From: Candidatus Omnitrophota bacterium
Lineage (GTDB): Bacteria; Omnitrophota; Gorgyraeia; Duberdicusellales; 4484-171
Length of the DNA: 64,000 bases
Assembly: GCA_003154195.1 (NCBI GenBank)
Contig: PMCS01000005.1
Coordinates: 9,449 to 73,448, forward strand
Direction: 5' to 3'
Shown here: positions 1 to 64,000 of the stretch, in pieces
How positions within the stretch are numbered: the first letter of the stretch is position 1
How the letters are laid out: the number at the start of each line of letters is the position of its first letter
Position numbers and translations under genes: made by a program
Notes under the pieces: model-generated
What the model was told of the DNA's origin: nothing
Databases searched by the model: none
The model's input: only the letters and a program-made list of their open reading frames with translations

Positions 1-3000
1 TGGCGCTAAACCAACGGGGGAACCGGCGGATTCAGGTTCAGCGGCGGTCACGGCCAGGGTGGAAAAAACATTACGGAAGGAAAGTTCTTGTGGCGACGCC
101 TTGGGGTCAGCAGAGGAATTCCATTCAACTTTTAAATCCTTGCCGTCTTTCGGCCGGGATAAAAAAACATCTACTATTATTGACTTAGCCTCGCCAACCC
201 CCGTTCTCAAGCGTAAGGCTATTTTTATTCTTTCTTTATCCTTTTTCGGCCGGCGAAATGAATTGAGCAGTTTTAACGGGTTGGTAAGGGCGCCGGAAGG
301 AACCCCAAAGATTTCGCTTAAACCCCGCTCAACGCCATCCACAACCCACTCGTCAACCGCCATGAGCGGCTGGCGCTCCTTGTCCCGGTAAAATACCCTT
401 ATCGATGATCCTTCGTCAATAAGTTCAATTTGATAATCTAGCGAAGTTCTCGCGTTAACCGCCGCGACAAAACTATCCCGCGCGGCTTGAATTTGATCCA
501 GGCTAAAATCCCGCCCCTGCAGGTCATTGATTTTTCTCCTGAAAAGTTCAAGAGTATAAGCTAGAGACGTCTTGGAGGAAAAACTTCTAAGAAGGCCGTA
601 GGTTTCCGGCCTTCCTCTTTGCCCTACTCTTTCTTTACTCAAAAAGCTTTGCAACGCTTCTTCCATCATCCCAACGCTGACCTCGGCCGGCGCCTTAACA
701 ACCGCCGGACTGGCAACAACACTTCTCCGATGAGTAACATCCGGCTCGCCTTCGGCCAGATAGAATCGCTTTGATCGACCAGGGCCTTCCGAGCCCAAAA
801 GTTCTGCCGTTATTGATAGCATGTATTTCGCTAGTCCAGTTTTTCTATTCATATACGTATCGGTGTCGAGAAAAATATTTACCCGATGACTGTCGCCGTT
901 TAAACGAAAACGCACATCCCATGAATGACGGCCAGGCCTTTCTATTTGCCCAAAAAAATTTCTGCCCACTGCAACTTCCATCCTATCGCCCAAATAAAAC
1001 GACTCGCCTTTAGCCGGGAAACGCGCTTCAGCTACCACGGCGCCGGTCTCTTTGTCATAGATTAACAACGCTTTTTCTCCTGATAGCAATTCCCGTGACG
1101 GCACAAAGGTAACCACCCCGCCGGATTGGCCTTGGCTTTGTTCCTGGATATCCGGAAGCCCGGGTATTCTTACCGGGCTGGCGCTTACCCCTAGGCCCTT
1201 TGCCCTCTGGCCTGAGTCTACTTCTCTTTTACTGCCATCGGTTGTTGCCGGGGTTGAGCCGGCCACGACATTCGGGCTGGAAGAAGAACTTTTGTTAACC
1301 TGGATACGTTGGTTGCCGGCATCATAAGTCAACCGCGCGGCGCGTGTTTCCAATCCGTTATACGCGTCAACCAGGGCCGCCGCTTCCTGGCCGGTCATTT
1401 GCTCAACTGGTTTATCAAGTAAAGCCGCGCCTTCAGCGCTGAGCCTTTCCCACGCCTCGGCCAAAGACAAAACGTTTTGGCCCGACGGTAAATCCCTGAT
1501 GACATTATCCAGCTCCTGCGCCGCGATAGGGATAACATCATAAGGCGGGATGGCGATGCGCGCCTTTTCTGCTTCGCCTTCACGAACAACAATAATGTCA
1601 TGGTCGCGCGCCACGATTAAAGTCCGCGTGATTGCCGCATCACCGCGGTCTTGTTCGGAATAAGTATAGGACGCTTGCGACATGCCGGCTAAGCCGTTAA
1701 GCATATCGAACAGTTTGCTTCCGTCGGTAGCAACCCCGGTTATTTTTATGGATTGCTTTTTCAACCGCTCAAGCAATTGGCCCTGGATAATTTGCAGCCG
1801 CGAGGCTTTAATATCCCGGAAAAGACGGCCGGTAATCTGGCGGCGCGCCTCAGGGCTAAAGCGCGGGCCGGCGCCGTCGTATTTTCGGCTTGTCCCCAGC
1901 CGGGCAATGACCTTTTGCGAAGTTTTAACCATATCGCTTTCCGGCATCGGCTTAGGCGACATTACCGTTTCTCGCTTAAGCATATTGAGATGGCCGATAA
2001 TCGCCGAACGCACGATTGTATCGATATCGCTGTTATCCAGCTCCCAGGCATGCGCGGTTTTCGAACGAAGAGTATAATCTTTAATCTTCCCCGGGCTAGC
2101 ATATAATTTAGCAGCATCGCCGGCGCGCGGGCCGACATCTTCCTCCCTATATTCTATCCCCGGCACTACTTCTTTTAGAACTCCGGCGATTTTTTTCGCC
2201 AACGGCGCTACTTCCAGCCCTTCTCCCGTAGCCAGGTTATAATGCTGGTTCATCGTGGACGTCTCGCCGGGCAAATTATCTTCGATTTCCAGGCCGGCAA
2301 TATGCGCCGTCGCCAAATCCAAAACCGAAATATAATCGCGGGAAGGAGTACCGCTATCGGTAGGATATCCTTTACCGTAAAGTTGGACCGGCTTGCCTTC
2401 CAAAAGCAAACGAATGAATCGGGGGATAGCGTGAGTTTCCGGGCTGTGCCATTCGCCCATAGACTCAAACGGCATCCCTGCCGCAGCATTAAAATAATGG
2501 ACGCAAAACGCGTCGAGATTAGAATCCTTCATCACTTCGCCCATCCAGTGCTTGGTAAAACCATAAACACTCAAGGGGTTTTTTATCGATGCTTCGGTGA
2601 GCGGCATGGGTTGGTCGCCGTCATAGACTGCCGCAGTCAGCGAAGGAATGATCCGCATCCGCTTACCGTTTATTTTTTTGTATTTTTCCGCGGCTTCGAC
2701 AAGGTTCAACGGATTGATCAGGTTATTTTCGAAATATTGCCACGGCGCCAAGGCGTCAGGGCCGATTTCGATATAAGCCGCAAAGTGGATAATATCGTCG
2801 ATTTCCGGATGCTCCCGAAACATCGTATCGATTGCCGGACGGTCGGCAAGGTCAAGTGGGACAAAGGTGAATTTACGCCCCACTTTTACCGCGAATTCCC
2901 TTAAGAAATCAACCATCTCCTCGCGGCCTTTAACGAAATTATCCACGGCCACGATATCATATCCTTGCAAAAGCGCTTCGTAAATCGTATGGCCGCCGAT

Positions 3001-4950
3001 ATAGCCGGCGCCGCCGGTAACCAGAATCGTTTTGCCTTTACCGGGTTTATCCCTATCTTCGATCGCTTTCCTGACCCGCGCTTCGTGAGCTGATCTTTTC
3101 GCCTCAAGCGGCCGGGAAAGTTCAGCGATTGCCCAGTCAATCACCTCATTATCGTTCGGCGGAAGGGTCAGGCTCAATACCTTCAGCATGTTGGCGCGTA
3201 ACGAAGCGACGACATGTTCTTTATACTGTCGGTCTTGCGCGCTCAAACCGCTTTCCACCGGGCTGGAAGTGATTGGCGCCTCTACTGTGATATAAAATGG
3301 TTTATCGCTTCCTTCTTTTCTATGGAAAGGGCGCACTCTAACCGATATTGTTCTTTCAAAAAAGTCATAGCCAATGTCTATCGCTCCTCCCCAGCCATCT
3401 TCTGTATAACCTGCTGCCAGCAGGTTAACAGCCGGTTTGTTTATCGGCGGAGGTAATGCCGCGCCCCTGATAAAACCCGGTCCCGCTATTAGATTACGCT
3501 TTCCTAAATGACTCTGCATTGTTGCTAAAGACCTGCTGGTGCCGCGGCGATAAATTTTCAATACGCTTTCTTTTCTTATCAGGCGTTCATTCAACCGCTG
3601 CGATATATTAAATCTAACCCATTTGCCATTTTTTTGATCCTCTTCTGTAACTGTACCAATCGTACCAAAGGGTGCCGGGCTCCCCGTCACCGCAAACGCG
3701 TTATCATTCGCCGCATCTCCCGATAAAATGTCCGTTGTTATTACGTTCAGCCCTTTAGATGAATCGTGGATTTGTTCGGCTCTGGACAACACCTGTGTTT
3801 GCACCACCCCCGATGAAACAAGCGGCATCACTCCCCCCGAGAAGTATCTCCTCCTCACCTGCTTATGCGTCGCTGGGTCGGATTCTTTCTTTATATAGTC
3901 ATAGATACCCTTCTTAAAGGCTTGCGTATATAGGTTATAGATCTTCTCTTTAGCTTGTGGGTCATTAGTATCAATACCTTTTATCTTCTTCTGGTTGATA
4001 TAGTGTTTATAGAAAGATTCTTTAAACTTCTCTTTAAACCATTTAGCCAGGATGAGAGAGTAGTATATCTGTCTTAAAGTAGCAAAGTTCTTACCGGAAT
4101 TGATATCGTCGGTTATTTTAGGTACTACGACTTCACGCATTACGTCCGAAGCCACCTTGTTGATTTGTCCTGCTTTTTCATCCTTCGTCCCTCGTCCCTC
4201 GTCCTTCATTGCCCCTTCGTCCCTCGCCCCTCGTCTTTCATCCTTCGTTCCTTTCTGCAATGCGAGAAAGTCTTGTTCGAGCATTGCCTTAAGAGTAGCC
4301 TGGTTGACTACCGCCGTATTCTTATATTCATAGACTTCGGCTTTATCGGGAGCGATCCATATCTTATTGAAGGTATCTATCGGTAAATTACCGGTTCCCG
4401 GTAATTTACCGATTTGAGAATAAACCGATTGCCAGTATCGATTGCCGATAGAATTTTCTGGGTGGGTAAGGCTTGAGACTAATTGCTTAAGGACATAGTC
4501 CTGGGCTAACATATCACGTCCTACGTCGGTTGAAGCCGCGGAATCATTGATTATGCGGTCTTTTTCATATACGGATAAGTTTACCCATAAGTCGTCTTCA
4601 GGGATAGTCAGGCCGGCTAAAAAATACCGGATTAATTTTTCTGATTCTTTTTTCAACGCCTCTTGGTAACGGACAGGGCTTAGCCCTGTCCCTACATATT
4701 GCGCGTCCCAATTGCCGCTATCGATGATGAATTCTATCTGCAGCGGGTTAGCCGGGTTAAGTTTTAATCCTTTTAATATCGGGAAGGAATAGGTTGCTGA
4801 TAGTCCCAGTAACTGGGTAGGTTCCGGCAGGGTCAGGGCGGCGTGGGCGTAGTTGACGCCCAGGCTGGTACCCAGAAAAGAGAATAATACCAGCACAAGA
4901 GTGATTTTCGAGAATAACTTTCGTCTGGGTTGGGAGAAAAAGAAAATCAT
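1..4950 (-). CDS. Giant secreted multidomain protein, partial (3' end lies beyond window start). It has a signal peptide, an N-terminal ~430-aa domain paralogous to the 35784-39425 protein, and an embedded GalE-like NAD-dependent epimerase domain.
   Basis: Manual reverse-complement translation in consecutive 60-nt blocks from 4950 down to 1 gives one frame with no stop codon. The ATG is at 4948-4950 and the N-terminus is MIFFFSQPRRKLFSKITLVLVLFSFLGTSLGVNYAHA. DNA is ~85% identical to 38200-39425 across the N-terminal domain. The epimerase motifs ILVTGGAGYIGG, YGFTK (YxxxK), HYFNAAAG and RDYISVLDLA are in frame around 2200-3060. It is absent from the ORF track, presumably because it has no in-window stop. 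Confidence 0.75.
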   Translation of the reverse strand, partial: MIFFFSQPRRKLFSKITLVLVLFSFLGTSLGVNYAHAALTLPEPTQLLGLSATYSFPILKGLKLNPANPLQIEFIIDSGNWDAQYVGTGLSPVRYQEALKKESEKLIRYFLAGLTIPEDDLWVNLSVYEKDRIINDSAASTDVGRDMLAQDYVLKQLVSSLTHPENSIGNRYWQSVYSQIGKLPGTGNLPIDTFNKIWIAPDKAEVYEYKNTAVVNQATLKAMLEQDFLALQKGTKDERRGARDEGAMKDEGRGTKDEKAGQINKVASDVMREVVVPKITDDINSGKNFATLRQIYYSLILAKWFKEKFKESFYKHYINQKKIKGIDTNDPQAKEKIYNLYTQAFKKGIYDYIKKESDPATHKQVRRRYFSGGVMPLVSSGVVQTQVLSRAEQIHDSSKGLNVITTDILSGDAANDNAFAVTGSPAPFGTIGTVTEEDQKNGKWVRFNISQRLNERLIRKESVLKIYRRGTSRSLATMQSHLGKRNLIAGPGFIRGAALPPPINKPAVNLLAAGYTEDGWGGAIDIGYDFFERTISVRVRPFHRKEGSDKPFYITVEAPITSSPVESGLSAQDRQYKEHVVASLRANMLKVLSLTLPPNDNEVIDWAIAELSRPLEAKRSAHEARVRKAIEDRDKPGKGKTILVTGGAGYIGGHTIYEALLQGYDIVAVDNFVKGREEMVDFLREFAVKVGRKFTFVPLDLADRPAIDTMFREHPEIDDIIHFAAYIEIGPDALAPWQYFENNLINPLNLVEAAEKYKKINGKRMRIIPSLTAAVYDGDQPMPLTEASIKNPLSVYGFTKHWMGEVMKDSNLDAFCVHYFNAAAGMPFESMGEWHSPETHAIPRFIRLLLEGKPVQLYGKGYPTDSGTPSRDYISVLDLATAHIAGLEIEDNLPGETSTMNQHYNLATGEGLEVAPLAKKIAGVLKEVVPGIEYREEDVGPRAGDAAKLYASPGKIKDYTLRSKTAHAWELDNSDIDTIVRSAIIGHLNMLKRETVMSPKPMPESDMVKTSQKVIARLGTSRKYDGAGPRFSPEARRQITGRLFRDIKASRLQIIQGQLLERLKKQSIKITGVATDGSKLFDMLNGLAGMSQASYTYSEQDRGDAAITRTLIVARDHDIIVVREGEAEKARIAIPPYDVIPIAAQELDNVIRDLPSGQNVLSLAEAWERLSAEGAALLDKPVEQMTGQEAAALVDAYNGLETRAARLTYDAGNQRIQVNKSSSSSPNVVAGSTPATTDGSKREVDSGQRAKGLGVSASPVRIPGLPDIQEQSQGQSGGVVTFVPSRELLSGEKALLIYDKETGAVVAEARFPAKGESFYLGDRMEVAVGRNFFGQIERPGRHSWDVRFRLNGDSHRVNIFLDTDTYMNRKTGLAKYMLSITAELLGSEGPGRSKRFYLAEGEPDVTHRRSVVASPAVVKAPAEVSVGMMEEALQSFLSKERVGQRGRPETYGLLRSFSSKTSLAYTLELFRRKINDLQGRDFSLDQIQAARDSFVAAVNARTSLDYQIELIDEGSSIRVFYRDKERQPLMAVDEWVVDGVERGLSEIFGVPSGALTNPLKLLNSFRRPKKDKERIKIALRLRTGVGEAKSIIVDVFLSRPKDGKDLKVEWNSSADPKASPQELSFRNVFSTLAVTAAEPESAGSPVGLAP

Positions 4951-5249
4951 TGGTTTATTTTTTATTATTTTTTTTACTCTTTCAAATACTTAATATTAAT
5001 CAACAAAATATGAGTATTAATATATAACATATTTTTTAGGGAAAAACAAGGAAACGGGATATTTCTTTTTTTTGCTGCGCAAAAAAATAAATATCGTCCA
5101 TATTTAACCCAAAAAATGCCTGCACCCCTTGGTAGGGATGACTACTTCATAACCCAAAGAAAACCAATGAGTTAGGTATAAAACATTACGCAACGAAATT
5201 TTTTGGGTTAACTGGAGGATTAAGGGTGTCGGGAAGGGCTAAATTAAAG

Positions 5250-5300
5250 AAAAAATGCCGTCACCTATTCTCTTTTTTAGAATAAGATAACGGCATTTTT
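5250..5300 (-). terminator. Putative rho-independent terminator downstream of the CsgG-like gene
   Basis: Hairpin aaatgccgt...acggcattt, followed on the minus strand by a T-run (5253-5300). Confidence 0.4.
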
Positions 5301-5334
5301 CTAGAATTGGTAAAATACGTCAGTATTTTCCCAA

Positions 5335-6072
5335 TTAGTACTTATAGTAATCCGCCGGAGTGGCCTGTGAAATATATTTCACGGCTTCAATAATGCAAAC
5401 CCGGATGGCTTTTTCCATCGGCGTGTTGGCATACATGGAAAGGCCGCCGCCTAATCCCCAACTGCCGGCGAAACCGGCCATAAACCCGGCACTGAAATCT
5501 TTAGCCTGGCCCTGAACGCGGGTCGCGGCCAAAACTTCGGAAGTCGAAGCGTCAACGATACGGATATCTAATGCCATATGCGATTTATTCATCGCACCGC
5601 TCAATAACCCACCCACTAATGCGCCGGCAATACCGCCGCCGCCGCCGATTCCCGCTCCACCGCCGCTGGCATTAGGCTCAAATTCGGTAACCGCCGCGGT
5701 AATGATTAAATCCGCGGTTTTAATCTTACCGCGCTGGGCTCCGGCGGTGCCTTGCGCTGCCGCGCCGGACGCGCCTAATTCCTGCTCCTGCATAATCGCG
5801 CTTAACACCTGGCGCTCCACCACCCGGTAACGGCTGGAATTCATCAACGCCGTTATCAACATCTCGCGCAGGCCCGTGCCGATCGCTCCTCCGGCCTTGG
5901 CGGCTTTAACTTCAAAATCCGCCACGGCGATACGCGCTTTTGGCCCGTTATACGGCGGCATCGCCTGCGTGCCGGCGTTATTATCGACCTGGGCCGTCGG
6001 CTCAAGCGTAGCGCAACCGGCTAAACCACTGATTATTAAAACGCTCATCGTCAATGCTAAAAATTTCTTCAT
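5335..6072 (-). CDS. CsgG-family lipoprotein (curli-type secretion channel homolog)
   Basis: MKKFLALTMSVLIISGLAGC lipobox. RIAVADFEVKAAKAG...GLREMLITALMNSSRYRVVERQVLSAIMQEQEL resembles the CsgG N-terminal region. Glycine-rich segment. The likely start is the internal MKKF rather than the TTG at 6099. Confidence 0.5.
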   Translation of the reverse strand: MKKFLALTMSVLIISGLAGCATLEPTAQVDNNAGTQAMPPYNGPKARIAVADFEVKAAKAGGAIGTGLREMLITALMNSSRYRVVERQVLSAIMQEQELGASGAAAQGTAGAQRGKIKTADLIITAAVTEFEPNASGGGAGIGGGGGIAGALVGGLLSGAMNKSHMALDIRIVDASTSEVLAATRVQGQAKDFSAGFMAGFAGSWGLGGGLSMYANTPMEKAIRVCIIEAVKYISQATPADYYKY

Positions 6073-6099
6073 CGTTACCCCTCCTTGAATACTGGGCAA

Positions 6100-6275
6100 A
6101 GGCTATGGCAAAGATGCCTGTATGGGTTAGGGCTTAGGTCATGGCTGTAAATTCGTATCAGCCTTAACCATTACCTTAACCCAAACCGGCTTTCCGCCTT
6201 CGCTAAAGCTTCGGCGAGACTTCTCCGAAGCTCGAAGAGCGAAGGAGAGCCTAGCCCTAACCTTAACCGATTTTA
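6100..6275. repeat. Palindromic intergenic repeat element, family 1 (GGGTTAGGG arms, central GTAAATTCGTATCAGCC), copy 1
   Basis: Shares atgcctgtatgggttagggc...ggctgtaaattcgtatcagcc...acccaaaccggctt with the copies at 23895, 26289, 27545, 29520 and 35620. Confidence 0.7.
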
Positions 6276-6866
6276 TTATTTCTGTTTATTCAACGCGTCG
6301 ATTATTTTCAATGCCAAGCTTTCCGCGGCGCGCGATAATGCTTCCCGGCCGCCGCTGATAAGGTCCGGATGGGCGGAATTTCCCGCGGCATCAAGGTAAG
6401 CGATAACCTTGCCGTCCTTAGCGCGAATAAGTTTGGCGGTAATATTTCCATAGCACGATTTCATATTCGACTGCGGAACATTGCCGCCGCTGGAAGCGAT
6501 TGCCTTGCCTAATATAACATAATCGGCGCCGGAGGAATTGCCTAATTGCGCCGATTCGCCCTGAGAAATATCCACCACGCGAAACGCCGGCTTCTGCTTG
6601 ATGACTTTCTCCGCGACAGAAGTATCGATAACATCATACCCCTCTTCAATCAGTTTTGTGGCGATTGCCGCCTCGGTCGTCGAAAGGTCAATCTCACTGG
6701 CCCACCACGCTTTCTGCGGGCCTTCGATATTCTGTTCGGCGATAAGTAAAATTACCTTAGGCTTTGCCGCAACAGGTTCCGCGCTGGTAACATTCTGGGA
6801 AAACACCGCGCCGCCGGTTAACGCAAACAAAAACAACAGTGTCCAAAAGAAAATATTTTTTTTCAT
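6276..6866 (-). CDS. Secreted hypothetical protein (signal peptide), encoded directly upstream of the CsgG-like gene
   Basis: Its position just upstream of the CsgG-like gene suggests a partner role, which is inference. N-terminal MKKNIFFWTLLFLFALTGGAVFS signal. No recognisable catalytic motif. Confidence 0.4.
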   Translation of the reverse strand: MKKNIFFWTLLFLFALTGGAVFSQNVTSAEPVAAKPKVILLIAEQNIEGPQKAWWASEIDLSTTEAAIATKLIEEGYDVIDTSVAEKVIKQKPAFRVVDISQGESAQLGNSSGADYVILGKAIASSGGNVPQSNMKSCYGNITAKLIRAKDGKVIAYLDAAGNSAHPDLISGGREALSRAAESLALKIIDALNKQK

Positions 6867-7148
6867 GGCTGCTCCTTTTGTAAAAAAATTCCTTACAGCG
6901 GCTATCCCCGCAGCAAGACTGCGGGGCGTTACGCCGCTCGTATGCCGCTTCGCGGCACCGGAATTTTTTTACATTCCATTCTCGTTCATCCCCAGGCCAG
7001 GTCAAAAACGGTTAGTTGTTTACAATGACCGTTGTCGCTTCACGCCGACCGCCAACTCATCCCTGCGACAAGACCTAAAGACGAGACATTGGCGGAAAAA
7101 CTTAAACCCCCTTCGCCGATATTTCAGGGTAATACACTAACGTCAACT

Positions 7149-7526
7149 TCAGCCGGCGACCATGATCAACTCTTTTATCTTATCCAGCAAAAGCTGAGGC
7201 TCAAACGGCTTAATAATATACGCGTCAGCCCCGACTTTTTGGCTGAATTTTATATCATCTTCCTGTGAACGCCCGGAAAAAATAATCACCGGAATGTTCT
7301 TAAAGCGCCGGTCTTTTTTAAGCAAGCCGCAAACCCAAAACCCGTCCATTTTGGGCAACATCAAATCCAAAAGAATTAAATCGGGCTTATCCTCCTTGGC
7401 TTTCCTGAGCGCGTCTTCCCCATCGTAAGCCGTCACAACCTCATACTGCTCCGCTTCCAAACGAAGCCGCACGATCCGAACCAACGACTCTTCATCGTCG
7501 ACCACTAATATTTTTTTCCTGTCCAT
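7149..7526 (-). CDS. Single-domain response regulator (CheY-like receiver)
   Basis: ILVVDDEESL...LLDLMLPKMDG...IIFSG...ADAYIIKPF matches receiver-domain signature residues. Confidence 0.8.
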   Translation of the reverse strand: MDRKKILVVDDEESLVRIVRLRLEAEQYEVVTAYDGEDALRKAKEDKPDLILLDLMLPKMDGFWVCGLLKKDRRFKNIPVIIFSGRSQEDDIKFSQKVGADAYIIKPFEPQLLLDKIKELIMVAG

Positions 7527-7529
7527 TCT

Positions 7530-7700
7530 GCGCCTTCGGCTCGCCTCTCGGCCCGTCTCGCTCGCCTCACGGCGAAGCCGTGGGCCGAAGGCTTGCCGAG
7601 GCGGACGCTCGCCTCTCGGCGAAGTGAGGGAAGCCGAGGGCTTGAAAATGAGTAAGTCTCAAACCCCTTCGCTAACGCTTCAGGGGTAATTCGCGCTATT
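7530..7700. repeat. GC-rich nested-palindrome repeat (ctcgcctctcggcgaag / gccgaggc units), related copy at 16925-16990
   Basis: Direct repetition of tcgctcgcctc(a/t)cggcgaag with paired gccgaggc segments. A similar block is at 16925-16990. Confidence 0.45.
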
Positions 7701-7741
7701 ATTTTTTCGTCATGAGTACACTAGAAAAAATAATGCGCTCA

Positions 7742-9172
7742 TTAAAAAAAACGGGCACCTTTTCGGTCACTTTCGTCTTCTTTAAGTACCTGCAAAAACG
7801 CGTCGACGACTTTTGGGTCAAACTGCTGGCCACTGCCTTTAACCAATTCCGCCATCGCCGCCTCCCGGCTCATTGCCGGCCGATAGGCGCGCGCGCTGGT
7901 CATCGCGTCATAAGCGTCGGCCACGGAAACAACCGCAGCAAAAATATGAATACCGGTACCACTTAACTTATCGGGGTAACCGGAGCCGTCGAAACGCTCG
8001 TGATGGCCCCGGATAATCGCCAGCACCTCTTCGGTAAGCTGAATCGGTTTTAAAATTTCTTCGCCGATAACCGGGTGCTCCCTGATTTTTTTCCACTCCT
8101 CATCGGTAAGCCGCCCGGTCTTATTCAGGATATTTTCGGCCACGGCGAGTTTACCGATATCATGCAAATACGCCGCGTCGCGCAATAACTCGATTTTTTC
8201 CAGAGGAAAACCCATGCGCGCGGCGATTTGAACGGCGTATTCGGCAACACGCTCCGAATGTCCGCAGGTATAAGAATCTTTGGCTTCTAAAATACGAATC
8301 AGCGATTTAATGGCATTATAGAAATAATTGTTGAGCTTGACGCGGGAACTATGAAGGCTCTCTGCCATGCGATTGAAAGAATCCGCCAGGAGGCTTAATT
8401 CGTCATCGCCGGAGATTTTAACCCGGTACTGTAAATTATCTTTAGCGATATTCTCGGTGCCTTTAACTAATTCTTCGATGGGCTTGGTGATACTGCGCGA
8501 TACCAATGTCCCCAGAAACAACGAGAAGATAACCCCGAAAAGTAACACCAGCGTAGCGCGCCCCTGAATTTCTTCCTGGGCCAAATAAACATCGCCGGCC
8601 ATAAGGTCGACTCCCAGAATAGCCGCGGCAGTTCCTTTTTTGTCGCGGATAGGAGCGTATCCGGAAACAAGCTTGCCCCACCGGTCTTCGCCTATTTTCT
8701 TATCCGCCGTCGGCCCGTTAAAAGCACGCATCATCTCGGGAAAATTCGACGGGTTATATTCATCTCCGGGGTATGAGGCCAAACCGTTATTGCCGGGTTC
8801 GCGGGATACCGGTTCAGAATCCACAATATAACATAACCGGCCGGGCCTGACGGCCCTGCTCATAATGTAGATACGGCGTATCGGCGGATTGGCGTTTTTG
8901 ATCGCGTTTATCTGTCCGGATATTTTTTTATATTCCGAAGAATTTACCGCCTCTTTATTCAGCTTGATCTGCGCCAGCATTTCGGCATCAATCGTCAAGG
9001 CCGCCGTTTGCGCGATAATCCGCAGATTATCCCGAAATTGCGCGAACTGAGAATTAAGCGAGTAGCGGTAAATGAGATAATCGCTTAAGGCCCCGGCGCA
9101 GAGCATCGCCACGATAAACACAAAGGCGATTTTCATGCGGAAAGTACTCAAGAATAATCCGGCTTTTTTCAT
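7742..9172 (-). CDS. HD-GYP domain c-di-GMP phosphodiesterase-type sensor protein with N-terminal TM, extracytoplasmic sensor region and HAMP
   Basis: HD...HDIGK...GYP motifs (CGHSERVAEYA...LHDIGKLAV...RFDGSGYPDKL). N-terminal TM MKIAFVFIVAMLCAGAL and a second TM before a HAMP-like linker. Confidence 0.8.
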   Translation of the reverse strand: MKKAGLFLSTFRMKIAFVFIVAMLCAGALSDYLIYRYSLNSQFAQFRDNLRIIAQTAALTIDAEMLAQIKLNKEAVNSSEYKKISGQINAIKNANPPIRRIYIMSRAVRPGRLCYIVDSEPVSREPGNNGLASYPGDEYNPSNFPEMMRAFNGPTADKKIGEDRWGKLVSGYAPIRDKKGTAAAILGVDLMAGDVYLAQEEIQGRATLVLLFGVIFSLFLGTLVSRSITKPIEELVKGTENIAKDNLQYRVKISGDDELSLLADSFNRMAESLHSSRVKLNNYFYNAIKSLIRILEAKDSYTCGHSERVAEYAVQIAARMGFPLEKIELLRDAAYLHDIGKLAVAENILNKTGRLTDEEWKKIREHPVIGEEILKPIQLTEEVLAIIRGHHERFDGSGYPDKLSGTGIHIFAAVVSVADAYDAMTSARAYRPAMSREAAMAELVKGSGQQFDPKVVDAFLQVLKEDESDRKGARFF

Positions 9173-9193
9173 GATTTTGCGGTTTACAAGGCG

Positions 9194-9754
9194 TCACTTC
9201 TGTTTCCAGACTTTGCCCTCTTTTTTTTGAACTTCAAACCAGCAGCCGGCCTTGGCTCTCTGATAATGGTCGATATAAAAAAATTGCTGCGCTCCCTCTA
9301 CCGCTATTTTATTATTTTCGGCGGTGGCTTTATAGATAATCTCGCGATCCCGGTTTTCCGCCTCAACCGCTTGCGTAACTTTTCCCTTGAAATCGTCGGG
9401 CACGCCATCCCTTACCTGCAAAAAAGCGTCAAGCTTTTCACCGACATAACCCTTGACGGAATAATCTTCTATCTCCGGCGCCCTGGCCTTGCGGTGCGCA
9501 ATCGCTTCGTCGACGGCGGCAACCGGCGTTTCCTGAGCATAAGCTTCCGGAACGATTACCTTCAATAAAGAGTTAAGCTGCTTTTCTTTTTTTCCGTAAA
9601 TCCGGTCTTCAATGGACGAGGCTTCTTTCTCCACATGCTGATAAATATCGATACGCATCGTCACATCTACCTTAATCGGCTTAGTCGCCTCGACGCTGAG
9701 TTTCGCGCAGCCTAATACCGCCGCTACCATTGCAATAATCACCAGCTTTTTCAT
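9194..9754 (-). CDS. YdbL-like periplasmic lipoprotein (DUF1318 family)
   Basis: MKKLVIIAMVAAVLGC lipobox. The C-terminal EAENRDREIIYKATAENNKIAVEGAQQF...AKAGCWFEVQKKEGKVWKQK resembles the DUF1318/YdbL signature. Confidence 0.5.
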   Translation of the reverse strand: MKKLVIIAMVAAVLGCAKLSVEATKPIKVDVTMRIDIYQHVEKEASSIEDRIYGKKEKQLNSLLKVIVPEAYAQETPVAAVDEAIAHRKARAPEIEDYSVKGYVGEKLDAFLQVRDGVPDDFKGKVTQAVEAENRDREIIYKATAENNKIAVEGAQQFFYIDHYQRAKAGCWFEVQKKEGKVWKQK

Positions 9755-9900
9755 AGTTAACCTCCCTATCTTACCGTAAAGCCGTAGGATGCCCGCAGCC
9801 TTCGGCTGCTTGGACGTAGGACGCAATAATGATCAAGAACGTTCCTCAAACCCCTCGTCCTTACATCCCAGCGAAGAGAACGTCCCACGTCCTACGGTAT

Positions 9901-11046
9901 TTAGTCACCGCCCGCCCGATGCACCGGAACGTCGATGTCCCGCCTTCCCTGCGCGAAAGAATCGAAAACAATCCGTGTTACCATCTCGTCATTAACCATA
10001 GTAATTTTTATGATTCCACTATTATATGCATAATTTTTAAAACCGTCAATCAGCGTATTGTATTGTGTCTCATTCAACCCGCGGCGTAAAAAACCCAGCG
10101 AATCATCTTTTTTTATATCGATAAACCCCCCGCCGATATTGCTGAAAACCGCTCCCAAGCTGCTGATTTTTCCGTCCGCAATGAATAGATTAAGGCCGGC
10201 GTCAAAAAGCCCATCAGCCCGAAAATCACCTTTGTCCACAAGAATGCCGACCACGCTGTCTAATGACATATCTTTAAGGTTAAGCCCAACCGCGATATCG
10301 CGATAACCGGAAAAAATAATCGCTCCAAAAATTTCCGCCCGGGGGCCGAAGAAGATATTCTGCGCGTCAACTAATATAATATTGCTTCCTTCGATTTTCA
10401 AAGGAACCGTTAACCCTTCGATGCTTCTTTTACCGATTTTTGCCCCGTCAATTTTTAAACTATACAGACCGCCGCCGCAAGGCAAAAGGCTCAAGCGGTT
10501 GATGATTAAATCACGGGAGGAAAAATTAAAATAATCAATCCGCGCGGCCGATATGCCGATTATCCTTTTATCGTCGACTAAACATTTCAAAAATAAAGCG
10601 GCGGCGAACTCCGCCTCGGTTCCGGTATATTTTATTTGTATATTTTTTAGTTCAAGGGGCAGAGGAAAAATATTGAAGCCGGTATTAACTTTAGCGGAAT
10701 TGGTAAATTTAGCGGCTAATCTGCGTTTAAGCCGCGCGGGATTTTTTACGGTAATTTTTGCGCCATCAATACCGACGGCGCTGATTGCCGGAGGAAAAAT
10801 ATTAAAATTTACGCTAAACCTTGATAAAATAACTTCGATATCTTCATCGATAAAACTTAAATTAACCAGGGCCGCGCCCGCCCCTGAAATCTTGGCGGCT
10901 TCGACACGACATTTTCCCCCAAACTCATTTTCGACGAAACCCGTGATATATTTTTTTAACGCCGTTTCTTTATAAAAAAATACAAATACCGCGGACAAGA
11001 CCGCAACCGCCAAAACGATATATCCAATTCTACGCACGCGTTTCAC
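9901..11046 (-). CDS. Membrane-anchored AsmA/YdbH-like protein (putative)
   Basis: N-terminal TM, beta-rich repetitive body, sited immediately upstream of the YdbL-like gene as in ydbH-ydbL arrangements. Weak assignment. Confidence 0.3.
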   Translation of the reverse strand: MKRVRRIGYIVLAVAVLSAVFVFFYKETALKKYITGFVENEFGGKCRVEAAKISGAGAALVNLSFIDEDIEVILSRFSVNFNIFPPAISAVGIDGAKITVKNPARLKRRLAAKFTNSAKVNTGFNIFPLPLELKNIQIKYTGTEAEFAAALFLKCLVDDKRIIGISAARIDYFNFSSRDLIINRLSLLPCGGGLYSLKIDGAKIGKRSIEGLTVPLKIEGSNIILVDAQNIFFGPRAEIFGAIIFSGYRDIAVGLNLKDMSLDSVVGILVDKGDFRADGLFDAGLNLFIADGKISSLGAVFSNIGGGFIDIKKDDSLGFLRRGLNETQYNTLIDGFKNYAYNSGIIKITMVNDEMVTRIVFDSFAQGRRDIDVPVHRAGGD

Positions 11047-11055
11047 GGGGTATGA

Positions 11056-11565
11056 TTAAAGTGAATTACCACCGACTGAAGCCGGATGATTTTCTTTGTT
11101 TTCGATATATTTCACGAAAACAACAAGGTCGTCGCCGTCTTCGTAAAAATCTTTTATCCTGCCCGCCTCCTTAAAATCCTGTTTGAGGTAAAAATTACGC
11201 GCGGCGGAATAGTCGACCCTCGACGACGTTTCAACCCGTAAAATTGCCTTGGGATATTTAGCGGACAAAAAATCCTGCACTTTCGTTATTAATCTTTTGC
11301 CCATGCTCCGGCGCTGGAAATGCCGGTCCACCACAAGCCAATAGATATCCCAGGCAAACTCGGTCATGGGAGTTCTGCCAAAAATGACAAACCCGACCAC
11401 GCGGTCGCCGTCTTTTTCTTCAAAAATGCGGTAAGTGGTACCGGGATTGCCGCGATAATCCTCGACGACTTCGTTTAAGGTATCGATTTCAACCGATTTG
11501 AAAACTTCAGAGTTTCTGGCGATAGTCAGATAGATATCGCCGACGGTCAATTCTTGTTCGTACAT
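11056..11565 (-). CDS. GNAT family N-acetyltransferase
   Basis: WLVVDRHFQRRSMGKRLI...LRVETSSRVDYSAARNFYLKQDF resembles the GNAT acetyl-CoA binding motif region. Confidence 0.75.
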   Translation of the reverse strand: MYEQELTVGDIYLTIARNSEVFKSVEIDTLNEVVEDYRGNPGTTYRIFEEKDGDRVVGFVIFGRTPMTEFAWDIYWLVVDRHFQRRSMGKRLITKVQDFLSAKYPKAILRVETSSRVDYSAARNFYLKQDFKEAGRIKDFYEDGDDLVVFVKYIENKENHPASVGGNSL

Positions 11566-11709
11566 AGCCCCTCCTGAATATCATTGCATTTCTTTACGCA
11601 GTAAACCCCGTTAGAGAACTCCGTTCTCTAACGGTCTGCGCTGACAGTGGCATTAGACCACCGTCAGCTTTATCGCTGGACAACCGCCGCCTAAAGTCGG
11701 CGGCTTTCT

Positions 11710-12702
11710 CTAACGGGGTAAAAATAAAGACCCGATTATTTTTCCGATCACCTGGTTATAGCCATACCCCTTAGAATAGGCTTGCTTCATAAAACCGCTG
11801 TCCCGATTGATATCGGGATTAGGGTTTACATCCAGAACAAAAAGTTCGTTATCTTTCTGGCGCAGATCTACCCGGAAATAGCTGCGGCAGTTTAAAGCTT
11901 TAGCGGCTTCCCGGGATAACGATATTATCCTATTTTTAATATTTTTATCAATATTTTCCTTAAGCGAAGGCATAATTTTTTTAAACTCCAGGGACTGCCG
12001 ATTCCACTTGGAATTATAAGTTAAAAAAGGCGGCAAGCCTTTATAACGGGAGTAATCAATAACGGAAATACCCAGCAATTCATACGGCCAATTGCCCAGA
12101 AACCCCACGCTATACTCTTTACCCCATAAGAATTCCTCTACGATAACACCGTCGGAGAATTGGCGCAGCTTGTCTTTAACGATAGCGGGCAAATGTTTTT
12201 TCGAAGCCACTAAAGAATTATCGTCAATACCGAGGCTGGCGTCTTCGCGCGCCGGCTTGACAAAAACAGGGTAACGCAAAAGCTCCGGTTTAAGATCGCC
12301 TAATGCCTTGATATGCAATCCCGCCGGCACGGCTATACCGCGGCGCGCCATAATCCGTTTAGCCGCGCTTTTATCCAGGCAAGCATTAAGCGTCCGGGAA
12401 CCGTTCCCGGAAAAAGGTATTTTTATTTCCTCTAAAATTTCGACAAAATCTACCTCTTTTTGCGCATCGCCGCTGAAACCCTCGAAAAGATTAAAAATAC
12501 AGCAGGGATTGAACACGGCGATTTTTTTCTTTATTAACCCGCGGGTTAAGAAATCTTTTTTCGTAATCCCCACGGTAACGGCGCTAAAACCATTTTTTAA
12601 AATAGCCCGGCGCACGCAGGTATAACAACGCACGATGTCCCGCATATCCTTGCGCAATAACCTTTCCCGCGGAATAATAATTACTACTTTATTACTATGC
12701 AT
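11710..12702 (-). CDS. ATP-grasp ligase, D-Ala-D-Ala ligase-like family
   Basis: LDKSAAKRIMARRGIAVPAG...YPVFVKPAREDASLGI...VIVEEFLWGKEYSVGFLGN...VDLR...LFVLDVNPNPD. The start is probably the internal ATG at 12702, which overlaps the upstream stop in a TAATG arrangement. Confidence 0.7.
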   Translation of the reverse strand: MHSNKVVIIIPRERLLRKDMRDIVRCYTCVRRAILKNGFSAVTVGITKKDFLTRGLIKKKIAVFNPCCIFNLFEGFSGDAQKEVDFVEILEEIKIPFSGNGSRTLNACLDKSAAKRIMARRGIAVPAGLHIKALGDLKPELLRYPVFVKPAREDASLGIDDNSLVASKKHLPAIVKDKLRQFSDGVIVEEFLWGKEYSVGFLGNWPYELLGISVIDYSRYKGLPPFLTYNSKWNRQSLEFKKIMPSLKENIDKNIKNRIISLSREAAKALNCRSYFRVDLRQKDNELFVLDVNPNPDINRDSGFMKQAYSKGYGYNQVIGKIIGSLFLPR

Positions 12703-14150
12703 TAAATTACCAAAAGCCTCCATGGCGCCACGTATACGGAAAAAACTTTGCCCATTAAAATTATCCGGCTGAAAATATATTCGGGATTGCCCAGGCTCCA
12801 AAGGGGAATCTTCAGAAACAATTCATTGCCCCGGGAAATCAATTCAGCCCCGGGAATACGAAATGCCTTGCGATTGGCGTAAGCGATAACCCTCTTGTTT
12901 TTCGCCCGCAAAAATAGTTTCGGCATTTCGCTGAAATTCCGGTCCTGCCGGTAACCTAAAAGATGGATATGCGCCCATATCTGCGGCGCGACATTTTTGT
13001 AAAAAGAAATCTTCAGATACAGGAAACCGGGATCGCGGCGCAAATAAATATCCGAGATAACTTTCGAGTACAATTCTCTCGGATAACGACGGTCATTTTT
13101 AGTCAAAACGAGCTGCGGCTGGGTATAAAACAGTTCGTTCTTACGCACGAAACTTAAAAGATAGGATTTTTTGAAAGATAGCTGGCTCGTATATGCGAAA
13201 AGGGCTTTATACTTATTTTTTATTTCGTTATCCGTTAAAACTAATTTAATCCAGTTTTTATCTCCTGATTCCAAATCGGGCGGTGTCTCAAGCTCTTCGC
13301 CGGGAAAATACTGCTGGCGGCTCGGCCAATTTATTTTATGAACAAGGTACAGATAAACCACGGGGTCTTTCAACGTACGCCGTAAATCGAGCAACGCGAC
13401 GTTAAGATAAACAAAAGCGCTGCGGTGATCGGGATTAGTATCCTGGGGACTGGAAACAAAAATTTTTGTCGGCTTAAACGCGCTGAGGATATTTTTAAAA
13501 TCATTCAGAATGCTCCCGCCGATGTAAGGCGCACCGTAAGATAACGCGCTTTCGTAAGGAACCTTGTTGAGATGCGTTAGGAGGCTATGGAACGGATTTT
13601 CTTTATTCCAAAAATTCAAGAGAATGGCTTCAGTAAACCGATCCGGATAACCTAAAAATATAATGTCTCCCCCCGTAATCCCCAGAGAAGCCGTGGCGCT
13701 GACAGCTTCTCTCTGCCTTATTTTTCCTATCGTCACAAATCCGCTCCGGAATAGCGCTAATTGTTTTTTGTAAAAAAGAAAAGAAATCTCATTATAATCG
13801 CCGTTGGTAAAATATGCCACCTTAACGGCGGCTTTAGCGTTCAATGCCTTCTGGATAACGCCGCCTGAAGCGATGATTTCGTCATCCGGATGAGGGGCGA
13901 TTATCAAAACCCTATCCTGCGCGGTAAAATTTAAATCAGACTGGGCAAAGCAAGCGCTAAAAATTCCAAATAACAAATTCCAAATAACAAATAAATACCA
14001 AATTCCAATTACCGAATGGCCAAAACAGCTTCTGCTCTGGATATTGGAACTTTGGTTATTGGAATTTTCCCGCCCCTTATTATTCTGGCTTAGCGGGATC
14101 CCGCAAGAGACGGGAATTTGGGATTTGGGATTTGGGATTTGGGATTTCAT
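12702..14150 (-). CDS. LmbE/PIG-L family N-acetylglucosaminyl deacetylase-like protein with N-terminal TM helix
   Basis: VLIIAPHPDDEIIASGG motif, N-terminal hydrophobic helix. The first codons are encoded by the caaatccc tandem repeat (MKSQIPNPKSQIP). Confidence 0.7.
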   Translation of the reverse strand: MKSQIPNPKSQIPVSCGIPLSQNNKGRENSNNQSSNIQSRSCFGHSVIGIWYLFVIWNLLFGIFSACFAQSDLNFTAQDRVLIIAPHPDDEIIASGGVIQKALNAKAAVKVAYFTNGDYNEISFLFYKKQLALFRSGFVTIGKIRQREAVSATASLGITGGDIIFLGYPDRFTEAILLNFWNKENPFHSLLTHLNKVPYESALSYGAPYIGGSILNDFKNILSAFKPTKIFVSSPQDTNPDHRSAFVYLNVALLDLRRTLKDPVVYLYLVHKINWPSRQQYFPGEELETPPDLESGDKNWIKLVLTDNEIKNKYKALFAYTSQLSFKKSYLLSFVRKNELFYTQPQLVLTKNDRRYPRELYSKVISDIYLRRDPGFLYLKISFYKNVAPQIWAHIHLLGYRQDRNFSEMPKLFLRAKNKRVIAYANRKAFRIPGAELISRGNELFLKIPLWSLGNPEYIFSRIILMGKVFSVYVAPWRLLVI

Positions 14151-14174
14151 AATGTTTCGATCAAATATAATTTT

Positions 14175-15194
14175 CTACTTTAACCGGACTCCATATCTCG
14201 CCAGCGCTTCTTTTAATATTATTCTCACCAGTTTTGAATAATTCCCGCCGTTAAGCCGGTAAAGAATCGGCAAATCACTGTAACACGGGCTAAGCCCGGC
14301 AAGAGGGTTGATATCGATGATACGGGGGATATTGTTTTGATCGAGCCGGAAATCAATGCGGGCTATATCGCGCAACTCCAGAGCGCGAAAAGCGCATAAA
14401 GCGTAGCGGGTGATTAATCCTCGCGCCGGAGAAGGAATAACCATCGGCGGCTCGTATTTTATTTTTTCCTTCCAGTCTCGCTTATTTTCGATGGAGTATA
14501 AAAAAAACCGCGGGGATTTTTCTTTGGGAGCAATACGCATCATCCCCAACAAACGGCTCTTGTTTGCGTTGCCGCATACTGCCGCCGTGATTTCATCTCC
14601 CGGCAAAAATTCTTCGATTACCGCCGGCTGCTTATATTTTTTTATAACAAATCCGACGCGTTTTTTCAGAGAACCGTAATCAACGGCCACGGAATTAAGA
14701 AATATCCCCTTGGAAGACCCTTCCCAGCGGGGTTTAACAATGAAATTTTTGCCTTCGTCAAAAATTTCATTGCCGAAGGGAAATAACCGGCTATCGTTTA
14801 CCAAATACATTTGAGGCACAGGAATAACATTAGCGCGTAAAATAACATTGGTGAGACATTTATCGAGAGTAATTCCCAGAGCAATCGGGTCGGAACCGGA
14901 ATAGGGCATCCTAAGACTTTCCAGAATACAAGGAACCTGAGATTCCCGGCCGCGGCCGGCTCCGATTCCTTCGGCAAGATTAAACACAAAATCAATTTTT
15001 TCACGCGCGAGTTTAGCGAAAAAATTACCGTCTTGTTCTAAGCGGACAGTCTTAAAACCATAACGCTTGATTTCGGTTTCCACCGCCCGGATGGTTTCTA
15101 TTTCGTCATACTCCTCGCAGGAATCATCCGAAGTATTTTTGCGTTTAAGATTGTAGGCAATACCGATAGTTTTGATAGATAATTTTTTAGGCAT
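14175..15194 (-). CDS. ATP-grasp ligase, D-Ala-D-Ala ligase-like family
   Basis: IDFVFNLAEGIGAGRGRESQVPCILESLRMPYSGS (Ddl-type N-domain), FIVKPRWEGSSKGI, VIEEFLPGDEITAAVCGN, IDINPLAGL. Confidence 0.7.
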   Translation of the reverse strand: MPKKLSIKTIGIAYNLKRKNTSDDSCEEYDEIETIRAVETEIKRYGFKTVRLEQDGNFFAKLAREKIDFVFNLAEGIGAGRGRESQVPCILESLRMPYSGSDPIALGITLDKCLTNVILRANVIPVPQMYLVNDSRLFPFGNEIFDEGKNFIVKPRWEGSSKGIFLNSVAVDYGSLKKRVGFVIKKYKQPAVIEEFLPGDEITAAVCGNANKSRLLGMMRIAPKEKSPRFFLYSIENKRDWKEKIKYEPPMVIPSPARGLITRYALCAFRALELRDIARIDFRLDQNNIPRIIDINPLAGLSPCYSDLPILYRLNGGNYSKLVRIILKEALARYGVRLK

Positions 15195-15437
15195 ACTATT
15201 TATAAAAAGTAGAGAGTCGACCTGCCGGCAGGGAGGGCAGAGTAAAGAGATAAATACTCGTTGATCGTTGAAAGGTTGCGTAACTCGTTACGGTATTCGG
15301 TAAAAAGACGGTAACCGTATAACGACAGCCGATTCCAGCTACGCAGCCGACAGCCGATTGACATATTTCTCTCTACTCTCTACTCTCTGACAAAGGCAGT
15401 ATTTTACCACGCCTTTTAAAAATATAAAGAGACATTT
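15195..15437 (-). promoter_or_regulatory. Structured leader or inverted-repeat region upstream of the ATP-grasp/LmbE/ATP-grasp/GNAT genes
   Basis: Inverted repeat gtagagagtcgac ... ctctctactctctactctctg ~150 bp apart. Internal palindromes cctgccggcagg and cgttacggt...accgtaacg. Direct repeats acagccgatt. Confidence 0.3.
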
Positions 15438-15484
15438 AATAAAAAAGCGCTGACTGTATCCTCGTCGGCACAATCAGCGCTTTG
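15438..15484 (-). terminator. Putative rho-independent terminator downstream of kamA-like gene
   Basis: Hairpin aaagcgctgactg...caatcagcgcttt, followed by TTTTTTATT on the minus strand. Further hairpins lie at 15545-15598. Confidence 0.45.
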
Positions 15485-15599
15485 CTTCCTAACGTATTTT
15501 ACTAACCTATGTTTTCCCGCTTCCTTCGTTCTCGCCATTTGCTACAAAACGGCAAATGGCGAAGTCTCGCCAATTTGATTAACAAATTGGCGGACTTCT

Positions 15600-16763
15600 T
15601 TACCCTTTCGGACTGTAGTAAAAAAATGTTTCGTTCTTGTAATTACGCAACGTAACCCCATCGGGAGACATAGAAACCAGATAATTAGGGCTTATGGGAA
15701 TTTTTCCTTTACCGTCAATACCATCAACGACATACGTCGGTATGCACAACCCGCCGGTATGGCCTCTCATTTTTTCTAAAATCTCGATACCGCGCCAGAC
15801 GCTGGTCCGAAAATGCCAGGCACCCACCACCGGATCGCATTGATACATATAATATGGCCTTACCCTTATCGCCTGTAACTTCCGGCACAATTCGATCATG
15901 ACCTGTGGATCGTCGTTAACGCCGCGCAACAATACCGACTGGTTACTTATCGGTATGCCGCACCTCTGAAGCTTACCGCAAGCGGCAATTGAATCGGGAT
16001 TTACCTCCCGGGGATGATTAAACTGCACATTAACCCAAAGATTATGATATTTCTCAAGGACTTTACATAGATTGTCGTCGATACGCTCAGGCATTACCAC
16101 CGGCGACCTTGTCCCGATGCGCACAACTTCCACGTTGGTACGCCGCACCACCGACGATAAAATATAATCCAGCCTTTCGGTCGGCAAGGTAAGCGGATCG
16201 CCGCCGGATATAATAACTTCCCGTATTTGCGGATTATCCTGAACATAAGTTAACGCCAAATCGATATCTTTCAATGTCGGTTCGGCAAGCTTAGTATGCC
16301 AAAGCCTCTTCCTTGTACAATGACGGCAATACATAAAGCATTTTCCCGTCACCAGAAGCAAAACTCTGTCGGGATAACGATGCACCAAGCACGGCACGGG
16401 AGAAGTTTTTTCTTCCGACAACGGGTCTATCCGTTCATGCTCTTCCTGCCTTATTTCTTCCGGCGAAGGCACACATTGCATTCGTATTGGGTCTTTAGTA
16501 TCGGCATAATCTTTGATCAGTGAAAAATAATGAGGGGTAATCCGCATATGGTATGTTTTAGCGACTTGCCTTAGGTTGGTTTTGTCTTCTTCGCTTAAAG
16601 ACAGGTAACGAGACAGGTCCTCGACACTCCTGAGGGAATTCTTATACGCGGTATGCCAATTTTGGCAAGAAGTAATCACTAAAACCGCATTGTCACTGCC
16701 GGATTCTTCGATGCTACCGCCAGGCTCCTCGTCAACCGAGCCGACATTTTTTTTATTTTCCAT
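15600..16763 (-). CDS. kamA: KamA-family radical SAM lysine 2,3-aminomutase
   Basis: CxxxCxxC cluster in LLLVTGKCFMYCRHCTRKRLW, ISGGDPLTL, and KamA-type C-terminal region. SD AAGGAGG precedes the ATG. Confidence 0.75.
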   Translation of the reverse strand: MENKKNVGSVDEEPGGSIEESGSDNAVLVITSCQNWHTAYKNSLRSVEDLSRYLSLSEEDKTNLRQVAKTYHMRITPHYFSLIKDYADTKDPIRMQCVPSPEEIRQEEHERIDPLSEEKTSPVPCLVHRYPDRVLLLVTGKCFMYCRHCTRKRLWHTKLAEPTLKDIDLALTYVQDNPQIREVIISGGDPLTLPTERLDYILSSVVRRTNVEVVRIGTRSPVVMPERIDDNLCKVLEKYHNLWVNVQFNHPREVNPDSIAACGKLQRCGIPISNQSVLLRGVNDDPQVMIELCRKLQAIRVRPYYMYQCDPVVGAWHFRTSVWRGIEILEKMRGHTGGLCIPTYVVDGIDGKGKIPISPNYLVSMSPDGVTLRNYKNETFFYYSPKG

Positions 16764-17082
16764 TTAGCTATCATCCTCCTTTATTTTTTACTTCATAAAC
16801 AATAAAACATTTTATCCGCTTCGCGGATAATAAAATGGCATGCCGATTAAAAAATATTTTTGAATAACCGATTGTTTTTTCTTTTCTCTTGATCATCCGC
16901 CTAACCGGAAAAATTGCTGCCTGCTCGCAGCGCTCAGTCCGTCTCGCTCGCCTCTCGGCGAAGCTGATGGCCTTCGCCTTGCCGAGGCTGACGCGAATCA
17001 AAACGAACCGTTAGCGCAGGCGTGACATATTTTTTCGGTTAGGGTGATTTTTATTTTTTGCTTCGCAAAAAATATAAAGCTA

Positions 17083-17613
17083 TTATTCTCCACCCAAATC
17101 AGTAGCATTCGAACCGGCATCAGCAACGTTCCCGCCTGCCGCGCCACCCGTTTTCTCGTCTACGCCGGCGCCTTCTTCCTCTTCAAAAACGTAATTATAA
17201 TTAGTCGCCTTTAACCCCGTAGCTGTTTTTTCCACGGTTATCTCGACTTTATCCCCTACTTCCAGATAGGAATCGTCTAAAAATTCCTTAGTCGCGGCGA
17301 TTTTTGTGTCATTGACCACGAGGTAACTGCCATCTTCGGCTATTTCCTTCACTGTTCCTTTTATAATATTATCCTTATTGGCCTCTTTACTCGCCGCAGG
17401 CGCCTCTTTGACCGCCACAGGAGCTTCCTTGGCCTCTTTAACTACGACAGGCGCTTCCTTCTTCGCGGGTTCCACTGCCGGAGCTGCCGCCGCGCCGCTA
17501 CCGGATGTTCCAGCGACCGGAGTTTCCGTACTAGTATTTTGCGCCGATACTAAACCACAAAAAAATGTCACCACGACTGTAAATAAAAAAAATGTCCGAA
17601 TTCTTCCTGCCAT
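17083..17613 (-). CDS. Secreted protein with KEAPV(A/V)VKEA repeats and a DUF5666-like small beta domain
   Basis: Signal peptide MAGRIRTFFLFTVVVTFFCGLVSA and tandem KEAKEAPVAVKEAP repeats. The C-terminal YLVVNDTKIAATKEFLDDSYLEVGDKVEITV motif is DUF5666-like. Confidence 0.45.
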   Translation of the reverse strand: MAGRIRTFFLFTVVVTFFCGLVSAQNTSTETPVAGTSGSGAAAAPAVEPAKKEAPVVVKEAKEAPVAVKEAPAASKEANKDNIIKGTVKEIAEDGSYLVVNDTKIAATKEFLDDSYLEVGDKVEITVEKTATGLKATNYNYVFEEEEGAGVDEKTGGAAGGNVADAGSNATDLGGE

Positions 17614-17633
17614 AACTCCTCCTTTTTTAAAAT

Positions 17634-17897
17634 CTATTCGCCGTCTTCCTCATCGGTGTCGTCCGCATCATCGTCGTCATCATCTTCTTCATCATCATAG
17701 TCTTCTTCTTCATTATCTTTTTCTTCAAGAGTCGCATCGTTGTCTTGCGAAACTTTTAATATCGGCGGATCGAGCTCAATAATCTTTAGCTCCGCGTAAC
17801 AATTAGGGCAAACGGTAGTATCGCCTATTTCCAAATCGCCCTCCAAGCCAAAACCTTCCTCACACCCGGGGCATTTGATTTTTTTCGCGCGCGCCAT
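17634..17897 (-). CDS. LysW-like amino-group carrier protein (zinc-ribbon with long polyacidic C-terminal tail ending EDGE)
   Basis: KCPGCEEGFGLEGDLEIGDTTVCPNCYAELKIIELDPPILK resembles T. thermophilus LysW (CPECGAELRLENPELGELVVCEDCGAELEVVGLDPLRLE, ending EDWGE). Here a ~40-aa D/E-rich tail ends ...DEEDGE. Confidence 0.6.
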   Translation of the reverse strand: MARAKKIKCPGCEEGFGLEGDLEIGDTTVCPNCYAELKIIELDPPILKVSQDNDATLEEKDNEEEDYDDEEDDDDDDADDTDEEDGE

Positions 17898-17909
17898 CCC
17901 ATCCTCCCT

Positions 17910-18107
17910 TTAGATGAGCCCTTCTGCTTTTAACTCCCTCTCTGCCTCGATCCAATCCTGAAACGCACTGTCGGCAGACCTCCCTTTTTGCTCCCAGATA
18001 TAATATGCCCTTTCCTTTATTTTCTCTAAATCATCGTAAGAATACAAAGACGCTATTTCCCGCGCGTTTTTGTTTTTTTCTTTTTTCTTCATCCTCGGCC
18101 CCTCCAA
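17910..18107 (-). CDS. DUF2934-family small protein
   Basis: IKERAYYIWEQKGRSADSAFQDWIEAEREL motif. Confidence 0.5.
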   Translation of the reverse strand: MEGPRMKKKEKNKNAREIASLYSYDDLEKIKERAYYIWEQKGRSADSAFQDWIEAERELKAEGLI

Positions 18108-18129
18108 ATTTGATTATATAAAAAATATA

Positions 18130-18245
18130 CCTCCTGTCAAATATTTTTTAATGAGACTTCGCCGAAATCAAGCCCAAAGGGCACAGATTGAGGCGGTAGT
18201 CGAATTACCCTGAGCGACCGAAGGGAGTCGAAGGGTAATGAGCTT
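18130..18245. repeat. Intergenic repeat element, family 2 (modules TAATTCGACTACCGCCTC and CGAAGTCTCATTA), reverse-orientation copy
   Basis: Contains aatgagacttcg and gaggcggtagtcgaatta, the reverse complements of modules seen at 41515-41671 and 62860-62990. Confidence 0.55.
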
Positions 18246-18303
18246 GGAACTTCACTGTAACGACAATCATACTCTATCACAAAAAAAATGAAAAATCCAC
18301 TTT

Positions 18304-19305
18304 TTAGAAAGAAAAAATCTTATTAAAATAACTTGTATAAAACATAACAATCCTATAGCCGATGTAAGCGGCGATGAATATATAAAGAAAAACCGGCACA
18401 ACCGTAACCATTACCGCTACGGCGACGGCATTTTCTTTTTCGCACAGGGACGCCATAGACCCAAGCATTTTATCGATACTGCCGCTCTTTTCTCCCGCCG
18501 TAATCATCCCGATCATATTCGCGCTAAACAGGCGGGTCGCGCTGAATGCTTCGCTTATGCCGCCTCCCCGCTCGATAACCGCTAACCCCCGGAGAATCGA
18601 TTTTTCCACAATACTATTGCCGCAAGCGCCGGCCGCAATCTTCCACCCCTCGATTATGGTTACCCCTGAAGCGCACAGGCATTCCAACGCGCGTACAAAA
18701 CGCGTGGCGACAAACCGGCGCGTTAACTTTCCCCATAACGGAACATTAACGCTAAACAAATCATAAATATTTTTAAACCGGGCCTGCTTAAAAACTTTGC
18801 GTATCCCGAATAACAAAAAAACTATACCATACAGCGGTAATAAAACTTTTAACAACTCGCGCAAATACCCGGCTAAGCCGCAAGTTACCAATGACGTTAT
18901 CGGCAAAACAAAAACGGCAATGTGCAGAAGCAGCACCGGATACGCCAAACCGAAAACAAGGGACTGAAACATCGAGTAGTCTTTTTCAAGATAATCGGCG
19001 ATACGGTTTAACCCATCAGCCAGCCTTCCGGCGGTTTCGCTGTAACGAACGATACTTATATGCCACGCGGGAGAAAAATCCGGCAAAGCGGAAAGCCCGT
19101 CCGCCAGAGTCCCGCCACGCGAGATATGGCGCTTAAGCCGCGCGGCAATATCCTTGATGCGTCCGTTTCCGTGGCCTTGTAAAATATCCATCGCGGCAAC
19201 GACATCAACGCCGGAAATCACCAGCGTCGCCAATTCGCGGTAAAAAACCATTAATATTTTTGTGCGGTTTAAAAACATCGCTTTTTGTTTTATCGTCAAG
19301 GGCAA
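18304..19305 (-). CDS. Type II secretion system F / PilC-family inner-membrane platform protein (two T2SSF repeats)
   Basis: Two halves each with GxTxxEG-type motif (SGVDVVAAMDIL...; ASGVTIIEGWKIAAGACGN...ERGGGISEAF) and TM segments. Confidence 0.65.
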   Translation of the reverse strand: MPLTIKQKAMFLNRTKILMVFYRELATLVISGVDVVAAMDILQGHGNGRIKDIAARLKRHISRGGTLADGLSALPDFSPAWHISIVRYSETAGRLADGLNRIADYLEKDYSMFQSLVFGLAYPVLLLHIAVFVLPITSLVTCGLAGYLRELLKVLLPLYGIVFLLFGIRKVFKQARFKNIYDLFSVNVPLWGKLTRRFVATRFVRALECLCASGVTIIEGWKIAAGACGNSIVEKSILRGLAVIERGGGISEAFSATRLFSANMIGMITAGEKSGSIDKMLGSMASLCEKENAVAVAVMVTVVPVFLYIFIAAYIGYRIVMFYTSYFNKIFSF

Positions 19306-19429
19306 GAAAATACTTATTTTCGGTATGAAATTTTTTACGCGGCAAAAAATAAATATCAGGTAAGATTCTGCGAGTTGGCGCTAAAAAAATAGTTATCCGA
19401 CAATTGGTTACACCCTGCCGCCAAACTTA

Positions 19430-20104
19430 TCAATTGCCGAGAGGGCCGAATGTTCCGCCGAAATCCGCGCCAAGGTCGTCGACGTGCGGCAAATTATTGT
19501 TCTGCAAGGACTCCCGGCAAAACTTTTGAACCAGATCCTTATCTCCCCGCGTAAGCAAAAATTCAATCCTCCCCGCGATCTTCTCCTGCTCTCTTTCGAA
19601 AACAGCATCGATAAGCAAAATAAATACCTTGCCGCAATTGCTAATCGACTTTAAGATTTCGTCTGATGAACCCACTGTTAAATCAGGAGGAGAAGGAACG
19701 ATTATCGTCCTCAAAAATACGCTTAACGCGGTTACGTAAGCGCTTAACACAATGTTGCCGATTTCCTTGAGCGCGGACATACCTAGCTCCGTAAGCGTCG
19801 TTCCTTCCGATAGATGGTAGCCGGGATAGCAGATACTCATAAACTTAGCGGCACTGTCGCTATCAAAGGTTAAAAGAAGTTTGCCGTTTAAACCGGAGAG
19901 GATATCGCACTGCACGCTTACAAAACTATCATGCTTGCCGCGATAAGCGCGTAAAAGATTATCGTCGTGAAAAGGTAAAATCGAAGGCATTAAAACCTTG
20001 ATTTCTTTATTAAGCATTTTCGTAAGCGCGTTTGTGCTGTAGTTAGCGGCAACGCTTCCTATTTCTTTCAGAATATCTAATTCCATCATGCCCCAATCTT
20101 CCAT
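19430..20104 (-). CDS. CheC-like CheY-P phosphatase family protein (CheC/CheX/FliY)
   Basis: ELDILKEIGSVAANYSTNALTKMLNKEI and second repeat LKEIGNIVLSAYVTALS. The likely start is the internal ATG at 20104, preceded by a GGGGGA SD. Confidence 0.6.
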   Translation of the reverse strand: MEDWGMMELDILKEIGSVAANYSTNALTKMLNKEIKVLMPSILPFHDDNLLRAYRGKHDSFVSVQCDILSGLNGKLLLTFDSDSAAKFMSICYPGYHLSEGTTLTELGMSALKEIGNIVLSAYVTALSVFLRTIIVPSPPDLTVGSSDEILKSISNCGKVFILLIDAVFEREQEKIAGRIEFLLTRGDKDLVQKFCRESLQNNNLPHVDDLGADFGGTFGPLGN

Positions 20105-20329
20105 CTTAATCCCCCTATATCTTGACAAAGGTTCTGTAAAAAACGAACCACAGAGTTCACAGAGAAATCGGCAAATTTACCGAATTAGAAAAACCGATTG
20201 TTTTTATTTTACCTCTATCCGGCGAAACAAACAAGCAGAAAATTTTTGCAGGAGAAAACGGTCATTAATAAAAAATGCCTCGACACAGCTGCGAGGCAAG
20301 ATTTTTTTACGATAGCTTGAAGCTAACCG

Positions 20330-20400
20330 AAAAAATGCCTGCCTGCTGCCGCACTCGACCCTGGCCAATAGCAGGCATAACGCATTTTTCCGGTTAGAAA
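20330..20400 (-). terminator. GC-rich hairpin flanked by A/T runs, probable terminator after GYD gene
   Basis: aaaaaatgcctgcctgctgccgcactcgaccctggccaatagcaggcataacgcattttt. The stems gcctgct/agcaggc and aatgc/gcatt are flanked by A and T runs. Confidence 0.4.
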
Positions 20401-20427
20401 ATATATTTTTGAACAAAAAGATTGGTT

Positions 20428-20706
20428 CTACCCGGCCATCCGGTCAAACTCTTCGATACTGATCGCCGGAGAAGTGGTAAAGCCGATACCGGTTAACCTG
20501 GTAACCGCTATTGACGCCTTCATCGCCTCTGCGGTTCCGGGAAAATCCACGATAAACGCCAGGTCATACTTTCCTAAAACAGCATACATCGCGCTGACCT
20601 TACCGCCCGCCTTTTCCATCGTCTCAACGGCCTTCTTGGTGCGGTCAGCGGCAATACCCTTAACTGCTTCTGCCGAGTATCTACCGAGCATAATAAATTT
20701 TGCCAT
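20428..20706 (-). CDS. GYD domain protein
   Basis: MAKFIMLGRYSAEAVKGI...GKYDLAFIVDFP typical GYD family. AGGAGG SD upstream. Confidence 0.7.
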   Translation of the reverse strand: MAKFIMLGRYSAEAVKGIAADRTKKAVETMEKAGGKVSAMYAVLGKYDLAFIVDFPGTAEAMKASIAVTRLTGIGFTTSPAISIEEFDRMAG

Positions 20707-20733
20707 ACCGGTTCACCTCCTTTAATGAGCAGA

Positions 20734-20765
20734 TGATTTATGAAATTTTACCAAATTTCATAAAT
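20734..20765. promoter_or_regulatory. Perfect 14-4-14 inverted repeat (GATTTATGAAATTT-TACC-AAATTTCATAAATC) in GYD gene 5' region; candidate operator
   Basis: Perfect palindrome 28-60 nt upstream of the ATG at 20706 on the coding strand. A second perfect palindrome GTTCCGCCTGCAGGCGGAAC lies at 20770-20790. Confidence 0.4.
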
Positions 20766-21026
20766 CATAGTTCCGCCTGCAGGCGGAACGTCTGCGAATT
20801 AAACCCCGCCTTTTTGGCGCTATCGGTAAATTAAACTTTTCTTTATAAGAATAACCGACCTACAATAACAGCAAACCGCTTTCCCACCTAAGCGCCCAGC
20901 CAAAAAGGCGGGGTATCTACCTCTTATGCCATTATTATAAAAATCATCCTATAATACTGCCCTTGCCACATTATTTCAAGATAAAAACCGCCGATCCCAC
21001 GCGTAAAATTTTCCGGATTTTTACGA

Positions 21027-21944
21027 TTAACGATTAATTGCCTTAAGCAGTTCAACGTTTGTCGGGTATTTCTGCAACAATTCAATCAGCCTCTGCATCG
21101 CTTCCACCGGGCTCAGTTCCGCCAGGCCGCGGCGCAAAAGCTCCAGTTTCTTAAATTCTTCCACGGAGAATAACAGCTCGGCTTTACGCGTATTACTTTT
21201 GGGTATATCAATCGCGGGAAATATCCGCCGCGCTCCCAGCTCTTTGGATAAAACAATTTCCATATTGCCCGTTCCCTTGAATTCTTCAAAGATAACTTCA
21301 TCCATGCGGCTGCCGGTATCGACCAGAATCGTCGCCAGGATGGCGATTGAACCTCCCCCCTGGATATTCCTTGCCGCGCCAAAGATCCGGCGCGGTATTT
21401 CCAACGCCCCGGCGTCCACCCCGCCGGAAAGCGTCCTGCCGCTGGCGCGGCTCTGGGAATTATGCACCCGCGCCAGGCGGGTAAGGGAATCGATTAAAAT
21501 CATCACGTCTTTTCCTTCCGCCGCTTCTTTGAAAGCTTCATTCATCGCTTTATCCGCGACCGCCACATGATTATCGTAAGCCTGGTCCATCGACGACCAA
21601 TATACTGTGGCATTAACCCCGCGCCGGAAATCAGTCACCTCTTCCGGACGTTCATCGATCAACAAACAATAAATCTTCATCTCCGGACAGCTTTTAGCCG
21701 TCGCGTGGCAGATATGCTTGAGAAAAGTCGTCTTGCCTAAGCCAGGAGAAGAAACAATCAGGCCGCGCTGGCCTTTACCAATAGGACAAATCAAATCCAT
21801 CGCGCGGACAGTTAATTCTTTGCTCCCGTTTTCAAGGATTATGCGCGGATAGGGGTCGATTGCCGTTCCGGAAAGAAATTGTTTCTCCTGGGGAGTAGCG
21901 GCGCGACGCGGCGCGTAGGAAAATAAAGGGTATTTGGAAATCAT
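21027..21944 (-). CDS. rho: Transcription termination factor Rho homolog lacking the N-terminal RNA-binding (OB/CSD) domain
   Basis: PIGKGQRGLIVSSPGLGKTT Walker A, LIDERPEEV, Q/R-loop region and DSLTRLARV. Only ~60 aa precede the P-loop, against ~180 in E. coli Rho. The upstream 320 bp are AT-rich with stops in all frames. Confidence 0.75.
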   Translation of the reverse strand: MISKYPLFSYAPRRAATPQEKQFLSGTAIDPYPRIILENGSKELTVRAMDLICPIGKGQRGLIVSSPGLGKTTFLKHICHATAKSCPEMKIYCLLIDERPEEVTDFRRGVNATVYWSSMDQAYDNHVAVADKAMNEAFKEAAEGKDVMILIDSLTRLARVHNSQSRASGRTLSGGVDAGALEIPRRIFGAARNIQGGGSIAILATILVDTGSRMDEVIFEEFKGTGNMEIVLSKELGARRIFPAIDIPKSNTRKAELLFSVEEFKKLELLRRGLAELSPVEAMQRLIELLQKYPTNVELLKAINR

Positions 21945-22265
21945 GGTTTTATTTTTGTAACGAGAGGGGAAACCGGTAAATTTCGCTATCTCGCGGCTTT
22001 TACTTTCTGCTTAAAACATTATAGCAAAATATAAGCGTCAAGGGAAAGGAAAACATAAAATATTTAAGCGCACTTTAAAAAACTATTTGCGGGGGCAAGT
22101 ATTTATGCTATAATTCTTTCGGTTTTCATATTTATTTTTGCTGCGCAGAAAATAAATATTGTCCGCTTCGCGGATAAAAAATAATAAGACTAACCCGGAA
22201 AATTTTCGCCTTTGCCTAAAAAAACCGGGACTATTAATTTAAATTGTTCTTAAAGTTGAAACTAT

Positions 22266-22342
22266 TCCCTGGTAGCTCAGTTGGTATGAGCAGCTGACTG
22301 TTAATCAGCGGGCCGCAGGTTCGAGCCCTGCCCAGGGAGCCA
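22266..22342 (+). tRNA. tRNA-Asn (anticodon GTT)
   Basis: 7-bp acceptor stem tccctgg/ccaggga, D-arm gctcagttggtatgagc, anticodon stem gctga/tcagc with loop ctGTTaa, T-arm gcaggttcgagccctgc, discriminator g, encoded CCA. Confidence 0.85.
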
Positions 22343-22349
22343 GTATTCA

Positions 22350-22385
22350 TAAAAAACCCACCATTTTATTGGTGGGTTTTTTGTT
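22350..22385 (+). terminator. Rho-independent terminator after tRNA-Asn
   Basis: aaaaacccaccattttattggtgggtttttt: a 9-bp stem followed by a T-run. Confidence 0.6.
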
Positions 22386-22427
22386 TTGGTTGATATAATT
22401 TATCGTAGATTGCCGGCGTAAAAATCG

Positions 22428-23009
22428 CTAAGCGAGAACAATCGCTTTACTTACCTTTTCCGCTTCTTTTTTCCCGCAAAGTTTTTCCACAATGCTCAGG
22501 GCGAATTCTATCGATGTCCCCGCGCCGCGGCTGGTAATAAGATTGCCGTCAACCACCACATTTCGCGCCTGGAATTTAGTTTCACTCCCGAACGCGTCCT
22601 CCATGCCGGGAAAACAAGTGGCCGTCTTTCCTTTTAATATACCGGTAGGCGCTAAAACAACTGCCGGCGAGGCGCAGATCGCCGCGATAACCTTGCCACT
22701 TTTGTTCATATCGACAATTACGGTTTTCAACGCGGATGAAGCGGCAAGATTTTTCGCGCCCGCCCCGCCTCCGGGAAGGACTAAGGCGTCAAAATTCAAA
22801 TCCGTCTCATTAAACTTCTTATCGGCAATGACATTGACGCCACGGCTGCTCTTTACTTTTATATCGGCCAATCCGGCAACCGTCACCTCAATTTGCGCCC
22901 GGCGCAGGATATCGATCGGCGCCATCGCCTCGATTTCTTCAAATCCGTCAGCAAGTATGACCAGTGCTTTTTTTGGCATAGTATTTTTAAAGTTACAAAA
23001 ATCAGTCAA
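22428..23009 (-). CDS. DJ-1/PfpI (ThiJ/YajL) family protein
   Basis: ALVLPGGGAGAKNL...VIAAICASPAVVLA (nucleophile-elbow Cys)...ITSRGAGTSIEFALSIV. Confidence 0.8.
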   Translation of the reverse strand: MTDFCNFKNTMPKKALVILADGFEEIEAMAPIDILRRAQIEVTVAGLADIKVKSSRGVNVIADKKFNETDLNFDALVLPGGGAGAKNLAASSALKTVIVDMNKSGKVIAAICASPAVVLAPTGILKGKTATCFPGMEDAFGSETKFQARNVVVDGNLITSRGAGTSIEFALSIVEKLCGKKEAEKVSKAIVLA

Positions 23010-23129
23010 TATTTCCTAAAGTTACTGGATTCTTTTGCACCATCAAAAAAAACGTTAATTAACCTCGAGCAATACCAAATAATATTAAATAAAAGCAACC
23101 CGCAAGGTGCGCTTGGAGCAGGCAAAGAG

Positions 23130-23145
23130 CGGCAAATATTTGCCG
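23130..23145. promoter_or_regulatory. Perfect 16-bp palindrome CGGCAAATATTTGCCG in intergenic region
   Basis: Seen directly. A related half-site ttgccgctatttgccgcg is at 23254-23272. Confidence 0.3.
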
Positions 23146-23294
23146 CTAAAATGATTGCAAAAAACGCAGGCATACTCAAAGAGTATGTCGAGGTTCACCT
23201 AAAGGCGAAATCTCGCCTACGGCGGACTTTTTGCAACATTTGCAGCGCAAAGAGTTGCCGCTATTTGCCGCGAGCAAGCGCATTTTGCGGGTTG

Positions 23295-23891
23295 TCACAC
23301 AAGCCTTCTCTCCACCAGCGCTTTGCCCAGAGTCACCGAATCGATATACTCGATCTGCGTGCCCAGGGGAATGCCGATGGCGATGCGATAAATTTTAACT
23401 TTATACGGCGAAATCTTCTCAATCAAGTACTGCGCGGTCAATTCGCCTTCATTATCGGGATCGGTAGAGATGATGACTTCGCTGACCTCGCCTTTTTCTA
23501 AACGGCTGATCAACTTCCCGAGATTAAGCTCTTCGCCGTAGACTCCCTCTAAAGGAGAGATGCGGCCAAGTAAAACATAATAAATACCGTTATAGGAAGA
23601 AGTTTTTTCGATTGCCATGATATCTTTCGGTTCTTCGACAATGCATACCACGTCTTTATCGCGCTTAACATCGGCGCAGATATGGCAGGCATCGCCGCTT
23701 GAAAAATTATTGCATATACGGCACGGCTTAATATGATTATGTAATTCTTCCATTTTTACCGCCAGATCCTTGACCTGCGACAGCGGCATCTTCAATAGAT
23801 AATAGGCCATCCTCTCGGCGCTGCGCCTGCCCACGCCGGGGAATTTCGTAAAGGCATTGACTAAATCGGTAAAAGCTTTGTTAAAACTCAT
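23295..23891 (-). CDS. recR: Recombination protein RecR
   Basis: Zinc finger CRICNNFSSGDACHIC, Toprim VVCIVEEPKD...STDPDNEGE, C-terminal Walker-B-like region. Confidence 0.9.
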   Translation of the reverse strand: MSFNKAFTDLVNAFTKFPGVGRRSAERMAYYLLKMPLSQVKDLAVKMEELHNHIKPCRICNNFSSGDACHICADVKRDKDVVCIVEEPKDIMAIEKTSSYNGIYYVLLGRISPLEGVYGEELNLGKLISRLEKGEVSEVIISTDPDNEGELTAQYLIEKISPYKVKIYRIAIGIPLGTQIEYIDSVTLGKALVERRLV

Positions 23892-23894
23892 GTT

Positions 23895-24025
23895 GTTAAA
23901 CTGGGTTAGGGTAAAGATGAGGAAGCCAGTATGGGTTATGGCTAAGGTTAAGGCTGAAAATTTGTATCAGCCATGGCCCTTGCCCTTACCCAAACCGGCC
24001 GCTTAACCCTGGCCATAGCCTAATC
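23895..24025. repeat. Palindromic intergenic repeat element family 1, copy 2
   Basis: ctgggttagggtaaagatgaggaagccagtatgggttatggctaaggttaaggctgaaaatttgtatcagcc...acccaaaccggccgcttaaccctggcc. Confidence 0.7.
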
Positions 24026-25780
24026 ATTTTCCACATCCAGTTTCCCGCCAAAAGTATCCAGAAGGTCGTTGATAAAATCATTACTTTTCTCATTATCGGC
24101 GCCGGAATCGGCAGATACCCCGCCGCCTTCCGAACCCTGGGTTTTATGCCCGGCGCCGGAAACCGGAATATTCGTGTTTGCCGTAGAAACCGCCAGAGCC
24201 TTATCGACCAGAATAAATTTAATCCCCGCCGGTTTATTCAAAATATGGGCGACTACCCCTTCGATAAATTTAAGATTTTTGCTGCTCTCCACGATTTCTT
24301 TATGAAAGTAATCATTCTTATGGAAAGCGATTCTTATTAAAGAACCTTGCGACGATACCGGCAGAGAATACGACAGATGCGAAGCAATCGCTGCCCTTAC
24401 TTTTTGTATATGTGAAAGAATCTCCTGCCATTTTGCCTTAACCTGACTGAACAACAAATCATCGCTTGCCCGGCTATCTTCATCTTTAGCCGGCGAAGAT
24501 GCGTCGCTTACGCCGGACGCATCATCTTCATCCGGGACAAGCGCATCAATCTCTTTGCTCAGTTGTTCTTCCGTATCCAAATTTACGGCAGCGGCCGCTT
24601 TCCCCTGGGGAACCGAAATTTTATTGGCCGGCGCCGGATTCTGCGGCTTAACCGGCGGCACGGCGGCCTGAACCGGCAAAGCATCTTTACTCTTATCGTA
24701 TAAAAATTTAATCACCGCCAACTCTAAAGGAATCCGGACGGTATTTAATTTCGCGGAATGCTCTTTTGCCTCGAGCAATAAATCAATTACCAGCAAAATC
24801 CGGCCGGCGGTAATGCCCGCGCTTATTTTGCCGAGCAATTCTTTGCTTTGCGGCGACACTTCAGCCAACTCCGTAAAAGTCCGGGGGCTTACTTTGCAAA
24901 GCAGGAGATTCCTTAAATGCTCTACGAGCGAAGATAAAAATATCGCCAGGTCTTTGCCGTCCCGGGACAATCGGTCGATAAGCGAAAGGAGCGGCGTCAA
25001 ATCTTTCTGAATGATAAAGTTAACTGCGTTATTTAAAATATCTTCATCAATGATCCCCAGAAAGGAAAAAATATCGCCCAGGGGCTTTTTTTCCATAACC
25101 AGCGGCATAAGCTGGTCCAGCAAAGACTCGGCGTCACGGATACTTCCGCCGCCGGCGCGGGCAATCGCGTAAAGCAGGTTTTCCTCGATTTTCACGTTTT
25201 CCGCTTCGGTTATTTTTTTAAGTTTAGCGGCAATCTTTTCCTGGGCAACGAGGTTGAATTGAAACTTCTGGCACCGCGACAGAATAGTCGGCAGAACTTT
25301 ATGCGGATGGGTAGTGGCAAAAATAAATTTAACGTGCGGCGGCGGCTCTTCCAGGGTTTTAAGCAGGGCGTTAAACGCCTCCTGGGTAAGCATATGGACT
25401 TCGTCAATGATGTAAATTTTGTAGCGCGAACGCGCCGGCGAAAGCTTGATGCTTTCGATTAAAACCCTTACTTCATCGATCCCGCGGTTGGAAGCGCCGT
25501 CAATCTCAATGATATCCAGCGACGACGCGCGAATAATTTCCGTACAACTCAAACACTGGCCGCAAGGCTTAACGGACGGGCCCTTCTCGCAATTTAATGA
25601 TTTCGCAAAGATCCGGGCGACGGAAGTCTTGCCGATTCCCCGCGGCCCGCTGAAAAGATAAGCATGATGCACGCGCTCTTTTAGAATAGCGTTTTTTAAC
25701 GCAGTAGTAACGTGCTCCTGGCCGACGACATCGTCGAAACATTGGGGGCGATACTTTAAGGCTAACGCTTTATATTCCAT
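24020..25780 (-). CDS. dnaX: DNA polymerase III subunit gamma/tau
   Basis: MEYKALALKYRPQCFDDVVGQEHV, GPRGIGKTS Walker A, zinc module CGQCLSC, and TLEEPP box. The start is the internal ATG at 25780, which sits immediately after the T7GC-N3-GCA8 palindrome with no SD. Confidence 0.9.
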   Translation of the reverse strand: MEYKALALKYRPQCFDDVVGQEHVTTALKNAILKERVHHAYLFSGPRGIGKTSVARIFAKSLNCEKGPSVKPCGQCLSCTEIIRASSLDIIEIDGASNRGIDEVRVLIESIKLSPARSRYKIYIIDEVHMLTQEAFNALLKTLEEPPPHVKFIFATTHPHKVLPTILSRCQKFQFNLVAQEKIAAKLKKITEAENVKIEENLLYAIARAGGGSIRDAESLLDQLMPLVMEKKPLGDIFSFLGIIDEDILNNAVNFIIQKDLTPLLSLIDRLSRDGKDLAIFLSSLVEHLRNLLLCKVSPRTFTELAEVSPQSKELLGKISAGITAGRILLVIDLLLEAKEHSAKLNTVRIPLELAVIKFLYDKSKDALPVQAAVPPVKPQNPAPANKISVPQGKAAAAVNLDTEEQLSKEIDALVPDEDDASGVSDASSPAKDEDSRASDDLLFSQVKAKWQEILSHIQKVRAAIASHLSYSLPVSSQGSLIRIAFHKNDYFHKEIVESSKNLKFIEGVVAHILNKPAGIKFILVDKALAVSTANTNIPVSGAGHKTQGSEGGGVSADSGADNEKSNDFINDLLDTFGGKLDVEND

Positions 25781-25979
25781 ATATTTTTTTGCTCCGCAAA
25801 AAAAATATCCGTTATCCGCTTCGCGGATGAAAAACAAAATTCCGGTATTTCTTGCGCAATATTTTGCTTAACCGGATAAACCAAAATTCTGGGGATAATC
25901 CAATTAAAAGTTTTTATTGTTTTATTGCTTCCCTCTCCCTTCATCATTCGGTCTTCGGTCATCGGTTATTCTAATGCGG

Positions 25980-26288
25980 CTACATCGACCGCAGCCTCAT
26001 CGCCCAATCAAATAAAGTCCGGATTAAAAAATCTTTTAAAAACCAAATCGCTAAAAACGCGATTATCGGCGATATGTCAATACCCATCTTAAGGCTAAAG
26101 GGCAGAATCCGCCTTATCGGTTCCAGAATCGGCTCCGTCACCTGGTATAAGAATTTTACGATTGGATTGTACGGATCAGGACTGACCCAGCTCAGCAGGG
26201 CGCGGATTAGAATAATCCAGTAGAATACCGTTAATACCGTGTTTAGTATACTCGCCAGCGCTGAGATGAAATTTGCCAAAATAAACAT
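25980..26288 (-). CDS. YggT family membrane protein
   Basis: ~100 aa with two TM segments. YWIILIRALLSWVSPDPYNPI matches YGGT-family signature. Confidence 0.65.
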   Translation of the reverse strand: MFILANFISALASILNTVLTVFYWIILIRALLSWVSPDPYNPIVKFLYQVTEPILEPIRRILPFSLKMGIDISPIIAFLAIWFLKDFLIRTLFDWAMRLRSM

Positions 26289-26425
26289 ATTATTAAACTG
26301 GGTCAGGGTAATGGCAAGGATGCCAGTATGGGTTATGGCTAAGGTTAAGGCTGTAAATTCGTATCAGCCCTAGCCTTTACCTTCACCCAAACCGGCTTCG
26401 TAACCTTAACCGTAACCATATATTT
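26289..26425. repeat. Palindromic intergenic repeat element family 1, copy 3
   Basis: ~85% identical to copy 2 over ~125 bp. Confidence 0.7.
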
Positions 26426-26427
26426 TA

Positions 26428-27333
26428 TCAGGAACTCTGCCGGTACAACTTATAAACCGCATAAGAAATATAAGCGATGAACTTTTTTGCTTTCCCATAG
26501 TTTCTTACGTCTTTGGTCAAAACGCAGATGATAAAATCTCCCCGGCCGGAAAAAATAATCCCGGCGTCATGGACAACCCCCCGCTCCAGGCCGGTTTTAT
26601 GCGCCACGATAACTCCGTAAGGCAGATAACGCGGGATGCGGTCTTTCATCGTTTGTCTTTTTAACAGCGCGAGCATAAACATGGAAGACTTCTTATCGAT
26701 AAGGTTAAAACTATAAATCTTTTCTAAAAGAGATGCTATCTCGTAAGTCGTGGTAAAATTATCGAACCCTTTTTTTCTTTGAGAAAAGTCCATCATCGGA
26801 CGGACAAGCGCCGTTTTATTTAACCCCAACCCCTTAAAGACGCCGTTGATGTAATCGTAGCCTAAAATATCGATGACTTTGTTAGCCGCGGTATTATCGC
26901 TCTCGGTAATCATCAAATATAGTAATTTCTTGAAGGTTATGCTGATGGGAAGGCGCAGGCGCTTAAGCAAACCGGAACCGCCGGCGATATCACCCCGGCG
27001 GATGACTATCACGTCATTCAGCTTTACCTTGCCTTCCCTGACTGCGTTCATGCTGACGGCCAGAATGGGAAGTTTTATTAAACTCGCCGCGGGAAATAAT
27101 TCATTATCGTTATGGACTACTTCCAAAGACGGCCGTCTCAAGTCCCGGATTACAATCGAATAATTGCCGCGGAAACGGCGGGAAAGATAAGACAATTGGA
27201 CCCTTAAGCGCTGGTATAGCTTCGCGCTCTGGCCATAAGAAGATGCTTCGGCGGCCTTAAAATAAATCCCGCCGGCAAGCGAAACAATCAAGAGCGAAAC
27301 AAGCGGAATAAAAATATATCGTCTTTTCATCAT
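26428..27333 (-). CDS. Class A beta-lactamase-like serine hydrolase (secreted)
   Basis: Signal peptide. SxxK (ASLIK), SDN (ITESDNTAAN) and KTG (HKTGLER) motifs in canonical order. Confidence 0.65.
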   Translation of the reverse strand: MMKRRYIFIPLVSLLIVSLAGGIYFKAAEASSYGQSAKLYQRLRVQLSYLSRRFRGNYSIVIRDLRRPSLEVVHNDNELFPAASLIKLPILAVSMNAVREGKVKLNDVIVIRRGDIAGGSGLLKRLRLPISITFKKLLYLMITESDNTAANKVIDILGYDYINGVFKGLGLNKTALVRPMMDFSQRKKGFDNFTTTYEIASLLEKIYSFNLIDKKSSMFMLALLKRQTMKDRIPRYLPYGVIVAHKTGLERGVVHDAGIIFSGRGDFIICVLTKDVRNYGKAKKFIAYISYAVYKLYRQSS

Positions 27334-27544
27334 TAGAGATCTTTATACGGCTCTTTCAATACCTTTATCACACAAAAAAGACAAAGGCCGACGATTAAAC
27401 CCCAGGAAAAAATTAAAAATATCCAACCAGAAATGGTCATATTATTAAAAACTAGTGCACTGTCAAATTAATTTTTACTGGTATCACTTCAGGAAAAATT
27501 AATTTCTACATGCACTTGTACCGCGCACCACTATTAAAAATTAA

Positions 27545-27712
27545 GTTGACGCGGTGCTAGGTTAGGGCAATGGTAAAGAAGCCTGTATAGACTATGGCCA
27601 AGTAAAGGCTAAAAAATTGTTTTAAGCCCTTACCTTTACTCATACCGGCTTCCTCACCCTAACCTTAACCGATTACTATTACCGGCTTCCTAACCCTGAC
27701 CTTAGCCTCTTA
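27545..27712. repeat. Palindromic intergenic repeat element family 1, divergent copy 4
   Basis: ggttagggcaatggtaaagaagcctgtatagactatggcc...accggcttcctcaccctaaccttaacc...accggcttcctaaccctgacc. Confidence 0.55.
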
Positions 27713-29228
27713 TCTTCGCACGGTGCGCCCGGCGCACCAATATCGCCACTAAAATAAAGATGCCGGCCATCGCCAGGCGCGTCCCCCAAACAAAAGGAAC
27801 GTTTTTTGCCTCTACCCCTTTTAGCATGAACGTCGGCACGGCCTGCTGAAAAAACCAAAATCCTAAGACAAAAATCAAAAACGCCGGAGTGATGTATTTA
27901 ATAACAAATCTATAAAAACGCGGAATCGCCAGTTCCGCGCCGTGATGCATCTCTTCCCAGGCGTTATTTATCCCAAAAATCCACACGAAAAGAATGCATT
28001 CAATCAAGGCGAAAATAATCAGAAAAAATGAGCCAGCCCAGAAATCTAATTCATCCATCACCCCGCGGCTTAAAAAAAATATGGGGAATTGGCAAAGGAT
28101 AAAACTGACAACGCCTAATATCCCGATACTTTTTTTACGCGAAATCGCCAGGTCGTCGCTTAAAAAAGCCACTGCCGGCTCTAATAAAGAAATACTGGAA
28201 GTTATACCGGCTAAAAACAGGAGAAAAAACCATAAAAACGCGAAAATCATGCCGCCGGCCATCTGAGAAAAAATCAAAGGCATCGTAACGAAACCGATAT
28301 TAAAACTTCCGCTCTTTGCCGCCGCTAAACTGCCCGCCCCGCCGAAAAACATAAAACTAAGAGGGATAACGATCGTCCCGCCTAAAATAACTTCGGCGAA
28401 TTCATTCAGGGAAGCCGCGGTCAACCCGGATAAAACAATATCATCACCCTTAGAAAGGTAACTGGCGTAAGTGATGATTACGCCGATACCCACGCTTAAA
28501 GTAAAAAGGATCTGCCCGCAAGCCGCGAGCCATACCTTGGCGTCCCCTAAGGCTCTAAAATCCGGGTTCCACATAAACCCCAGGCCGCCGAGGACATTCC
28601 AATCGGGATGTAATTTGTTCGGCGCGCCTAAAGTCAAGACCCGGACGACGATGATAAAAGCAGCGACAAATAAAAGCGGCATGGCAATTTTACAAAGCTT
28701 TTCGATACCGCCCTTCACTCCTTTGTAGATAACCAAAAAATTTAAGAAAAAAGTAATGACAAAAAATAAATACGATAAAGGAAAAATCTTCGATGAACCG
28801 ACCCCCTGATATTCCTGCAAAAAGGCAAGCGCCTGTTCTTTGGTCGTCATCCCCAGAAACGCGCCTTTCAGCGAATAATAGCAATAGCCCATCAGCCAGC
28901 TTTCGATATAGGTATAGTAGATAAAAATCATCAGCGGGCCGAATACGCCGATGGCGCCTAAATATTTAGCGGCGCGGTTACGCGACAGGCGGCTAAAAAT
29001 CAACGGCGCGGTCCCGTGGCCGAAGAGGCCGCCGTAACGGCCGATCGCCCACTCGATCCACATCAAGGGGATCCCTAAAAAAATAAAGGCGATGAAATAG
29101 GGGATTAAAAACGCGCCACTGCCGTTTTGCACCGCCTGAGAGGGAAAACGCAAAAAATTCCCCAGCCCGACGGCCGAACCGGCCACGGCTAAAATTATCC
29201 CGATTTTATTCGTCCACTTCTCTCTCAT
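27702..29228 (-). CDS. Sodium-dependent transporter, NSS/SNF family
   Basis: WTNKIGIILAVAGSAVGLGNFLRFP NSS signature, ~12 TM helices. The start is the internal ATG at 29228 (MREKW), which immediately follows a perfect TAAATATTTTTGC-TTT-GCAAAAATATTTA palindrome. Confidence 0.8.
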   Translation of the reverse strand: MREKWTNKIGIILAVAGSAVGLGNFLRFPSQAVQNGSGAFLIPYFIAFIFLGIPLMWIEWAIGRYGGLFGHGTAPLIFSRLSRNRAAKYLGAIGVFGPLMIFIYYTYIESWLMGYCYYSLKGAFLGMTTKEQALAFLQEYQGVGSSKIFPLSYLFFVITFFLNFLVIYKGVKGGIEKLCKIAMPLLFVAAFIIVVRVLTLGAPNKLHPDWNVLGGLGFMWNPDFRALGDAKVWLAACGQILFTLSVGIGVIITYASYLSKGDDIVLSGLTAASLNEFAEVILGGTIVIPLSFMFFGGAGSLAAAKSGSFNIGFVTMPLIFSQMAGGMIFAFLWFFLLFLAGITSSISLLEPAVAFLSDDLAISRKKSIGILGVVSFILCQFPIFFLSRGVMDELDFWAGSFFLIIFALIECILFVWIFGINNAWEEMHHGAELAIPRFYRFVIKYITPAFLIFVLGFWFFQQAVPTFMLKGVEAKNVPFVWGTRLAMAGIFILVAILVRRAHRAKIRG

Positions 29229-29519
29229 AATAAATATTTTTGCTTTGCAAAAATATTTATCTGGCAAAAAATGCTTTTCCCTAACGCATTTTTTGGGATA
29301 ATTTAGTATATCACCTATCGGTTTTTTATACAATATTTTTTGCGGTAGATTTAAGGAAGGGCTGAAAATATTTGGAAGAAAAATACTCTCATGACGCCGC
29401 CCCAGTTCGAAAAGAACGCTGAAAGCGCTCTTTTCGAACTCGCAGGGGAGGCAGTATCAATGAACCGCCATGGGAGAAATACAAAACTAAGGTTATGAAG
29501 ACGATATTGAAATCGGCTA

Positions 29520-29722
29520 AGGATAGGGTTAGGAAGCCGGTTTGATAAATACTGGGCTAAGGTAAGGGTTACGAGGCCGGTTTGGGCTAAGGTTATGGTT
29601 CGGGTTTAAATCAATATTTTTAGCCCTTGCCTTAACCCTAACCCATACTGGCATCATGGCCCTTGCCCTAACCGTTTTTTAATCCATACCGGCATCGTAA
29701 CCCTTACCTTAACCCGGTATTT
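29520..29722. repeat. Palindromic intergenic repeat element family 1, compound/inverted copy 5
   Basis: Contains arms in both orientations (gggttaggaagccggtttg and gcccttgccttaaccctaacccatactggcatcatggcccttgccctaacc). Confidence 0.6.
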
Positions 29723-29723
29723 A

Positions 29724-31640
29724 CTACTCGTTCTTTTTGCCGGTTTTTCGCACAACCGCGATTACCACAATCAACAACACGACGAACACAACCAATCCGA
29801 TGCCGGATAAAATTATCGCGGGTATGGCGTTGACCGCGCTGCCCAGCATATTGGCGAACATCTCGATCATTCGTTCTCTGGCCTTGTGCAGGTTTTCGCG
29901 CCACAACGCCTTCCATTCTGGGACATACAAATCGAGCGAGATACTGGCGCTGCCGGTAAGGTTCTTACCAGCCAAATCCAACGCCGGGTCTTTCGAATCA
30001 ACGCTGAACCCTTTCACACTGCCTATTTTTTTAAGCGCCGCAATAGCCTCCTCCGCTTTATTCAACGGCACGCGCAAAGCGACTTGCGCGTAATTGCTCG
30101 ACGCCGACTCCTGATTAAACCCACCGGAAATAATTCGGCCGGATTTTTCTTTCGCTAATCCGGCTACCGTGTCGTAAGCTTTTTGCAGGTCGTCGATTTC
30201 TATCTTCAGGTAAGCGCCGTATTTAGCCGCCGGCGCGAATAAATCGACGGTTACCGTGGACATGCTGATAAGGTTGTCCAGTTCCGCCATCCGCGCCTTG
30301 AACATTTCCATCCTGCGCTCATAAGGGGTGAGTTCATTTTCTACGCGGATCGCCTCATCGACGCTATTGGACTTATTTTCGTATTTCTTGCGCAGTTTGT
30401 CGTAAACAACTTTAGTAAGATTAAATTCGGAAAGCAAATTCTTGTACTCTTTAGAGACGTCGCTGCTCTGGAGGTCAAATCCTTTCACACTGCCTAATTT
30501 CTTGATCTCCTCAAGCGCTTCTTCGAGTTTGTTTTTAGGGATACGTAAAATTAATTTCGCCGCTATCTTCGCGGTCAAGCCTTCATCTGTTTTTTCTTCG
30601 CGAAAATTGGCCTGCGCCAGATAGCCGCCTTTAGCTTTAGAAATTTTAGCGGTTTCGCCATAGGCGCTTTGGACATCCGGAACCTCCACGCTGACATTGG
30701 CATTACGGATAACATATTCTTCCTGGCCGGTCGCCGGTAAAGTTATGTCCTGGATAATAATCGGGCCGGTTTCGCCTTCTGCTGCCTGTTCCGCCACAGC
30801 CATGGGGACGATTTTATCGGCAAGCATCCGCTGGGAAAGCTGCATCGCCGAAGCCTTACCGGCAGACTCCCCTATCCAGCCCAATGTTTCCGCTTCCACG
30901 GATGAAGCAGTGCCGGATGCATGATTAAAAAACTTCTCTTCGTGGTCGCCGTGGTACATAGTCTTGCCGTACTGCTGGTCATATATAGGTTTCGCGGAAC
31001 CGACTATTACATTAGCTTTCCCGCTTGCCGCCAGGGCATTGTGCCCGCCACGGGCAAAAAAACTCTTCATGCCCTCTGAAAAACCGGCATCTGAACTCAT
31101 ACCCGTGCTATTCCCAACGTGTGCCTCCCACAAAGCGGAAAGGGCTTTTACATTATTGGATAAAGTTCTCTCTAGGTCCGCGCGATACTCTTGATTGTTG
31201 AAATCGGAGTTGGGCACGGACGTAACCTTTTTGGCGGCTGACAGGCTAAATTCCTCTCCCATCCTGTCCGATGAATCCTTCAGCCGGCCTTGAAACCCGG
31301 CTTTAACAAACACCTGTCCCACCAAAACAAAAATTATAATAGTCGCTAATGCTCCTGAACCGATCCCTACGCCGATCAGTGTTTTCTTATTCATCTTCGA
31401 CACCCCCTTGTATTTTTCGCCCAAAAAATCCGTTCGGATTTTTTGTTCTAAGTCAGGAGTCAACTCCTGCTCTGGCCATTGTTTGAGAACGGACGATAAT
31501 TTTCCTAAATCTCCCAGGTATTTTTTACAACTCTCACAGGTTTGAAGATGTTTTTCAACAAACTCTCTTTCCCGGGGCGAGAGTTCATTGTCCATGTACG
31601 CGCTGATCAATCTTTTTATTCTAAAATGGATAAACATCAT
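29724..31640 (-). CDS. Anti-sigma factor (zf-HC2 type) with single TM, two extracytoplasmic DUF4349-like repeats, and a C-terminal TM anchor
   Basis: N-terminal ISAYMDNELSPREREFVEKHLQTCESCKK (HxxxCxxC) and TM LIGVGIGSGALATIIIFVLVG. Two repeats with KxGxVKGF...DVSKEY...L pattern, and a C-terminal hydrophobic helix. The start overlaps the sigma-factor stop. Confidence 0.6.
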   Translation of the reverse strand: MMFIHFRIKRLISAYMDNELSPREREFVEKHLQTCESCKKYLGDLGKLSSVLKQWPEQELTPDLEQKIRTDFLGEKYKGVSKMNKKTLIGVGIGSGALATIIIFVLVGQVFVKAGFQGRLKDSSDRMGEEFSLSAAKKVTSVPNSDFNNQEYRADLERTLSNNVKALSALWEAHVGNSTGMSSDAGFSEGMKSFFARGGHNALAASGKANVIVGSAKPIYDQQYGKTMYHGDHEEKFFNHASGTASSVEAETLGWIGESAGKASAMQLSQRMLADKIVPMAVAEQAAEGETGPIIIQDITLPATGQEEYVIRNANVSVEVPDVQSAYGETAKISKAKGGYLAQANFREEKTDEGLTAKIAAKLILRIPKNKLEEALEEIKKLGSVKGFDLQSSDVSKEYKNLLSEFNLTKVVYDKLRKKYENKSNSVDEAIRVENELTPYERRMEMFKARMAELDNLISMSTVTVDLFAPAAKYGAYLKIEIDDLQKAYDTVAGLAKEKSGRIISGGFNQESASSNYAQVALRVPLNKAEEAIAALKKIGSVKGFSVDSKDPALDLAGKNLTGSASISLDLYVPEWKALWRENLHKARERMIEMFANMLGSAVNAIPAIILSGIGLVVFVVLLIVVIAVVRKTGKKNE

Positions 31641-32272
31641 CTCAACTCTCCCATCACCAGCATCAGTTCTTTTCTTAATTTTTCGCGGCCGCGAAAAATT
31701 AATACTTTCACCTTTGCCAGCGAACAATTTAAAATACCGGCGATTTCTTCATAGTTCAACTGCTGGTATTCCCTTAAGATTACCGCCTCGCGATATTCAT
31801 AGGGGAGTTTTTCTATCGCCTTCTTGACGATCGCGGCGCGCTCGTTATCCTGCGCTTCCGCGTCAGGGGAATATTTAGTATCCGGTATCTCCAGCTCTTC
31901 ATATTCACTGTCTTCCGCTTCTTTTTTAAACCACAAAAAAACGATTTTCCGGCGTTTCCGTATCCGGTCGACGCAGGAATTATGAGCAATCGTATACAGC
32001 CAGGTAGAAAATTTCGCTCTTACTTCATATTTATCCTTTTGCGCCGTTACGGCGTAAAACGCCTCGCCCACCACGTCTTCGGCGTCGGCAAGATTGCCCA
32101 ACAGCCTTAACGCGTAGTTTAAGAGGCGCTTTTTATAGCGTTGGAAGAGTTCTTCCAAAGCGTCAATATTTCCCATCCGATAGTCGGTCATAAGTTCTTC
32201 GTCCGGTTTGGTCATATTGTTTGAGTTTTCGCGATTTCTTTCTTCCATAAGATTAAACGCGCGAAGCGCCAA
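31637..32272 (-). CDS. ECF-type RNA polymerase sigma-70 family factor
   Basis: Region 2 (YALRLLGNLADAEDVVGEAFYAV...FSTWLYTIAHNSCVDRIR) and region 4 (EAVILREYQQLNYEEIAGILNCSLAKVKVLIFRGREKLR). Confidence 0.8.
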   Translation of the reverse strand: MALRAFNLMEERNRENSNNMTKPDEELMTDYRMGNIDALEELFQRYKKRLLNYALRLLGNLADAEDVVGEAFYAVTAQKDKYEVRAKFSTWLYTIAHNSCVDRIRKRRKIVFLWFKKEAEDSEYEELEIPDTKYSPDAEAQDNERAAIVKKAIEKLPYEYREAVILREYQQLNYEEIAGILNCSLAKVKVLIFRGREKLRKELMLVMGELR

Positions 32273-32603
32273 AAAGTTACACTTTTTTTACTACAAAGAC
32301 GCTAAGATTATAAATACATACCTGCATTTTAAATTGCTCATTGAACATTGGTTATTTTAAATTTTTTAAAAAGAAAAACAAATTAATACAGGGAAAATGG
32401 AAGACCGAGAAGAAAAGCTTAAAACCCAAACCTTACCACAAAGGCACCAAGCGCACGAAAAGAAAGCACAAATTCATCAAAAATGTTAATCTTAGTGGAC
32501 TTAGTGTCTTGGTGGTAAGGTTTTACGGTTTTAATCTTTTTTGTGCCTTGGTGGTAAATCTTTTGGTTTTTCTTTAATAGAATTATCCGCCCAATGGGTA
32601 GTT

Positions 32604-33035
32604 CTATTTTTTAATCCCTTTAATCAAGGTGTCAATCTCGGATTGGGAAAGGATGCGGTCGCCGGAAAAACGGGCAAGCAGGTCTTTTACGGGAAATACC
32701 TTTATTTTTTCGCCGTTTTGTATCGTTTTAAGCTCCTGGGGCAAAGATAAGACCGCGCCCAGATAAATCATCGAGGAGGGAACCGGCCCGAACTCGAACG
32801 ATTCATAAAAGATATAAAATCGGTTATGGGTAAGCGAATAAGCCACATCGCCCGCGGCCACGCTGTGCATCGCCGGCCCGCCCAGGGATGTTTGCGCGGG
32901 GGCAGCGAAAAAAACCGAGCGATCCCCCTGATTCAATACCGTCTCAATCGGCAATAGCGCGGCGACTTTTGTCCCCACGGCGCCGGAAAACCGCGCCTGG
33001 AAACTGACATGCGGGGTTTCGAAAGTAATATCCAT
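32604..33035 (-). CDS. Hypothetical protein (likely start at internal MDITFETPHV)
   Basis: ORF only. The N-terminal extension in the track reads through the intergenic palindrome. No recognisable motif. Confidence 0.3.
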   Translation of the reverse strand: MDITFETPHVSFQARFSGAVGTKVAALLPIETVLNQGDRSVFFAAPAQTSLGGPAMHSVAAGDVAYSLTHNRFYIFYESFEFGPVPSSMIYLGAVLSLPQELKTIQNGEKIKVFPVKDLLARFSGDRILSQSEIDTLIKGIKK

Positions 33036-33039
33036 AGTG

Positions 33040-33185
33040 AAACGACCTAGGCTAATGGCTGAAAAAGGATATCGGGGCATCAGGAAACTAGGATTTGGGT
33101 ATTGGGGAAGCAGGGAATTAGGAAATATACCCAATATCCCAGTTTCCTGATATCCAAATCCCGATATCCCGGTATCCTAATGCCC
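33040..33185. repeat. GGATTTGGG-unit palindromic element
   Basis: aggaaactaggatttgggtattggg ... cccaatatcccagtttcct inverted repeat plus gatatccaaatcccgatatccc. The same ggatttggg units recur at 14040-14150. Confidence 0.5.
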
Positions 33186-33845
33186 TTATTTGTTACGGTC
33201 CTTAGCCCTGAACGTAAACTCCTCCATATCCCTAGGCAATCTGACCTTTAAATTAACTTCGTCATGGCTCACCGGATGGACAAATTGCAAGAAACAAGCA
33301 TGCAGGGCGAGCCGCCGGAATTTAACGGCAAAATCTTTGCCGAACGCGTATTGTCGTTCGCCCAAAATAGGATTGCCTAACCCCGCCAGCTGTATCCTTA
33401 ACTGGTTTGTCCTTCCCGTAAAAGGAATCAGCTCCACAATACTGTACTCCGGAAAATCACGCAATACCTTATAATAGGTTTTCGCTAATTTAGGTTTTTC
33501 GCCGAACCGGCTGCCTTCGTTATCGATAATTTTCCCCTCGATAAACCCGCGATACTTACGCATTCTTCCGCGGACAAAAGCGATATATTTTTTCTTGATT
33601 ATACCGTCGCGAAACTGGTTCATAATTTTTTCCTGGACCTCGGGGCTTTTAGCGTAGATGATTAAACCGGTAGTCTCACGGTCAAGGCGATGGCAGGGAT
33701 AGACCTTTTCCCTAAGCCGTTCCTGCAAAAGCGAGGTCAAGGTATTCCTTTCGCCTTTCGGTGACGGCTCGACCAGAAGTTTGGCGATCTTGTTTACCAC
33801 CACCACGTACTCGTCGTTAAAAACAATGTCGAAAGGATTGTCCAT
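33186..33845 (-). CDS. RluA-family pseudouridine synthase
   Basis: HRLDRETTGLIIYAK catalytic Asp motif, and VVVNKIAKLLVEPSPK N-terminal region. Confidence 0.8.
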   Translation of the reverse strand: MDNPFDIVFNDEYVVVVNKIAKLLVEPSPKGERNTLTSLLQERLREKVYPCHRLDRETTGLIIYAKSPEVQEKIMNQFRDGIIKKKYIAFVRGRMRKYRGFIEGKIIDNEGSRFGEKPKLAKTYYKVLRDFPEYSIVELIPFTGRTNQLRIQLAGLGNPILGERQYAFGKDFAVKFRRLALHACFLQFVHPVSHDEVNLKVRLPRDMEEFTFRAKDRNK

Positions 33846-33960
33846 AAAATAGATAGACAGATGTCAGATGGTCAGATATCAGATGGTCAGATATCAGATG
33901 GTCAGATGCCAGGCAAACAGACAGTAGAGCGCATCTTGTTTCTTATCTGTCTATCTGTTT
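33846..33960. repeat. Tandem CAGATGGTCAGATAT x3 plus inverted repeat atagatagacagat/atctgtctatct
   Basis: Seen directly. Reverse-complement related units (atctgatatctg) occur on the other side of the adjacent gene at 34340-34390. Confidence 0.6.
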
Positions 33961-34349
33961 ATCTGATTATGCCCTTCAAAAACTGAAACAATAAATTGAT
34001 AAAGCATTCTACTCAATTCGTCTATTGTATCCCTTAATTGCACATAAAGCAATTTGTCGCCTAACGATTTTGTTTCAAAAAGCAAATCCAAATGCTCCTT
34101 TGTCTCCTGGTTCGATGCATAAGAACGATGCAAATAATGCAAATATTCATTTTTATAATTCCTCAAAGCGAACCCTTCCACAATCTGTGCTGATACAGAT
34201 TTTGACGATCTTCTTATTTGAGAGCCTTCTTCATATAATTCGAATTGCGGTAGAGTTAAAGACATTTTGTGAATATCGACTGCCAACTTATGCGCTTTTC
34301 CATAGATCTTCAGATCTTCCAACTTCATGCATTTCACCTCCCATCCCAA
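33951..34349 (-). CDS. Four-helix-bundle protein (23S rRNA intervening-sequence protein family, TIGR02436-like)
   Basis: LKIYGKAHKLAVDIHKMSLTLPQFELYEEGSQIRRSSKSVSAQIVEGFA...EHLDLL matches the characteristic helix 1-2 pattern of this family. Confidence 0.65.
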   Translation of the reverse strand: MGWEVKCMKLEDLKIYGKAHKLAVDIHKMSLTLPQFELYEEGSQIRRSSKSVSAQIVEGFALRNYKNEYLHYLHRSYASNQETKEHLDLLFETKSLGDKLLYVQLRDTIDELSRMLYQFIVSVFEGHNQINR

Positions 34350-34390
34350 TCTGTCATCTGTTTATCTGATATCTGCCTATCTGATATCTG
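34340..34390. repeat. ATCTGATATCTG-unit repeat, inverted partner of 33846-33960 repeats
   Basis: catctgtttatctgatatctgcctatctgatatctg. Confidence 0.55.
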
Positions 34391-34774
34391 TTAATCCGCC
34401 GCCTTATTCTTTCTAATTATTATAAACAAACCGGCAAAGGCGCCGAAAGAATTAGCCGCCTGGTCGAGCAGTTCGAAACTCCGGTAAGGAAGAAAATACT
34501 GGATGCATTCGATCGCGAAACCGAAGAAAAAACAGTAAAAAAAGGTAAACCAACGGGGGTATTTTTTGTAACTTCTTAAACGGGTATTGACTAAAATAAA
34601 CGATAACAGAAAATACATCGCGAAATGGACGATTTTGTCGGCATTAGGAAAGGAAACGGCCTTAGGGGTATGGACGGGAATGACCGATACCGTAAAGATA
34701 AAACAACTGTAGATCGCTACGGTAATCCGGGAAAACAAATATGACATAAGCCAACCAAATTTTGCATTGAACAT
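34391..34774 (-). CDS. VanZ-like family membrane protein
   Basis: Four TM segments, KIVHFAMYFLLSFIL and FGFAIECIQYFLPYRSFELLD motifs. Confidence 0.6.
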   Translation of the reverse strand: MFNAKFGWLMSYLFSRITVAIYSCFIFTVSVIPVHTPKAVSFPNADKIVHFAMYFLLSFILVNTRLRSYKKYPRWFTFFYCFFFGFAIECIQYFLPYRSFELLDQAANSFGAFAGLFIIIRKNKAAD

Positions 34775-34863
34775 TTATCATTAGACAATGATCATTGGAA
34801 AATATTATTTTCCCTCATTTTAAAATGAAGATTGATCAATGTTAAATTTAAAATTGTTTCAAA

Positions 34864-35052
34864 TCAGGTCTTTTTATCGCCGCCAGCGCCGTAACGCGCC
34901 AGCGCTTTCCTTATCCGAGCAGGCACGCATAGACATCTAAGCTCATTTATCTCCTTAAGCCAGATAAGTTTATTTCTGGGAGAAATCAACATCCCCCGGC
35001 GAATTCTTTCCTCCCGGCTTTCCCAGCCAAAATCTATATTTTTTCCCTTCAT
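34864..35052 (-). CDS. Small hypothetical protein, translationally coupled to upstream nucleotidyltransferase-like gene
   Basis: 4-bp overlap with 35049-35549. Basic. No motif recognised. Confidence 0.3.
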   Translation of the reverse strand: MKGKNIDFGWESREERIRRGMLISPRNKLIWLKEINELRCLCVPARIRKALARYGAGGDKKT

Positions 35053-35549
35053 CTCTTACCTAACTTCTTAATTATTTTTAGTTCTTGCACATCAAGCAAA
35101 TCTTTCTCCCGGCCGGCAGCACGCTTCATCGCGATAAGCGCATCAATCGATGCCACCGGAATGCAACACTGCCCCGCTTCTATCTTCTTCGCGCCCCTTA
35201 ATACGGCGGTAAAACTTACCGGCGTATCCACGATAATATCAACTTCTTCATAACCGGCAGTATCTTTATAAAAATTAAACGCCTTCAAATTTTTCTCTTT
35301 TACCCAAGTATCCCTTATTTTTTTATCGGCAAAATCCAAAGGATTCACCGGCTGCTTAACATGATAACCTTTTTTTATTAATATTTTTATCGCTTTCTTC
35401 AGGTTATCCTCGTCCATCGCCAATAAAATATCTAAATCGCCGGTAGCCCGATAGCCGCCAAGCAGATTAAACGCCACGCCGCCGACCACGACAAACCTTA
35501 CCTTAGCCTTGTTGAACGCGCGCAGTATCGTTTGATAAATCATCGTCAA
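35049..35549 (-). CDS. Nucleotidyltransferase-fold protein (AbiEii/MNT-like)
   Basis: VVVGGVAFNLLGGYRATGDLDILL resembles the GG...S/T.D.D nucleotidyltransferase motif of DUF1814/AbiEii-like proteins. Confidence 0.4.
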   Translation of the reverse strand: MTMIYQTILRAFNKAKVRFVVVGGVAFNLLGGYRATGDLDILLAMDEDNLKKAIKILIKKGYHVKQPVNPLDFADKKIRDTWVKEKNLKAFNFYKDTAGYEEVDIIVDTPVSFTAVLRGAKKIEAGQCCIPVASIDALIAMKRAAGREKDLLDVQELKIIKKLGKR

Positions 35550-35619
35550 TCAGTATACCAAAAGCCGTTGCCTTGTCAAAATAAAAACCCCCGGCATTTA
35601 CGCCGGGGGATAATTAAAA

Positions 35620-35785
35620 CTTGGTTAGGGCAAGGGTAATGATGCCGGTATGGGCTAAAGACTTGGCTAGGCAAGGGCCATGATGCCAGTATGGGTTAGG
35701 GTTAGGGCTGTAAATTTGTATTAGCCCTGACCTTTGCCTTTACCCAAACGGGCTTCTTAACCCTGGCCTTTACCAATCTTTTTTC
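35620..35785. repeat. Palindromic intergenic repeat element family 1, copy 6 (with duplicated left arm)
   Basis: ggttagggcaagggtaatgatgccggtatgggctaaag + ggcaagggccatgatgccagtatgggttagggttagggctgtaaatttgtattagccctgacctttgcctttacccaaacgggcttcttaaccctggcc. Confidence 0.7.
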
Positions 35786-38700
35786 ACGGCAACGCCGCGA
35801 ACTCCGCCAGGGAGTCCATTTTCCGCAATGAAACAATATTGAAGGTTAAGTGATCAAAAAAATCCGGGCCGATTTTTCCCAGCTCGATTTTACTCGACGC
35901 CGGGCTGGAAGTAACCGGGATATTGGACATTTTGATACCGCCAGGGGAAGATGTGACACCGCCCCCCTGCAATACCCCTATCCGTTCACCAATCATACCT
36001 CTTAATTGTCCATATCTAGCCTCCATCATTGGCCTACTATGCTCACTCCAGCTTCCCTGTCTTGAAGCCATCAACATAGTACCAATCGCTGTAAGCGTAC
36101 CAACATCATTTGCGTTTGTGATCAGCCCTGCTAATACATCTAAAGATCTCTGCACCTGCCCAGCGCTTGCGTCAGGATTACCGTTTGGCTCAGGCAGAGC
36201 TTTCAGATTATTTTGAAGAAGCATGATCTGTTCCTTCGCTCTCGATATTTGACTGGAAGCCGCCGTGGGAGAAGAAACATCCGGCGCAAGGGTGATAGCT
36301 GCCGACTGCACTTGTCCTCCTGTATCCTGTACAAAACCTCTTACCAGCTCGCTCAACATCCTTTCCTCCTGCCGCTGCCGTTCCCCAGTCTCAACCTCTC
36401 TAACCAAATTAGCTAACATGAGCCTTTCCCTCTCGCCCCGCGCCGCCGTTGGCTGCACAGGCGCCCCCATCTGCTGCTCGATCATTCTGTCCGCCCACTG
36501 TGGCCTTACTGCTTCAGCTCTCTTGGCCATCTCCATAGCCTCTCTCGCCCGTTCCTCCATCATCTGGATATCTGACAACTCATTTTTTGCCGCCGCCACC
36601 AATGCCTGAGTAATCTGCTCCTCCAATCGCCCCTTCTCAGCTTCCAATTCTATCACTCTTTTCTGCAGACTCAGCTGTTCTATCGCTGAAAAATTTCTCG
36701 TAGAGAAATTTTCCTCTTGCCTCCGCGCTATTTCTGCCAATTCTGCCTGCAGCCGCGCTATTTCTGCCCGCTGCCGCGCTGTGTACGCTCTTGCAGTTCT
36801 TAACATCTGTGCCCGGCGTAAATCCCCCCATAGCCCCATGGTTTGTTCATCCAGCCTATTCTGCACCGCGCGCAATCTTCTTTGCTCACTTACCCGTTCG
36901 CGTTGTGAGATTTGCTTCGAGAGCTGATCCGTCCGCTGCTGTGTTATTTCCGCCTGCTGCCGCGCTTTTTCCGCCAGATCCCCCGCTATTCTCGCGGCCC
37001 GCTCCTCTCTAGCTACGAAAGCTGACCATACGGCCTCTACTTGTTGCTGCCGCGCTTCTTCTCTAGTCATCACATCGGTAACCCACCGGGCTAGCATTTT
37101 TTCTTCTCTTTCTATTTTATTATCCGCCCTCTGCCGGGCGCTAGTTGCTATTTGCCGGACTGGAAAAATTATCGCCCGGTTTAAACCTTCAATGTGACTT
37201 TCGAGTATTTGTGCGAACTCTGCATCATTAATATCTTGCCCCTCGGTTTGCCTCACCGTAACTTCAATATTTAATTCTGTATTTCCGTCGGCGAGACGTT
37301 GAAGATGAAATACATCCTGTAATTTTTCTTTGCCAATAAAATTAATAAGTGCGACATCCCTGCCGTTAACCCGGATGCTCTCGATATTAGCCATATCGGC
37401 GTAAGCCGCCAACGCTTGCAATAGGTCCCTCACCCGCTTCGATTCTACATTTGCCCAAGGGAATCGCATTGGCAGCAACGCGACAGATTGTCGTAGTTGA
37501 AGCCTCAAAAGCTCTTGCGCCCAATATCGCTGCGCATCAGGAATCTCCTCTTCATATGTTCTTATATTTGCTAAACTGTTCCGCGAATCCCTGTTTTCAA
37601 ACCATCTTAACACCATAGCGCGCGCCGCAAATGCCAGAGTAACAGCGGCCAACCCAAAATCGAACATTGCCATGCGCGAAATCGTAGCCTTTGGAGCATC
37701 GGGAGCCGATGGGCTGCCCGGAACGCTTTCGTAAGCCTTAGTCCCTTGACTTTCAGCTTCCCTATTTCTCGCTACTTTAGCTTTCGCCTCCGTTATCTTT
37801 GCCGTCAACTTGGCTGCTTCATCTTTCAGATAGTTATCTAAATAAGCTGTTCTGGTCTCTTTAACAGTCGCAGCGACTTTTTCGCTTGTTGTAAGGGGAG
37901 TCCCGTCCTTATGAATCAAAGCCCTATTACTCAAAGCCCTCTCGCCGGCATACTGTACCACAGTAGCAGCTCCTGATTCAGATAGCCATCCCTCAAGAGA
38001 AATCTCCTTCGGCGATCCCCCTTCGATAACGGATCGAACCATTTTTCTAATCGCCGCCATTGTTTCCGTTCTTTGCTCCTGTGCTTGAAGGTCGACCAAT
38101 CTCGCTGCATCTACCCAATCTTGCCTTGCCAACGCCTCCTCCAGATCTTTTGCCGGCGGGATGGGGTTTTCCGCAGATAAATACCTGACATTACTTACTG
38201 TCCACCCACCCACCACATTACCACGCACCATATTACCATCCACGATAATGGTATTCCCCTGCATCGGAGAAGAAGCGATAGCGGAAGAAGAAACTGGAGA
38301 AACCACATTGCTATTACCTAGCGTAACCATCGTAACCCCACCCGAAAAGTATCTTCTTCTTACCTGTTTATGGGTAGCTACGTCCGATTCTTTTTTGATG
38401 TAATCATAGATACCTTTTTTGAAAGCTTCGGTATAAAGGTTATAGATCTTCTCTTTCGCTTGCGGGTCATTGATATCGATGCCTTTGATTTTTTTCTGGT
38501 TGATGTAGTGCTTATAGAATGATTCCTTGAACTTCTCTTTAAACCATTTGGCTAAGATAAGAGAGTAATATATTTGCCGCAGGGTCGCGAAGTTCTTACC
38601 GTGATTGACATCGTCAGTAACCTTCGGTACAACCACCTCGCGCATGACGTCGGAAGCGACCTTGTTGACCGCCTGCGCGTTACGTTCGTTGAGCCCGTTA

Positions 38701-39425
38701 ATACCTTTGGAAGATTTTAACCCTGCAACCGGCCCAACCGGCTTAACCGACTCAACGCTTTTATTCAGCGCCAAGAAATCCTCTTCTAACATCGCCTTCA
38801 ACGTCGCCTGATTGACTACGGCGATATTGTTGTGCTCATAGACCTCGGCTTTATCCGGGGTAATCCATATCTTGTTAAAGGTATTGACCGGTATCCTGGT
38901 AGTGCCGAAGTTCTTCGCCGCGGCCTGATAAGTCTTCTGCCAATAGTTCCTACCGGTTTCATTCTCCGGATAGGTCAGGCTTGAGACTAATTGTTTCAGC
39001 ACGTAGTCCTGGGCCAGCATGTCCCGGCCCACGTCGGTCTGAATCGCGGCTTCGTTTACGATGCGGTCTTTTTCATAGACCGAGAGGTTTACCCATAAGT
39101 CATCTTCAGGGATGGTAAGGCCGGCTAAAAAGTAACGGATCAGCCTGGAGACTTCTACCCTATCCACGGTATCCTGGCTGGCGGTGTCAATGACAAATTG
39201 TATCTGCAGAGGATTGTCCGGGTTGATTTTTATCCCTTTTAATATAGGAAAGGAATAGTTGGCGGAAAGGTTTAATAACTGCGTCGGCGAAGGCAAAGCC
39301 AGCGAAGAAGCGCAATAACCCGGCGGGCAAAGGCTTGTGCCGGCAAAGAAAAATAAAACCAACAACGAAATCAATTTAATAAAGATCTTACGTTTAGGCG
39401 AGTTAAGAGAGGTTACCATAAGCAC
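35784..39425 (-). CDS. Giant secreted protein (1213 aa): conserved N-terminal domain shared with the 1-4950 ORF, hydrophobic mid-segment, long R/Q/E-rich coiled-coil region
   Basis: Signal-like N-terminus KIFIKLISLLVLFFFAGTSL. Paralogy to the 1-4950 ORF at protein and DNA level. ~400 aa of heptad-like ERAARIAGDLAEKARQQAEITQQRTDQLSKQ repeats. Confidence 0.7.
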   Translation of the reverse strand: MLMVTSLNSPKRKIFIKLISLLVLFFFAGTSLCPPGYCASSLALPSPTQLLNLSANYSFPILKGIKINPDNPLQIQFVIDTASQDTVDRVEVSRLIRYFLAGLTIPEDDLWVNLSVYEKDRIVNEAAIQTDVGRDMLAQDYVLKQLVSSLTYPENETGRNYWQKTYQAAAKNFGTTRIPVNTFNKIWITPDKAEVYEHNNIAVVNQATLKAMLEEDFLALNKSVESVKPVGPVAGLKSSKGINGLNERNAQAVNKVASDVMREVVVPKVTDDVNHGKNFATLRQIYYSLILAKWFKEKFKESFYKHYINQKKIKGIDINDPQAKEKIYNLYTEAFKKGIYDYIKKESDVATHKQVRRRYFSGGVTMVTLGNSNVVSPVSSSAIASSPMQGNTIIVDGNMVRGNVVGGWTVSNVRYLSAENPIPPAKDLEEALARQDWVDAARLVDLQAQEQRTETMAAIRKMVRSVIEGGSPKEISLEGWLSESGAATVVQYAGERALSNRALIHKDGTPLTTSEKVAATVKETRTAYLDNYLKDEAAKLTAKITEAKAKVARNREAESQGTKAYESVPGSPSAPDAPKATISRMAMFDFGLAAVTLAFAARAMVLRWFENRDSRNSLANIRTYEEEIPDAQRYWAQELLRLQLRQSVALLPMRFPWANVESKRVRDLLQALAAYADMANIESIRVNGRDVALINFIGKEKLQDVFHLQRLADGNTELNIEVTVRQTEGQDINDAEFAQILESHIEGLNRAIIFPVRQIATSARQRADNKIEREEKMLARWVTDVMTREEARQQQVEAVWSAFVAREERAARIAGDLAEKARQQAEITQQRTDQLSKQISQRERVSEQRRLRAVQNRLDEQTMGLWGDLRRAQMLRTARAYTARQRAEIARLQAELAEIARRQEENFSTRNFSAIEQLSLQKRVIELEAEKGRLEEQITQALVAAAKNELSDIQMMEERAREAMEMAKRAEAVRPQWADRMIEQQMGAPVQPTAARGERERLMLANLVREVETGERQRQEERMLSELVRGFVQDTGGQVQSAAITLAPDVSSPTAASSQISRAKEQIMLLQNNLKALPEPNGNPDASAGQVQRSLDVLAGLITNANDVGTLTAIGTMLMASRQGSWSEHSRPMMEARYGQLRGMIGERIGVLQGGGVTSSPGGIKMSNIPVTSSPASSKIELGKIGPDFFDHLTFNIVSLRKMDSLAEFAALP

Positions 39426-39620
39426 CTCCGTTTTAAGTTAAATTCTTGATTATAATAAGAACAGTTTTAATTGTCACCAAGGAAGTTATACCATATTTCC
39501 GCGAAAAATACCGCTCAAACCAGCCTGTTTTTCGCGTTTCCTGAAAGCGCTTACTCATCCTCAAATAAACAATATTTTTGTTCCCTATCTTATATTTTTA
39601 GTTAAAATATCGGTAACCAC

Positions 39621-40334
39621 ATGATACAGCGTTTGATAAAAATATATAAGAATGCCAGGAATATCCTCATCCCAGAGCTCTGCTTTTCCTGCGGACGGAA
39701 AATTGCGGGCGAAATGCTTTGCTCGGCCTGCCGGGAAAAAATAGAATTTCTCTATCCTCCCCGCTGTAGGTTCTGCGCTAAACCGGTAAACGATAACACC
39801 ACCGGGCTTTGCCGGAAATGCCGCGGCAAGCAATACCCTTACGACCGGCTGGTCTGCGCCGCCGCCTATAAAGAACCGCTGGCAGGCCTGATCCACCTGT
39901 TAAAATACAAAGATTACGATTACCTCGGCGATTTTCTCGGGGCCCTGCTGGCGGAACATCTTTCGCGGATTAATTTTTCCGGCGGCGGTTATGATTTTAT
40001 TATCGGCGTGCCCCTCCATCCCCTGAAATTAAAAGAACGCGGGTTTAACCAAACCTCTTTCCTGGCAAAAAAAATCGCAAATCATTTTAAAATAGAGTTC
40101 AAAGATGATATAATCTATGGGGTTAAAGATAAGCTTTCGCAAACAAAATTATCCGGGCAAGACCGCCTGGCCAATATCCATGGCACATTCGCCGTTCCCG
40201 GCGGCTTAACCGGCAAACAAATCATCCTGGTCGACGATATCTTTACCACCGGGGCGACGATTCGCGAATGCGCTTTCGCGTTAAAAGAAAAAGGCGCGAA
40301 AACCGTTACGGCGATAACCCTGGCGAAAACATAA
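39621..40334 (+). CDS. comF: ComF family protein (phosphoribosyltransferase domain, N-terminal zinc-finger)
   Basis: CxxC x4 at N-terminus, C-terminal PRTase motif IILVDDIFTTGATIRE. Confidence 0.75.
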   Translation: MIQRLIKIYKNARNILIPELCFSCGRKIAGEMLCSACREKIEFLYPPRCRFCAKPVNDNTTGLCRKCRGKQYPYDRLVCAAAYKEPLAGLIHLLKYKDYDYLGDFLGALLAEHLSRINFSGGGYDFIIGVPLHPLKLKERGFNQTSFLAKKIANHFKIEFKDDIIYGVKDKLSQTKLSGQDRLANIHGTFAVPGGLTGKQIILVDDIFTTGATIRECAFALKEKGAKTVTAITLAKT

Positions 40335-40396
40335 AAACTAAAACCATTGTCCACAGATTGCTCTGAACCGATTATTCCTTACACAGTAAAAATAAT

Positions 40397-41476
40397 ATGC
40401 GAATATTACGAAATTACATTCTGAAAGACTTCTCCGGCGCGTTTATTTTCGCGCTTTTATTCCTGGCAATGATCATGATGCTGGGAAACCTGATGAAATT
40501 AGGCGACATGATCATCAGAAAAGGCGTCAACCCCATCGACGCCCTAAAAATATTTTCCTTTGCCGTGCCCTATCTTCTGGGATTTATCCTGCCCCTGTCT
40601 TTTCTCCTGGGAATCCTGCTGGTCATGGGCCGGCTGATCAGCGATAACGAGATGACAGCAATATCCGCCACGGGAATATCGCCGCTGCGGATATTGAATA
40701 TTTTTTTAATCCTTGCCGCGATCCTTGCTTTATTTATTTTTCTGTTAAACAACCGGTTCATCCCGACCGCGCATTATAATTATCGCAACTACACCAGCGG
40801 CGTTTGCTCGCAAAGCATGGCCAACGTTATCGAGCCGGGGGTATTCCTGGAAAACTTCGCCGATTACGTCATCTATGTCTCCGACAAAGAAGACAACAAA
40901 TTAAAAAATGTCTTTATTTACGAAACCGACCGGGTTAAAGGGGTGAATAAAGTAACTTTTGCCAAGCGGGGAGAATTCGCGGTTGACGGCGACTGGATGA
41001 GGATAAAGCTTGAAGAAGGTTTCCGGGACGAACCAAACCCGAAAAATAAAAGGGAATTATACCGGTTGAATTTCAAAGTATCGTTTGTCGATATTCACAT
41101 CGAAAAGAAAAACTCGATTGTAAAAAAACCCAGCGATATGGTTTCGCAAGAACTGAAAGATGAGATAAAACGTTTAAAAAGAAAAGGCATAAAACCGGTA
41201 GAACTGGAAACGGAATTCCATAAACGGATAAGTTTCTCCTTTTCTCCGATTATTTTCGCGTTTCTCGCCTACGGCGCGTCATTTTCCATAAAACACCGGG
41301 AAAAATCAATCAATTTCGGCATCGCCTTTTTGACCGCCGGGATTTACTACATGCTGATGATGCTGGGCCAATCCCTGGCGGAATCATGTAAAATCACGCC
41401 GGCGCTGGGTATGTGGCTGCCCAATATAATCATCGGCGCCGTCGGCGCGTTTTTAATGCGGAAGAACATCGGGTAG
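40397..41476 (+). CDS. LptF/LptG family LPS export permease (YjgP/YjgQ)
   Basis: MRILRNYILKDFSGAFIFALLFL N-terminus typical of the family, periplasmic beta-jellyroll segment, and 6 TM topology. Confidence 0.75.
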   Translation: MRILRNYILKDFSGAFIFALLFLAMIMMLGNLMKLGDMIIRKGVNPIDALKIFSFAVPYLLGFILPLSFLLGILLVMGRLISDNEMTAISATGISPLRILNIFLILAAILALFIFLLNNRFIPTAHYNYRNYTSGVCSQSMANVIEPGVFLENFADYVIYVSDKEDNKLKNVFIYETDRVKGVNKVTFAKRGEFAVDGDWMRIKLEEGFRDEPNPKNKRELYRLNFKVSFVDIHIEKKNSIVKKPSDMVSQELKDEIKRLKRKGIKPVELETEFHKRISFSFSPIIFAFLAYGASFSIKHREKSINFGIAFLTAGIYYMLMMLGQSLAESCKITPALGMWLPNIIIGAVGAFLMRKNIG

Positions 41477-41514
41477 TCATTTTGCGCAGGAAAAGTGAAT
41501 TATAACCAATTGAG

Positions 41515-41671
41515 CTTTACGGTTTAGGTATATCCAGCACTAATTTTGCCGCGGCAAAATTAGTGCTGGATAATTCGACTACCGCCTCGCGCGGCGCCTT
41601 TCAGGCTTGCTAATTCAACTACGTCCCACCACAATACGGCGGGACAAGTTTCATTACGACGAAGTCTCATT
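41515..41671. repeat. Intergenic repeat element family 2 (17-bp-stem hairpin + TAATTCGACTACCGCCTC + CGAAGTCTCATTA), copy abutting lptG ATG
   Basis: ccagcactaattttgccgcggcaaaattagtgctgg hairpin, then ataattcgactaccgcctc ... cgaagtctcattATG. Confidence 0.6.
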
Positions 41672-42760
41672 ATGCGTATATTAGATAAATATATCCTGAA
41701 AAGCATCACCCGGGCATACCTGTTCGTGCTGGCAGTAACGATCGGGCTCTATTTTATTGCCGATGCCTTTTCCAATCTCTCCGATATCCTGCAGGCGAAA
41801 CCTCCCATCGGAGCAGTAGTTAAATACTACCTTTTTATGCTTCCCTTAATAATCATGCAGACAAGCCCCTACGCCCTGCTGATCGGCGTCTTATACTCCT
41901 TCGGCGAACTGAATAGAAATAACGAGGTTTTAACCATACGCGCTTCGGGGATAAGCCTGGTCAAACTTGCCTTACCCGTATTTTTCTTAGCGTTTACCGT
42001 CTCGGCGGCCGCCCTCTTCGCCCAGGAAACATTACTCGCCGGCTCGCAGAAAGGCGCGGAAGAGCTGAAAATGAAATTTATTAAAAGAGATATTTCCCAT
42101 TCGCGCGATGAAAACAAATTAGCCTTTCATTCCGGCGATACGATATTTTTCGTAGAGAGATTTTCGCCCAAGGACAAAACTCTTTACGAAAGTATAATTT
42201 TTAATGAAAACGATAAAAAAAATATCTCCCGGAGAATGATGTGCAAAAAAATAGTCTACCGGGGTAAAAAATGGGTAGGTGAAGATATCTATGAGTATAA
42301 GCTGGACAGCGACGGCAACATGCTGGGAGTCCCCTCGCAGTATAAAGAGAAAATCATCGAACTGGATGAAAAGCCCGACGAATTGATTTTTAAAAAAAGT
42401 ATCTACGCGCAGTTCTCTTCGTTAAGGAATCTTAAAAAAGAAATGCGCCGCCTGAAAAAAATGAAAGCAACCAACCTGTTTTCCGATATGCTCGTTGATT
42501 TCAACTATAAAATATCGCAGCCGTTCGCGCATTTATTTCTTATTATCGGGGCCATACCCCTGGCGCTGGAAATAAAAAAACGCAAAGCATCCCTCTCTTC
42601 ACTGGGGGTGGGATTTCTTTGCGGATTCTTATATTACTTCGTAAATACCGTCAGCGTCAACCTCGCCAAAACCGGAGTAATCCTGCCCATTCTCGGCGCG
42701 TGGACTGCGCCTTTATTTTTTACCGGCGCGGGAATCACCGCGTTGCTGCTTATTAAATAA
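41672..42760 (+). CDS. LptF/LptG family LPS export permease
   Basis: MRILDKYILKSITRAYLFVLAV, the same architecture as the 40397 gene, C-terminal TMs. Confidence 0.75.
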   Translation: MRILDKYILKSITRAYLFVLAVTIGLYFIADAFSNLSDILQAKPPIGAVVKYYLFMLPLIIMQTSPYALLIGVLYSFGELNRNNEVLTIRASGISLVKLALPVFFLAFTVSAAALFAQETLLAGSQKGAEELKMKFIKRDISHSRDENKLAFHSGDTIFFVERFSPKDKTLYESIIFNENDKKNISRRMMCKKIVYRGKKWVGEDIYEYKLDSDGNMLGVPSQYKEKIIELDEKPDELIFKKSIYAQFSSLRNLKKEMRRLKKMKATNLFSDMLVDFNYKISQPFAHLFLIIGAIPLALEIKKRKASLSSLGVGFLCGFLYYFVNTVSVNLAKTGVILPILGAWTAPLFFTGAGITALLLIK

Positions 42761-42764
42761 TTTT

Positions 42765-42835
42765 CGCTTCAGCGAAAATTATTTAATGCGATTTAACCGG
42801 AAAAATATCTTCAGATATTTTTCCGGTTAAGGCTG
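42765..42835. terminator. Bidirectional terminator hairpins between convergent lptG-like and smpB
   Basis: aattttcgcttcagcgaaaatt and perfect aaccggaaaaatatcttcagatatttttccggtt palindromes. Confidence 0.5.
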
Positions 42836-43263
42836 AATTTGATTTCCTTGCGGGTGATTTCCTCATGCAGTTTTTTGCGTTTGTCGTAAATTTTACGCCC
42901 CTTGGCTAAGGCTATTTCCATCTTGGCGAATCCCTTATCGTTAAAATAGGCCCGAAGCGGAATTATGGTTAAGCCCTTCTGCATCGTTAAACCATTGATA
43001 CGTTTTATTTCTTTTTTATTCAACAGAAGCTTACGTTTACGCGTAGGTTCGGCTTTAAAATAAGAGGCCTTTTCGAACTCAGGGATATGCATATTATAAA
43101 GGACAACTTCGCCGTTCTCCACGAGGGCAAAGCTTTCCTCAATCGAGCAATTCTTCGTCCTTAAAGATTTGACTTCGCTCCCTTTAAGGACCAGTCCCGC
43201 TTCGAAAATATCCAGGATCTCGTAATCATGCCGCGCCTTGCGGTTCGTAGCGACAAGCTTCAT
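42811..43263 (-). CDS. smpB: SsrA-binding protein SmpB
   Basis: ATNRKARHDYEILDIFEAGLVLKGSEVKSLR...NMHIPE...KRKLLLNKKEI canonical SmpB. Confidence 0.9.
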   Translation of the reverse strand: MKLVATNRKARHDYEILDIFEAGLVLKGSEVKSLRTKNCSIEESFALVENGEVVLYNMHIPEFEKASYFKAEPTRKRKLLLNKKEIKRINGLTMQKGLTIIPLRAYFNDKGFAKMEIALAKGRKIYDKRKKLHEEITRKEIKFSLNRKNI

Positions 43264-43290
43264 AATATCCCAGCCGGCTCTCCTATTCCG

Positions 43291-44016
43291 TCAGTTTCGC
43301 GGCTCAATCTTTTTAATCCGGAAAAACAGCTTAAGATAACTGAAAAGAGTATCGAGCTTTTTCATTTTGGAAAACCCGCGCTTTCGGTTAATAAAGGTAA
43401 TCGGCACCTCGCGCATGGCATACCCCAGCCAATGGGCGCGCGCCAGAAATTCGACATAAAAATCAAATTTTTTCGCGGCCAGTAAAGGCGTAATTTTCTC
43501 CACAACGCCGCGCCTGATCAATCGGTACCCGGAAGTTTTATCGCGGACCCGCAACGCCGCAAAAACAGTTAAGAAGTCGTTAACCCGCTTGCTCAAGAAA
43601 AGTTTCCACGCCGGCATGCCGTAAATCCTGGCGCCCTTTACATAGCGGGAGCCGATTACGATATCCGCCCCGGTGCCTTTCAATGCATCGAAAAAATATC
43701 CCAACTCCTCCGGCTGGTGGTTGAGGTCGGCGTCCATCATGAGAACGCAATCGCAATCTTTTGATATATTTTCCAAACCGGTCCGGCAAGCGCGGCCGGC
43801 GCCGGCCGGAACTTCTGAATAAATAATACGCAAATCCTTGATATCCTCCCGGCGGGCGGTTTCTTCGAGAACCTCAACCCCCCTATGATTTCCATCAACA
43901 ACAAACAAAAATTTCGCCGTAACGCCGAGTTTACGAAGCGCAGCGTTCAAGCGGCTAAACAATTCTCCCAAATTTTCTTCTTCATTATAAGCGGTGATAA
44001 CAGCTTCGACAATCAT
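43291..44016 (-). CDS. GT2 family polyprenyl-phosphate glycosyltransferase (DPM1/ArnC-like)
   Basis: VVDGNHRG...DADLNHQPEEL (DxD)...GADIVIGSRY. Confidence 0.75.
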   Translation of the reverse strand: MIVEAVITAYNEEENLGELFSRLNAALRKLGVTAKFLFVVDGNHRGVEVLEETARREDIKDLRIIYSEVPAGAGRACRTGLENISKDCDCVLMMDADLNHQPEELGYFFDALKGTGADIVIGSRYVKGARIYGMPAWKLFLSKRVNDFLTVFAALRVRDKTSGYRLIRRGVVEKITPLLAAKKFDFYVEFLARAHWLGYAMREVPITFINRKRGFSKMKKLDTLFSYLKLFFRIKKIEPRN

Positions 44017-44060
44017 CGTATATTTTTCCGTAGTGAATCACCGCCACCTTCGTTGGTGAT

Positions 44061-45707
44061 TTAGTCATCCCTGAACGCTTGATAAAGCACTCTTAAGTCA
44101 AAAGCGCGATACTCTTTCTCCAATACCGGAGACCTATCTTTAATAAAGGCCTGATAATCATACGCCCCACCTTTTTGCAAAATCAGCACTATCGGTTCAT
44201 CTTGCAGATTATAATATTTACTCCGGGAGTCTCTATACAGGATTATAAAACCTACATATACGACATGGTAATGGTCGTTTATATATTTTTTGATATCCTG
44301 AGGGGTATTTTCGTTATAATATGCCTTGGGATAAAACACCGCGAAGCGTATATTAAATAGTTTTTCTTTTTCTTTGAATTCTTCCAGAGTCTTTACCCAG
44401 CCGCACTTCCGATCGGCATAGGTAGAAATACCCACGTGCTGGCACCAGGTATTCAAAAAAAAGCGTTCTTCCGGCCGGGTATGATTACGGATAAAAGATC
44501 CGGCAGCGTCCATGCCGCTAAAAATGGTGCAATAATGCTCCCATAACGAAATATAAATCGCCGGTATGGCAGAAACAAAAAATAAGATTACCAGCGCGGT
44601 TCCCAGATGGGATATTAGACGATTAACGCCCCGGCCGAGATAATATAACGCGTAGGCGCTTGAAAATGCCGGAATAAACATAAACGGCATCTGGTAATAA
44701 CTATGCTGATTTATATAATCAGAAAGCCCCATGCAATAGACAACCAGCGCGGCCAACCAGCCAAAAAGAAAACGCCGCAATAAAACATTTTGACGGTTGC
44801 GTACGGCCATATAATAACCTAAAAGGCCGGCCATGGTAAAAAAAACCGTATAACTTTCTTTAACCGTATATAAAAAAATTTTCACGCCGTAATTATGCCA
44901 ATAGGAGGCGGAAAAGATTTCCAGCAGATTTATCCGGCCTTCCGATATCCGGAAACTCAACTCCTTGCCAAACCAAAAAATCGCCGCCACGGCGATCAAG
45001 GGAGTTAAGGTTAGAAAAATATTCCGCGCCAGCCCCAGCAAATGGTATTTATCCCAAAGCCGGCGATAGGGGATTATAAACAGCAGAGGGATAAAACAGA
45101 TGAGGAAAGATAACTTACAAACAAAAACAAAAACCGCGCAAAGAATCGAAAAAAACAGATATCGGAATTCAAGAACGGTCGCAAAGCGTAAATAAAAATA
45201 GACGCAGGCAAGCATTCCCGTAAAAGCCGGGCATTCCGGCTGTAAATTACGCGCGAAAAATATACTCAGCGGAAAAATACTCAAAACAAACGCGGTTAAT
45301 AACCCTAATGGTTTTGATTGGGTTAAAAGAACGGTGATCTTAAACGCCAGGACGATACCGACAAGAAAAAATAAGACGTTAATCGTCCGCGCGGCAGCCA
45401 GAAAGTTATTTTCGCCGAATAATTTAAGGCAAAGAGCAGTCTGCCACATCGTAATGTGGCCGCCGGGAAATAAATCGATTTTTTTGGGATTAACCTCCAG
45501 GCCGTAATGAAAATCCGCGTACCGCGAAAAAAAATCGCCGCGCTTGAGCATGTTTTTAGCAACGCTGATCATCTCATGCTCTTTGACATTATGATAACCG
45601 ATGGCGGGAAAAGTGATATTATAAAGCCGGATAAAAAACGCGAAAACGATTATCGCGGCTAAAATAAATGTATAATATTTGTCAGTGCTGGAATTGATAC
45701 GGCGCAT
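44061..45707 (-). CDS. GT-C family integral-membrane glycosyltransferase (ArnT/PMT-like)
   Basis: ~13 TM helices. The N-terminal loop EHEMISVAKNMLKRGDFF...GHITMWQTAL resembles the ArnT/PMT_2 first periplasmic loop. Paired with the ArnC-like GT2. Confidence 0.6.
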   Translation of the reverse strand: MRRINSSTDKYYTFILAAIIVFAFFIRLYNITFPAIGYHNVKEHEMISVAKNMLKRGDFFSRYADFHYGLEVNPKKIDLFPGGHITMWQTALCLKLFGENNFLAAARTINVLFFLVGIVLAFKITVLLTQSKPLGLLTAFVLSIFPLSIFFARNLQPECPAFTGMLACVYFYLRFATVLEFRYLFFSILCAVFVFVCKLSFLICFIPLLFIIPYRRLWDKYHLLGLARNIFLTLTPLIAVAAIFWFGKELSFRISEGRINLLEIFSASYWHNYGVKIFLYTVKESYTVFFTMAGLLGYYMAVRNRQNVLLRRFLFGWLAALVVYCMGLSDYINQHSYYQMPFMFIPAFSSAYALYYLGRGVNRLISHLGTALVILFFVSAIPAIYISLWEHYCTIFSGMDAAGSFIRNHTRPEERFFLNTWCQHVGISTYADRKCGWVKTLEEFKEKEKLFNIRFAVFYPKAYYNENTPQDIKKYINDHYHVVYVGFIILYRDSRSKYYNLQDEPIVLILQKGGAYDYQAFIKDRSPVLEKEYRAFDLRVLYQAFRDD

Positions 45708-45733
45708 TGATCGACCCGCCCATGGATATTTAT

Positions 45734-46723
45734 CTAAAACCCGCTTACCTTAAGATACTTGCCATACCATTCGATTGTTCTTTTCAAGCCGTCGTTTAAA
45801 CTATACCGCGGTTCCCACTTTAAAACGTTTCTCGCTTTCCCGGATGACAGGTACTGATGCTTTATTTCGTATCTTGCTTTACCCAGAATTTTATAAGCGG
45901 GAACCGTACCACAAGCGCGGTAAATGGTTTTTACCAAATCGATTACGGTAAGGGGATTCTCATCGCTGAAGTTAAACGCCTCGCCGGCCAACCTTTTTAT
46001 CCGCAACTGCTGCCCTAAAAGCAAATACCCTTCCACGATATCGTCGACGTAAATATAATCGCGGGTAAATTTACCGTCGCTGCGGATATTAAAAGTCTTG
46101 CCCAGGATAGCGCACCTCACCGCGTCCGGCACCACCCGGGAAAAATTAAAATCGCCCGGGCCGTAGATATTGCCGCACCGGGTAACCGCAGCCGGCACGC
46201 CATAGGTATTATAATACGCGCCGGCGATTAAATCCGCGCAGCTCTTAGACACATCATAAGGGTGATTGCCGGCCAAAGGAGCATTTTCTTTATAAGGAAG
46301 TTTTTTATGGCTTCCGTAAGCCTTATCGCTGGAAGCGACGACAAGCGCTTTTACTCCCGGCGTGCCCCTTGCCGCTTCAAGAATATTCCATGTCCCTTCG
46401 ATATTGGCGGAAAAACATTCCCGGGGGCTTTTAAGACAATCATTGACCAGCGCTTTAGCCGCGAGATGAAAAATAATCTCAATATTATCATTCGTCATAA
46501 CCTTTTTCATAAACGCGAAGTCGGCAACGCTCCCTTGATAAACCTTGATCATCCGTAAATCGCCGGCGGAAAGGATTGTTTCTTTGCGATGCGTTAAAAT
46601 ATCCACGCCGGCCACGCGCGCGCCGCCGGCGATAAGCGCTTTCGTCAGGTGAGAGCCCAAAAAACCTTCATAACCGGTTATTAAAACATTTTTATTGCGC
46701 CAAAATCTTTTATCCATTATCAT
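45734..46723 (-). CDS. rfbG: CDP-glucose 4,6-dehydratase-like extended SDR (RfbG-type)
   Basis: NVLITGYEGFLGSHL (RfbG-type Rossmann), YDVSK (YxxxK), C-terminal LKWEPRYSLNDGLKRTIEWY. Confidence 0.6.
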   Translation of the reverse strand: MIMDKRFWRNKNVLITGYEGFLGSHLTKALIAGGARVAGVDILTHRKETILSAGDLRMIKVYQGSVADFAFMKKVMTNDNIEIIFHLAAKALVNDCLKSPRECFSANIEGTWNILEAARGTPGVKALVVASSDKAYGSHKKLPYKENAPLAGNHPYDVSKSCADLIAGAYYNTYGVPAAVTRCGNIYGPGDFNFSRVVPDAVRCAILGKTFNIRSDGKFTRDYIYVDDIVEGYLLLGQQLRIKRLAGEAFNFSDENPLTVIDLVKTIYRACGTVPAYKILGKARYEIKHQYLSSGKARNVLKWEPRYSLNDGLKRTIEWYGKYLKVSGF

Positions 46724-46762
46724 TCACCTCAAATGATATTTTACTGCCCGTTGACACTCTGG

Positions 46763-48598
46763 CTACCGCCGCTCAAGAACAACATAATCATCAATAAGAT
46801 GAACAGCTTTGTAATTACTAAAAATATACCGGTCGATGCCGGAATACAATTTAAGCGTATCTCGTATCTTAGCATCGTAGAAAAAAGGGTAAAAAAACAA
46901 CTCCGCGATGGATTTTCCCGTCATCCCCCATGCCATATTGGCAACGCCGTCATCCCATACGCCACGGCTTATTAAAATAACATAATGAGACGCATCTTTC
47001 AACTGCTCGATTTTTCTATTTATCTCTGCTTTCGTGCCGACGCCGGTAAGGCCGCAAAAATATTCGGGTACATATTTATCGCGAAGATATAAATAATCGG
47101 ATAGCTCCTCCGAAACAGTAAAAGGCGTTGCGACTTTTTTATATTTCTTAAGCACCTTGTCAAAATCCCGATAGGTGTCCGCCAGTTCTTTCATCGAATA
47201 CGCCTTTGATCTTAAATAATAGAAAATCGCCGGACGGCTATAATTAAGGCCGCTTTCCAGCATGGCGACGCAAAAAATTATGCCGAATGATAACGCGTAA
47301 ATCTGGAACGCTTTTCGCGATATATGGTAAACCATGATAAGCGCCGTCAAAAATAGTCCGGAGCCGTAGAAAAAAATATGGCCGGGGTCGCACCGGCCTA
47401 ACGCGGCCGGCATCAAGGAAAAACTCAAAAAAACCAGGGCGCAAGAAAAAATGTTTTTCCGGTATTTTATGAAATTAGACAGCTGTACCGCCACAACATA
47501 AAAAAGACTCGCCAGATATATTAAAATCGACGGCGAAGGAATGATAGGGAAAGCGCCTATGCCAGCTGCATGCGCTATCATTCGAGAAAAATAATTTGTT
47601 TTCGCAAAGGCAAAAAACAACAATGCGCCGGATACAATCAAAACGATAAGCGGATAAAGAAATTTTCGATCGCGAAAAAACGACAAGAGAACAAAATAAA
47701 AAACGAGGGAAACAAAGAATGCCGCGCCGATCTCCGGCGAGATTAGAATATTCAATAATCCTAAGACAAAGGCGTAAACCGCGATTACAGTTGTTTTCAA
47801 TTTATTTTTGTCGCCGGCGGCAATAAAACGGTCCAGAAAAACCAAGCTTGCGTAAGAAAATAAAAATCTAACAAACGTATACTGTATCCCCAAAGATAAG
47901 GGAAGCGCCGCTAAGGAAAATAAATAAAAGATAAGAGTTTTCTCTTTTTTTCCGGCGGCAAGGGCATTAACTAAGAAAAACAAGAGGTATAAACCAAAAA
48001 AACAAAACAGCAAATAAGCCAGATAACATGTTGTTTTTAAATCAACGCCGAATATTTTTAAAGCATTGAATAAATACGCGGGCGCATATAAAAAAATTGC
48101 GCCGTGCTCATATGTAAAATCGCGATAGGGAATGTAGTTGGCCAGCGTTAATCTAACGCGATCGAAAAGATAAGCCATTTCTCCATAACCTATCCTCCCG
48201 CCGGTTAAATAGTAGAGCAGCGCTACGCAGAAAAAATATATCAAGCCTATATATACAAAATGCCGAAAAGAAATATTCTCGCCGTGTTCGCCCGGCGTTA
48301 AAAGAACGGGCCGGTCTTTTATCTCAAACAAAAGCCAAACCACCAGCGTTATCAACAAAATAAATATTGCCGTGGAAAAAACTGCCGCCTGATTGTTGAA
48401 CCCATAGTCAAGAGCGTCGGAAACAACAATAGCAGACGGCGGGATATAACGAGGCAAGTTAAAAATAGCGACACATGCTAAAGCAATATATACCTCTAAA
48501 AACGCTATTTTTTTATACATAAGATACTGATGGCGCTCAAACTGTTTCGCAAAAACCGCGAAACAGTTTGCCGGCAAAAAAAGCATCAAAAACATCAA
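46763..48598 (-). CDS. Large polytopic membrane protein (~15 TM) with ~190-aa C-terminal soluble domain; possible glycan polymerase/GT-C-like
   Basis: Hydrophobicity pattern only. Located inside the glycan locus. Confidence 0.35.
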   Translation of the reverse strand: MMFLMLFLPANCFAVFAKQFERHQYLMYKKIAFLEVYIALACVAIFNLPRYIPPSAIVVSDALDYGFNNQAAVFSTAIFILLITLVVWLLFEIKDRPVLLTPGEHGENISFRHFVYIGLIYFFCVALLYYLTGGRIGYGEMAYLFDRVRLTLANYIPYRDFTYEHGAIFLYAPAYLFNALKIFGVDLKTTCYLAYLLFCFFGLYLLFFLVNALAAGKKEKTLIFYLFSLAALPLSLGIQYTFVRFLFSYASLVFLDRFIAAGDKNKLKTTVIAVYAFVLGLLNILISPEIGAAFFVSLVFYFVLLSFFRDRKFLYPLIVLIVSGALLFFAFAKTNYFSRMIAHAAGIGAFPIIPSPSILIYLASLFYVVAVQLSNFIKYRKNIFSCALVFLSFSLMPAALGRCDPGHIFFYGSGLFLTALIMVYHISRKAFQIYALSFGIIFCVAMLESGLNYSRPAIFYYLRSKAYSMKELADTYRDFDKVLKKYKKVATPFTVSEELSDYLYLRDKYVPEYFCGLTGVGTKAEINRKIEQLKDASHYVILISRGVWDDGVANMAWGMTGKSIAELFFYPFFYDAKIRDTLKLYSGIDRYIFSNYKAVHLIDDYVVLERR

Positions 48599-49874
48599 CG
48601 ATATACTTCCTTTTCTCTCCCGTTATCCCGGGATAAACCCCGATCCAGAATAAATTATTCATTACTAAATCGGTATTATTTAATTTACCGGCGGCGCGGT
48701 ATTTTATATTTTGGTATGCCGGCTGCCGGAGCAAATTACCGCCAAAAAGCATGCGCGTGGCGATTTTATTGCTTTCTAAATAGCCGACGATATCGGCGCG
48801 GGAAAACGGCGCGGCCTCGCGCACCAGAATAGGAAAACCAAACCAGCTCGGCCCAGCTTCCTTAAGCCGGCGCGGTAAAATAAAATATTTTTCATACTTT
48901 TTTAAATGGATATATAAATAGGCGTAATTATTTTTTCGCGCGGCGATGAATTTTGGTAGTTTCTCAAGCTGGGCGCAGCCGATTGCCGCCTGCATATCGG
49001 TAACTTTTAAGTTATAGCCTATATGGGAATAAACATATTTATGGTCGTAGCCGTAAGGAAGACTGCCTAATTTTTGGGCGAAGCGCTTGCCGCAAGTATT
49101 GTCACAACCGGTTTCACACCAGCAATCCCTGCCCCAATCGCGAAAAGAAAGAATAATTTTACGCAATAGCGGATTGCTGGTTAATACCGCGCCGCCCTCT
49201 CCCATAGTTAAATGATGTGCCGGGAAAAAACTGCAGGTAGAAATATCCCCAAAAGCCCCCGTATATCTTCCCCGGTATTTTGAGCCGAGACTGTCGGAAT
49301 TATCCTCGATCAACCATATTTTATATTTCTTTGCGATTTTCTTAACCGCGGTTAAATCGAAAGGATTGCCTAATGTATGCGCTAAAAAAATAGCTCTTGT
49401 TTTCTTGCTTATTGCCGCCTCTATCTTTGCCGCATCGGTATTATACGTTCCCAGCTCAATATCAACAAAAACAGGAATCAGGTTATTTTGCAATATCGGA
49501 TTTAAAGTCGTGGGAAAACCGCAAGCGGTAGTAATGACCTCGTCCCCAGGTTTAAGCTGCCTGCTTTTTAACAACGGTGATGTTAAAGCCGAAACCGCCA
49601 ATAAATTAGCGGAGGAACCGGAATTACACAGCAAGCAATATTCGACACCCAGGAAATTGCTGAGCTTTTTTTCAAATTCCCGCGCGTATCTGCCGGCAGT
49701 AAGCCAGAAGTCCAGAGACGAATCTACCAGGGCGGTTAACTCTTTTTTGTCGTAAACCCTGCCGGCGTAGTTGATGTAAGTTTTGCCGGGAATAAATTTT
49801 TCTTCGGGCTTGGCTGAATAATATTTTTTTACCAATTTTAGTATCTTCTCGCGAAAAATATTTTCTTGGTTCAT
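48537..49874 (-). CDS. rfbH: CDP-6-deoxy-D-xylo-4-hexulose-3-dehydrase-like (RfbH/DdhC, DegT family PMP enzyme)
   Basis: LDFWLTAGRYAREFEKKLSNFLGV, PGDEVITTACGFPTTLNPILQNNLIPVFVDIE and LAHTLGNPFDL closely match the RfbH family. The likely start is the internal MNQEN. Confidence 0.7.
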   Translation of the reverse strand: MNQENIFREKILKLVKKYYSAKPEEKFIPGKTYINYAGRVYDKKELTALVDSSLDFWLTAGRYAREFEKKLSNFLGVEYCLLCNSGSSANLLAVSALTSPLLKSRQLKPGDEVITTACGFPTTLNPILQNNLIPVFVDIELGTYNTDAAKIEAAISKKTRAIFLAHTLGNPFDLTAVKKIAKKYKIWLIEDNSDSLGSKYRGRYTGAFGDISTCSFFPAHHLTMGEGGAVLTSNPLLRKIILSFRDWGRDCWCETGCDNTCGKRFAQKLGSLPYGYDHKYVYSHIGYNLKVTDMQAAIGCAQLEKLPKFIAARKNNYAYLYIHLKKYEKYFILPRRLKEAGPSWFGFPILVREAAPFSRADIVGYLESNKIATRMLFGGNLLRQPAYQNIKYRAAGKLNNTDLVMNNLFWIGVYPGITGEKRKYIVDVFDAFFAGKLFRGFCETV

Positions 49875-49893
49875 AGAATTAATAAGGTAATAT

Positions 49894-50961
49894 TTACTCA
49901 AAAACAAAATCTGCCAAGGCTGCGCTAACTTCATCAAACCCTGCATCATTAACCTTGACAAGCTTATAGCCGTCTCGCAGCATAACGACCGATAGTTTAT
50001 CCCCCACTCGTTTTTTATCGTTCCTCATGGCACCGATAATCGCGTCCGCTTGAAGATATCCTGCCTTAACCTTAACAACTAACGCGGGACGCAACAACTC
50101 ATCCATTACAAACGTGTGAAATTTTTGAGACATAATTCCTCTTCGATAGGAGATAATGTTCGCCAGCATCATGCCGGCGACGACTGCTTGCCCATGCGGA
50201 ATTTCAAATCTTGAAACACTTTCAATCGCATGGCCAAAACAATGTCCATAATTTAAAAGGTTCCGTAAACCTGAATCGAATTCATCTCTTTCGATATAAC
50301 TTTTCTTGATTGCTAACGTTTTCTTAATCATAACCGCCATAACTTTATTGTCGCGTTTTATCATCTCAGGCAAACATTCTATCAAACCCCTAGTCGCCTT
50401 CTCGCCGCCCATAATATCAAGTTTAACCACTTCGCCTAACCCGCTGAAATAATCAATCTTTTTTTGCGTTGTCAAAAAGGAGATATCGATAAAAACTTCA
50501 ATCGGCGGATAAAATGTACCGACAATATTCTTAAAGCGCTTATAATTAAGGGAAGTTTTACCGCCGATGCAACTATCACACTGAGCCAAAAGAGTTGTCG
50601 GCAAAAATATCCATTCAATACCCCGGTATAGCGTCGAAGCGGCGAATCCGCTTATATCCTGCGCAATCCCACCGCCTATCGTAACCATGGTCATATTCCG
50701 CTTTGCCGACCGAGCGATCAAGGCATCATAAATACGCAAAACACTATCCAGGATTTTCTTATCCTCGCCAATCGACAGGACCATAACATCGCACCGCGGT
50801 AAACATTTTAAAACTGAATCCTTGTATAGCTTCCAAACAGCATTATCAACAATAAAAAAACTAGGCTGACGATTCCTAATAGTTTTTGATAAATACCCGG
50901 CCGCGCTGCCAAAATCAACTCTGTAATCACGAATATTCGAATGAATCGTAATCACAGACAT
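49894..50961 (-). CDS. 3-dehydroquinate synthase-like sugar-phosphate cyclase superfamily protein
   Basis: TIGGGIAQDISGFAAS (GGG nucleotide loop) and metal-binding His pair NYGHCFGHAIE...HGQAVVAGM. Confidence 0.55.
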   Translation of the reverse strand: MSVITIHSNIRDYRVDFGSAAGYLSKTIRNRQPSFFIVDNAVWKLYKDSVLKCLPRCDVMVLSIGEDKKILDSVLRIYDALIARSAKRNMTMVTIGGGIAQDISGFAASTLYRGIEWIFLPTTLLAQCDSCIGGKTSLNYKRFKNIVGTFYPPIEVFIDISFLTTQKKIDYFSGLGEVVKLDIMGGEKATRGLIECLPEMIKRDNKVMAVMIKKTLAIKKSYIERDEFDSGLRNLLNYGHCFGHAIESVSRFEIPHGQAVVAGMMLANIISYRRGIMSQKFHTFVMDELLRPALVVKVKAGYLQADAIIGAMRNDKKRVGDKLSVVMLRDGYKLVKVNDAGFDEVSAALADFVFE

Positions 50962-51629
50962 ACAAATCCTCCATCGACCATGATGACTTGCCCTGTAATA
51001 TAGGTATTTTTTTCTGAAACTAAAAACCCGGCAACCTCAGCTATCTCAGCCGGCTCAGCCAAACGGCCGACCGGAATGGTCTTCCTGATCGCCTCTATCT
51101 CTTGTGATGAATTATTCTGCCTGGTCAATTCAGTATTCACATATCCCGGAGCCAAAGCATTGACTAAAACATTTTTTGCCGCTAACTCCACTGCCAATGT
51201 GCGCGTCAGCCCATTGATACCGGATTTAGTCATTGAATACGTGACACGGCGGGGCTTGGTGACCATACTCCAAATCGAACTAATATTTAAAATCCGCCCA
51301 TATCCGCGCCTAGCCATCGCCGGCGCCAGGCCACGGATTAATTCAAGCGGCGCCAGCAAATTGACTTGCATCATCCGGCTTATAGCTTTATCGCTTAATT
51401 CTTCGATGCCGCCAAGCACATTAATACCGGCATTATTGACTAAAATATCCACCGGCTTCTTTAAACCCGTCAAAAACTTCCTAATCGCACGCGTACTGGA
51501 AATATCGAGTTGTTGGTGGGTAGGCGCGAGAACGCAAATACCGTTTCGCGACAATCGTTGGGCAATAGCCGCGCCGATTCCGCGTGAAGCCCCTGTAATC
51601 AAAGCGACTCGTTTTATTTTTTTTTGCAT
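50952..51629 (-). CDS. SDR family oxidoreductase (FabG-like)
   Basis: ALITGASRGIGAAIA (TGxxxGxG), NNAG, S...YSMTK (YxxxK). Confidence 0.75.
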   Translation of the reverse strand: MQKKIKRVALITGASRGIGAAIAQRLSRNGICVLAPTHQQLDISSTRAIRKFLTGLKKPVDILVNNAGINVLGGIEELSDKAISRMMQVNLLAPLELIRGLAPAMARRGYGRILNISSIWSMVTKPRRVTYSMTKSGINGLTRTLAVELAAKNVLVNALAPGYVNTELTRQNNSSQEIEAIRKTIPVGRLAEPAEIAEVAGFLVSEKNTYITGQVIMVDGGFVCL

Positions 51630-51657
51630 TCTCGCCTCCGCTCTATTTTGTAGGCCC

Positions 51658-52443
51658 CTATACATGGCTGAAGCGTTCTTCCAGCATTGCAATACGCTTC
51701 TCGTCTTCTTCCGCAATAGTCTTATAATAACTGCGTTTGTTCTTTAGCCATAACAATTCAAACCACACTGCTTTTAAAATACCCTTATCCGCGTCGGGAC
51801 CAAGCGCGCCGGGACAGTTAAAGCAGACTTTGCGCGTCTCATAGCGATCGGCCAATACGCCAAGATCGCGTAAAAACGGCAAAGAATCGACCGCAATCGC
51901 ACCGCCGACCACGCAAGTCAATCCTTTCGATTTTGCTTTTGTCAAAAGGGCTTTAGTATCGTTAAAAACACGCTCGCTATCGACAGCCTTACGGTCAAGA
52001 TTCATCGAACCGGTATAATCGACACGCCCCATGACTACCCCGCCAAGCATGGAAAACTCAGGGATATTCATCATCTCATCAAAATTTTTAGCCGCAGTCT
52101 CAGTCTCGATATTCACCAAAAAATCTACCCGCGCCTGCTCGTCTTCGGGAAAAACATTCGCTACTGCCCGCAAGTATTTACGCAATGAGAACGCCGTTTC
52201 TACCATAGGCGCCACCAAAACGTCCACGCCGATCGAACGCGCATCATACATATCCCGCAAAGCTTCGCAACCGCCGATTTTAAGCGTCACCTTAGCTCCC
52301 GCCGCCAGACAAATCTCCTTCAACCGCATCATTTCTTCAATGCGGGTACCTTCTGCTTCAAACTCAGCCTTTACGCCTTCTACGTGATACGTTGCGATCA
52401 ACTCCCGTAATGCAAGCACCATATCTTTTTCTGTCGCGTTCAT
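51658..52443 (-). CDS. HpcH/HpaI aldolase / citrate-lyase family protein (paralog 1)
   Basis: VDVLVAPMVETA and VNIETETAAKN motifs. Tandem with a paralog. Confidence 0.5.
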   Translation of the reverse strand: MNATEKDMVLALRELIATYHVEGVKAEFEAEGTRIEEMMRLKEICLAAGAKVTLKIGGCEALRDMYDARSIGVDVLVAPMVETAFSLRKYLRAVANVFPEDEQARVDFLVNIETETAAKNFDEMMNIPEFSMLGGVVMGRVDYTGSMNLDRKAVDSERVFNDTKALLTKAKSKGLTCVVGGAIAVDSLPFLRDLGVLADRYETRKVCFNCPGALGPDADKGILKAVWFELLWLKNKRSYYKTIAEEDEKRIAMLEERFSHV

Positions 52444-52461
52444 AGTATCCTCCGGGCTACA

Positions 52462-53259
52462 TCAAATCAGCTCATCGATAGCCTTGCGATAACTTTGTTC
52501 AAGAGTATTCATTCTCGCCACATCGGTAGCTTGAATGCCATTATTAAAATTTAATTTATTTTTTATCCAAAGAAGTTCAAAACCAAGCGCCTTTAAAATG
52601 CCCTTTTCCGCATCGGTTTTAAAAGCTGCTCTAGCATCAAAACAAACCTTGCGGGTTTCATAAAAATCCAGGCACTCTATCGTTTTAAATAAAGAGATAT
52701 GCTGAGCCGAGACGCCGCCGCCGACATAGCACGCTAAATTCATTTTTTTGGCTAACGAACAAACACTGCCGACGATTTCATTCAATTCTTTGCTATCAAG
52801 ATAATCCTCCCCCCTACCCATTGAACTAAAAAGATCGTACCGTTCGATCACTATGCCCTTAAGCAGATGAATTTCGGGTATTGCCAGCATCGCTTTGAAA
52901 TTTTCAATCGCCGTAGCAGTTTCTATGTTGGTAAGTATGGCTAGATCTTTAATCTCTTCGGCTGAAAAAACTTTCGCCACAGCCTGCAAATATTTACGTA
53001 AAGCATACGCGGTTTCCACCATAGGCGCCACCAAGACATCCACGCCTACCACCTTTGATTCCAGTATATCCCGCAATGATTCGCAACCGCCGATTTTTAA
53101 GGCCACCTTCACCCCGGCGCTCATGCAGATCTCCTTTAAACGCAACAATTCTTCTAACCGGGTACCCTCAGCTTCAAATTCTGCCTTGACGCTGACTGCC
53201 CCATATTTGCCCTTCAATTCCTTTAACGACTCAACCATTTGAATTTCTAAATTATTCAT
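52462..53259 (-). CDS. HpcH/HpaI aldolase / citrate-lyase family protein (paralog 2)
   Basis: VDVLVAPMVETA, TNIETATAIEN. ~45% identical to paralog 1 by eye. Confidence 0.5.
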   Translation of the reverse strand: MNNLEIQMVESLKELKGKYGAVSVKAEFEAEGTRLEELLRLKEICMSAGVKVALKIGGCESLRDILESKVVGVDVLVAPMVETAYALRKYLQAVAKVFSAEEIKDLAILTNIETATAIENFKAMLAIPEIHLLKGIVIERYDLFSSMGRGEDYLDSKELNEIVGSVCSLAKKMNLACYVGGGVSAQHISLFKTIECLDFYETRKVCFDARAAFKTDAEKGILKALGFELLWIKNKLNFNNGIQATDVARMNTLEQSYRKAIDELI

Positions 53260-53308
53260 GACGATCTCCCTTTATCGGGCATCCCCGCACCATTGATTGC
53301 AACATTTT

Positions 53309-55111
53309 TTATCCTATGTTTCCCTGTATCTTATTCGACAAAAATTCTTTTCGTTCAAGAAACGGATACATATCATCCAAAGAACTCGACACTATCCTGC
53401 CATCGGAAAGCTTTTTAGAAGAAGTTTTTGGGCTAAAGATATATCCTGGAGTCAATACTATCTCACAAACCCCCGGCCCCTTTTCCGCTAAAAACATTGT
53501 GATAGTACGTTCCAGACCCTTATGAGAATGCAGCCGTAACGCACGAAGGCCATAGGCCTTTGCCACAGCAACAATATCCGGAAAACTGACGCCGGTCTTA
53601 GGGCAACAGGCTACGCGATTACCGTCAAAAAACGCGTCCTGAGTCTGTTGTATAGAGACATACCCCTGGTTGTTTAAAACAAATAATTTCAAGGGCAGTT
53701 TATGATGGACGATAGTCTGAAATTCCTGGATATTCATCTGTAGACTGCCGTCTCCGGCAAGGCAGATCACCCGCTTGCCTTTGCCGGAAAAACAGGCTCC
53801 TATAGCCGCAGGTAAATCATACCCCATAGAAGCGCAGCCTGAATTCCAAAATATTTTCTGCCCTTTTTTTACGATGCCGGCTTGAAAAAGAGTTATACAA
53901 GCGGTGCCGTTTCCGGCAACAACCACATCGTCGCGATCCAAGATACGAGTCAGCGTACGGGCAAAATAATACGGTTGTATAAATTTTTTTACCTTGGCAT
54001 AATCCGGCAAAACAACATCATAGTTGAGCTTACGTTTTATACACCAGCGTAACCATTTTTGACGGTCAATGACAGCCAGCGCGTTAAAGCCACGCTGAAG
54101 TTCATGTATAAACACCGCAGCATCACAATTAACAGCCATATCCGGTTTAACTGTGGGTTTTTGCAGTTCCGCCGCATCGACATCCACAATGACCTTAAAG
54201 GCTTCCTTAGCAAAAGAATCCCAGTTATAACTTATCTGCCGTATATTATTTCGTGTACCGATTTCTAAAACCACATCCGCGTTTTGCAGAGCAAAATTAC
54301 CGGCCCGGGTTCCCAGCGTGCCTATTCGTCCAATAAACAAAGGATCGTCGGAAGCCATAATATCAAAACCGTTAAACGTCGTCACAACCGGAACCTTTAA
54401 CTTTTTTATTAATTTATTAAAGGCATATACCGCACCGGCAAGCTTTATTCCATGCCCCGCTACGATCAAAGGCCGTTGAGCAAAGTTTAATTTTTTAACC
54501 ACAAAAGATATATCTTTTTCGCTTACGGTTAACTTCGTACTGTTTACCGCATCCACATATCCTTCGAGTTCTCGTTCATGAACCATCGCTGATTGAATAT
54601 TAAGCGGTACCTCAAGCCATACCGGCCCGGGCCGCCCGCTCATAGCCATAAAAAAAGCTTTTTCCAGATGAAACCTCACATCGCCGGGCTTTGAAATTAT
54701 TGCCGCGTACTTGATGACCGGGCGTACAATATCGACAATATTTATTTCCTGATCCCCTAACTGGCGCAAACCAAGCTCCCGACAAGATTCTATAGTAGTT
54801 TCCTGCTTAACCTGGCCGCTAATATATATTACCGGGATAGAATCAAGCCACTGGCCGATCACCCCGGTTAAACAATTTGTGCCGCCCGGGCCGCTGGTAA
54901 CAACTACCGCAGCCATTTTGTTACTGGCTCTAAAATATCCTTCAGCGGCAATCGCACAGGCCTGCTCATGATGGTTGCAAATATAACGCAGGCCCTTTTG
55001 CCTGCCAATAGAATCAACCAGATGCATAGCGCCGCCGCCGGATATCATAAAAACATCTTTTATCCCAAACTCGACCAACCGTTTTGTTATATAATCGGAA
55101 AGTTTAATCAT
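53309..55111 (-). CDS. Thiamine-diphosphate-dependent enzyme, acetolactate-synthase-like (YerE-like candidate)
   Basis: N-terminal PYR domain FMISGGGAMHLVD...VTSGPGGTNCLTGV and C-terminal PP domain LAGDGSLQMNIQE (GDG...N). Confidence 0.75.
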   Translation of the reverse strand: MIKLSDYITKRLVEFGIKDVFMISGGGAMHLVDSIGRQKGLRYICNHHEQACAIAAEGYFRASNKMAAVVVTSGPGGTNCLTGVIGQWLDSIPVIYISGQVKQETTIESCRELGLRQLGDQEINIVDIVRPVIKYAAIISKPGDVRFHLEKAFFMAMSGRPGPVWLEVPLNIQSAMVHERELEGYVDAVNSTKLTVSEKDISFVVKKLNFAQRPLIVAGHGIKLAGAVYAFNKLIKKLKVPVVTTFNGFDIMASDDPLFIGRIGTLGTRAGNFALQNADVVLEIGTRNNIRQISYNWDSFAKEAFKVIVDVDAAELQKPTVKPDMAVNCDAAVFIHELQRGFNALAVIDRQKWLRWCIKRKLNYDVVLPDYAKVKKFIQPYYFARTLTRILDRDDVVVAGNGTACITLFQAGIVKKGQKIFWNSGCASMGYDLPAAIGACFSGKGKRVICLAGDGSLQMNIQEFQTIVHHKLPLKLFVLNNQGYVSIQQTQDAFFDGNRVACCPKTGVSFPDIVAVAKAYGLRALRLHSHKGLERTITMFLAEKGPGVCEIVLTPGYIFSPKTSSKKLSDGRIVSSSLDDMYPFLERKEFLSNKIQGNIG

Positions 55112-55159
55112 CGATTATTTATTTTCCATTAATTTTTCTATATAATAAAGCAAATGGTT

Positions 55160-56263
55160 TCATTTCAAAAGCGCACAAAATGTACGACAGACAAAATCAA
55201 CATCTTTTTCAGTGATATCCGCAGCTGAAGCCAGCGAAATACCTCTTTTCTCAACCTTTTCCGCCACGGGATTAGGGAAGCGCCGCGTATACATGGGGAA
55301 TGAACTCATCCGGGGAAAAGCAGGACGGCAATGTATATTATGCTCCCTGAAATGTTTTAATATTTCGTCACGTTGCACTGAAATACCATCCTCCAAAAGA
55401 ATCGAAGGATAGCAGTAATTACTTTTACAATCCTTTTTTTCTTTGATGATCTTTATCCCCGGCACATCCTTAAGCCGCGCGTAATACCACGAGAATATCT
55501 CTCGTTTCTTAGCGACTAATTCCTCGATACGCTCCACCTGCGCAAGAGCAAGCGCCGCAGTCAGGTTAGCAATCGTATATTGATACCCCAGCATATCCGA
55601 CCAAAAAACAGCTTTTGAATCTGTGCGGCCCATATTACTAAGCAGGACTGCTTTCTGATATAACTCTTTATTATTGGTGACGAAAATTCCGCCCTCGCCG
55701 CTGACCGCTATTTTTGCGCCCTGAAAGCTAAAACACCCGATATCGCCGAATGTCCCCGTCTTTTGCCCCTTAAACTCGGAACCCAAAGAAGGGGCCGCGT
55801 CCTCAATGACACGCAGATTATATTTTTTTGCTATATTCATAATTTCATCCATCTGTGCCGGATGGCCAAAACAATGCACCAGCATAATAGCCTTCGTCTT
55901 ATCTGTTATGGCTTTTTCTATCGCGCGCGGTTCTATGCACCATGAATCCGGATCGATATCGACAAACACCGGAACTGCGCCGGTATAAAGAATTGCATGA
56001 GCGGTAGCAACCCAGCTAAAATCAGTGCAGATAACCTCATCGCCCGGCTTTAACCCTATAGAGGCTGTAGCCAAATGAAGCGCCACCGTACAGCAATGTG
56101 TCGCGAGAGTGTACTGAACGCCCAAATACTCAGCAACCGCGCGCTCCAGTTTCTTTATATGCATATCAAATGTTTGATACCACCCGTTTTTAACTGCCTC
56201 GAGCACATAGTCAATTTCTTTTTGCGTTATCCATGGGCCCGCAAAACTTATTTTCTTGTTCAT
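55160..56263 (-). CDS. DegT/DnrJ/EryC1/StrS family sugar aminotransferase
   Basis: GDEVICTDFSWVATA, FHPAQM-type region, FSFQGAKIAVSGEGG (the PLP Lys in this motif). The start is the internal MNKKISF, preceded by an AAGGGGGA SD. Confidence 0.8.
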   Translation of the reverse strand: MNKKISFAGPWITQKEIDYVLEAVKNGWYQTFDMHIKKLERAVAEYLGVQYTLATHCCTVALHLATASIGLKPGDEVICTDFSWVATAHAILYTGAVPVFVDIDPDSWCIEPRAIEKAITDKTKAIMLVHCFGHPAQMDEIMNIAKKYNLRVIEDAAPSLGSEFKGQKTGTFGDIGCFSFQGAKIAVSGEGGIFVTNNKELYQKAVLLSNMGRTDSKAVFWSDMLGYQYTIANLTAALALAQVERIEELVAKKREIFSWYYARLKDVPGIKIIKEKKDCKSNYCYPSILLEDGISVQRDEILKHFREHNIHCRPAFPRMSSFPMYTRRFPNPVAEKVEKRGISLASAADITEKDVDFVCRTFCALLK

Positions 56264-56279
56264 ATACAATCCCCCTTTG

Positions 56280-57434
56280 TTATAGCCTAAGCTTCTGCAG
56301 TCTCCGACATGCCTCATCAAGCTGCGCATCTTTTTTGGCAAAAACAAATCGCACCAGATCATCGCCGGCACAATCATGATAAAATGCAGAACCGGGTACC
56401 GACGCAACCCCTACGGTGTTAAGTATATACCTTGCCTTCTCTTTACTGGTTTTCCCCGGAACAGCGCCGACATCGGCAAGCACATAATACGCTCCCCGAG
56501 GAATAAACGGCGTAAGGTTTATTTTATGCAACACATCACATATTTTATTTCGTTTACGCGCATACTCAACGCATAAATTCGCATAAAAATCATCCGATAG
56601 CCCCTCTATACCCCTGGCAACGCCCATTTGAAGAGGGGCAGGGCTGCAGACATACACCAAATCATTTATATACCCTATAGACTGAGCCCATTTCTCATGG
56701 CATACACAATACCCGATACGCCACCCCGTGATACTAAACACTTTTGAATAACCCGAGATGGTTATCACTCTATCCTGGATACCGGACAGCGAACCCGGAC
56801 TTATATGAGAAAAACCATCATACACAAAATACTCATATATTTCATCAGTAAAAATAAACATGTCGCGTGCAACGGCAAACTGCACAAGCGCCTGCAATTC
56901 ATTTTGCGAAAATATCTTGCCGGAAGGATTTCCTGGAGTATTGATCATGATCCCTTTTGTCCTTGGCGTAACCAGCTTTTCCAACGAACTCATATCGAAT
57001 GTCCAATCCGGCGGCATAGTGCGGACATACACCGGCTTTGCGCCGACCGCCAAAAGCGTGTTGACGTGATATCCATAGTAAGGCTCAAAAATAATCACTT
57101 CATCGCCGGGGTTAAGAAGCGCAAGACAGGCAGAATAAAAAGCACCGGTCGCACCGCATGAAACAACGATATTCTTTTCCGGATCGGCATTAATCTTATT
57201 ATATTTTTTCAATTTTACCGCGATAGCTTTTCGTAATTCAAAAATACCATCATAGCGCGTATATTGATTAATCCCCGCGTCGATAGCGTCTTTAGCACCC
57301 TCCCGCACAAGCCGCGGCAACGCTAAATCGCAAATGCCCTGTGATAAATTGATACCACCCACTTTATCACATTCAATGGACATCGCCCGTATCTCTGATT
57401 GAACAATCTCGTCTATACGTGCATTAACCTGCAT
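56280..57434 (-). CDS. Class I/II PLP-dependent aminotransferase
   Basis: INLSQGICDL..., NPGNPSGK, SGYSKVFSITGWRIGY (Lys motif), and TRYDG. Confidence 0.75.
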   Translation of the reverse strand: MQVNARIDEIVQSEIRAMSIECDKVGGINLSQGICDLALPRLVREGAKDAIDAGINQYTRYDGIFELRKAIAVKLKKYNKINADPEKNIVVSCGATGAFYSACLALLNPGDEVIIFEPYYGYHVNTLLAVGAKPVYVRTMPPDWTFDMSSLEKLVTPRTKGIMINTPGNPSGKIFSQNELQALVQFAVARDMFIFTDEIYEYFVYDGFSHISPGSLSGIQDRVITISGYSKVFSITGWRIGYCVCHEKWAQSIGYINDLVYVCSPAPLQMGVARGIEGLSDDFYANLCVEYARKRNKICDVLHKINLTPFIPRGAYYVLADVGAVPGKTSKEKARYILNTVGVASVPGSAFYHDCAGDDLVRFVFAKKDAQLDEACRRLQKLRL

Positions 57435-57462
57435 ATATCCTCTCTTGATATCCTACCCGCGG

Positions 57463-58167
57463 TTACCGGCTGCTTCGTTTCATATGCATATCATACCGCT
57501 TGATTTTTTTAGTATATCCCTTCGGCGCGTCTACCCATTCCAAACCATCTTTGCCCGCTATTTGAATTAAAGGAATACGCTTATACTCAACAAAACCCAA
57601 CCGCCCATAAAGACGGCATGCCCGTTTATTATCAGAAGCAACACGAAGAGTATAAGCAACCAGGCCCAACTGTTTTTTACCCCAATCAATCATATGCAGA
57701 ATAGCGTTACCCATAATACCGGGGTATCCCGGTTTACCACGTAATATATTGTCGATTTGGCACATTTTTTGACGAAAATCAAACCTGAAAAGCCCTACGT
57801 GGCCGATATACCGATTACGAACTTTGATTAGAAACAAAAGCCGGTCAGGCGCTCCGATGACTTTTTCTTTAAACCATTTGGTAGTCCTTAGTGTAGTAAT
57901 CTTAAACTTAGCAGGAAACCACTCTTCGTTCTCTTTACGCCATCGCCCTAGCTCATGCATTAAATTTTTCCGATGCCTGCACTCCGCAGTAAGAAGAATA
58001 AGTTTATACCGCAGGCCATCAAAAACACATGGTACAACAATCTTTCCAAACGGCTCATGCTTGAGCGTTCGCAATGCACGCAATACTTTGGTCTCATACA
58101 AATGAGTTTTATATTTAGTGTTTGGCATATGATTACCTCCATGATCAAACACGAGCTTGACGATCAT
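57463..58167 (-). CDS. GNAT-type acetyltransferase, probable sugar N-acetyltransferase
   Basis: C-terminal GNAT core IGHVGLFR...GYPGIMGNAIL...RACRLYGRLGFVEY. Sits inside the sugar locus. Confidence 0.5.
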   Translation of the reverse strand: MIVKLVFDHGGNHMPNTKYKTHLYETKVLRALRTLKHEPFGKIVVPCVFDGLRYKLILLTAECRHRKNLMHELGRWRKENEEWFPAKFKITTLRTTKWFKEKVIGAPDRLLFLIKVRNRYIGHVGLFRFDFRQKMCQIDNILRGKPGYPGIMGNAILHMIDWGKKQLGLVAYTLRVASDNKRACRLYGRLGFVEYKRIPLIQIAGKDGLEWVDAPKGYTKKIKRYDMHMKRSSR

Positions 58168-58219
58168 ACTTTTAAAAAAATTTTCATTATCTAAAAACGG
58201 ATAGATTCCTTCCCCAAAC

Positions 58220-58456
58220 TTAGATATGCTCCCGATAACACTGTATCGTTTTATCTAAGCCTTGCCGCAAGGTATACTTTGGTTTCCAACCCAGTATGGT
58301 CCGGGTTTTAGCGGTAATCCGCGATTTGCTAATAGCCTTATCAATACCGGCAGCATCAGCCTCTCGGTCAATCAAAGCTTTTGTCGACCAAGACCCTAAA
58401 AACCCGTCATAGCCGGTTATTAAAATACGTTTATTAGTCCAAAAATGTTTATCCAT
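58220..58456 (-). pseudogene. Internally deleted remnant of a CDP-glucose 4,6-dehydratase (rfbG) gene
   Basis: The 78-aa product joins an RfbG N-terminus (MDKHFWTNKRILITGYDGFLGSW) directly to an RfbG C-terminus (ILGWKPKYTLRQGLDKTIQCYRE). Compare the intact paralog at 45734-46723. Confidence 0.6.
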
Positions 58457-58465
58457 GCGTATCGA

Positions 58466-59251
58466 TTATTTCCACACCTTCCATGGCGGATTGCCGCTCT
58501 GCCATAATTTCTCAAGCTCATTTTTGTCTCTTAACGTATCCATGGGTTTCCAAAAACCATGATGGCGGTACGCAGTTAACTGGCCGTCTGCCGCTATATG
58601 TTCGATCGGCCCTTTTTCCCATAGGATGTTATCATCGCCTAAATATCGGAATATTTCCGGCTCCAGCACAAAAAAACCGCCGTTTATCCAGCTGCCGTCG
58701 CTTTTCGGTTTTTCCTGAAAAGAAGAAACAGCGTCATCCTTGCGTAACGCCAATGTTCCAAACCTTCCGGGAAGCTGGACTGCGGTTACGGTCGCATATT
58801 TTCCGCTTTTTTTATGAAACCGCAGTAATTGCCGTACATCGATGTCACCCACGCCGTCGCCATAAGTAAGCATAAACGTTTTATCGCCGACATACTCTTT
58901 GACTTTTTTAATTCTTAAAGCGGTAAACGTATCGATACCGGTATCAATCAGGGTAACCTTCCACGGCTCAAGCTTACGGCGATGGACCTCAATCTTATTA
59001 TTCTCTATATCAACCGTAATATCCGACTGATGGGTGAAATAATTAACAAAATATTCCTTAATAATATACCCCTTGTAACCCAGGCAAAGCACAAAATCGT
59101 TAAACCCGTAAGCCGAATAGATCTTCATGATGTGCCAGAGAATCGGCTTCTCTCCTATCTCTACCATAGGCTTAGGCTTTAATTCGGTCTCTTCGCTTAA
59201 CCGCGTGCCAAAACCGCCGCATAAAATAACAATCTTGCATTTTTCTTCCAT
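58466..59251 (-). CDS. rfbF: Glucose-1-phosphate cytidylyltransferase
   Basis: IVILCGGFGTRLSEETELKPKPMVEIGEKPILWHIMKIYSAYGFNDFVLCLGYKGYIIKEYFVNYF is near-canonical RfbF. Confidence 0.85.
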   Translation of the reverse strand: MEEKCKIVILCGGFGTRLSEETELKPKPMVEIGEKPILWHIMKIYSAYGFNDFVLCLGYKGYIIKEYFVNYFTHQSDITVDIENNKIEVHRRKLEPWKVTLIDTGIDTFTALRIKKVKEYVGDKTFMLTYGDGVGDIDVRQLLRFHKKSGKYATVTAVQLPGRFGTLALRKDDAVSSFQEKPKSDGSWINGGFFVLEPEIFRYLGDDNILWEKGPIEHIAADGQLTAYRHHGFWKPMDTLRDKNELEKLWQSGNPPWKVWK

Positions 59252-59263
59252 AATCCACCTCGC

Positions 59264-60331
59264 TTATTCCACTATCGGCAATAATTTAAAAATATTGACA
59301 ACCTTAGCCTGCAATCCCACGAGAAATGAACAACGCATCAATGCATACAATACTAATTTACCAAAATTTCTTAAATTAGCAAACCCCGTAAAAAATATTC
59401 TCCAGGAAAATATCCGCCGCAAAAGGCCGCGCCCTTCTTTATCGCGGTTTTGCCGAATCATATTTTTTACGATTTTTACATCATCCCAAAATATATTATA
59501 TTCATATTGAAGGATAAGTTTTTTTTCTATCGGCCGCGTAAGCGCCGAAGATTTCATAAAATCCGCAAGAACTGTATAAAAATATGACCGCGTAACGCGA
59601 TTATTTTCGTATGAAGTCGAACCCTGGCCGCTGCTGATACGCCTTCTTAAAAGACGTTCCTTTAAAATAGCAACTGAAAAATGTTTTGCGGTTTGTAAAA
59701 TAAACGCGACATCGCCCGCGCCGCCCAAGCCGCCAACAGTATATTCATCATTAAATTCACCGGCAACATCAAAAACCTGCTTGCGCGCCATAAGTGCCGG
59801 CCACACAAAAAAACTCCCGCAACGTTCAAGCAACCCCTTTAACACATCGGCGAAAGTGAATACCTCTCTATTACGCAAACATCTTGGTAAACTCACTCCC
59901 AGCGAAATAACACGATCGCGTTCATCAATAAGTATATCGCGCGCGAATACTACGCCAACCTCCGGACGATTAAGCAAAAATGATAGCTCAGATTCAACGA
60001 TGCGCGGATCATAGATATCGTCGGAATGATAAAAAGCAATATATTCATAACGCGCAAACATACGCGCTTTAATGGAGTTTTTTGCCGGCCCAAGATTAGT
60101 TTGATTACGGTAATATTTTATCCGCGAATCGGAAAAAGACTCAACCACTTCCCGGGTATTATCCGTAGAAGCGTTATCGCAAACAATAATCTCGATATTC
60201 TTATAGGTCTGGTTTACAATCGATTGTAACGTTTTTCCGATATACCGCCCATGGTTGTAAGTCGGGATACAAACACTGACAAAAGGAAACGATTGAACTC
60301 CCGACGTAGCTTTAAAGCCGCTATTGGACAT
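59264..60331 (-). CDS. GT2 family glycosyltransferase
   Basis: VSVCIPTYNHGRYIGKTLQSIVNQTYKNIEIIVCDNASTD GT2 N-terminal signature. Confidence 0.75.
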   Translation of the reverse strand: MSNSGFKATSGVQSFPFVSVCIPTYNHGRYIGKTLQSIVNQTYKNIEIIVCDNASTDNTREVVESFSDSRIKYYRNQTNLGPAKNSIKARMFARYEYIAFYHSDDIYDPRIVESELSFLLNRPEVGVVFARDILIDERDRVISLGVSLPRCLRNREVFTFADVLKGLLERCGSFFVWPALMARKQVFDVAGEFNDEYTVGGLGGAGDVAFILQTAKHFSVAILKERLLRRRISSGQGSTSYENNRVTRSYFYTVLADFMKSSALTRPIEKKLILQYEYNIFWDDVKIVKNMIRQNRDKEGRGLLRRIFSWRIFFTGFANLRNFGKLVLYALMRCSFLVGLQAKVVNIFKLLPIVE

Positions 60332-61622
60332 GGCTTAGCATCACCTTTTTGCTATTAATAAAAATAATGCTTAGATAAATAACGTAAGAGATGATCGCCG
60401 AACCGACGGCGCCCGGCATCCCTGCGGCCGGTATCAGCAGAATGTTAAAAAAAATGTTCAGCAAAACCGCGATTATGTTAGCGAAGGCGGTAAGTTTTAC
60501 CCCTTCCTTGCCGCAAGACATCGCAAGCGCGCCGTACCCGCTGTTGACAAACAGCATAATCGAAGCAACGGCAAACATCAGCGCTAATTTTATATCAAAA
60601 TGATAAGCGCTGCCGTAACATTTAAAAATTACAAACTCGATCGCCGCCAGGCAGGGAATCCCCCCAAGAAACGCGTACGGCACGATATGGTTGATTTTTG
60701 TAAATAAAAATGACTTATCCTTTAAGCGCGATGCCATGGGGAAAAAAACGCTGTTAAACACCAGAAACGCCATGACTACCATTATATTTACCGAACCCAC
60801 GTAATATACGCTATAGGTGCCCACGTCGCTGATGGTAAGATATTTATTGATCAGCACCTTATCTAAATTTGTACAAACGCTGAAAGAAATAGTACCAACC
60901 GCCGCGTACGCGCTATATTGAAATAATTGTTTAAGCCGGGAACGGTCGAGCGTAAAGCCAAGGTAATTACGGGTTAAAAATATAATTATACAAATAACTG
61001 TAATATACGCAAGGCATATTGATGCAATCGCGGAAACGGCGGATACGCGGCCGGCAGCGATAAATACCAAAAAAATCATTAAAGCCATTATAGCGCATAA
61101 AGGCTGTATAACGGCATAGGCCTTCATTTTGAACAAACTACGCAGAGCATCCATCATCAGAGTATACAAGCTGAACAAAAAAGCAAAGATAATGGCCATC
61201 CCCAGGATACCCCGGCCTGCATGGATCAAACGCGTTAAATACCCGAAAAACCATAAATAAAGGCATATTGAAACAATACAAAAAAAGACGGTCAGCAAGA
61301 ACGCGCTGGAGATGATCACTCTTTGACACGCCGGGTCGTCTTTCTCCGCGGCATATTTTACCATTGCCACATTAAATCCCTGAAGCATGGGAATATATAA
61401 AAACATGGCGATCGACTGGGTAAGCATAAAACTTCCGTACGCCGACGGCCCAAGCGCTCTTCCCGCCGCTACGTTGAAGATATACAAAAAAACCGTCGCC
61501 AACAACATGCCTCCGCCGATCCGGTAGAGACTGTCAAAAAAATTTTCTTCCCCGGCGCTCATTTTGCTACCGAATGTATATTCGTAACCACGACGGATAA
61601 GGTATTTAAAAAGCTTTTGCAA
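60321..61622 (-). CDS. Wzx-type polysaccharide flippase (MOP superfamily)
   Basis: 12-14 TM helices, 433 aa, position in the glycan locus. Confidence 0.6.
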   Translation of the reverse strand: MQKLFKYLIRRGYEYTFGSKMSAGEENFFDSLYRIGGGMLLATVFLYIFNVAAGRALGPSAYGSFMLTQSIAMFLYIPMLQGFNVAMVKYAAEKDDPACQRVIISSAFLLTVFFCIVSICLYLWFFGYLTRLIHAGRGILGMAIIFAFLFSLYTLMMDALRSLFKMKAYAVIQPLCAIMALMIFLVFIAAGRVSAVSAIASICLAYITVICIIIFLTRNYLGFTLDRSRLKQLFQYSAYAAVGTISFSVCTNLDKVLINKYLTISDVGTYSVYYVGSVNIMVVMAFLVFNSVFFPMASRLKDKSFLFTKINHIVPYAFLGGIPCLAAIEFVIFKCYGSAYHFDIKLALMFAVASIMLFVNSGYGALAMSCGKEGVKLTAFANIIAVLLNIFFNILLIPAAGMPGAVGSAIISYVIYLSIIFINSKKVMLSHVQ

Positions 61623-61667
61623 GTTTTCTACCCTAGAACTCGAAAAATGCTACCTTCCTAACGGCAG

Positions 61668-62807
61668 TCAGGCATTTTCCGGGTTAAGCAAAGTAATATA
61701 TTTCAACTCTAATTGTTTGGCAACAGCAGGCCAGCTATAGCGTTCGGCAGCCAATTTTCTTCCTGAAACGCCGAGATTTTCGCGTAAAACGCTGTTTTCC
61801 GCTGCCTGCGCCATCGCCTTAGCCAACGCCCCTTCGTCTCGAAAGGGAACAAACATGATGTTATCACCGTCTTTTCCTATATGGGAAAGCATGCCGATCC
61901 TGGTAGAAATAACCGCCAATCCCGCGGCCCAGGCCTCCAGGACGGTCAACGGCAGACCTTCCAAAAGCGACGGCAGCACAAATACGTCAGCCAGACAATA
62001 CGTTTGTATTAATTTGCCGCGCTCATCGACGGCGCCAAAAAACTTCACGTATCCTTCCAGGCCGAGGCGACACGACAACTCTTCCAAATCTTTTCTCGAG
62101 GGCCCGTCCCCCACTATCCATAATTCAAATTTTAAATTGCGCTCTTTTAATACCGTAACCGCTCTAAGTAAATAATCCAGCCCCTTCAGAGGTTCGATTC
62201 TTCCCACATAGATAAATTTTACGCCCCCGTTTTTACTTAAGCAAAGATTATTTTTTGCCTCTCCGAACTGTTCATAATCAACCCCCGCGATGTTAAAATA
62301 TTCGAAATTGCGCAGTTTATATTTTTTAAATAAAGGCAGAAGATTATAATCAATGGTGATGATTTTATCAAATAACCCAAACCTTAAAAAAAACCATTCC
62401 GAATAACGTTTAACAACCGCCAAGTGGGGATGAGGAAAAGTGATGCTGTGACATGTCTGGATTACAGGGATGCGCCAAATCTTCGCCCACAAAGCAATAA
62501 AAAAACCCAGGTCGCAGGCGTGGCTGTGTATGATATCGGGCTTCAGTTTTTTTAAAATAAAAAAAGACTTGAAAAAAAATAAGGCCAGCGACAATACTCT
62601 TTTCAGGTTAACCCCATCCCAATCGAAAGATGAGGTCAACAACCCGAATTTATAAATATTTTCCTTAGATATTGCTTCTCTGCTGTTAGCGGTAAGCACA
62701 AACACATCATGGCCGGCCGCTGCCTGCTGGATCTGAAGATTATAAACACAAACCGCGTCGCCGCCGATAGCGTTGGGATATTTTTTCGTAACATGCAATA
62801 TGCGCAT
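61668..62807 (-). CDS. GT4 (GT-B fold) glycosyltransferase
   Basis: The C-terminal PSLLEGLPLTVLEAWAAGLAVISTRIG contains the EX7E-type motif. Confidence 0.75.
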   Translation of the reverse strand: MRILHVTKKYPNAIGGDAVCVYNLQIQQAAAGHDVFVLTANSREAISKENIYKFGLLTSSFDWDGVNLKRVLSLALFFFKSFFILKKLKPDIIHSHACDLGFFIALWAKIWRIPVIQTCHSITFPHPHLAVVKRYSEWFFLRFGLFDKIITIDYNLLPLFKKYKLRNFEYFNIAGVDYEQFGEAKNNLCLSKNGGVKFIYVGRIEPLKGLDYLLRAVTVLKERNLKFELWIVGDGPSRKDLEELSCRLGLEGYVKFFGAVDERGKLIQTYCLADVFVLPSLLEGLPLTVLEAWAAGLAVISTRIGMLSHIGKDGDNIMFVPFRDEGALAKAMAQAAENSVLRENLGVSGRKLAAERYSWPAVAKQLELKYITLLNPENA

Positions 62808-62859
62808 AAGCTTCTGAAAATATTAACCAGCCGGAAAAAGTTGGCTTGCCACCGGCTGA

Positions 62860-62990
62860 AGTCAGTGGATTTGGTATAGCCAGCGCTAATTTTGACGCAG
62901 CAAAATTAGCGCTGGCTAATTCGACTGCTGCCTCACTGAGCGCGCGTAGCGCGCTCGTTCGGCGAAGTCTCATTATTAAAAATCAGCCGT
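62860..62990. repeat. Intergenic repeat element family 2, copy with covarying hairpin
   Basis: ccagcgctaattttgacgcagcaaaattagcgctgg + ctaattcgactgctgcctc + ggcgaagtctcattatt. Confidence 0.6.
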
Positions 62991-63752
62991 TTGAATAAAC
63001 TCCCTGAATTCCCGCACCCGAAGCGCATCGCGGCGGGAAAATAAAAACGGCTCGACATCTTTTGCTAAAAGTTCAAAGCTATAGCCGGCGCACTGCGCAA
63101 TAAGCCGTTCCTTAAGCGCACCCGCGTCCGCGATGCCTAATTTTTCCGAAAGATACCGCATGTCAGGCCTGGTTTTTCCCATAAGAAACACGATATCAAA
63201 ATAGTCGCGTCCCATTTGCCGTTTTCGCGTAAATACACAGGAAATTTTCTGCGCGAGCATAACCGGCGCCGGAACCACGCCGATTTTCATAAACACATCG
63301 AATTTATTTAACAGTATAATATCCGGGTTATAATCAAACTGCTGCGGTTCGGCATCGATACGAATAACCATTTTTTCCTGCGCCTGCGCCGATAATCCCT
63401 GCTTATAAAGCATCCCGGGAAAAGTTAAATATATGTGGCACGCGCCGCGGCAGGCCGTTTTAACTTCAACCGATATCCCTTCACGCTCAAGCGCCTGCTT
63501 AAGATGCCCCGCTACGGACGGAAAATCTTTTTGCGGGATACCTCGGTTATCAAAATCAAGGTCTTCGGAAAAACGAGTATTGCCGTGCACCATGTGCACA
63601 GCCGTACCGCCCATAAAACACAATTGCCCTCCCCACGGCGAATCAAAAATATTTTGCAGTATTTTATACTGCAGATATTCCCGCAGGATATGCCGGCCGA
63701 ATACCGCTATGGGCGCCGGAAAAAATGACGCGATCTGCGCTAGATCAATCAT
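62976..63752 (-). CDS. AbiEii-like nucleotidyltransferase (DUF1814; type IV TA toxin family)
   Basis: LCFMGGTAVHMVHGNTRFSEDLDFD matches the AbiEii GG-T-A-xxx-G-x-R-x-S-E-D-L-D-F motif. Confidence 0.6.
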   Translation of the reverse strand: MIDLAQIASFFPAPIAVFGRHILREYLQYKILQNIFDSPWGGQLCFMGGTAVHMVHGNTRFSEDLDFDNRGIPQKDFPSVAGHLKQALEREGISVEVKTACRGACHIYLTFPGMLYKQGLSAQAQEKMVIRIDAEPQQFDYNPDIILLNKFDVFMKIGVVPAPVMLAQKISCVFTRKRQMGRDYFDIVFLMGKTRPDMRYLSEKLGIADAGALKERLIAQCAGYSFELLAKDVEPFLFSRRDALRVREFREFIQTADF

Positions 63753-64000
63753 ATCCCATCACCTTCATAAACAGGCGCGCGCGGCGCGCAAGCGCCGCGC
63801 AGGCAAACCGCTCAATAAAATTTTCAAACGTACTACGCTTTACTGCCGCCGTAAACGCCGCCGTATTCAAACGCACACTCTCAATATCCGCAGGCGTATT
63901 AAGATACGGATTCAAATACAAATAATCGAGTACGGCTTTTTCCGGCGCTGCCATCCTCACCGGGCGGCCATATAAATAAATAACCGTATAGCCAAAAAAA
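63745..64000 (-). CDS. AbiEi-like antitoxin, C-terminal part (5' end beyond window)
   Basis: APEKAVLDYLYLNPYL resembles the AbiEi C-terminal region. The reading frame continues without a stop to position 64000. Overlaps the AbiEii-like start. Confidence 0.4.
   Translation of the reverse strand, partial: FFGYTVIYLYGRPVRMAAPEKAVLDYLYLNPYLNTPADIESVRLNTAAFTAAVKRSTFENFIERFACAALARRARLFMKVMGYD

Follow-up and report, generated by a model that had tools for sequence, protein, structure and literature searches.

The analysed stretch of DNA (64 kb, hereafter the window) comes from an Omnitrophota contig. Every gene named in the initial annotation was found there at the coordinates it gave, and all of them lie on the minus strand. 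The features are listed below in their order on that strand.

18113..18140, minus strand: sigma-70-type promoter-like site, TTGACA-16-TATAAT (12/12 consensus match), 5' of the DUF2934 gene
17910..18092, minus strand: DUF2934 small protein, 60 aa from the ATG at 18092 (PF11154, E 1e-11)
17634..17897, minus strand: LysW-homologous Cys4 zinc ribbon with polyacidic tail (profile homology, predicted fold)
17083..17613, minus strand: protein X, signal-peptide-bearing (weak DUF5666)
16764..17082, minus strand: structured spacer between X and kamA, several hairpins (MFE -103 kcal/mol, z -5.1)
15600..16763, minus strand: KamA-family radical SAM/PLP lysine 2,3-aminomutase, 387 aa (TIGR00238, TIGR03820)
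15441..15483, minus strand: intrinsic-terminator-like hairpin with U6, 3' of kamA (long stem, then UUUUUU)
14175..15194, minus strand: ATP-grasp ligase 1 (AG1), Ddl-like (family and structure matches)
12702..14150, minus strand: LmbE/PIG-L family deacetylase, between AG1 and AG2 (PF02585, 74 bits)
about 11710..12720, minus strand: ATP-grasp ligase 2 (AG2), Ddl-like (family and structure matches)
11056..11565, minus strand: GNAT acetyltransferase, RimI-like (rimI model), the last conserved gene of the module

The 87-aa zinc-ribbon protein is truly homologous to the zinc ribbon of LysW. It consists of a Cys4 domain (residues 1–50) and a 37-residue disordered polyacidic tail ending in EEDGE. It matched PF21344 with 27.6 bits (cut-off 27) and T. 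thermophilus LysW (3wwl) with an E value of 5e-4 as a single sequence and 3.8e-12 as a family profile, and the six best PDB matches of its AF2 model were LysW chains only (rmsd 0.9–1.7 A), so that the resemblance first noticed by eye is more than chance. Against the NCBIfam lysW equivalog it scored 19.9 bits, below the cut-off of 53.2. The unusually long acidic tail is also real, with D or E at 26 of its 37 positions. In LysW the defining attachment site is the C-terminal Glu of the EDWGE motif, and the loading enzymes are of the ATP-grasp class (PMC10433800). The initial annotation had equated the ending EDGE with EDWGE, but the Trp is absent, and such a match is expected by chance since 70% of the tail is D/E. 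No conserved C-terminal Glu or EDWGE was found in any ribbon relative located next to a kamA or LmbE gene. The endings seen are EEF, EDEF, EDKW, YFDD, DEGA, DDDQ and EDGE, those beside kamA including EEF, EDKW, YFDD and DDQ. The protein falls in a widespread acidic-tail family in which both the tail length and the last residue vary.

With LysW/ArgW and their partners LysX/ArgX in the AmCP pathways of Thermus, Sulfolobus, Thermococcus and haloarchaea, the locus shares a homologous Cys4 zinc-ribbon domain with an acidic extension on its C-terminal side, and the presence of ATP-grasp genes near the ribbon gene. However, the tail is 3–4 times longer here and conserves neither EDWGE nor a terminal Glu, the adjoining ATP-grasps are Ddl-type without GSWGR, the LysZ/Y/J/K genes are absent, and the most consistent partner of the ribbon gene encodes a small secreted protein rather than a ligase. 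The reported absence of LysXZYJK was borne out: none of the large ORFs in the 64 kb window encodes a LysX/Z/Y/J/K-type domain. Lacking the other hallmarks of a carrier, the zinc ribbon is probably not a classical one, and it may act as a protein-docking or charge-mimicking factor and not as a covalent carrier.

The ribbon gene would form, with those of DUF2934 and protein X, a small operon having its own promoter-like site, the sole perfect consensus match within 10900–18400 (promoters were called by consensus matching and signal peptides by inspection). The DUF2934 gene precedes the ribbon in the subclade that carries LmbE (L001, L005, L006, L013, L020, L063 and L078–L085) and is missing at L007, L008, L015, L018, L027 and L028. 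Protein X, which follows the ribbon in most ribbon-bearing Omnitrophota loci, has a signal peptide, a Pro/Ala/Lys-rich linker, a conserved beta-rich domain of ~65 aa and an acidic C-terminus. Its description as a DUF5666-like secreted protein holds for the signal peptide, but the DUF5666 match is weak and below cut-off (E 0.018). In the spacer that follows, one hairpin lies immediately 3' of the X stop codon, and there are terminator-like sites at 16931–16916 and 16830–16812. The kamA-AG1 spacer (405 nt, 15195–15599) holds both a terminator-like hairpin and a second promoter-like site at 15428–15401. The terminator hairpin and the structured leader noticed earlier thus both exist (hairpin plus U-run at 15483–15441; spacer folds with z -6.3 for kamA-AG1 and -5.1 for X-kamA), and neither structured spacer matched an Rfam family. 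These are candidate signals for separate transcription of the ribbon operon and the enzyme genes.

The aminomutase scored 307 bits against the KamA subfamily TIGR00238 (cut-off 199) and 458 bits, below the cut-off of 525, against the AblA model TIGR03820, well above the 240 bits obtained with the EpmB model. It matched the C. subterminale lysine 2,3-aminomutase (LAM) 2a5h with an E value of 2e-112. Its C-terminus is short, without the C-terminal end of LAM. The columns of LAM Asp293, Asp330 and Lys337 are conserved, which points to lysine as the substrate. The genetic link to the first ligase is close. In seven genomes KamA and AG1 form one ORF, in two domain orders: KamA precedes AG1 in single ORFs of 718–814 aa at L015, L018, L023, L025, L027 and L028, and the order is reversed in a Spirochaetales MAG (L067). 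At L035, L048 and L060 the kamA gene is directly downstream of the ligases, after the GNAT gene in the first two.

Both ligases have Ddl structures as their closest structural relatives by sequence (E 1e-17), with scores of about half the cut-offs of the Ddl families. Neither a RimK/LysX match nor the GSWGR motif was found in AG1 or AG2, whose loops read GSS.G-type or EDASLG in its place. As in D-Ala-D-Ala ligase and the ATP-grasp L-amino-acid ligases, their best sequence relatives, the catalytic Arg, Asp, Asn, Gly and Ser are kept in AG1 (Ddl R255, D257, N272, G276 and S281), which is, to judge from these residues, catalytically intact. AG1 differs from Ddl in having Asp for Leu282, within an invariant YSDLP, a replacement that fits a cationic nucleophile, and in a distinctive N-terminal DSxEEYDE motif. 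Also unlike Ddl, it is coupled to KamA, by fusion or by adjacency, and makes with AG2 (28% identity) a paralogous pair accompanied by a GNAT. The start of AG2 is uncertain, its ORF extending to 12801 and its orthologues having 328–334 aa.

Scanning genomes with AG1 yielded 65 loci, whose neighbours were annotated by local HMMs. The only conserved ones were AG1/AG2 and GNAT, plus KamA in Omnitrophota; AG2 follows AG1 in 48 of the 65, and in most loci of Omnitrophota and Synergistota the GNAT gene comes next after AG2. KamA, AG1, AG2 and GNAT make up a conserved unit across 53 related loci, seen in Omnitrophota, Synergistota and Thermodesulfobacteriota, in agreement with the initial proposal of an undescribed functional set. 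KamA was not found within 10 kb in 14 of the 23 Synergistota loci. Among the 53 loci whose upstream flank reached 1.5 kb or more (adjacency being scored at the locus itself), the zinc ribbon was directly upstream in nine, all Omnitrophota-type, and the module stood without it in the other 44; it was found in the local flank of none of the 23 Synergistota loci and none of the nine from other phyla. Conversely, the ribbon occurs without the module at L007, L009, L010 and L011. The ribbon is thus syntenic with the enzymes in some other genomes, so that the initial annotation's own ground for discarding the carrier idea, i.e., that they are never syntenic, does not apply, but the association is confined to a minority of loci.

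In the LmbE subclade, synteny reaches clearly unrelated genes (PEGA, GT2, patatin, BioY, HAD), and the proximity of ribbon and module there carries little functional weight. However, several diverged Omnitrophota lineages have the ribbon, with or without X, immediately 5' of kamA (the LmbE clade, the window, L008, L015/L027/L028 and L018), with only about 40–65% ribbon identity among these lineages and a gap of 24 bp to the KamA-AG1 fusion in L018, so a functional tie is possible in that phylum. An Omnitrophota-only carrier, on whose tail carboxylates AG1 and/or AG2 would load lysine or beta-lysine to be modified and then released, would account for this recurrence in at least five diverged lineages, for the true LysW homology and fold, and for the enzyme class, LysW being loaded by ATP-grasps (PMC10433800). 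It is nevertheless improbable given the unconserved C-terminal Glu/EDWGE, the Ddl-type ligases, the module widespread without an adjacent ribbon and the ribbon without the module, the unrelated genes sharing the LmbE-subclade synteny, and a candidate release enzyme that looks exported and is dispensable. As a general pathway, the load, modify and release scheme was not sustained.

That release enzyme was to be LmbE. Its true start is probably near 14012, and it has an extra C-terminal domain. All of the 8/8 aligned homologues share the HPDDE motif and a signal-peptide-like N-terminus, and the protein is probably exported. The family is large in Omnitrophota and also found in unrelated gene contexts, whereas at AG1-AG2 loci it is confined to one Omnitrophota subclade. 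L007 keeps the ribbon, X, LmbE, a 72-aa membrane protein and patatin but misses KamA, AG1 and AG2; L008 keeps these three and misses LmbE. LmbE is therefore dispensable to the ligases, which together with its exported-looking N-terminus speaks against a role in release; it would have been inserted between the two ligase genes in a single subclade and is not obligatory for the enzyme set. Streptothricins, which carry beta-lysine chains, are inactivated by a GNAT, and one could imagine here an antibiotic or predatory product, a cationic oligopeptide of beta-lysine, against which GNAT protects the producer, which the exported LmbE re-activates outside and which the acidic tail, apt to bind a polycation, could buffer. 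But GNAT and the exported-looking LmbE share a cluster in this window only: all other LmbE loci are without GNAT and all other GNAT loci without LmbE. With no conserved exporter and a deacetylase family common in unrelated contexts, we consider such a product very unlikely.

The GNAT matched the rimI model (E 3e-11, below that model's cut-off), and among PDB entries it comes closest to 2r7h, a "putative D-alanine N-acetyltransferase" (E 5e-15). AblA and AblB synthesise the osmolyte N-epsilon-acetyl-beta-lysine in methanogens and some bacteria, and the earlier remark that KamA plus a GNAT recalls this pair is nearer to the reading we favour than the carrier idea. There is in both cases a KamA-type aminomutase with lysine-binding Asp residues and a GNAT in one cluster, and a possible osmoadaptive context. 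However, two ATP-grasps lie between the genes here and are central to the module, the GNAT resembles RimI and has no match to an AblB-named family at E <= 0.01, and KamA is under the AblA equivalog cut-off and without the LAM C-terminal end. That KamA, whose best score is to the AblA model, and the GNAT of its cluster simply make N-epsilon-acetyl-beta-lysine, both ATP-grasp genes being unrelated passengers, deserves very little credence, since no members of the module are better conserved than the two ligases, which always stand between GNAT and KamA, and since KamA and AG1 share a single ORF in seven genomes.

Alternatively, the module could modify a macromolecule, i.e., a translation factor, a ribosomal protein or a cell-wall peptide precursor, and not make a free solute. 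RimK modifies S6 and RimI S18, and the KamA paralogue EpmB feeds, with the ligase EpmA, the beta-lysylation of EF-P, a system that resembles ours in the genetic coupling of an aminomutase to the ligase consuming its beta-lysine, although the ligase here is an ATP-grasp and not a LysRS paralogue. Consistent with such a target are the RimI and D-alanine N-acetyltransferase affinities of the GNAT, the closeness of both ligases to Ddl and the absence, in the neighbour survey of AG1 loci, of any exporter or importer gene conserved beside the module. The same survey, however, found no candidate macromolecular target gene conserved there, the family matches are all far below equivalog cut-offs and KamA is much nearer AblA/LAM than EpmB (458 vs 240 bits). 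In Thermovirgaceae the neighbours are of another kind: the order Na+/H+ antiporter, KamA, PH domain protein, MscS channel, AG1-AG2-GNAT is kept in 6–7 loci, a hint, from one family, of an osmolyte. We regard a macromolecular target as rather unlikely.

Homologies, gene order, fusions, presence/absence patterns and conserved residues lead us to favour, with moderate confidence, three separable units in the interval (the ribbon operon, KamA-AG1-AG2-GNAT and the inserted LmbE) over a single pathway. In the enzyme set KamA would convert L-lysine to beta-lysine, which AG1 would take as its direct substrate for ATP-dependent amide ligation. A second amide bond would be made by AG2, and the RimI-like GNAT would N-acetylate an amino group that is still free. 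These steps predict a small N-acetylated di- or tripeptide containing beta-lysine, assembled in the cytoplasm with no carrier protein involved, and its most likely role would be that of a compatible solute; substrates, product and physiological role are all putative. A parallel is the NAGGN pathway, in which Ngg (a bifunctional GNAT and ATP-grasp enzyme) and AsnO produce N-acetylglutaminylglutamine amide. The logic of an acetyltransferase and an ATP-grasp peptide bond for an N-acetylated small-peptide osmolyte is shared, but the ATP-grasp clade and the substrates are different, NAGGN has no aminomutase and the module here no amidotransferase. On balance, then, the locus probably holds a carrier-independent pathway to a beta-lysine peptide that is N-acetylated and may serve as an osmolyte, beside a distinct operon encoding the LysW homologue with its acidic tail, and KamA-AG1-AG2-GNAT is an uncharacterised enzyme set conserved in several phyla without the zinc ribbon.

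The best reading of the cluster is that of three units: the ribbon operon (genes for a DUF2934 protein, for the ribbon, i.e., the LysW-like zinc-ribbon protein with a polyacidic tail, and for X, a small signal-peptide protein), the module KamA-AG1-AG2-GNAT (a lysine 2,3-aminomutase family protein, two Ddl-like ATP-grasp ligases and an acetyltransferase), from which the ribbon operon would stand apart, and an inserted PIG-L deacetylase gene, LmbE. The gene inventory of the initial annotation was correct, since every gene listed in it was found, all of them on the minus strand:

18140-18113, minus strand, promoter-like site of the sigma-70 type, perfect match
18092-17910, minus strand, DUF2934 protein gene
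17897-17634, minus strand, ribbon gene (87 aa), 12 nt after the DUF2934 gene
17613-17083, minus strand, X gene (176 aa), 20 nt after the ribbon gene
16764-17082, X-kamA spacer of 319 nt, hairpin-rich (z -5.1)
16763-15600, minus strand, KamA-family aminomutase gene (387 aa)
15195-15599, kamA-AG1 spacer of 405 nt (z -6.3)
15483-15441, minus strand, long hairpin plus U6 inside the kamA-AG1 spacer
15428-15401, minus strand, promoter-like site inside the kamA-AG1 spacer
15194-14175, minus strand, AG1 gene (ATP-grasp)
14150-12702, minus strand, LmbE/PIG-L gene
about 12720-11710, minus strand, AG2 gene (ATP-grasp)
11565-11056, minus strand, GNAT gene

The hairpin plus U6 at 15483-15441 is a predicted terminator downstream of kamA. 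In X, a signal peptide and a linker rich in Pro, Ala and Lys accompany a conserved domain of ~65 residues that matches DUF5666 weakly. An Rfam search of 9000-20500 gave no riboswitch or other family, neither in the "structured leader" that had been described nor in either spacer, and the only matches of the spacers within the window by BLAST were short hairpin repeats. Copies of short segments from the X-kamA spacer lie at 7553-7578 and 7606-7624 and point to a small hairpin element that is repeated. Hairpin-rich spacers loosen the cluster, with lengths of 144-405 nt (11566-11709, 15195-15599, 16764-17082 and 18108-18303), and genes overlap or are fused in relatives at places where the window has long spacers. 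GNAT is followed on its 3' side, after a gap of 9 nt, by a 381-aa protein without Pfam match, which has a membrane anchor at its N-terminus, and by a DUF1318 protein (together at 9194-11046); neither was found beside the module in any other locus. Elsewhere in the window, a large glycan or unusual-sugar cluster (43291-62807, minus strand) codes for two DegT-type aminotransferases, a class I/II aminotransferase, a DHQ-synthase-like enzyme, a TPP enzyme, two HpcH/HpaI aldolase-like proteins, an SDR, an epimerase/dehydratase, a GNAT, a nucleotidyltransferase, several glycosyltransferases and a flippase. Two large ORFs, of 1213 aa (35784-39425) and 611 aa (46763-48598), had no Pfam match at E <= 1e-3 / 1e-4.

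The two zinc-ribbon alignments contained no conserved stretch of 7-10 columns and the genome scan was therefore anchored on the AG1 alignment, taking one genome per species. This gave 65 loci that were annotated by local phmmer and hmmsearch. KamA-AG1-AG2-GNAT was a conserved unit in Omnitrophota, Candidatus Auribacter and Thermodesulfobacteriota. In Synergistota the conserved unit was AG1-AG2-GNAT, with KamA directly downstream (three loci: L035, L048 and L060), about 5 kb upstream or beyond the fetched region. Clustering of the flanking ORFs in either group revealed no family present in most loci beyond AG1/AG2, GNAT and, in Omnitrophota, KamA; the other clusters were smaller and confined to particular lineages, or were short ORFs that overlap the module on the opposite strand. 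KamA and AG1 form a single polypeptide in six Omnitrophota genomes and, in reversed order, in one Spirochaetales genome. These two fusions are independent and link the aminomutase to AG1. Around LmbE homologues, relatives at ~50% identity (loci L001, L005 and L006) keep the whole order DUF2934, ribbon, X, KamA, AG1, LmbE, AG2. One further locus (L007) has kept ribbon, X, LmbE, a 72-aa membrane protein and a patatin and has lost KamA, AG1 and AG2, while another (L008) has kept ribbon, X, KamA, AG1, AG2, the 72-aa protein and the patatin and has no LmbE. KamA, AG1 and AG2 are therefore kept or lost together and LmbE varies independently. The small membrane protein (71-72 aa, two helices, with a MamI Pfam match in L005) is conserved at L001:12485-12700 and equivalent positions of L005, L006, L007 and L008, and is followed on its 3' side by a patatin-like lipase, BioY, a HAD hydrolase and a domainless protein of ~1065 aa. 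These genes make up an extended syntenic stretch on the downstream side of AG2 in a single Omnitrophota clade.

The resemblance of the ribbon to LysW, first noticed by eye, holds for the globular domain, on which Pfam, the family profile and the predicted fold all agree. The score against PF21344 was just over the cut-off (27.6 vs. 27 bits), and the single sequence matched Thermus thermophilus LysW (3wwl) at E 5e-4. A word-indexed homologue search recovered its own cluster alone; an exhaustive one gave 175 cluster representatives, and a profile of 41 of them matched LysW of Thermus (3wwl, E 3.8e-12) and Thermococcus (5k2m_E, E 4.2e-11) over almost the full LysW length. A match of this profile to the designed zinc finger 2i13 was discarded as a repeat artefact of KCPECGKSF words. 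The AF2 model is a confident five-stranded ribbon (pLDDT 77-90) with a disordered tail, and its best six Foldseek matches in the PDB were all LysW chains (rmsd 0.9-1.7 Å). Three features define LysW and ArgW (PMC10433800): the cysteines of the zinc site, an EDWGE at the C-terminus in which the final Glu is the site of attachment, and a partner, LysX/ArgX, that bears GSWGR and reads EDWGE. The Cys4 zinc-ribbon domain is shared by the window protein, but the terminus is variable in its family. The EDGE ending that had been equated with EDWGE is part of EEDGE, without Trp, closing a tail in which 26 of 37 residues are D or E. Ribbons adjacent to kamA in other genomes end in EEF, EDEF, EDKW, YFDD, DEGA or DDDQ, and of 115 short representatives of the family 15 end in E and 31 in F, Y or W. 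The curated lysW equivalog TIGR01206 was not reached (19.9 bits, cut-off 53.2). LysX, LysZ, LysY, LysJ and LysK are absent from the window as had been reported: no amino-acid kinase, semialdehyde dehydrogenase, class-III aminotransferase or M20 domain was found by Pfam in its large ORFs, and GSWGR is missing from AG1, AG2 and every reading frame. Judged from its sequences, the family lacks the features that make LysW a carrier, and a more fitting description is that of a zinc ribbon homologous to LysW whose long disordered tail is polyacidic and sprinkled with aromatic residues. Since the tail ending varies, its sequence argues for a role in docking or as a charge mimic rather than as a covalent carrier.

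Conservation of the neighborhood had been proposed as a check of the carrier, and it held only in part. The order of ribbon, KamA, ligases and LmbE is kept in some Omnitrophota, but a ribbon lies directly upstream of kamA in only nine of the 53 loci for which 1.5 kb or more of upstream sequence was available, each of the nine being of Omnitrophota type, and upstream of the module in none of the 23 Synergistota loci. A metagenome scan with a narrow ribbon alignment as query returned a single clade, with nine further loci that were all one synteny block (PEGA, GT2, DUF2934, ribbon, X, KamA, AG1, LmbE, AG2, 72-aa protein, patatin). In this clade synteny reaches plainly unrelated genes and the adjacency of ribbon and kamA has therefore little functional weight. 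Ribbon-family genes also occur in other settings, next to a 289-aa radical SAM protein in one Omnitrophota genome (L009, 8833-10107) and, in two distant genomes (L010, 8001-8616, and L011, 8001-9865), followed by small signal-peptide CarboxypepD_reg proteins; ribbon plus a small secreted beta-rich protein may be the more general pairing. We consider it improbable that ribbon and ligases are facultatively linked in Omnitrophota, and keep a small place for this because a rough AG1 tree puts the adjacency in several diverged Omnitrophota lineages and in one locus (L018) the ribbon lies 24 bp from a KamA-AG1 fusion, with no X between. In such a case the acidic tail would serve, in part of the Omnitrophota, as acceptor or scaffold for AG1/AG2, with beta-lysine supplied by the adjacent or fused KamA and joined to tail carboxylates, free substrates being used in other phyla. 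We give this version little chance; if true, it would amount to chemistry on beta-amino acids tethered to a protein, with no relation to the EDWGE/LysX mechanism.

KamA aligned with the lysine 2,3-aminomutase of C. subterminale (2a5h) at E 2e-112, with CRHCTRK of the radical SAM motif CxxxCxxC aligned and the columns of Asp293, Asp330 and Lys337 kept; the two Asp are those that bind the epsilon-amino group of lysine, and Lys337 corresponds to the PLP lysine. The score against the subfamily TIGR00238 was 307 bits (cut-off 199). AblA is defined by the cut-off of TIGR03820 and a full LAM C-terminal domain, and the window protein reaches neither: it scored 458.5 bits (cut-off 525.4), matched LAM_C over positions 1-57 of 127 only and stops at about residue 370 of 2a5h, missing the C-terminal stretch, whereas copies from Synergistota have the full length of about 438 aa. 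A glutamate or arginine 2,3-aminomutase was rejected, given that the AblA model scored higher than the glutamate, arginine and EpmB models and both lysine-binding Asp are kept. The likely reaction is the conversion of lysine to beta-lysine.

Both ligases turned out to be Ddl-like when classified, with Pfam, NCBIfam and PDB matches to Ddl/Van types only and none to RimK, LysX or ArgX. They differ from LysX/ArgX, which are RimK-type ATP-grasps with GSWGR. They share 28% identity, and at 128 (AG1) and 109 bits (AG2) against NF002378 (cut-off 243) they reach about half of the Ddl cut-offs. ATP-grasp catalytic residues are common to AG1 and D-alanine--D-alanine ligase, but neither AG1 nor AG2 attains the Ddl family cut-off. 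In the alignment of AG1 to the Ddl 4zqi (numbering by hand from alignment offsets) R255, D257, N272, G276 and S281 are kept and E270 is D. Leu282 of Ddl is replaced by Asp, within an invariant YSDLP, and an Asp here would be suited to a positively charged nucleophile, beta-lysine for example. GNAT matched only RimI and AAC(6') models in NCBIfam. In AblAB the AblB-type acetyltransferase adjoins ablA, whereas the RimI-like GNAT of the window is separated from KamA by AG1, LmbE and AG2. Its best solved relative is 2r7h (E 5e-15), deposited by structural genomics as "putative D-alanine N-acetyltransferase"; this label may stem from a neighborhood with a Ddl-like gene in the source genome, in which case the module would exist in a cultured organism.

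LmbE scored 74 bits against PF02585 (cut-off 28), with the P-H-P-D-D-E of its metal-binding HPDDE invariant in the homologue alignment, and reached none of the bacillithiol/mycothiol equivalogs. It has an extra C-terminal domain besides PIG-L and no sequence relatives in the PDB at E <= 0.01. All eight aligned homologues begin with a short basic-hydrophobic-small stretch, a Sec signal peptide by inspection. The first ~45 codons of the window ORF (14013-14150) code for a direct peptide repeat, KSQIPNPKSQIP, without counterpart in these homologues, and the true start is for this reason probably just before the signal peptide, about 45 codons downstream of the annotated one. LmbE as a cytoplasmic release enzyme was rejected for its signal-peptide-like N-terminus, and the role of releasing deacylase once assigned to it is also disfavored by its presence or absence independently of the ligases. 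Its closest homologues are all from Omnitrophota, distant ones lie in unrelated gene contexts, and the position between AG1 and AG2 is restricted to one Omnitrophota clade and the window. The best reading of its sequence and distribution is that LmbE, apparently exported, is a lineage-specific insertion.

A pathway in which a LysW-like carrier is loaded, modified and released by the neighboring enzymes is thus not supported: EDWGE is not conserved, the ligases are of Ddl type and the module is widespread without an adjacent ribbon. Gene order, fusions, co-loss and residue conservation are observed, whereas substrates, product and role are inferred for the module, which we read as a cytoplasmic, carrier-independent pathway. 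KamA would form beta-lysine, two ATP-dependent amide bonds would follow and then one N-acetylation, giving an N-acetylated beta-lysine di- or tripeptide. Compatible solutes are known from the AblAB and NAGGN pathways. In Thermovirgaceae MAGs (L052:2998-12552, also L049, L050, L054, L056 and L061) an antiporter-KamA-MscS order is found just upstream of AG1-AG2-GNAT, in full a Na+/H+ antiporter, full-length KamA (438 aa), a bacterial PH-domain protein, an MscS-type channel, an opposite-strand NAGPA-domain protein and AG1-AG2-GNAT, which looks like an osmoadaptation locus. By analogy with both precedents, and because of these loci, we suggest that the product may be a compatible solute.

KamA, two Ddl-like ATP-grasps and GNAT are a compact four-gene module, conserved in at least three phyla and uncharacterised; our literature search found no paper on it or on acidic-tail LysW homologues. 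The module should yield a new beta-lysine-containing metabolite, and both peptides of beta-amino acids and new compatible solutes are of interest to biochemistry and biotechnology, with the fused KamA-AG1 enzymes as ready-made expression candidates. The acidic-tail LysW homologues are in turn a large mis-annotated family, spread over many phyla and frequently auto-named "lysine biosynthesis protein LysW" or "alpha-aminoadipate carrier protein", and automatic annotation of this sort can lead to lysine pathways being wrongly called in uncultured phyla.

Follow-up and report, generated by a model that had tools for sequence, protein, structure and literature searches.

The Ssn nucleases are single-domain GIY-YIG enzymes that bind and cut the hairpin repeats flanking their own genes, provided that the DNA is single-stranded, and then on one of the two strands only (Chenal et al. 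2025, PMC11893778). An Ssn nuclease with its hairpin repeats (e.g., Neisseria SsnA with NTS/dRS3) is the closest known system to the repeats described here, the likeness being one of architecture and of a single GIY-YIG domain. Our repeats lie in a 64-kb stretch of Candidatus Omnitrophota DNA (the window), and they are probably gene-less, non-autonomous copies of a tiny selfish Candidatus Omnitrophota element that carries a GIY-YIG nuclease gene between hairpin ends.

The two systems share several properties. Each has a single-domain GIY-YIG protein of ~90 aa, each has hairpin repeats on both sides of the gene in an architecture resembling an insertion sequence (IS), and in each the repeats are scattered and mostly intergenic, with an orientation set by non-palindromic flanks. 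The Ssn NTS core, GTC-ATT-CCC…GGG-AAT-C, also resembles AGTCTCATTA-CCC…GGG-TAATTC, which is found at 18208-18245 and 7654-7692 of the window. However, the Omnitrophota hairpins are longer (37-66 nt compared with 20-50 nt for Ssn repeats) and, unlike Ssn repeats, keep two internal loops conserved while the upper stem varies freely. A second, inner repeat pair flanks the Omnitrophota gene, and the repeat encodes the gene's C-terminus, neither of which is seen in Ssn. The published Ssn consensus, HGTCWYN(0-2)YYVSBRHN(0-5)WNVSBRGN(0-2)RNCYNB, has no matches in 13 loci with GIY-YIG genes, and its one match in the window (0.5 expected) is at an unrelated place. The Ssn paper (PMC11893778) does not mention Omnitrophota, and it raises insertion, nesting, target duplication and gene-less derivatives as hypothesis only, whereas in Omnitrophota there is direct sequence evidence of all four.

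Repeat copies in the window

An earlier note on this DNA described two sequence modules and three repeat positions, and exact matches of the modules (one with a single mismatch) bear these positions out. Module 1 (TAATTCGACTRCYGCCTC) matches exactly at 18190-18207 (-), 41571-41588 (+) and 62917-62934 (+), where shuffled sequences give an expectation of 0.17 and three matches were reached in 0/100 shuffles. Module 2 (GGCGAAGTCTCATTA) is found at 18149-18163 (-) and 62961-62975 (+), with the one-mismatch match at 41658-41672 (+). The family is thus real, but a covariance-model search, together with a search that left the second helix of the hairpin free, found six copies in the window rather than three, all intergenic (Table 1). 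The copy with its terminal hairpin at 20723-20801 came from the latter search.

Table 1. Repeat features in the window, followed by the parts of the full-length element as found in relatives.
Feature	Position	Strand	Remarks
Further copy: AAGTCTCAAA 7654-7663, short hairpin CCCCTTCGCTAACGCTTCAGGGG 7664-7686, terminal hairpin 7687-7744	7654..7744	+	22.4 bits, E 7e-5
Copy C, terminal hairpin	18149..18207	-	66 bits, E 1e-21
Copy C, upstream short hairpin CCCTTCGACT…GCTCAGGG 18208-18235, preceded by AAGCTCATTA 18236-18245	18208..18245	-	read and folded
Further copy: inner inverted repeats CCCCGCCTTTTTGGC 20899-20913 and GCCAAAAAGGCGGGG 20804-20818, then TT, terminal hairpin 20723-20801	20723..20913	-	DNA fold z -9.05
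Copy A, whole inserted block between lptF and lptG	41460..41672	+	left boundary putative
Copy A, long hairpin, 19 bp	41531..41572	+	DNA fold -19.6 kcal/mol, z -9.5
Copy A, outer terminal hairpin TAATTCGACTACCGCC … CGACGAAGTCTCATTA	41571..41672	+	apical part split by nested copy
Nested complete hairpin copy inside copy A, without upstream hairpin	41611..41656	+	37.7 bits, E 1e-10
Copy B: 10-nt leader, long hairpin 62877-62918, terminal hairpin 62917-62975	62867..62975	+	49.3 bits
Element part 1: terminal hairpin, YAATGA-P2…P2'-GAATTR			reverse orientation
Element part 2: inner repeat			e.g., CCCTTGACATTTT
Element part 3: single-domain GIY-YIG nuclease gene			~85-110 aa
Element part 4: inverted inner repeat AAAATGTCAAGGG, then TT
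Element part 5: terminal hairpin, YAATTC-P2…P2'-TCATTR			forward orientation

The copy A block has ATGCG at both junctions (41455-41459 and 41672-41676), and the final codons of lptF (KNIG, stop) fall within it. As the earlier note had it, copy A ends at the ATG of the second lptFG-like gene: the junction reads ATTATG, with the final A of the terminal hairpin serving as the A of the lptG ATG. The nested copy differs in its second helix, which is AACT/AGTT, not GACT/AGTC. An uninterrupted relative of copy A's terminal hairpin is found at another locus (L057).

A terminal module directly before start codons had been claimed for two of the three copies, but copy A alone adjoins a start. Copy B is antisense to both adjacent genes, and its right end adjoins the TAA stop codon of a convergent AbiEii gene (62976-63752, -). 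Copy C ends 57 nt from the ATG of the DUF2934 gene, and a perfect TTGACA-16-TATAAT promoter occupies that gap, outside the repeat. The AAGCTCATTA segment of copy C may be a remnant, namely the right half of an earlier copy that has since decayed. At 7687-7744 the second helix is wholly swapped to GCGC/GCGC, and the final TTA is the stop codon of a HAMP/HD gene (7742-9172, -). In the copy at 20723-20913, the inner repeats are ~80 nt apart, the terminal hairpin reads TAATTC-GCAG…CTGC-TCATTA, and AAGGAGG plus the ATG of a GYD-domain gene (20428-20706, -) follow directly.

Hairpin structure and gene context

Folding and pairing analysis shows that the two modules pair with each other in a single stem, one as its 5' strand and the other as its 3' strand. 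The hairpin base, YAAT-TC-GACT…AGTC-TC-ATTR, closes a variable stem-loop, and all window copies share one fold, in which internal loops of 2x2 and 2x1 interrupt the stem. Wider searches recovered the same hairpin: an exact-pattern scan found 17 loci in ~11 MAGs, of which nearly all are Candidatus Omnitrophota, as well as a Salegentibacter isolate, and a metagenome scan of the same kind found more than 116 contigs with the hairpin. Viral contigs scanned in a comparable way had 21 matches, and the absence of the stem from 20 of them shows what chance matches look like. The retrieved loci contain 143 distinct hairpin instances.

Correlated changes maintain the pairing in an alignment of 38 sequences, as the earlier note had expected. 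Paired cells reach 94.6% compared with 74.9% in shuffles (0/500 shuffles reach the observed value), double-change cells number 126 compared with 35, and slid-alignment controls give only 20-46% pairing. The terminal pair covaries (T..A 54, C..G 27, T..G 12, C..A 0), and the second helix varies among GACT, AACT, GCAT, GCAC, GCGC, AGCC, GGCC and GCAG with the complement present each time. Pairs are almost purely Watson-Crick: G-U accounts for 7/608 cells, three of the seven at the terminal pair. The long hairpin was said to carry one compensatory change between copies A and B, and it does keep its pairing through double change, but at two places: A41539-T41564 in copy A is G62885-C62910 in copy B, and T41533-A41570 is G62879-C62916.

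Strong covariation would also be expected if the hairpin were a structured RNA, i.e., a cis element in 5' leaders or between cistrons (affecting processing, stability or translation) or a small RNA gene copied around the genome. Placement gives this some support, as a same-strand gene start lies within 80 nt of the hairpin's 3' end in 57/143 copies (25 of these with a Shine-Dalgarno-like sequence within 14 nt), and of the 42 co-directional genes that are long (at least 150 aa), 20 begin no more than 20 nt from that end. However, copies do not always precede start codons. Many sit directly before a Shine-Dalgarno sequence and start codon, but the right neighbour is co-directional with the copy in 42 cases and opposite in 44, and within co-directional gene pairs antisense copies (19) are about as frequent as sense copies (23). 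The genes downstream have no function in common (they include rpsK, clpC, lptG, gap and GYD), and Rfam has no match at gathering scores or at E-values up to 10.

Strand signals point in both directions. On the forward strand, TTCG (far commoner than CGAA) and CTTCGG are enriched, and the terminal pair can be T..G (U-G in RNA) but is never C..A, both of which would suit an RNA. These signals conflict with an excess of isolated A-C over G-T mismatches (17 vs 8) and with the reverse strand folding better as RNA in 134/143 copies, and the TTCG enrichment can equally be read as a C-GAA-G triloop on the other strand, which is a very stable DNA mini-hairpin. The variable helices are nearly free of G-U, and a nuclease gene is bracketed by inverted hairpin pairs that reach into its coding sequence, neither of which fits an RNA. 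We consider a structured RNA unlikely. The same lack of orientation bias, scarcity of G-U, absence from Rfam and unrelated downstream genes go against the earlier suggestion of a promoter cassette, dedicated 5'-UTR element or small RNA gene, as do the position of the sole good promoter near copy C and the full-length relatives, which use the same hairpins as inverted ends of a nuclease-encoding element. Because pairing is nearly pure Watson-Crick, orientation is unbiased and Rfam has no match, the evidence argues for a hairpin that acts as DNA rather than RNA, and the Neisseria SsnA/NTS precedent argues the same way.

The full-length element and its nuclease

In relatives, the full-length element is ~420-520 bp and has a single nuclease gene between inverted hairpins (Table 1). 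PF01541 is the only significant domain in the associated proteins of related loci, which are 73-111 aa. The GIY-YIG protein has >5000 relatives, and the best solved ones are the UPF0213 proteins 1zg2 and 1ywl (E 2.5e-19). When one subfamily was approached from the protein side, a hairpin was found at the gene's 3' end in 5/5 distinct loci (L012, L173-175, L176, L178 and L179/180), and all five also have a reverse-oriented hairpin upstream of the gene. The inverted hairpins are 289-297 nt apart in L012, L173-175 and L179/180 by exact search, and the pairs in L176 and L178 were found by covariance model and by eye. These loci are unrelated host sites with the same symmetric layout.

Gene and repeats also share sequence. 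The C-terminus KCQGFNS is the translation of AAATGTCAAGGGTTTAATTC in 14/14 subfamily members among the best 120 matches, the coding sequence for this conserved end being supplied by the inner repeat together with the opening bases of the hairpin. The left inner repeat translates to LTLDIL, which is how several N-termini read as called.

A GIY-YIG gene is absent from the window by tblastn and profile search, so the window copies are orphans. Gene-less copies retain both inner repeats as a hairpin in L118 (CCCTTGACAATTTTCTCatgtGAGAAAATTGTCAAGGG), L013, L057 and the window (20804-20913), and L057 has the window's own long hairpin with a CCATGG loop. Judging from sequence comparison with L173, L178, L179, L118 and L057, the long hairpin of copies A and B is most likely the inner inverted repeats (…ATTTTGC / GCAAAAT…) fused after gene loss. 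Inverted hairpin pairs are a minority among short copies, most of which carry one terminal hairpin.

The nuclease might instead be a passenger that targets the hairpins, not the agent of their spread. In one version of this, the gene encodes a free-standing homing endonuclease for which hairpins already present in the host serve as landing sites, these hairpins having a separate origin and function (e.g., genome structuring or transformation control). The nuclease gene is not near most short copies, a domesticated host function has been proposed for NTS repeats by the Ssn authors (PMC11893778), and T4 SegB is a free-standing GIY-YIG homing endonuclease whose gene lies in the phage's tRNA gene cluster (PMC2330249). 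The phage T4 seg genes resemble the Omnitrophota gene more generally, as small GIY-YIG genes between conserved genes, in host orientation and often beside tRNA genes (PMC2330249). However, seg genes home to the same site, whereas the Omnitrophota element is at many sites within one genome. Seg proteins also have an extra DNA-binding domain, and they are not known to have hairpin ends or gene-less derivatives. The C-terminus encoded by repeat and hairpin, the symmetric layout at five unrelated sites, and the retention by short copies of the gene's inner repeats, as expected of deletion derivatives but not of independent host hairpins, make a homing endonuclease improbable, somewhat more so than a structured RNA.

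Comparison with other repeats and small elements

REP/REPIN sequences are, like the Omnitrophota repeats, many-copy, short, imperfect extragenic palindromes whose hairpins are presumably recognised single-stranded by one enzyme whose gene they flank. The enzymes are of different classes: a RAYT HUH tyrosine transposase for REP and a GIY-YIG nuclease here. REP sequences are usually species-specific, whereas the Omnitrophota hairpin base is conserved across the phylum. If the repeats were nevertheless REP-like, a tyrosine transposase of the REP-associated type, with its gene elsewhere in the genome, would spread them, and the GIY-YIG genes would be unrelated neighbours. The copies lie between genes and at the ends of genes, they point either way, and some are paired or tandem, all of which is general REP behaviour (PMC2817692, PMC3116915). 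REP superfamilies carry a GTAG or CGTC tag, according to PMC3733652, but no such tag is conserved here, the conserved ends being YAATTC and TCATTR. ACTAC (GTAG on the other strand) is in only 35/101 copies, where, read on that strand, it comes 3' of the variable stem rather than at the end of the element. The most recurrent neighbour families of the copies are ABC-type ATPases, followed by small GIY-YIG genes, and no transposase, integrase or recombinase family recurs among neighbours, including Y1 (IS200/IS605-like) transposases within 2.5 kb. A REP origin would also leave the GIY-YIG link, including the shared coding sequence, without explanation, and we give it slightly less credence than homing.

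The preferred reading, gene-less copies of a nuclease-encoding element, has parallels among MITEs (Correia, ERIC). These too are gene-less derivatives of an autonomous element that lie between genes and within operons, and both kinds can supply stop codons, sit before ribosome-binding sites, nest and form tandems. Both inner repeats of the full-length element persist in short copies, which points to an origin by internal deletion, as for MITEs. Unlike MITEs, they have no DDE transposase parent, and unlike the classical MITE, they mostly have a single terminal hairpin and duplications of variable rather than fixed length.

IS200/IS605 elements have gene-less miniatures as well, and strand-specific hairpin recognition at or near the ends would be a further likeness, by analogy. 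Their precise 3' end overlapping the end of the encoded gene (cf. TnpB and its guide RNA) is shared with the Omnitrophota element, which has no TnpA or TnpB. IS200/IS605 elements are not known to duplicate their target. They insert beside a fixed tetranucleotide, and no such tetranucleotide target was seen at the flanks of the copies examined. That a strand or transcript running from the nuclease gene through the precise-ended hairpin into the flank acts as a TnpB-like homing guide is hardly credible.

Insertion and target sites

In the two nearest relatives, lptF and lptG overlap by 17 and 13 nt, and the window carries a 195-nt insert there. Copy A contains a second complete copy, and tandem arrays are present in L016, L031, L037, L116 and L119. 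An upstream repeat of the right flank, 12 nt or longer, is present in 14/136 copies compared with 0/128 controls, and the repeated sequences are mostly tRNA gene parts. Overall, target duplications range from 5 to ~110 nt and affect ~10% of copies, and those in L034 and L012 enclose units containing the nuclease gene. The full-length elements in L173 and L176 have no clear target duplication. Together, the insert that the nearest relatives lack, the nested and tandem copies and the duplicated targets uphold the earlier impression of a dispersed, mobile-looking family.

At many copies, a partial tRNA gene adjoins the ATTR end and a complete tRNA gene lies on the opposite side, with junctions in the D-loop, anticodon loop, T-loop or acceptor end. 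Integrases usually cross over in the anticodon loop, T-loop or 3' acceptor end, but it is very improbable that the copies mark where small integrative elements attach or have left scars, a site-specific recombinase having brought them into tRNA genes with the hairpin as its binding structure: the units bounded by tRNA repeats are just 100-560 bp and hold at most one GIY-YIG gene, no integrase or recombinase gene was found in or near any unit examined, most copies are away from tRNA genes, and non-tRNA targets are duplicated as well (19 nt in L118 and 13 nt in L012).

Proposed mechanism and significance

By analogy with Neisseria SsnA/NTS, the hairpins would work as DNA, folded while single-stranded, and the nuclease of the element would recognise and cut them in a strand-specific way. 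We infer that this nuclease mobilises the hairpins and that single-stranded DNA is its substrate. Insertion would take place at gene boundaries and in tRNA genes, and the target would often be duplicated over a length that varies. To our knowledge, no nuclease-only mechanism accounts for duplications of this size range and frequency. Deletion of the gene would then join the two inner repeats into a long hairpin. Such an element may be tolerated within operons because its outer ends read TAATGA, which supplies stop codons, and because it usually sits right before the next ribosome-binding site.

The element suggests that small GIY-YIG nucleases drive a little-known kind of mobile DNA. More tentatively, it may represent an unrecognised class of prokaryotic transposon in which a ~90-residue GIY-YIG (Ssn-like) nuclease is the only protein, with single-stranded hairpin ends, entry at gene boundaries and tRNA genes, variable duplications and gene-less miniatures. 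If this is true, the same logic would explain the expansion of Ssn-related repeats, such as the NTS/dRS3 repeats of Neisseria.

Copies in the window

The repeat is real. As the earlier note had it, the first of the two conserved motifs (module 1) occurs exactly three times in the window, with 0.17 occurrences expected in shuffles and none of 100 shuffles reaching three, and module 2 follows 40–85 nt downstream of each. The long (19-bp) hairpin of copies A and B, with its pairing-preserving changes, was also confirmed, the paired positions that differ being two, not one: A41539-T41564 in A is G62885-C62910 in B, and T41533-A41570 is G62879-C62916. Folding, in turn, showed modules 1 and 2 to be the two strands of one stem and not separate conserved units. 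This stem belongs to what we call the terminal hairpin, YAATTC...TCATTR when read forward, with the ATTR end at its 3′ side. Three further copies bring the total to six (table). The source of the window is an uncultured member of Candidatus Omnitrophota from Stordalen Mire peat.

Two of the three original copies had been thought to stand directly before start codons. This is true of copy A, where the last A of the terminal ATTATG is common with the lptG start codon, but not of the others: copy C ends 57 nt ahead of the DUF2934 start codon, a perfect promoter consensus lying in between, and copy B adjoins the stop codon of a convergent AbiEii gene, antisense to both neighbours.

Features discussed in the text (window positions unless a locus, i.e., a sequence fetched from another genome or contig, is named)
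Feature	Position	Strand	Remarks
Copy A	41460-41672	+	module 1 at 41571-41588
Nested complete copy	41611-41656		within apical part of copy A; second helix AACT/AGTT
Copy B	62867-62975	+	module 1 at 62917-62934
Copy C	18149-18245	-	module 1 at 18190-18207
Perfect sigma-70 consensus, TTGACA-16-TATAAT	18113-18140	-	directly downstream of copy C, 20 nt upstream of DUF2934 ATG
Further copy	7687-7744		found with covariance model from related sequences; second helix exchanged to GCGC/GCGC; last TTA is stop codon of gene 7742-9172
Further copy	20723-20801	-	found by search leaving second helix free; AAGGAGG and ATG of GYD-domain gene directly after
Pair of inner repeats	20804-20913		about 80 nt apart
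Units rich in GGTTAGGG / CCCTAACC	6088-6192, 23897-24029, 26294-26426, 27553-27711, 29506-29726, 35611-35776		about 100 nt each; direct and inverted
62-nt GC-rich repeat	7547-7608, 16933-16994		82% identical; first just upstream of element copy 7654-7744
15-nt tandem repeat AGATGGTCAGATATC	33851-33910		about four units
Inverted partner of AGATGGTCAGATATC repeat	34349-34396		440 nt away
ORF between AGATGGTCAGATATC repeats	33951-34349		
Small hairpin TTATCCGCTTCGCGGATAA	16815-16833, 22162-22180, 25815-25833		AT-rich surroundings
Similar stretches of about 1 kb	3830-4836, 38335-39302		72–80% similar; second within 1213-aa ORF 35784-39425
Hairpin, Salegentibacter sediminis	L014 (NZ_MSJR01000002.1) 4718-4776		with upstream short hairpin, between convergent genes
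c-di-GMP-I riboswitch	L015 2182-2262	-	67 bits; 87 nt from hairpin copy, opposite strand
Hairpin and promoter-like stretch upstream of tRNA gene	L009 2890-2960		
Second-subfamily GIY-YIG gene	L063 426-695		
Second-subfamily GIY-YIG gene	L163, L167, L170, L177, around 2001 in each		

Hairpin structure and covariation

Folding gives the layout UAAU-UC-GACU-AC-CGCC-UC-(variable hairpin)-UY-GGCG-A-AGUC-UC-AUUA. At the base of the stem, two conserved 4-bp helices (the second of GACT/AGTC type) are separated by a 2×2 UC/UC loop and followed by a 2×1 loop, beyond which the upper stem varies in both length and sequence. In an alignment of 38 sequences of 55–60 nt, preselected by a stem filter that favours the third helix, 94.6% of cells pair, compared with 74.9% in shuffles (none of 500 reached the observed value) and 20–46% in slid controls, and 126 cells are changed on both sides, compared with 35 in shuffles. 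The terminal pair was left free by the search pattern, and among the instances listed it is T..A in 54, C..G in 27, T..G in 12 and C..A in none. The hairpin structure is clearly maintained.

The pattern of covariation looks like that of a DNA palindrome. Pairs in the alignment are nearly all Watson-Crick, with G-U in only 7 of 608 cells, and isolated mismatches are more often A-C (17) than G-T (8). Of the 143 instances listed, 134 give the better RNA fold on the reverse strand, because the UC/UC loops there turn into tandem G-A, while with DNA parameters both strands fold equally. The forward strand of these instances is biased towards TTCG (174 vs 35 for CGAA), CTTCGG (25 vs 0) and GCTTCGC (27 vs 0), motifs which on the opposite strand read C-GAA-G, a very stable DNA mini-hairpin. 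Correlated changes can also come from template switching between the arms of a palindrome, so covariation alone does not prove selection on RNA.

Distribution

Scanning one genome per species for the exact pattern gave 17 loci from about 11 MAGs, nearly all from Omnitrophota, and one Salegentibacter isolate, with about 0.1 matches expected by chance (arithmetic). A looser pattern found at least 116 stretches in metagenomes, and the two scans together gave at least 143 distinct instances, 101 of the 143 listed passing a strict inner-stem test. A comparable pattern had 21 matches in viral contigs, of which 20 lack any stem. These stemless matches have the appearance of chance, so the search pattern itself does not produce stems; phage origin was rejected, the viral matches being chance-like with one exception (L146). 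The well-formed copy in S. sediminis, a cultured Bacteroidota isolate, extends the family beyond Omnitrophota, and a culturable host may therefore exist.

No Rfam family matched the repeat, whether in the window, in copy A searched at a permissive threshold or in 17 related loci. The riboswitch near one hairpin copy (L015) is probably there by coincidence. Literature searches with both module sequences returned chance matches only, and on Omnitrophota repeats or GIY-YIG mobile elements nothing specific turned up apart from the paper on the Neisseria Ssn system (PMC11893778).

Gene context

The window repeat is more likely a variant of a recently described kind of element than a new RNA. Among the instances listed, the right-hand neighbour is co-directional in 42 and opposite in 44, and of the copies lying within co-directional gene pairs, 23 have the sense and 19 the antisense orientation. 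What is constant is the closeness of the ATTR end to gene boundaries: 20 of the 42 co-directional genes begin within 20 nt of it, and 14 of the 44 convergent genes end at -6 to +3 nt, TCATTA reversed being TAATGA. On the other side, distances to genes are broad, mostly 50–150 nt. The downstream genes are mutually unrelated (rpsK, clpC, an AsnC-type regulator, gap, lptG, GYD and others), and the right flanks, compared for a fixed target sequence, have no consensus.

It is possible that the hairpins have secondary effects on RNA. The earlier proposals of a 5′-UTR element or small structured RNA were not borne out: unbiased orientation, unrelated downstream genes and the lack of an Rfam family argue against a riboswitch, a dedicated leader and a small RNA gene, as well as a promoter cassette. 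For the last, the sole good promoter, near copy C, lies outside the repeat, and where TTGACA occurs inside hairpins, as it does in several, its spacing to -10-like hexamers is wrong or variable.

A GIY-YIG gene and the full-length element

We clustered all ORFs within 2.5 kb of copies and found no recurrent transposase or integrase. One family of small proteins, consisting of a GIY-YIG catalytic domain only, recurred in five loci; in L034 its gene lies in a unit bounded by tRNA-His repeats, and in L012 gene and hairpin form a unit with a 13-nt direct repeat at its borders. A profile search found more than 5000 relatives, and among the best 120 of these are 14 with the C-terminus KCQGFNS, which is constant in one subfamily. 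This peptide is the translation of AAATGTCAAGGGTTTAATTC, i.e., of an inner inverted repeat together with the hairpin's first six bases, and LTLDIL, found at several called N-termini, is the translation of the left inner repeat.

All five distinct loci fetched for this subfamily have identical anatomy: reverse hairpin, CCCTTGACATTTT, gene, AAAATGTCAAGGG, TT, forward hairpin, then the next host gene's ribosome-binding site and ATG. The distance from hairpin to hairpin is 289–297 nt (L012, L173-175, L179/180). These elements sit at unrelated host sites within conserved operons (between yceD and rpmF, between trmD and rplS, in a gas-vesicle cluster and others), in the orientation of the host genes.

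A second GIY-YIG subfamily (84–102 aa; L063, L163, L167, L170, L177) has the N-terminus MYYVYVLLSLKD or a close variant. Its gene directly follows the 3′ end of an apparent tRNA gene (L063, L163, L177) or tmRNA (L167) in four of five loci, and in L170 just a short tRNA-like fragment precedes it. Its hairpins (e.g., GCTGAACCACGTAGGGTTCAGC) differ from the one studied here and have no covariance-model match; it looks like a sister element family with another target and other ends.

Gene-less derivatives

No GIY-YIG gene lies within the 64-kb window, and none of the full-length elements found has exactly the repeat sequence of the window. Most short copies have one terminal hairpin instead of two; a consensus-based search for inverted partners upstream of them gave spurious matches only, and a search with a free second helix worked. 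Gene-less L118 keeps both inner repeats as a hairpin, CCCTTGACAATTTTCTC-atgt-GAGAAAATTGTCAAGGG, and the window itself has one such pair. The long hairpin of copies A and B (…ATTTTGC/GCAAAAT…; its loop is CCATGG in L057) has the same design as that of L118. Since gene-less copies retain such hairpins, the long hairpin is most likely a collapsed pair of inner repeats. The best explanation of the window repeats is that they are orphaned from a GIY-YIG (Ssn-like) hairpin element.

Insertion, nesting and target duplication

In the two nearest relatives (LptG 54–56% identical), the end of lptF overlaps lptG, by 17 nt in one and 13 nt in the other. In the window, 195 nt separate the two genes, and this gap is the copy A element. 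ATGCG is found at each junction, and the insert includes the final codons of lptF. Because the nearest LptG is just 56% identical, this comparison gives the ancestral arrangement, not the exact ends of the insert. L057 has the same type of hairpin as copy A without the nested interruption, and tandem arrays occur in L016, L031, L037, L116 and L119.

Among the instances listed, 14 of 136 copies, compared with none of 128 controls, have 12 nt or more of their right flank present a second time upstream. Duplications are seen in about a tenth of copies, range from 5 to about 110 nt and mostly involve a tRNA gene, with a partial copy abutting the ATTR end and the complete tRNA on the far side. The junctions fall at the D-loop or 5′ acceptor (L030, L050, L051, L092, L105), the anticodon loop (L009, L021), the T-loop (L017, L053, L132) or the 3′ acceptor (L007). 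In L118, the duplicated 19 nt contain one gene's end as well as the next gene's ribosome-binding site. The duplications thus keep what insertion would have destroyed. A tRNA-like or intron reading of the tRNA-linked copies was rejected: the complete tRNA is intact alongside, and the 3′ half is missing after the element.

Upstream of tRNA genes in these organisms (L009, L050, L101, L105) stand a conserved hairpin, GGCACTGAGG…CCGAAGTGCC or a variant, and then an AT-rich promoter-like stretch, a block often duplicated whole along with the element's target.

Other repeats in the window

The GGTTAGGG / CCCTAACC units, which flank several genes, are a separate family, probably "family 1" of the earlier note. 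The ORF bracketed by the AGATGGTCAGATATC pair is listed as PF05635 (23S_rRNA_IVP) in L001, a locus of the same species. The TTATCCGCTTCGCGGATAA hairpin could be a terminator or another short hairpin repeat. The second of the 1-kb similar stretches lies inside a large ORF, making the first a partial paralogue of that protein near the window start.

Comparison with known systems

Ssn nucleases, described in 2025, consist of a single GIY-YIG domain (about 94 aa), and their genes have hairpin repeats on either side (PMC11893778). These repeats, the Neisseria NTS/dRS3, generalised as "Ssn-related motifs", have hundreds of mostly intergenic copies, and the enzymes bind and cut the hairpins only as single-stranded DNA and on only one strand (PMC11893778). 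Its authors noted the resemblance of gene plus repeats to an insertion sequence and left mobility, present or past, as a hypothesis (PMC11893778). The Omnitrophota family probably works like the Ssn system and may belong to it. However, in the window and 13 loci with GIY-YIG genes the published degenerate consensus matches none of the Omnitrophota repeats, whose hairpin is longer and otherwise built and is accompanied by a second repeat pair, and the Ssn paper does not mention this phylum (PMC11893778). The best solved relatives of the Omnitrophota proteins are UPF0213 proteins. Anchoring to bona fide Ssn genes via plasmid homologues (Sphingomonas, Legionella) failed because no published-consensus repeats flank those genes. 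The family also has traits in common with REP/RAYT elements, classical MITEs, free-standing homing endonucleases and integrative elements that target tRNA genes, and in each of these comparisons at least one defining feature fails to fit.

Mechanism and significance

The nuclease most likely recognises the hairpins when they are folded in single-stranded DNA, and cutting by it most likely sets off movement or copying of the unit; copies that lack the gene would have moved in trans. Operon insertions would be rendered harmless by the TAATGA-bearing ends and the position just ahead of a ribosome-binding site. Another possibility is that the nuclease gene is a passenger that targets the hairpins.

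The hairpin family supplies the sequence evidence for mobility that the Ssn work lacks, i.e., one unit at many unrelated sites, together with the lptF/lptG insert, nested and tandem copies, target duplications and a series from gene-carrying to gene-less, all from a poorly known phylum of uncultured bacteria. Each nuclease-hairpin pair is a candidate site-specific single-stranded-DNA nuclease of new specificity. For annotation, the hairpins account for odd C-terminal extensions, misplaced-looking stop codons and partial tRNA genes in Omnitrophota MAGs. The element's survival in essential operons and tRNA genes can be explained by stop codons at its ends, its position ahead of the next ribosome-binding site and duplication of the endangered gene piece.

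Follow-up and report, generated by a model that had tools for sequence, protein, structure and literature searches.

The window, by which we mean the whole 64-kb stretch of DNA analysed, carries on its minus strand a complete open reading frame for a protein of 305 amino acids (positions 21,027–21,944, with the ATG at 21,944 and the stop at 21,027), a putative Rho paralog without the N-terminal domain (NTD). Its neighbours in the window are genes for DJ-1, GYD and CheC proteins and a divergent tRNA-Asn(GTT) gene on the plus strand (22,266–22,342), and a T2SS-F/CheC cluster lies downstream.

Domain boundary and motor residues

When the 305-residue protein was searched against Pfam, PF00006 was found alone, accompanied by neither Rho_N (PF07498) nor Rho_RNA_bind (PF07497). 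Against the NCBIfam models of Rho, residues 19–302 aligned with positions 129–412 of the 413 in NF006886 (368 bits, above the cut-off of 315), and TIGR00767 was matched over positions 131–414 of 415 (350 bits, below the cut-off of 509). In alignments with solved Rho chains, the match starts at about residue 150 of ~420. Since the block conserved in the family begins at E. coli Rho residue ~122, and since the Walker A lysine K71 aligns with E. coli K184, about 110–120 residues are missing, which corresponds to the whole N-terminal domain. As predicted from these alignments, the window protein is a linker followed by a RecA-type ATPase domain, with no helix bundle and no OB fold. A preliminary description of this DNA had proposed the loss of both N-terminal elements, and the Pfam, NCBIfam and PDB alignments bear this out; the alignment to Rho family profiles that it had recommended puts the boundary at profile position ~129. 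It was also right that the stretch ahead of Walker A is short, although its figure of ~60 residues was slightly low, the real one being ~65–70. An AlphaFold monomer model of the window protein (P0001) had a pLDDT of 80.6, as compared with 84.8 for the other family model. Its best matches in the PDB were Rho chains, with a TM score of 0.82 over the query and ~0.6 over the target, and the model covers only the C-terminal two thirds of those chains.

A conserved block, PRRAATPQEKQFLSGTAIDPYPRIILENGSKELT (residues 12–45; 21,810–21,911, minus strand), corresponds to the linker between the N- and C-terminal domains of E. coli Rho (~residues 122–158). It is followed on the same strand by the Walker A motif or P-loop, SSPGLGKTT (21,726–21,752), which contains K71, by D97-E98-R99 (21,648–21,656) within LIDERPEEV, which provides the equivalents of the catalytic glutamate E211 and the Arg valve R212, and by Walker B, MILIDS (21,486–21,503), in which D152 corresponds to E. 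coli D265. The Q-loop, SQSRASGRTLSGGV (21,417–21,458, minus strand), which belongs to the secondary, or channel, RNA-binding site, has R170 at the position of K283, where arginine is found in 115 of the 118 family members aligned. The R-loop, TGSRMD (21,300–21,317, minus strand), has R213 at the position of E. coli K326, and the Arg finger is R253 (21,186–21,188, minus strand; codon CGT), the equivalent of E. coli R366. The equivalents of K184, T185, E211, R212, D265 and R366 do not vary among the 118 family members. K326 of E. coli Rho matters for RNA binding in the channel; at this position 72 of the 118 proteins, including that of the window, have Arg, and the other 43 tallied have Ala, Asn or Cys. 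The Q-loop is a low-pLDDT loop in both AlphaFold models. Judging by the residues retained, the motor is intact and the NTD-less gene apparently active.

The N-terminal tail and the upstream region

What replaces the N-terminal domain in most family members is a predicted Arg-rich tail. These tails are of low complexity (e.g. MSSYGSNSRRGQSRPQQRSNVPARR), with a median length of 23 residues, a composition of 16% R, 15% S, 11% P, 9% N and 8% Q with only 3.8% D and E together, and a mean net charge of +4.3; in one of them (P0050) residues 1–23 have a pLDDT below 50 and are thus predicted to be disordered. Three ATPase-only representatives (P0132, P0139 and P0150) carry basic tails that are similar or longer, and a further one (P0232) has the same ATPase-only layout in 365 aa. 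The window protein has 12 residues ahead of the conserved PRR block, and its apparently vestigial tail, MISKYPLFSYA (residues 1–11; 21,912–21,944, minus strand), is among the shortest in the family and has a pLDDT below 50.

Directly abutting the ATG is a 5' leader (21,945–21,971, minus strand) that in frame reads FPSRYKNKT, in alignment with YPNRYNNNRNN, the basic tail that the nearest relatives encode; the leader up to the initiating methionine (…FPSRYKNKT-M) also matches the coding tail of these relatives (MNNYPNRYNNNRNN…) at the DNA level. Because it is in frame and aligns in this way, the leader is probably a former coding tail. No Shine-Dalgarno sequence was found in the leader directly upstream of the ATG. 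It appears that the ancestral ATG was lost and that an internal ATG is now used, at the cost of ~19 tail residues. This putative start-codon shift is the sole truncation at the locus, and it hits the tail, not a domain. The earlier suggestion that the gene might be 5'-truncated therefore holds for ~19 residues of basic tail, but not for the N-terminal domain.

Between the ATG and the tRNA-Asn gene lie 321 bp with stops in all three minus-strand frames, one of them in frame with the ATG and 22 codons ahead of it, and with a GC content of 32.7%, against 45.5% for the window. The tRNA gene bounds this region and leaves no room for an exon or gene encoding an N-terminal domain. The ~320 bp upstream had previously been described as AT-rich, closed in all frames and devoid of coding potential for a split N-domain, but containing a composite palindromic module, and each of these points was confirmed. 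The module (22,128–22,184, no strand) consists of an 11-bp AT-rich inverted repeat around CTGCGCAG, followed by the hairpin TCCGC-TTC-GCGGA. It recurs at 16,781 and 25,781, with a 13-mer present in three exact copies where 0.08 would be expected. It is a dispersed intergenic element, neither coding nor specific to rho. A strict scan of the upstream region for sigma-70 -35/-10 pairs reported no promoter, and a search of the intergenic regions with Rfam found no family besides the tRNA. By reading the sequence, we infer a candidate extended -10 element, TGCTATAAT (22,018–22,026, minus strand), which is invariant in 9 sequences; a TTGACG lies 12 nt upstream of it, which is too close for it to serve as the -35.

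Using tblastn with the Rho N-terminal domains of E. coli and Omnitrophota as queries, we found no match in the window (64 kb) or in related loci totalling 205 kb, so that the search for a separately encoded NTD or cold-shock domain proposed in the preliminary description yielded no linked gene within these sequences. A split Rho, with an adjacent gene for the N-terminal or cold-shock domain, was ruled out, as neither the window nor the related loci encode such a domain, apart from one unlinked CspA-like gene in L011.

The short family and canonical Rho

The 305-aa protein recurs unchanged on 16 contigs, which belong to assemblies at NCBI (MAG GCA_003154645.1), ENA and JGI, and the open reading frame together with the DNA between the tRNA and the start is the same across eight independent assemblies, one SNP apart. 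The best 120 homologues among 5.8 billion proteins are all 283–358 aa in length, carry PF00006 only, and are 65–78% identical to the window protein; the names given by their sources are Omnitrophota, PVC group, Nitrospirota/Thermodesulfovibrionia and Nitrospira MAG proteins. The comparison with orthologues that had been recommended thus returned ATPase-only proteins for all of the best 120, not full-length Rho. A truncation of the 5' end or a collapsed assembly that removed the NTD is refuted, as the gene is the same in eight assemblies and its best 120 homologues are equally short. Only a few short representatives in a library clustered at 50% identity scored high (337–389 bits), full-length Rho appearing from ~306 bits downwards; scores inside the family were at least 438 bits, as compared with at most 306 bits for full-length representatives.

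A neighbour-joining tree of 70 sequences, built from 273 columns of the C-terminal domain, grouped 25 family members and the short representatives P0132 and P0133 in an NTD-less clade (bootstrap 199/200), and canonical Omnitrophota Rho with L018 in a separate group (bootstrap 196/200). The short clade is on a long branch, and its ATPase domain is 49–54% identical to that of canonical Omnitrophota Rho. Over the 273 columns, the window protein is 48.7% identical to E. coli Rho and 53.8% to canonical Omnitrophota Rho; between canonical Omnitrophota Rho and E. coli Rho the identity is 67%. In this tree, the NTD-less family is shown to be monophyletic and distinct from canonical Omnitrophota Rho. 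It spans the phylum labels Omnitrophota, Nitrospirota and Planctomycetales as one clade, a predicted relationship that fits an accessory or transferred gene rather than an orthologue truncated in situ. A search of metagenome contigs with the N-terminal block of the family, which matched via P-loop peptides only, found no family member (at most 59% identity). When genome contigs were searched via the universal peptide MDEVIFEE, nearly all the matches listed were canonical rho from assorted phyla, and one was a short-family locus (L017). One other protein encountered, P0290, is an unrelated Rho of 764 aa, judged by its gene neighbourhood.

The short rho is a single gene, with a different set of neighbours in each of the lineages examined. 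It adjoins gltBD in L009 and a peptidase M23 gene in L010, while in L101–L103 a gene for a CheY-like response regulator lies 30 bp upstream of the short rho, with tadA also present in L101. In L011 a histidine kinase gene is directly upstream, and one unlinked CspA-like gene is found 1.3 kb downstream.

For the canonical protein, we built a profile from full-length rho genes of Omnitrophota (L020, L028, L042 and L078 as seeds). Among the matches listed were 120 three-domain Rho proteins of 415–477 aa, many of them named Omnitrophota and 78–100% identical to the first sequence of the profile. The canonical Omnitrophota loci for which flanks were available each show part of the order polA-glgA-coaE-rho-rpmE-prfA-prmC-murA. 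As judged from these matches, canonical three-domain Rho is near-universal among Omnitrophota MAGs, 80–94% conserved, and located in a housekeeping block. In one MAG, GCA_024231215.1, the two forms were found together: a short Rho (P0025) on contig JAAEQR010000195.1 (506,687 bp) and a canonical Rho of 418 aa (P0321) on contig JAAEQR010000142.1 (497,756 bp). The two loci have a GC content of 39.0 and 39.3% and a tetranucleotide correlation of r = 0.976, and the ATPase domains of the two proteins are 48.7% identical. Short and canonical Rho therefore coexist in one genome, although this is a single MAG, and binning is not proof. No canonical Rho was found for GCA_003154645.1, taken as the window's own genome; the candidates P0343, P0358, P0308, P0465 and P0424 come from other assemblies, and among the canonical loci compared there was no match to the window in tetranucleotide composition (r at most 0.83, as compared with at least 0.91 internally). 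Further pairs of short and canonical Rho were not found when hit lists were compared or NCBI accessions were searched for adjacency. We consider it likely that the gene in the window is a paralog that stands beside a canonical Rho, an arrangement shown for one family member only. With regard to the proposal that this lineage uses an NTD-less Rho, the gene is real, conserved and NTD-less, but the idea that it is the lineage's termination factor is probably wrong, because canonical Rho is conserved in Omnitrophota, because one MAG has both forms, and because the short clade is separate.

Known Rho forms and possible functions

Canonical Rho (TIGR00767/NF006886; PDB 1PVO, 3ICE and 5JJI) and the window protein have in common the linker, the RecA-type ATPase, Walker A and B and the Q-loop, as well as the catalytic Glu, the Arg valve, the Arg finger and, in this copy, the R-loop. 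They differ in that the window protein is without residues 1–~121, which form the Rho_N bundle and the OB fold; having no OB fold, it would have no primary binding site for rut sequences and their YC dinucleotides. Moreover, canonical Omnitrophota rho stands in the coaE-rho-rpmE-prfA block, whereas short rho lies outside this block and belongs to a separate and faster-evolving clade. In the textbook account of Rho, the N-terminal primary site is needed to find rut sites and to trigger closure of the ring.

Moreira et al. 2024 sort Rho into Types 1–4, of which Type 4 lacks the helix bundle and keeps the OB domain (PMC11347177); the same is true of the earlier ‘Group B’ (D'Heygere et al. 2013, cited in PMC11347177). 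The PVC group often has second copies of this Type 4/Group B kind, for which hetero-hexamers have been suggested (PMC11347177). Type 4, Group B and the NCBIfam entry NF041509 (‘Rho, short form’, paralog_Rho2) are shorter, extra Rho proteins beside full-length Rho, as is P0025 of the short family, and like the family they keep their catalytic residues; they are read as ancient duplicates. However, positions ~17–75 of NF041509 align to the canonical OB fold, while the window protein matches this model over positions 76–359 only (316 bits, against a cut-off of 628); likewise, the Type 4-like representatives P0136, P0149 and P0189 show PF07497, which the window protein does not. Proteins with a single Rho domain are termed ‘Rho-like’, excluded from ‘functional Rho’ and treated only in the supplement of that article (PMC11347177). 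On its predicted domain content, the window protein is a member of this ‘Rho-like’ class sensu Moreira et al. 2024, an ATPase without an RNA-binding domain. The low-complexity tail that most members of the short family have on the RNA-entry side recalls the Arg-rich or disordered N-terminal insertions in the Rho proteins of M. tuberculosis, M. luteus and Bacteroides; there, however, disorder is added to an intact NTD, whereas in the short family a tail of ~23 residues (12 in the window's copy) replaces the NTD. Our literature search found no paper describing an ATPase-only Rho family. In its predicted architecture the short family is one step beyond the known short Rho forms.

We lean slightly towards the explanation that the gene encodes an accessory Rho paralog devoid of the primary RNA-binding site, which would act as a rut-independent ring-shaped RNA translocase beside the housekeeping Rho. 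A protein made up of linker and motor alone would assemble a Rho-like hexameric ring, because the motifs for hexamer cohesion, ATPase activity and translocation are carried by the C-terminal domain of Rho (review PMC12360218). Such a ring would be an RNA-dependent 5'→3' translocase that is blind to YC-rich rut sites. RNA might be captured non-specifically by the six basic tails, which would lie on the face where RNA enters and where canonical Rho has its N-terminal domains, or alternatively through NusG, RNA polymerase, canonical Rho subunits or some other partner, and from there would pass into the conserved channel site. In M. tuberculosis and M. luteus, Arg-rich regions do make Rho bind RNA with higher affinity (PMC11347177). 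Since the tail in the window is only 12 residues long, however, capture by the tail is unlikely to be the whole story, and a partner seems necessary. Moreover, E. coli Rho no longer binds RNA once as few as its first 27 residues are removed (PMC11347177), so that unaided loading of RNA may be poor in a Rho that has no primary site. A further counterpoint is that about one third of the family is without the basic R-loop residue (K326 equivalent). On this account, the short protein would provide a second, rut-independent Rho activity and would not be the main terminator of the organism.

A rather less probable explanation is that the short protein is a regulatory subunit, which would form mixed hexamers with canonical Rho that have fewer primary sites and a lower or retuned affinity for rut, and which would thereby modulate termination across the genome, for example in response to particular signals. 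The coexistence of the two forms in one genome and the retention of the ring-forming domain with all its catalytic residues favour it, as do the hetero-hexamers that Moreira et al. raise for second, shorter Rho copies (PMC11347177) and the signalling genes that adjoin the short gene in some lineages (the response regulator in L101–L103 and the histidine kinase in L011). Nevertheless, an identity of 48.7% within the same MAG, together with the long branch, is below what would be expected if the interfaces had stayed compatible, and the conserved Arg-rich tail of most members suggests an RNA-contacting role of their own. It is less probable still that the short protein is the sole Rho of a lineage that has given up the primary RNA-binding domain and relies on the NTD-less form alone to terminate transcription. 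While this would agree with the failure to find a Rho N-terminal domain within the window or the 205 kb of related loci, and with the lack of a canonical Rho assignable to GCA_003154645.1, it sits poorly with a canonical Rho that is near-universal among Omnitrophota MAGs, with the one MAG that has both forms, and with a short family that forms one clade across phylum labels. In addition, a survey of 2730 reference genomes found a Rho-type ATPase in 2446 and a functional Rho in 2730-284 (PMC11347177); as these two figures are equal, on our reading an ATPase-only protein was never the only Rho in any of those genomes.

There are two further explanations for the protein. That it is the product of a decaying or artefactual gene, be it a 5'-truncated pseudogene, a frameshift or a collapsed assembly, is effectively refuted: the loss of ~19 tail codons relative to the nearest relatives and a leader without a Shine-Dalgarno sequence would be in keeping with decay, but the same sequence is present in 8 assemblies from three sources, the open reading frame is full length with no internal stops and intact motor residues, homologues at 65–78% identity share the architecture, and the tRNA on the opposite strand bounds the gene upstream. 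We also regard it as very improbable that a Rho-derived ATPase has been re-purposed for something other than RNA, such as FliI/SctN-like protein export, DNA, defence or phage functions, and is thus no RNA motor at all. FliI/SctN and the F1 ATPase beta subunit belong to the same PF00006 superfamily of ring ATPases, and this distant kinship to flagellar/T3SS and F1 ATPases, the third of members that are without the basic R-loop residue, one homologue at the edge of a prophage call and the T2SS-F/CheC cluster downstream in the window could all be read in its favour. The Rho models, however, score 350–368 bits, as compared with at most 94 for FliI/SctN (cut-offs ~380–750), which are without the Rho-type Q-loop and R-loop context; the Q-loop, the Arg valve and the Arg finger are features specific to Rho that do not vary in the family (Q-loop R in 115/118), and the neighbours are not conserved. 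PADLOC gave matches at the level of the P-loop only (at most 23 bits), PHROG gave no match, and only 18 of 2.9 million viral contigs have any Rho. An origin in a defence system or a phage was ruled out on the basis of these PADLOC and PHROG results and of the rarity of Rho on viral contigs.

Since the gene in the window is most likely an accessory paralog, it is no demonstration of a bacterial lineage in which transcription is terminated without rut recognition. Nevertheless, a widespread family under purifying selection that has kept the motor residues and discarded the primary site is a natural experiment on the Rho motor, and it raises the questions of how RNA gets onto the motor, whether NusG or canonical Rho subunits stand in for the missing site, and whether a short Arg-rich tail suffices. 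Surveys set such proteins aside as non-functional ‘Rho-like’, and annotation pipelines name them ‘transcription termination factor Rho’, a label that obscures the difference and might lead to wrong conclusions on how uncultured phyla terminate transcription. We put forward as possible, if doubtful, a broader view in which the ATPase-only, Arg-tailed family would constitute a functional second system for termination or RNA remodelling that does without the primary site, acting either as a rut-independent ring translocase, brought to its RNA by the basic tails or by NusG/RNA polymerase, or as a subunit of mixed hexamers that tunes canonical Rho. If true, this would mean a previously undescribed division of labour between two Rho proteins in Omnitrophota, Nitrospirota and their relatives.

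Repeats around the short rho gene

A composite palindromic module, in which CTGCGCAG is flanked by an 11-bp AT-rich inverted repeat and followed by the hairpin TCCGC-TTC-GCGGA, lies upstream of the short rho gene at 22128-22184, with further intergenic copies in the window at 16781-16837 and 25781-25837 and incomplete copies at 5069, 19331 and 29237. A 13-mer of this module is present in the window as three exact copies, against 0.08 occurrences expected. The module is dispersed in the window rather than specific to rho. Directly downstream of most copies a minus-strand gene begins, among them a radical-SAM gene (16763), the T2SS-F gene (19305) and dnaX (~25780). The module is probably a promoter- or operator-associated element, or a REP-like one.

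On the downstream side, in the gap that separates rho from a GYD-domain gene, the segment 20733-20789 contains a perfect inverted repeat of 16 nt, interrupted by a 4-nt spacer (ATGATTTATGAAATTT / AAATTTCATAAATCAT), and, adjoining it, a perfect GC-rich palindrome (GTTCCGCCTG/CAGGCGGAAC). Judged by appearance, the two look like an operator and a terminator, and the GYD-domain gene that follows has a strong Shine-Dalgarno sequence.

The window also carries a second dispersed repeat of ~37 nt (TTACCCAAACCGGC...TAACCCTAACCTTAACC; families D4, D13, D2 and D6), found at 23986-24022, 26383-26419, 27636-27709, 29639-29716 and 35740-35776. At times it is arranged in tandem pairs and embedded within repeats of 100-140 nt; one copy sits in the recR-dnaX gap.

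Genomic neighbourhood of the short rho gene

When the window was aligned with the corresponding locus of one ENA assembly (L002), the two were identical from tRNA-Asn to rho, whereas the sequence past the tRNA (L002:1-330 compared with window 22343-22430) was wholly different from the DJ-1 side of the window. This makes tRNA-Asn either a synteny breakpoint between strains, in which case it is possibly an integration site, or an assembly junction.

Signalling genes recur beside short rho, at too few loci to weigh the significance of the association. In the nearest relatives (L101:5605-6975, together with L102 and L103), a CheY-like single-domain response regulator is encoded 30 bp upstream of short rho, and the two genes are probably co-transcribed. 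A histidine kinase gene lies directly upstream of short rho in another locus (L011:4794-7091), while in the window a CheC gene is found two genes downstream (region 19430-20128).

Origin and variation of ATPase-only Rho proteins

In the MAG that encodes both Rho forms, the canonical protein (P0321) is clearly of Omnitrophota type, being 94% identical to an Omnitrophota protein, whereas the short protein (P0025) groups in the tree with proteins that bear Nitrospirota or Thermodesulfovibrionia labels. The contrast suggests that the short gene was transferred horizontally between phyla, or that the taxonomy labels of the MAGs are inconsistent. A further family member (319 aa, 62% identical; L187:7908-8867) lies at the extreme end of an IMG/VR provirus call, adjoining terminase-like and holin-like genes, and is most likely a host gene beside a prophage; among 2.9 million viral contigs, just 18 carry a Rho of any kind.

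In the family alignment, the basic R-loop residue (K326 in E. coli) is replaced by Ala, Asn or Cys in about one-third of the NTD-less proteins, mainly in a Nitrospirota-labelled subclade and including P0025; P0040, P0050, P0073 and P0101 exemplify the R-loop sequence TGSAMD. The ATPase residues are all invariant, a pattern which suggests that RNA binding in the channel is altered in this subclade.

Beyond the core family, ATPase-only representatives include P0139 and P0232 (365 aa each), P0150 (328 aa), P0132 (325 aa) and P0133 (301 aa). Since P0139 carries a basic tail of ~80 residues with a very high content of R, N, D and K, a ‘motor plus basic tail’ design is present in more than one lineage.
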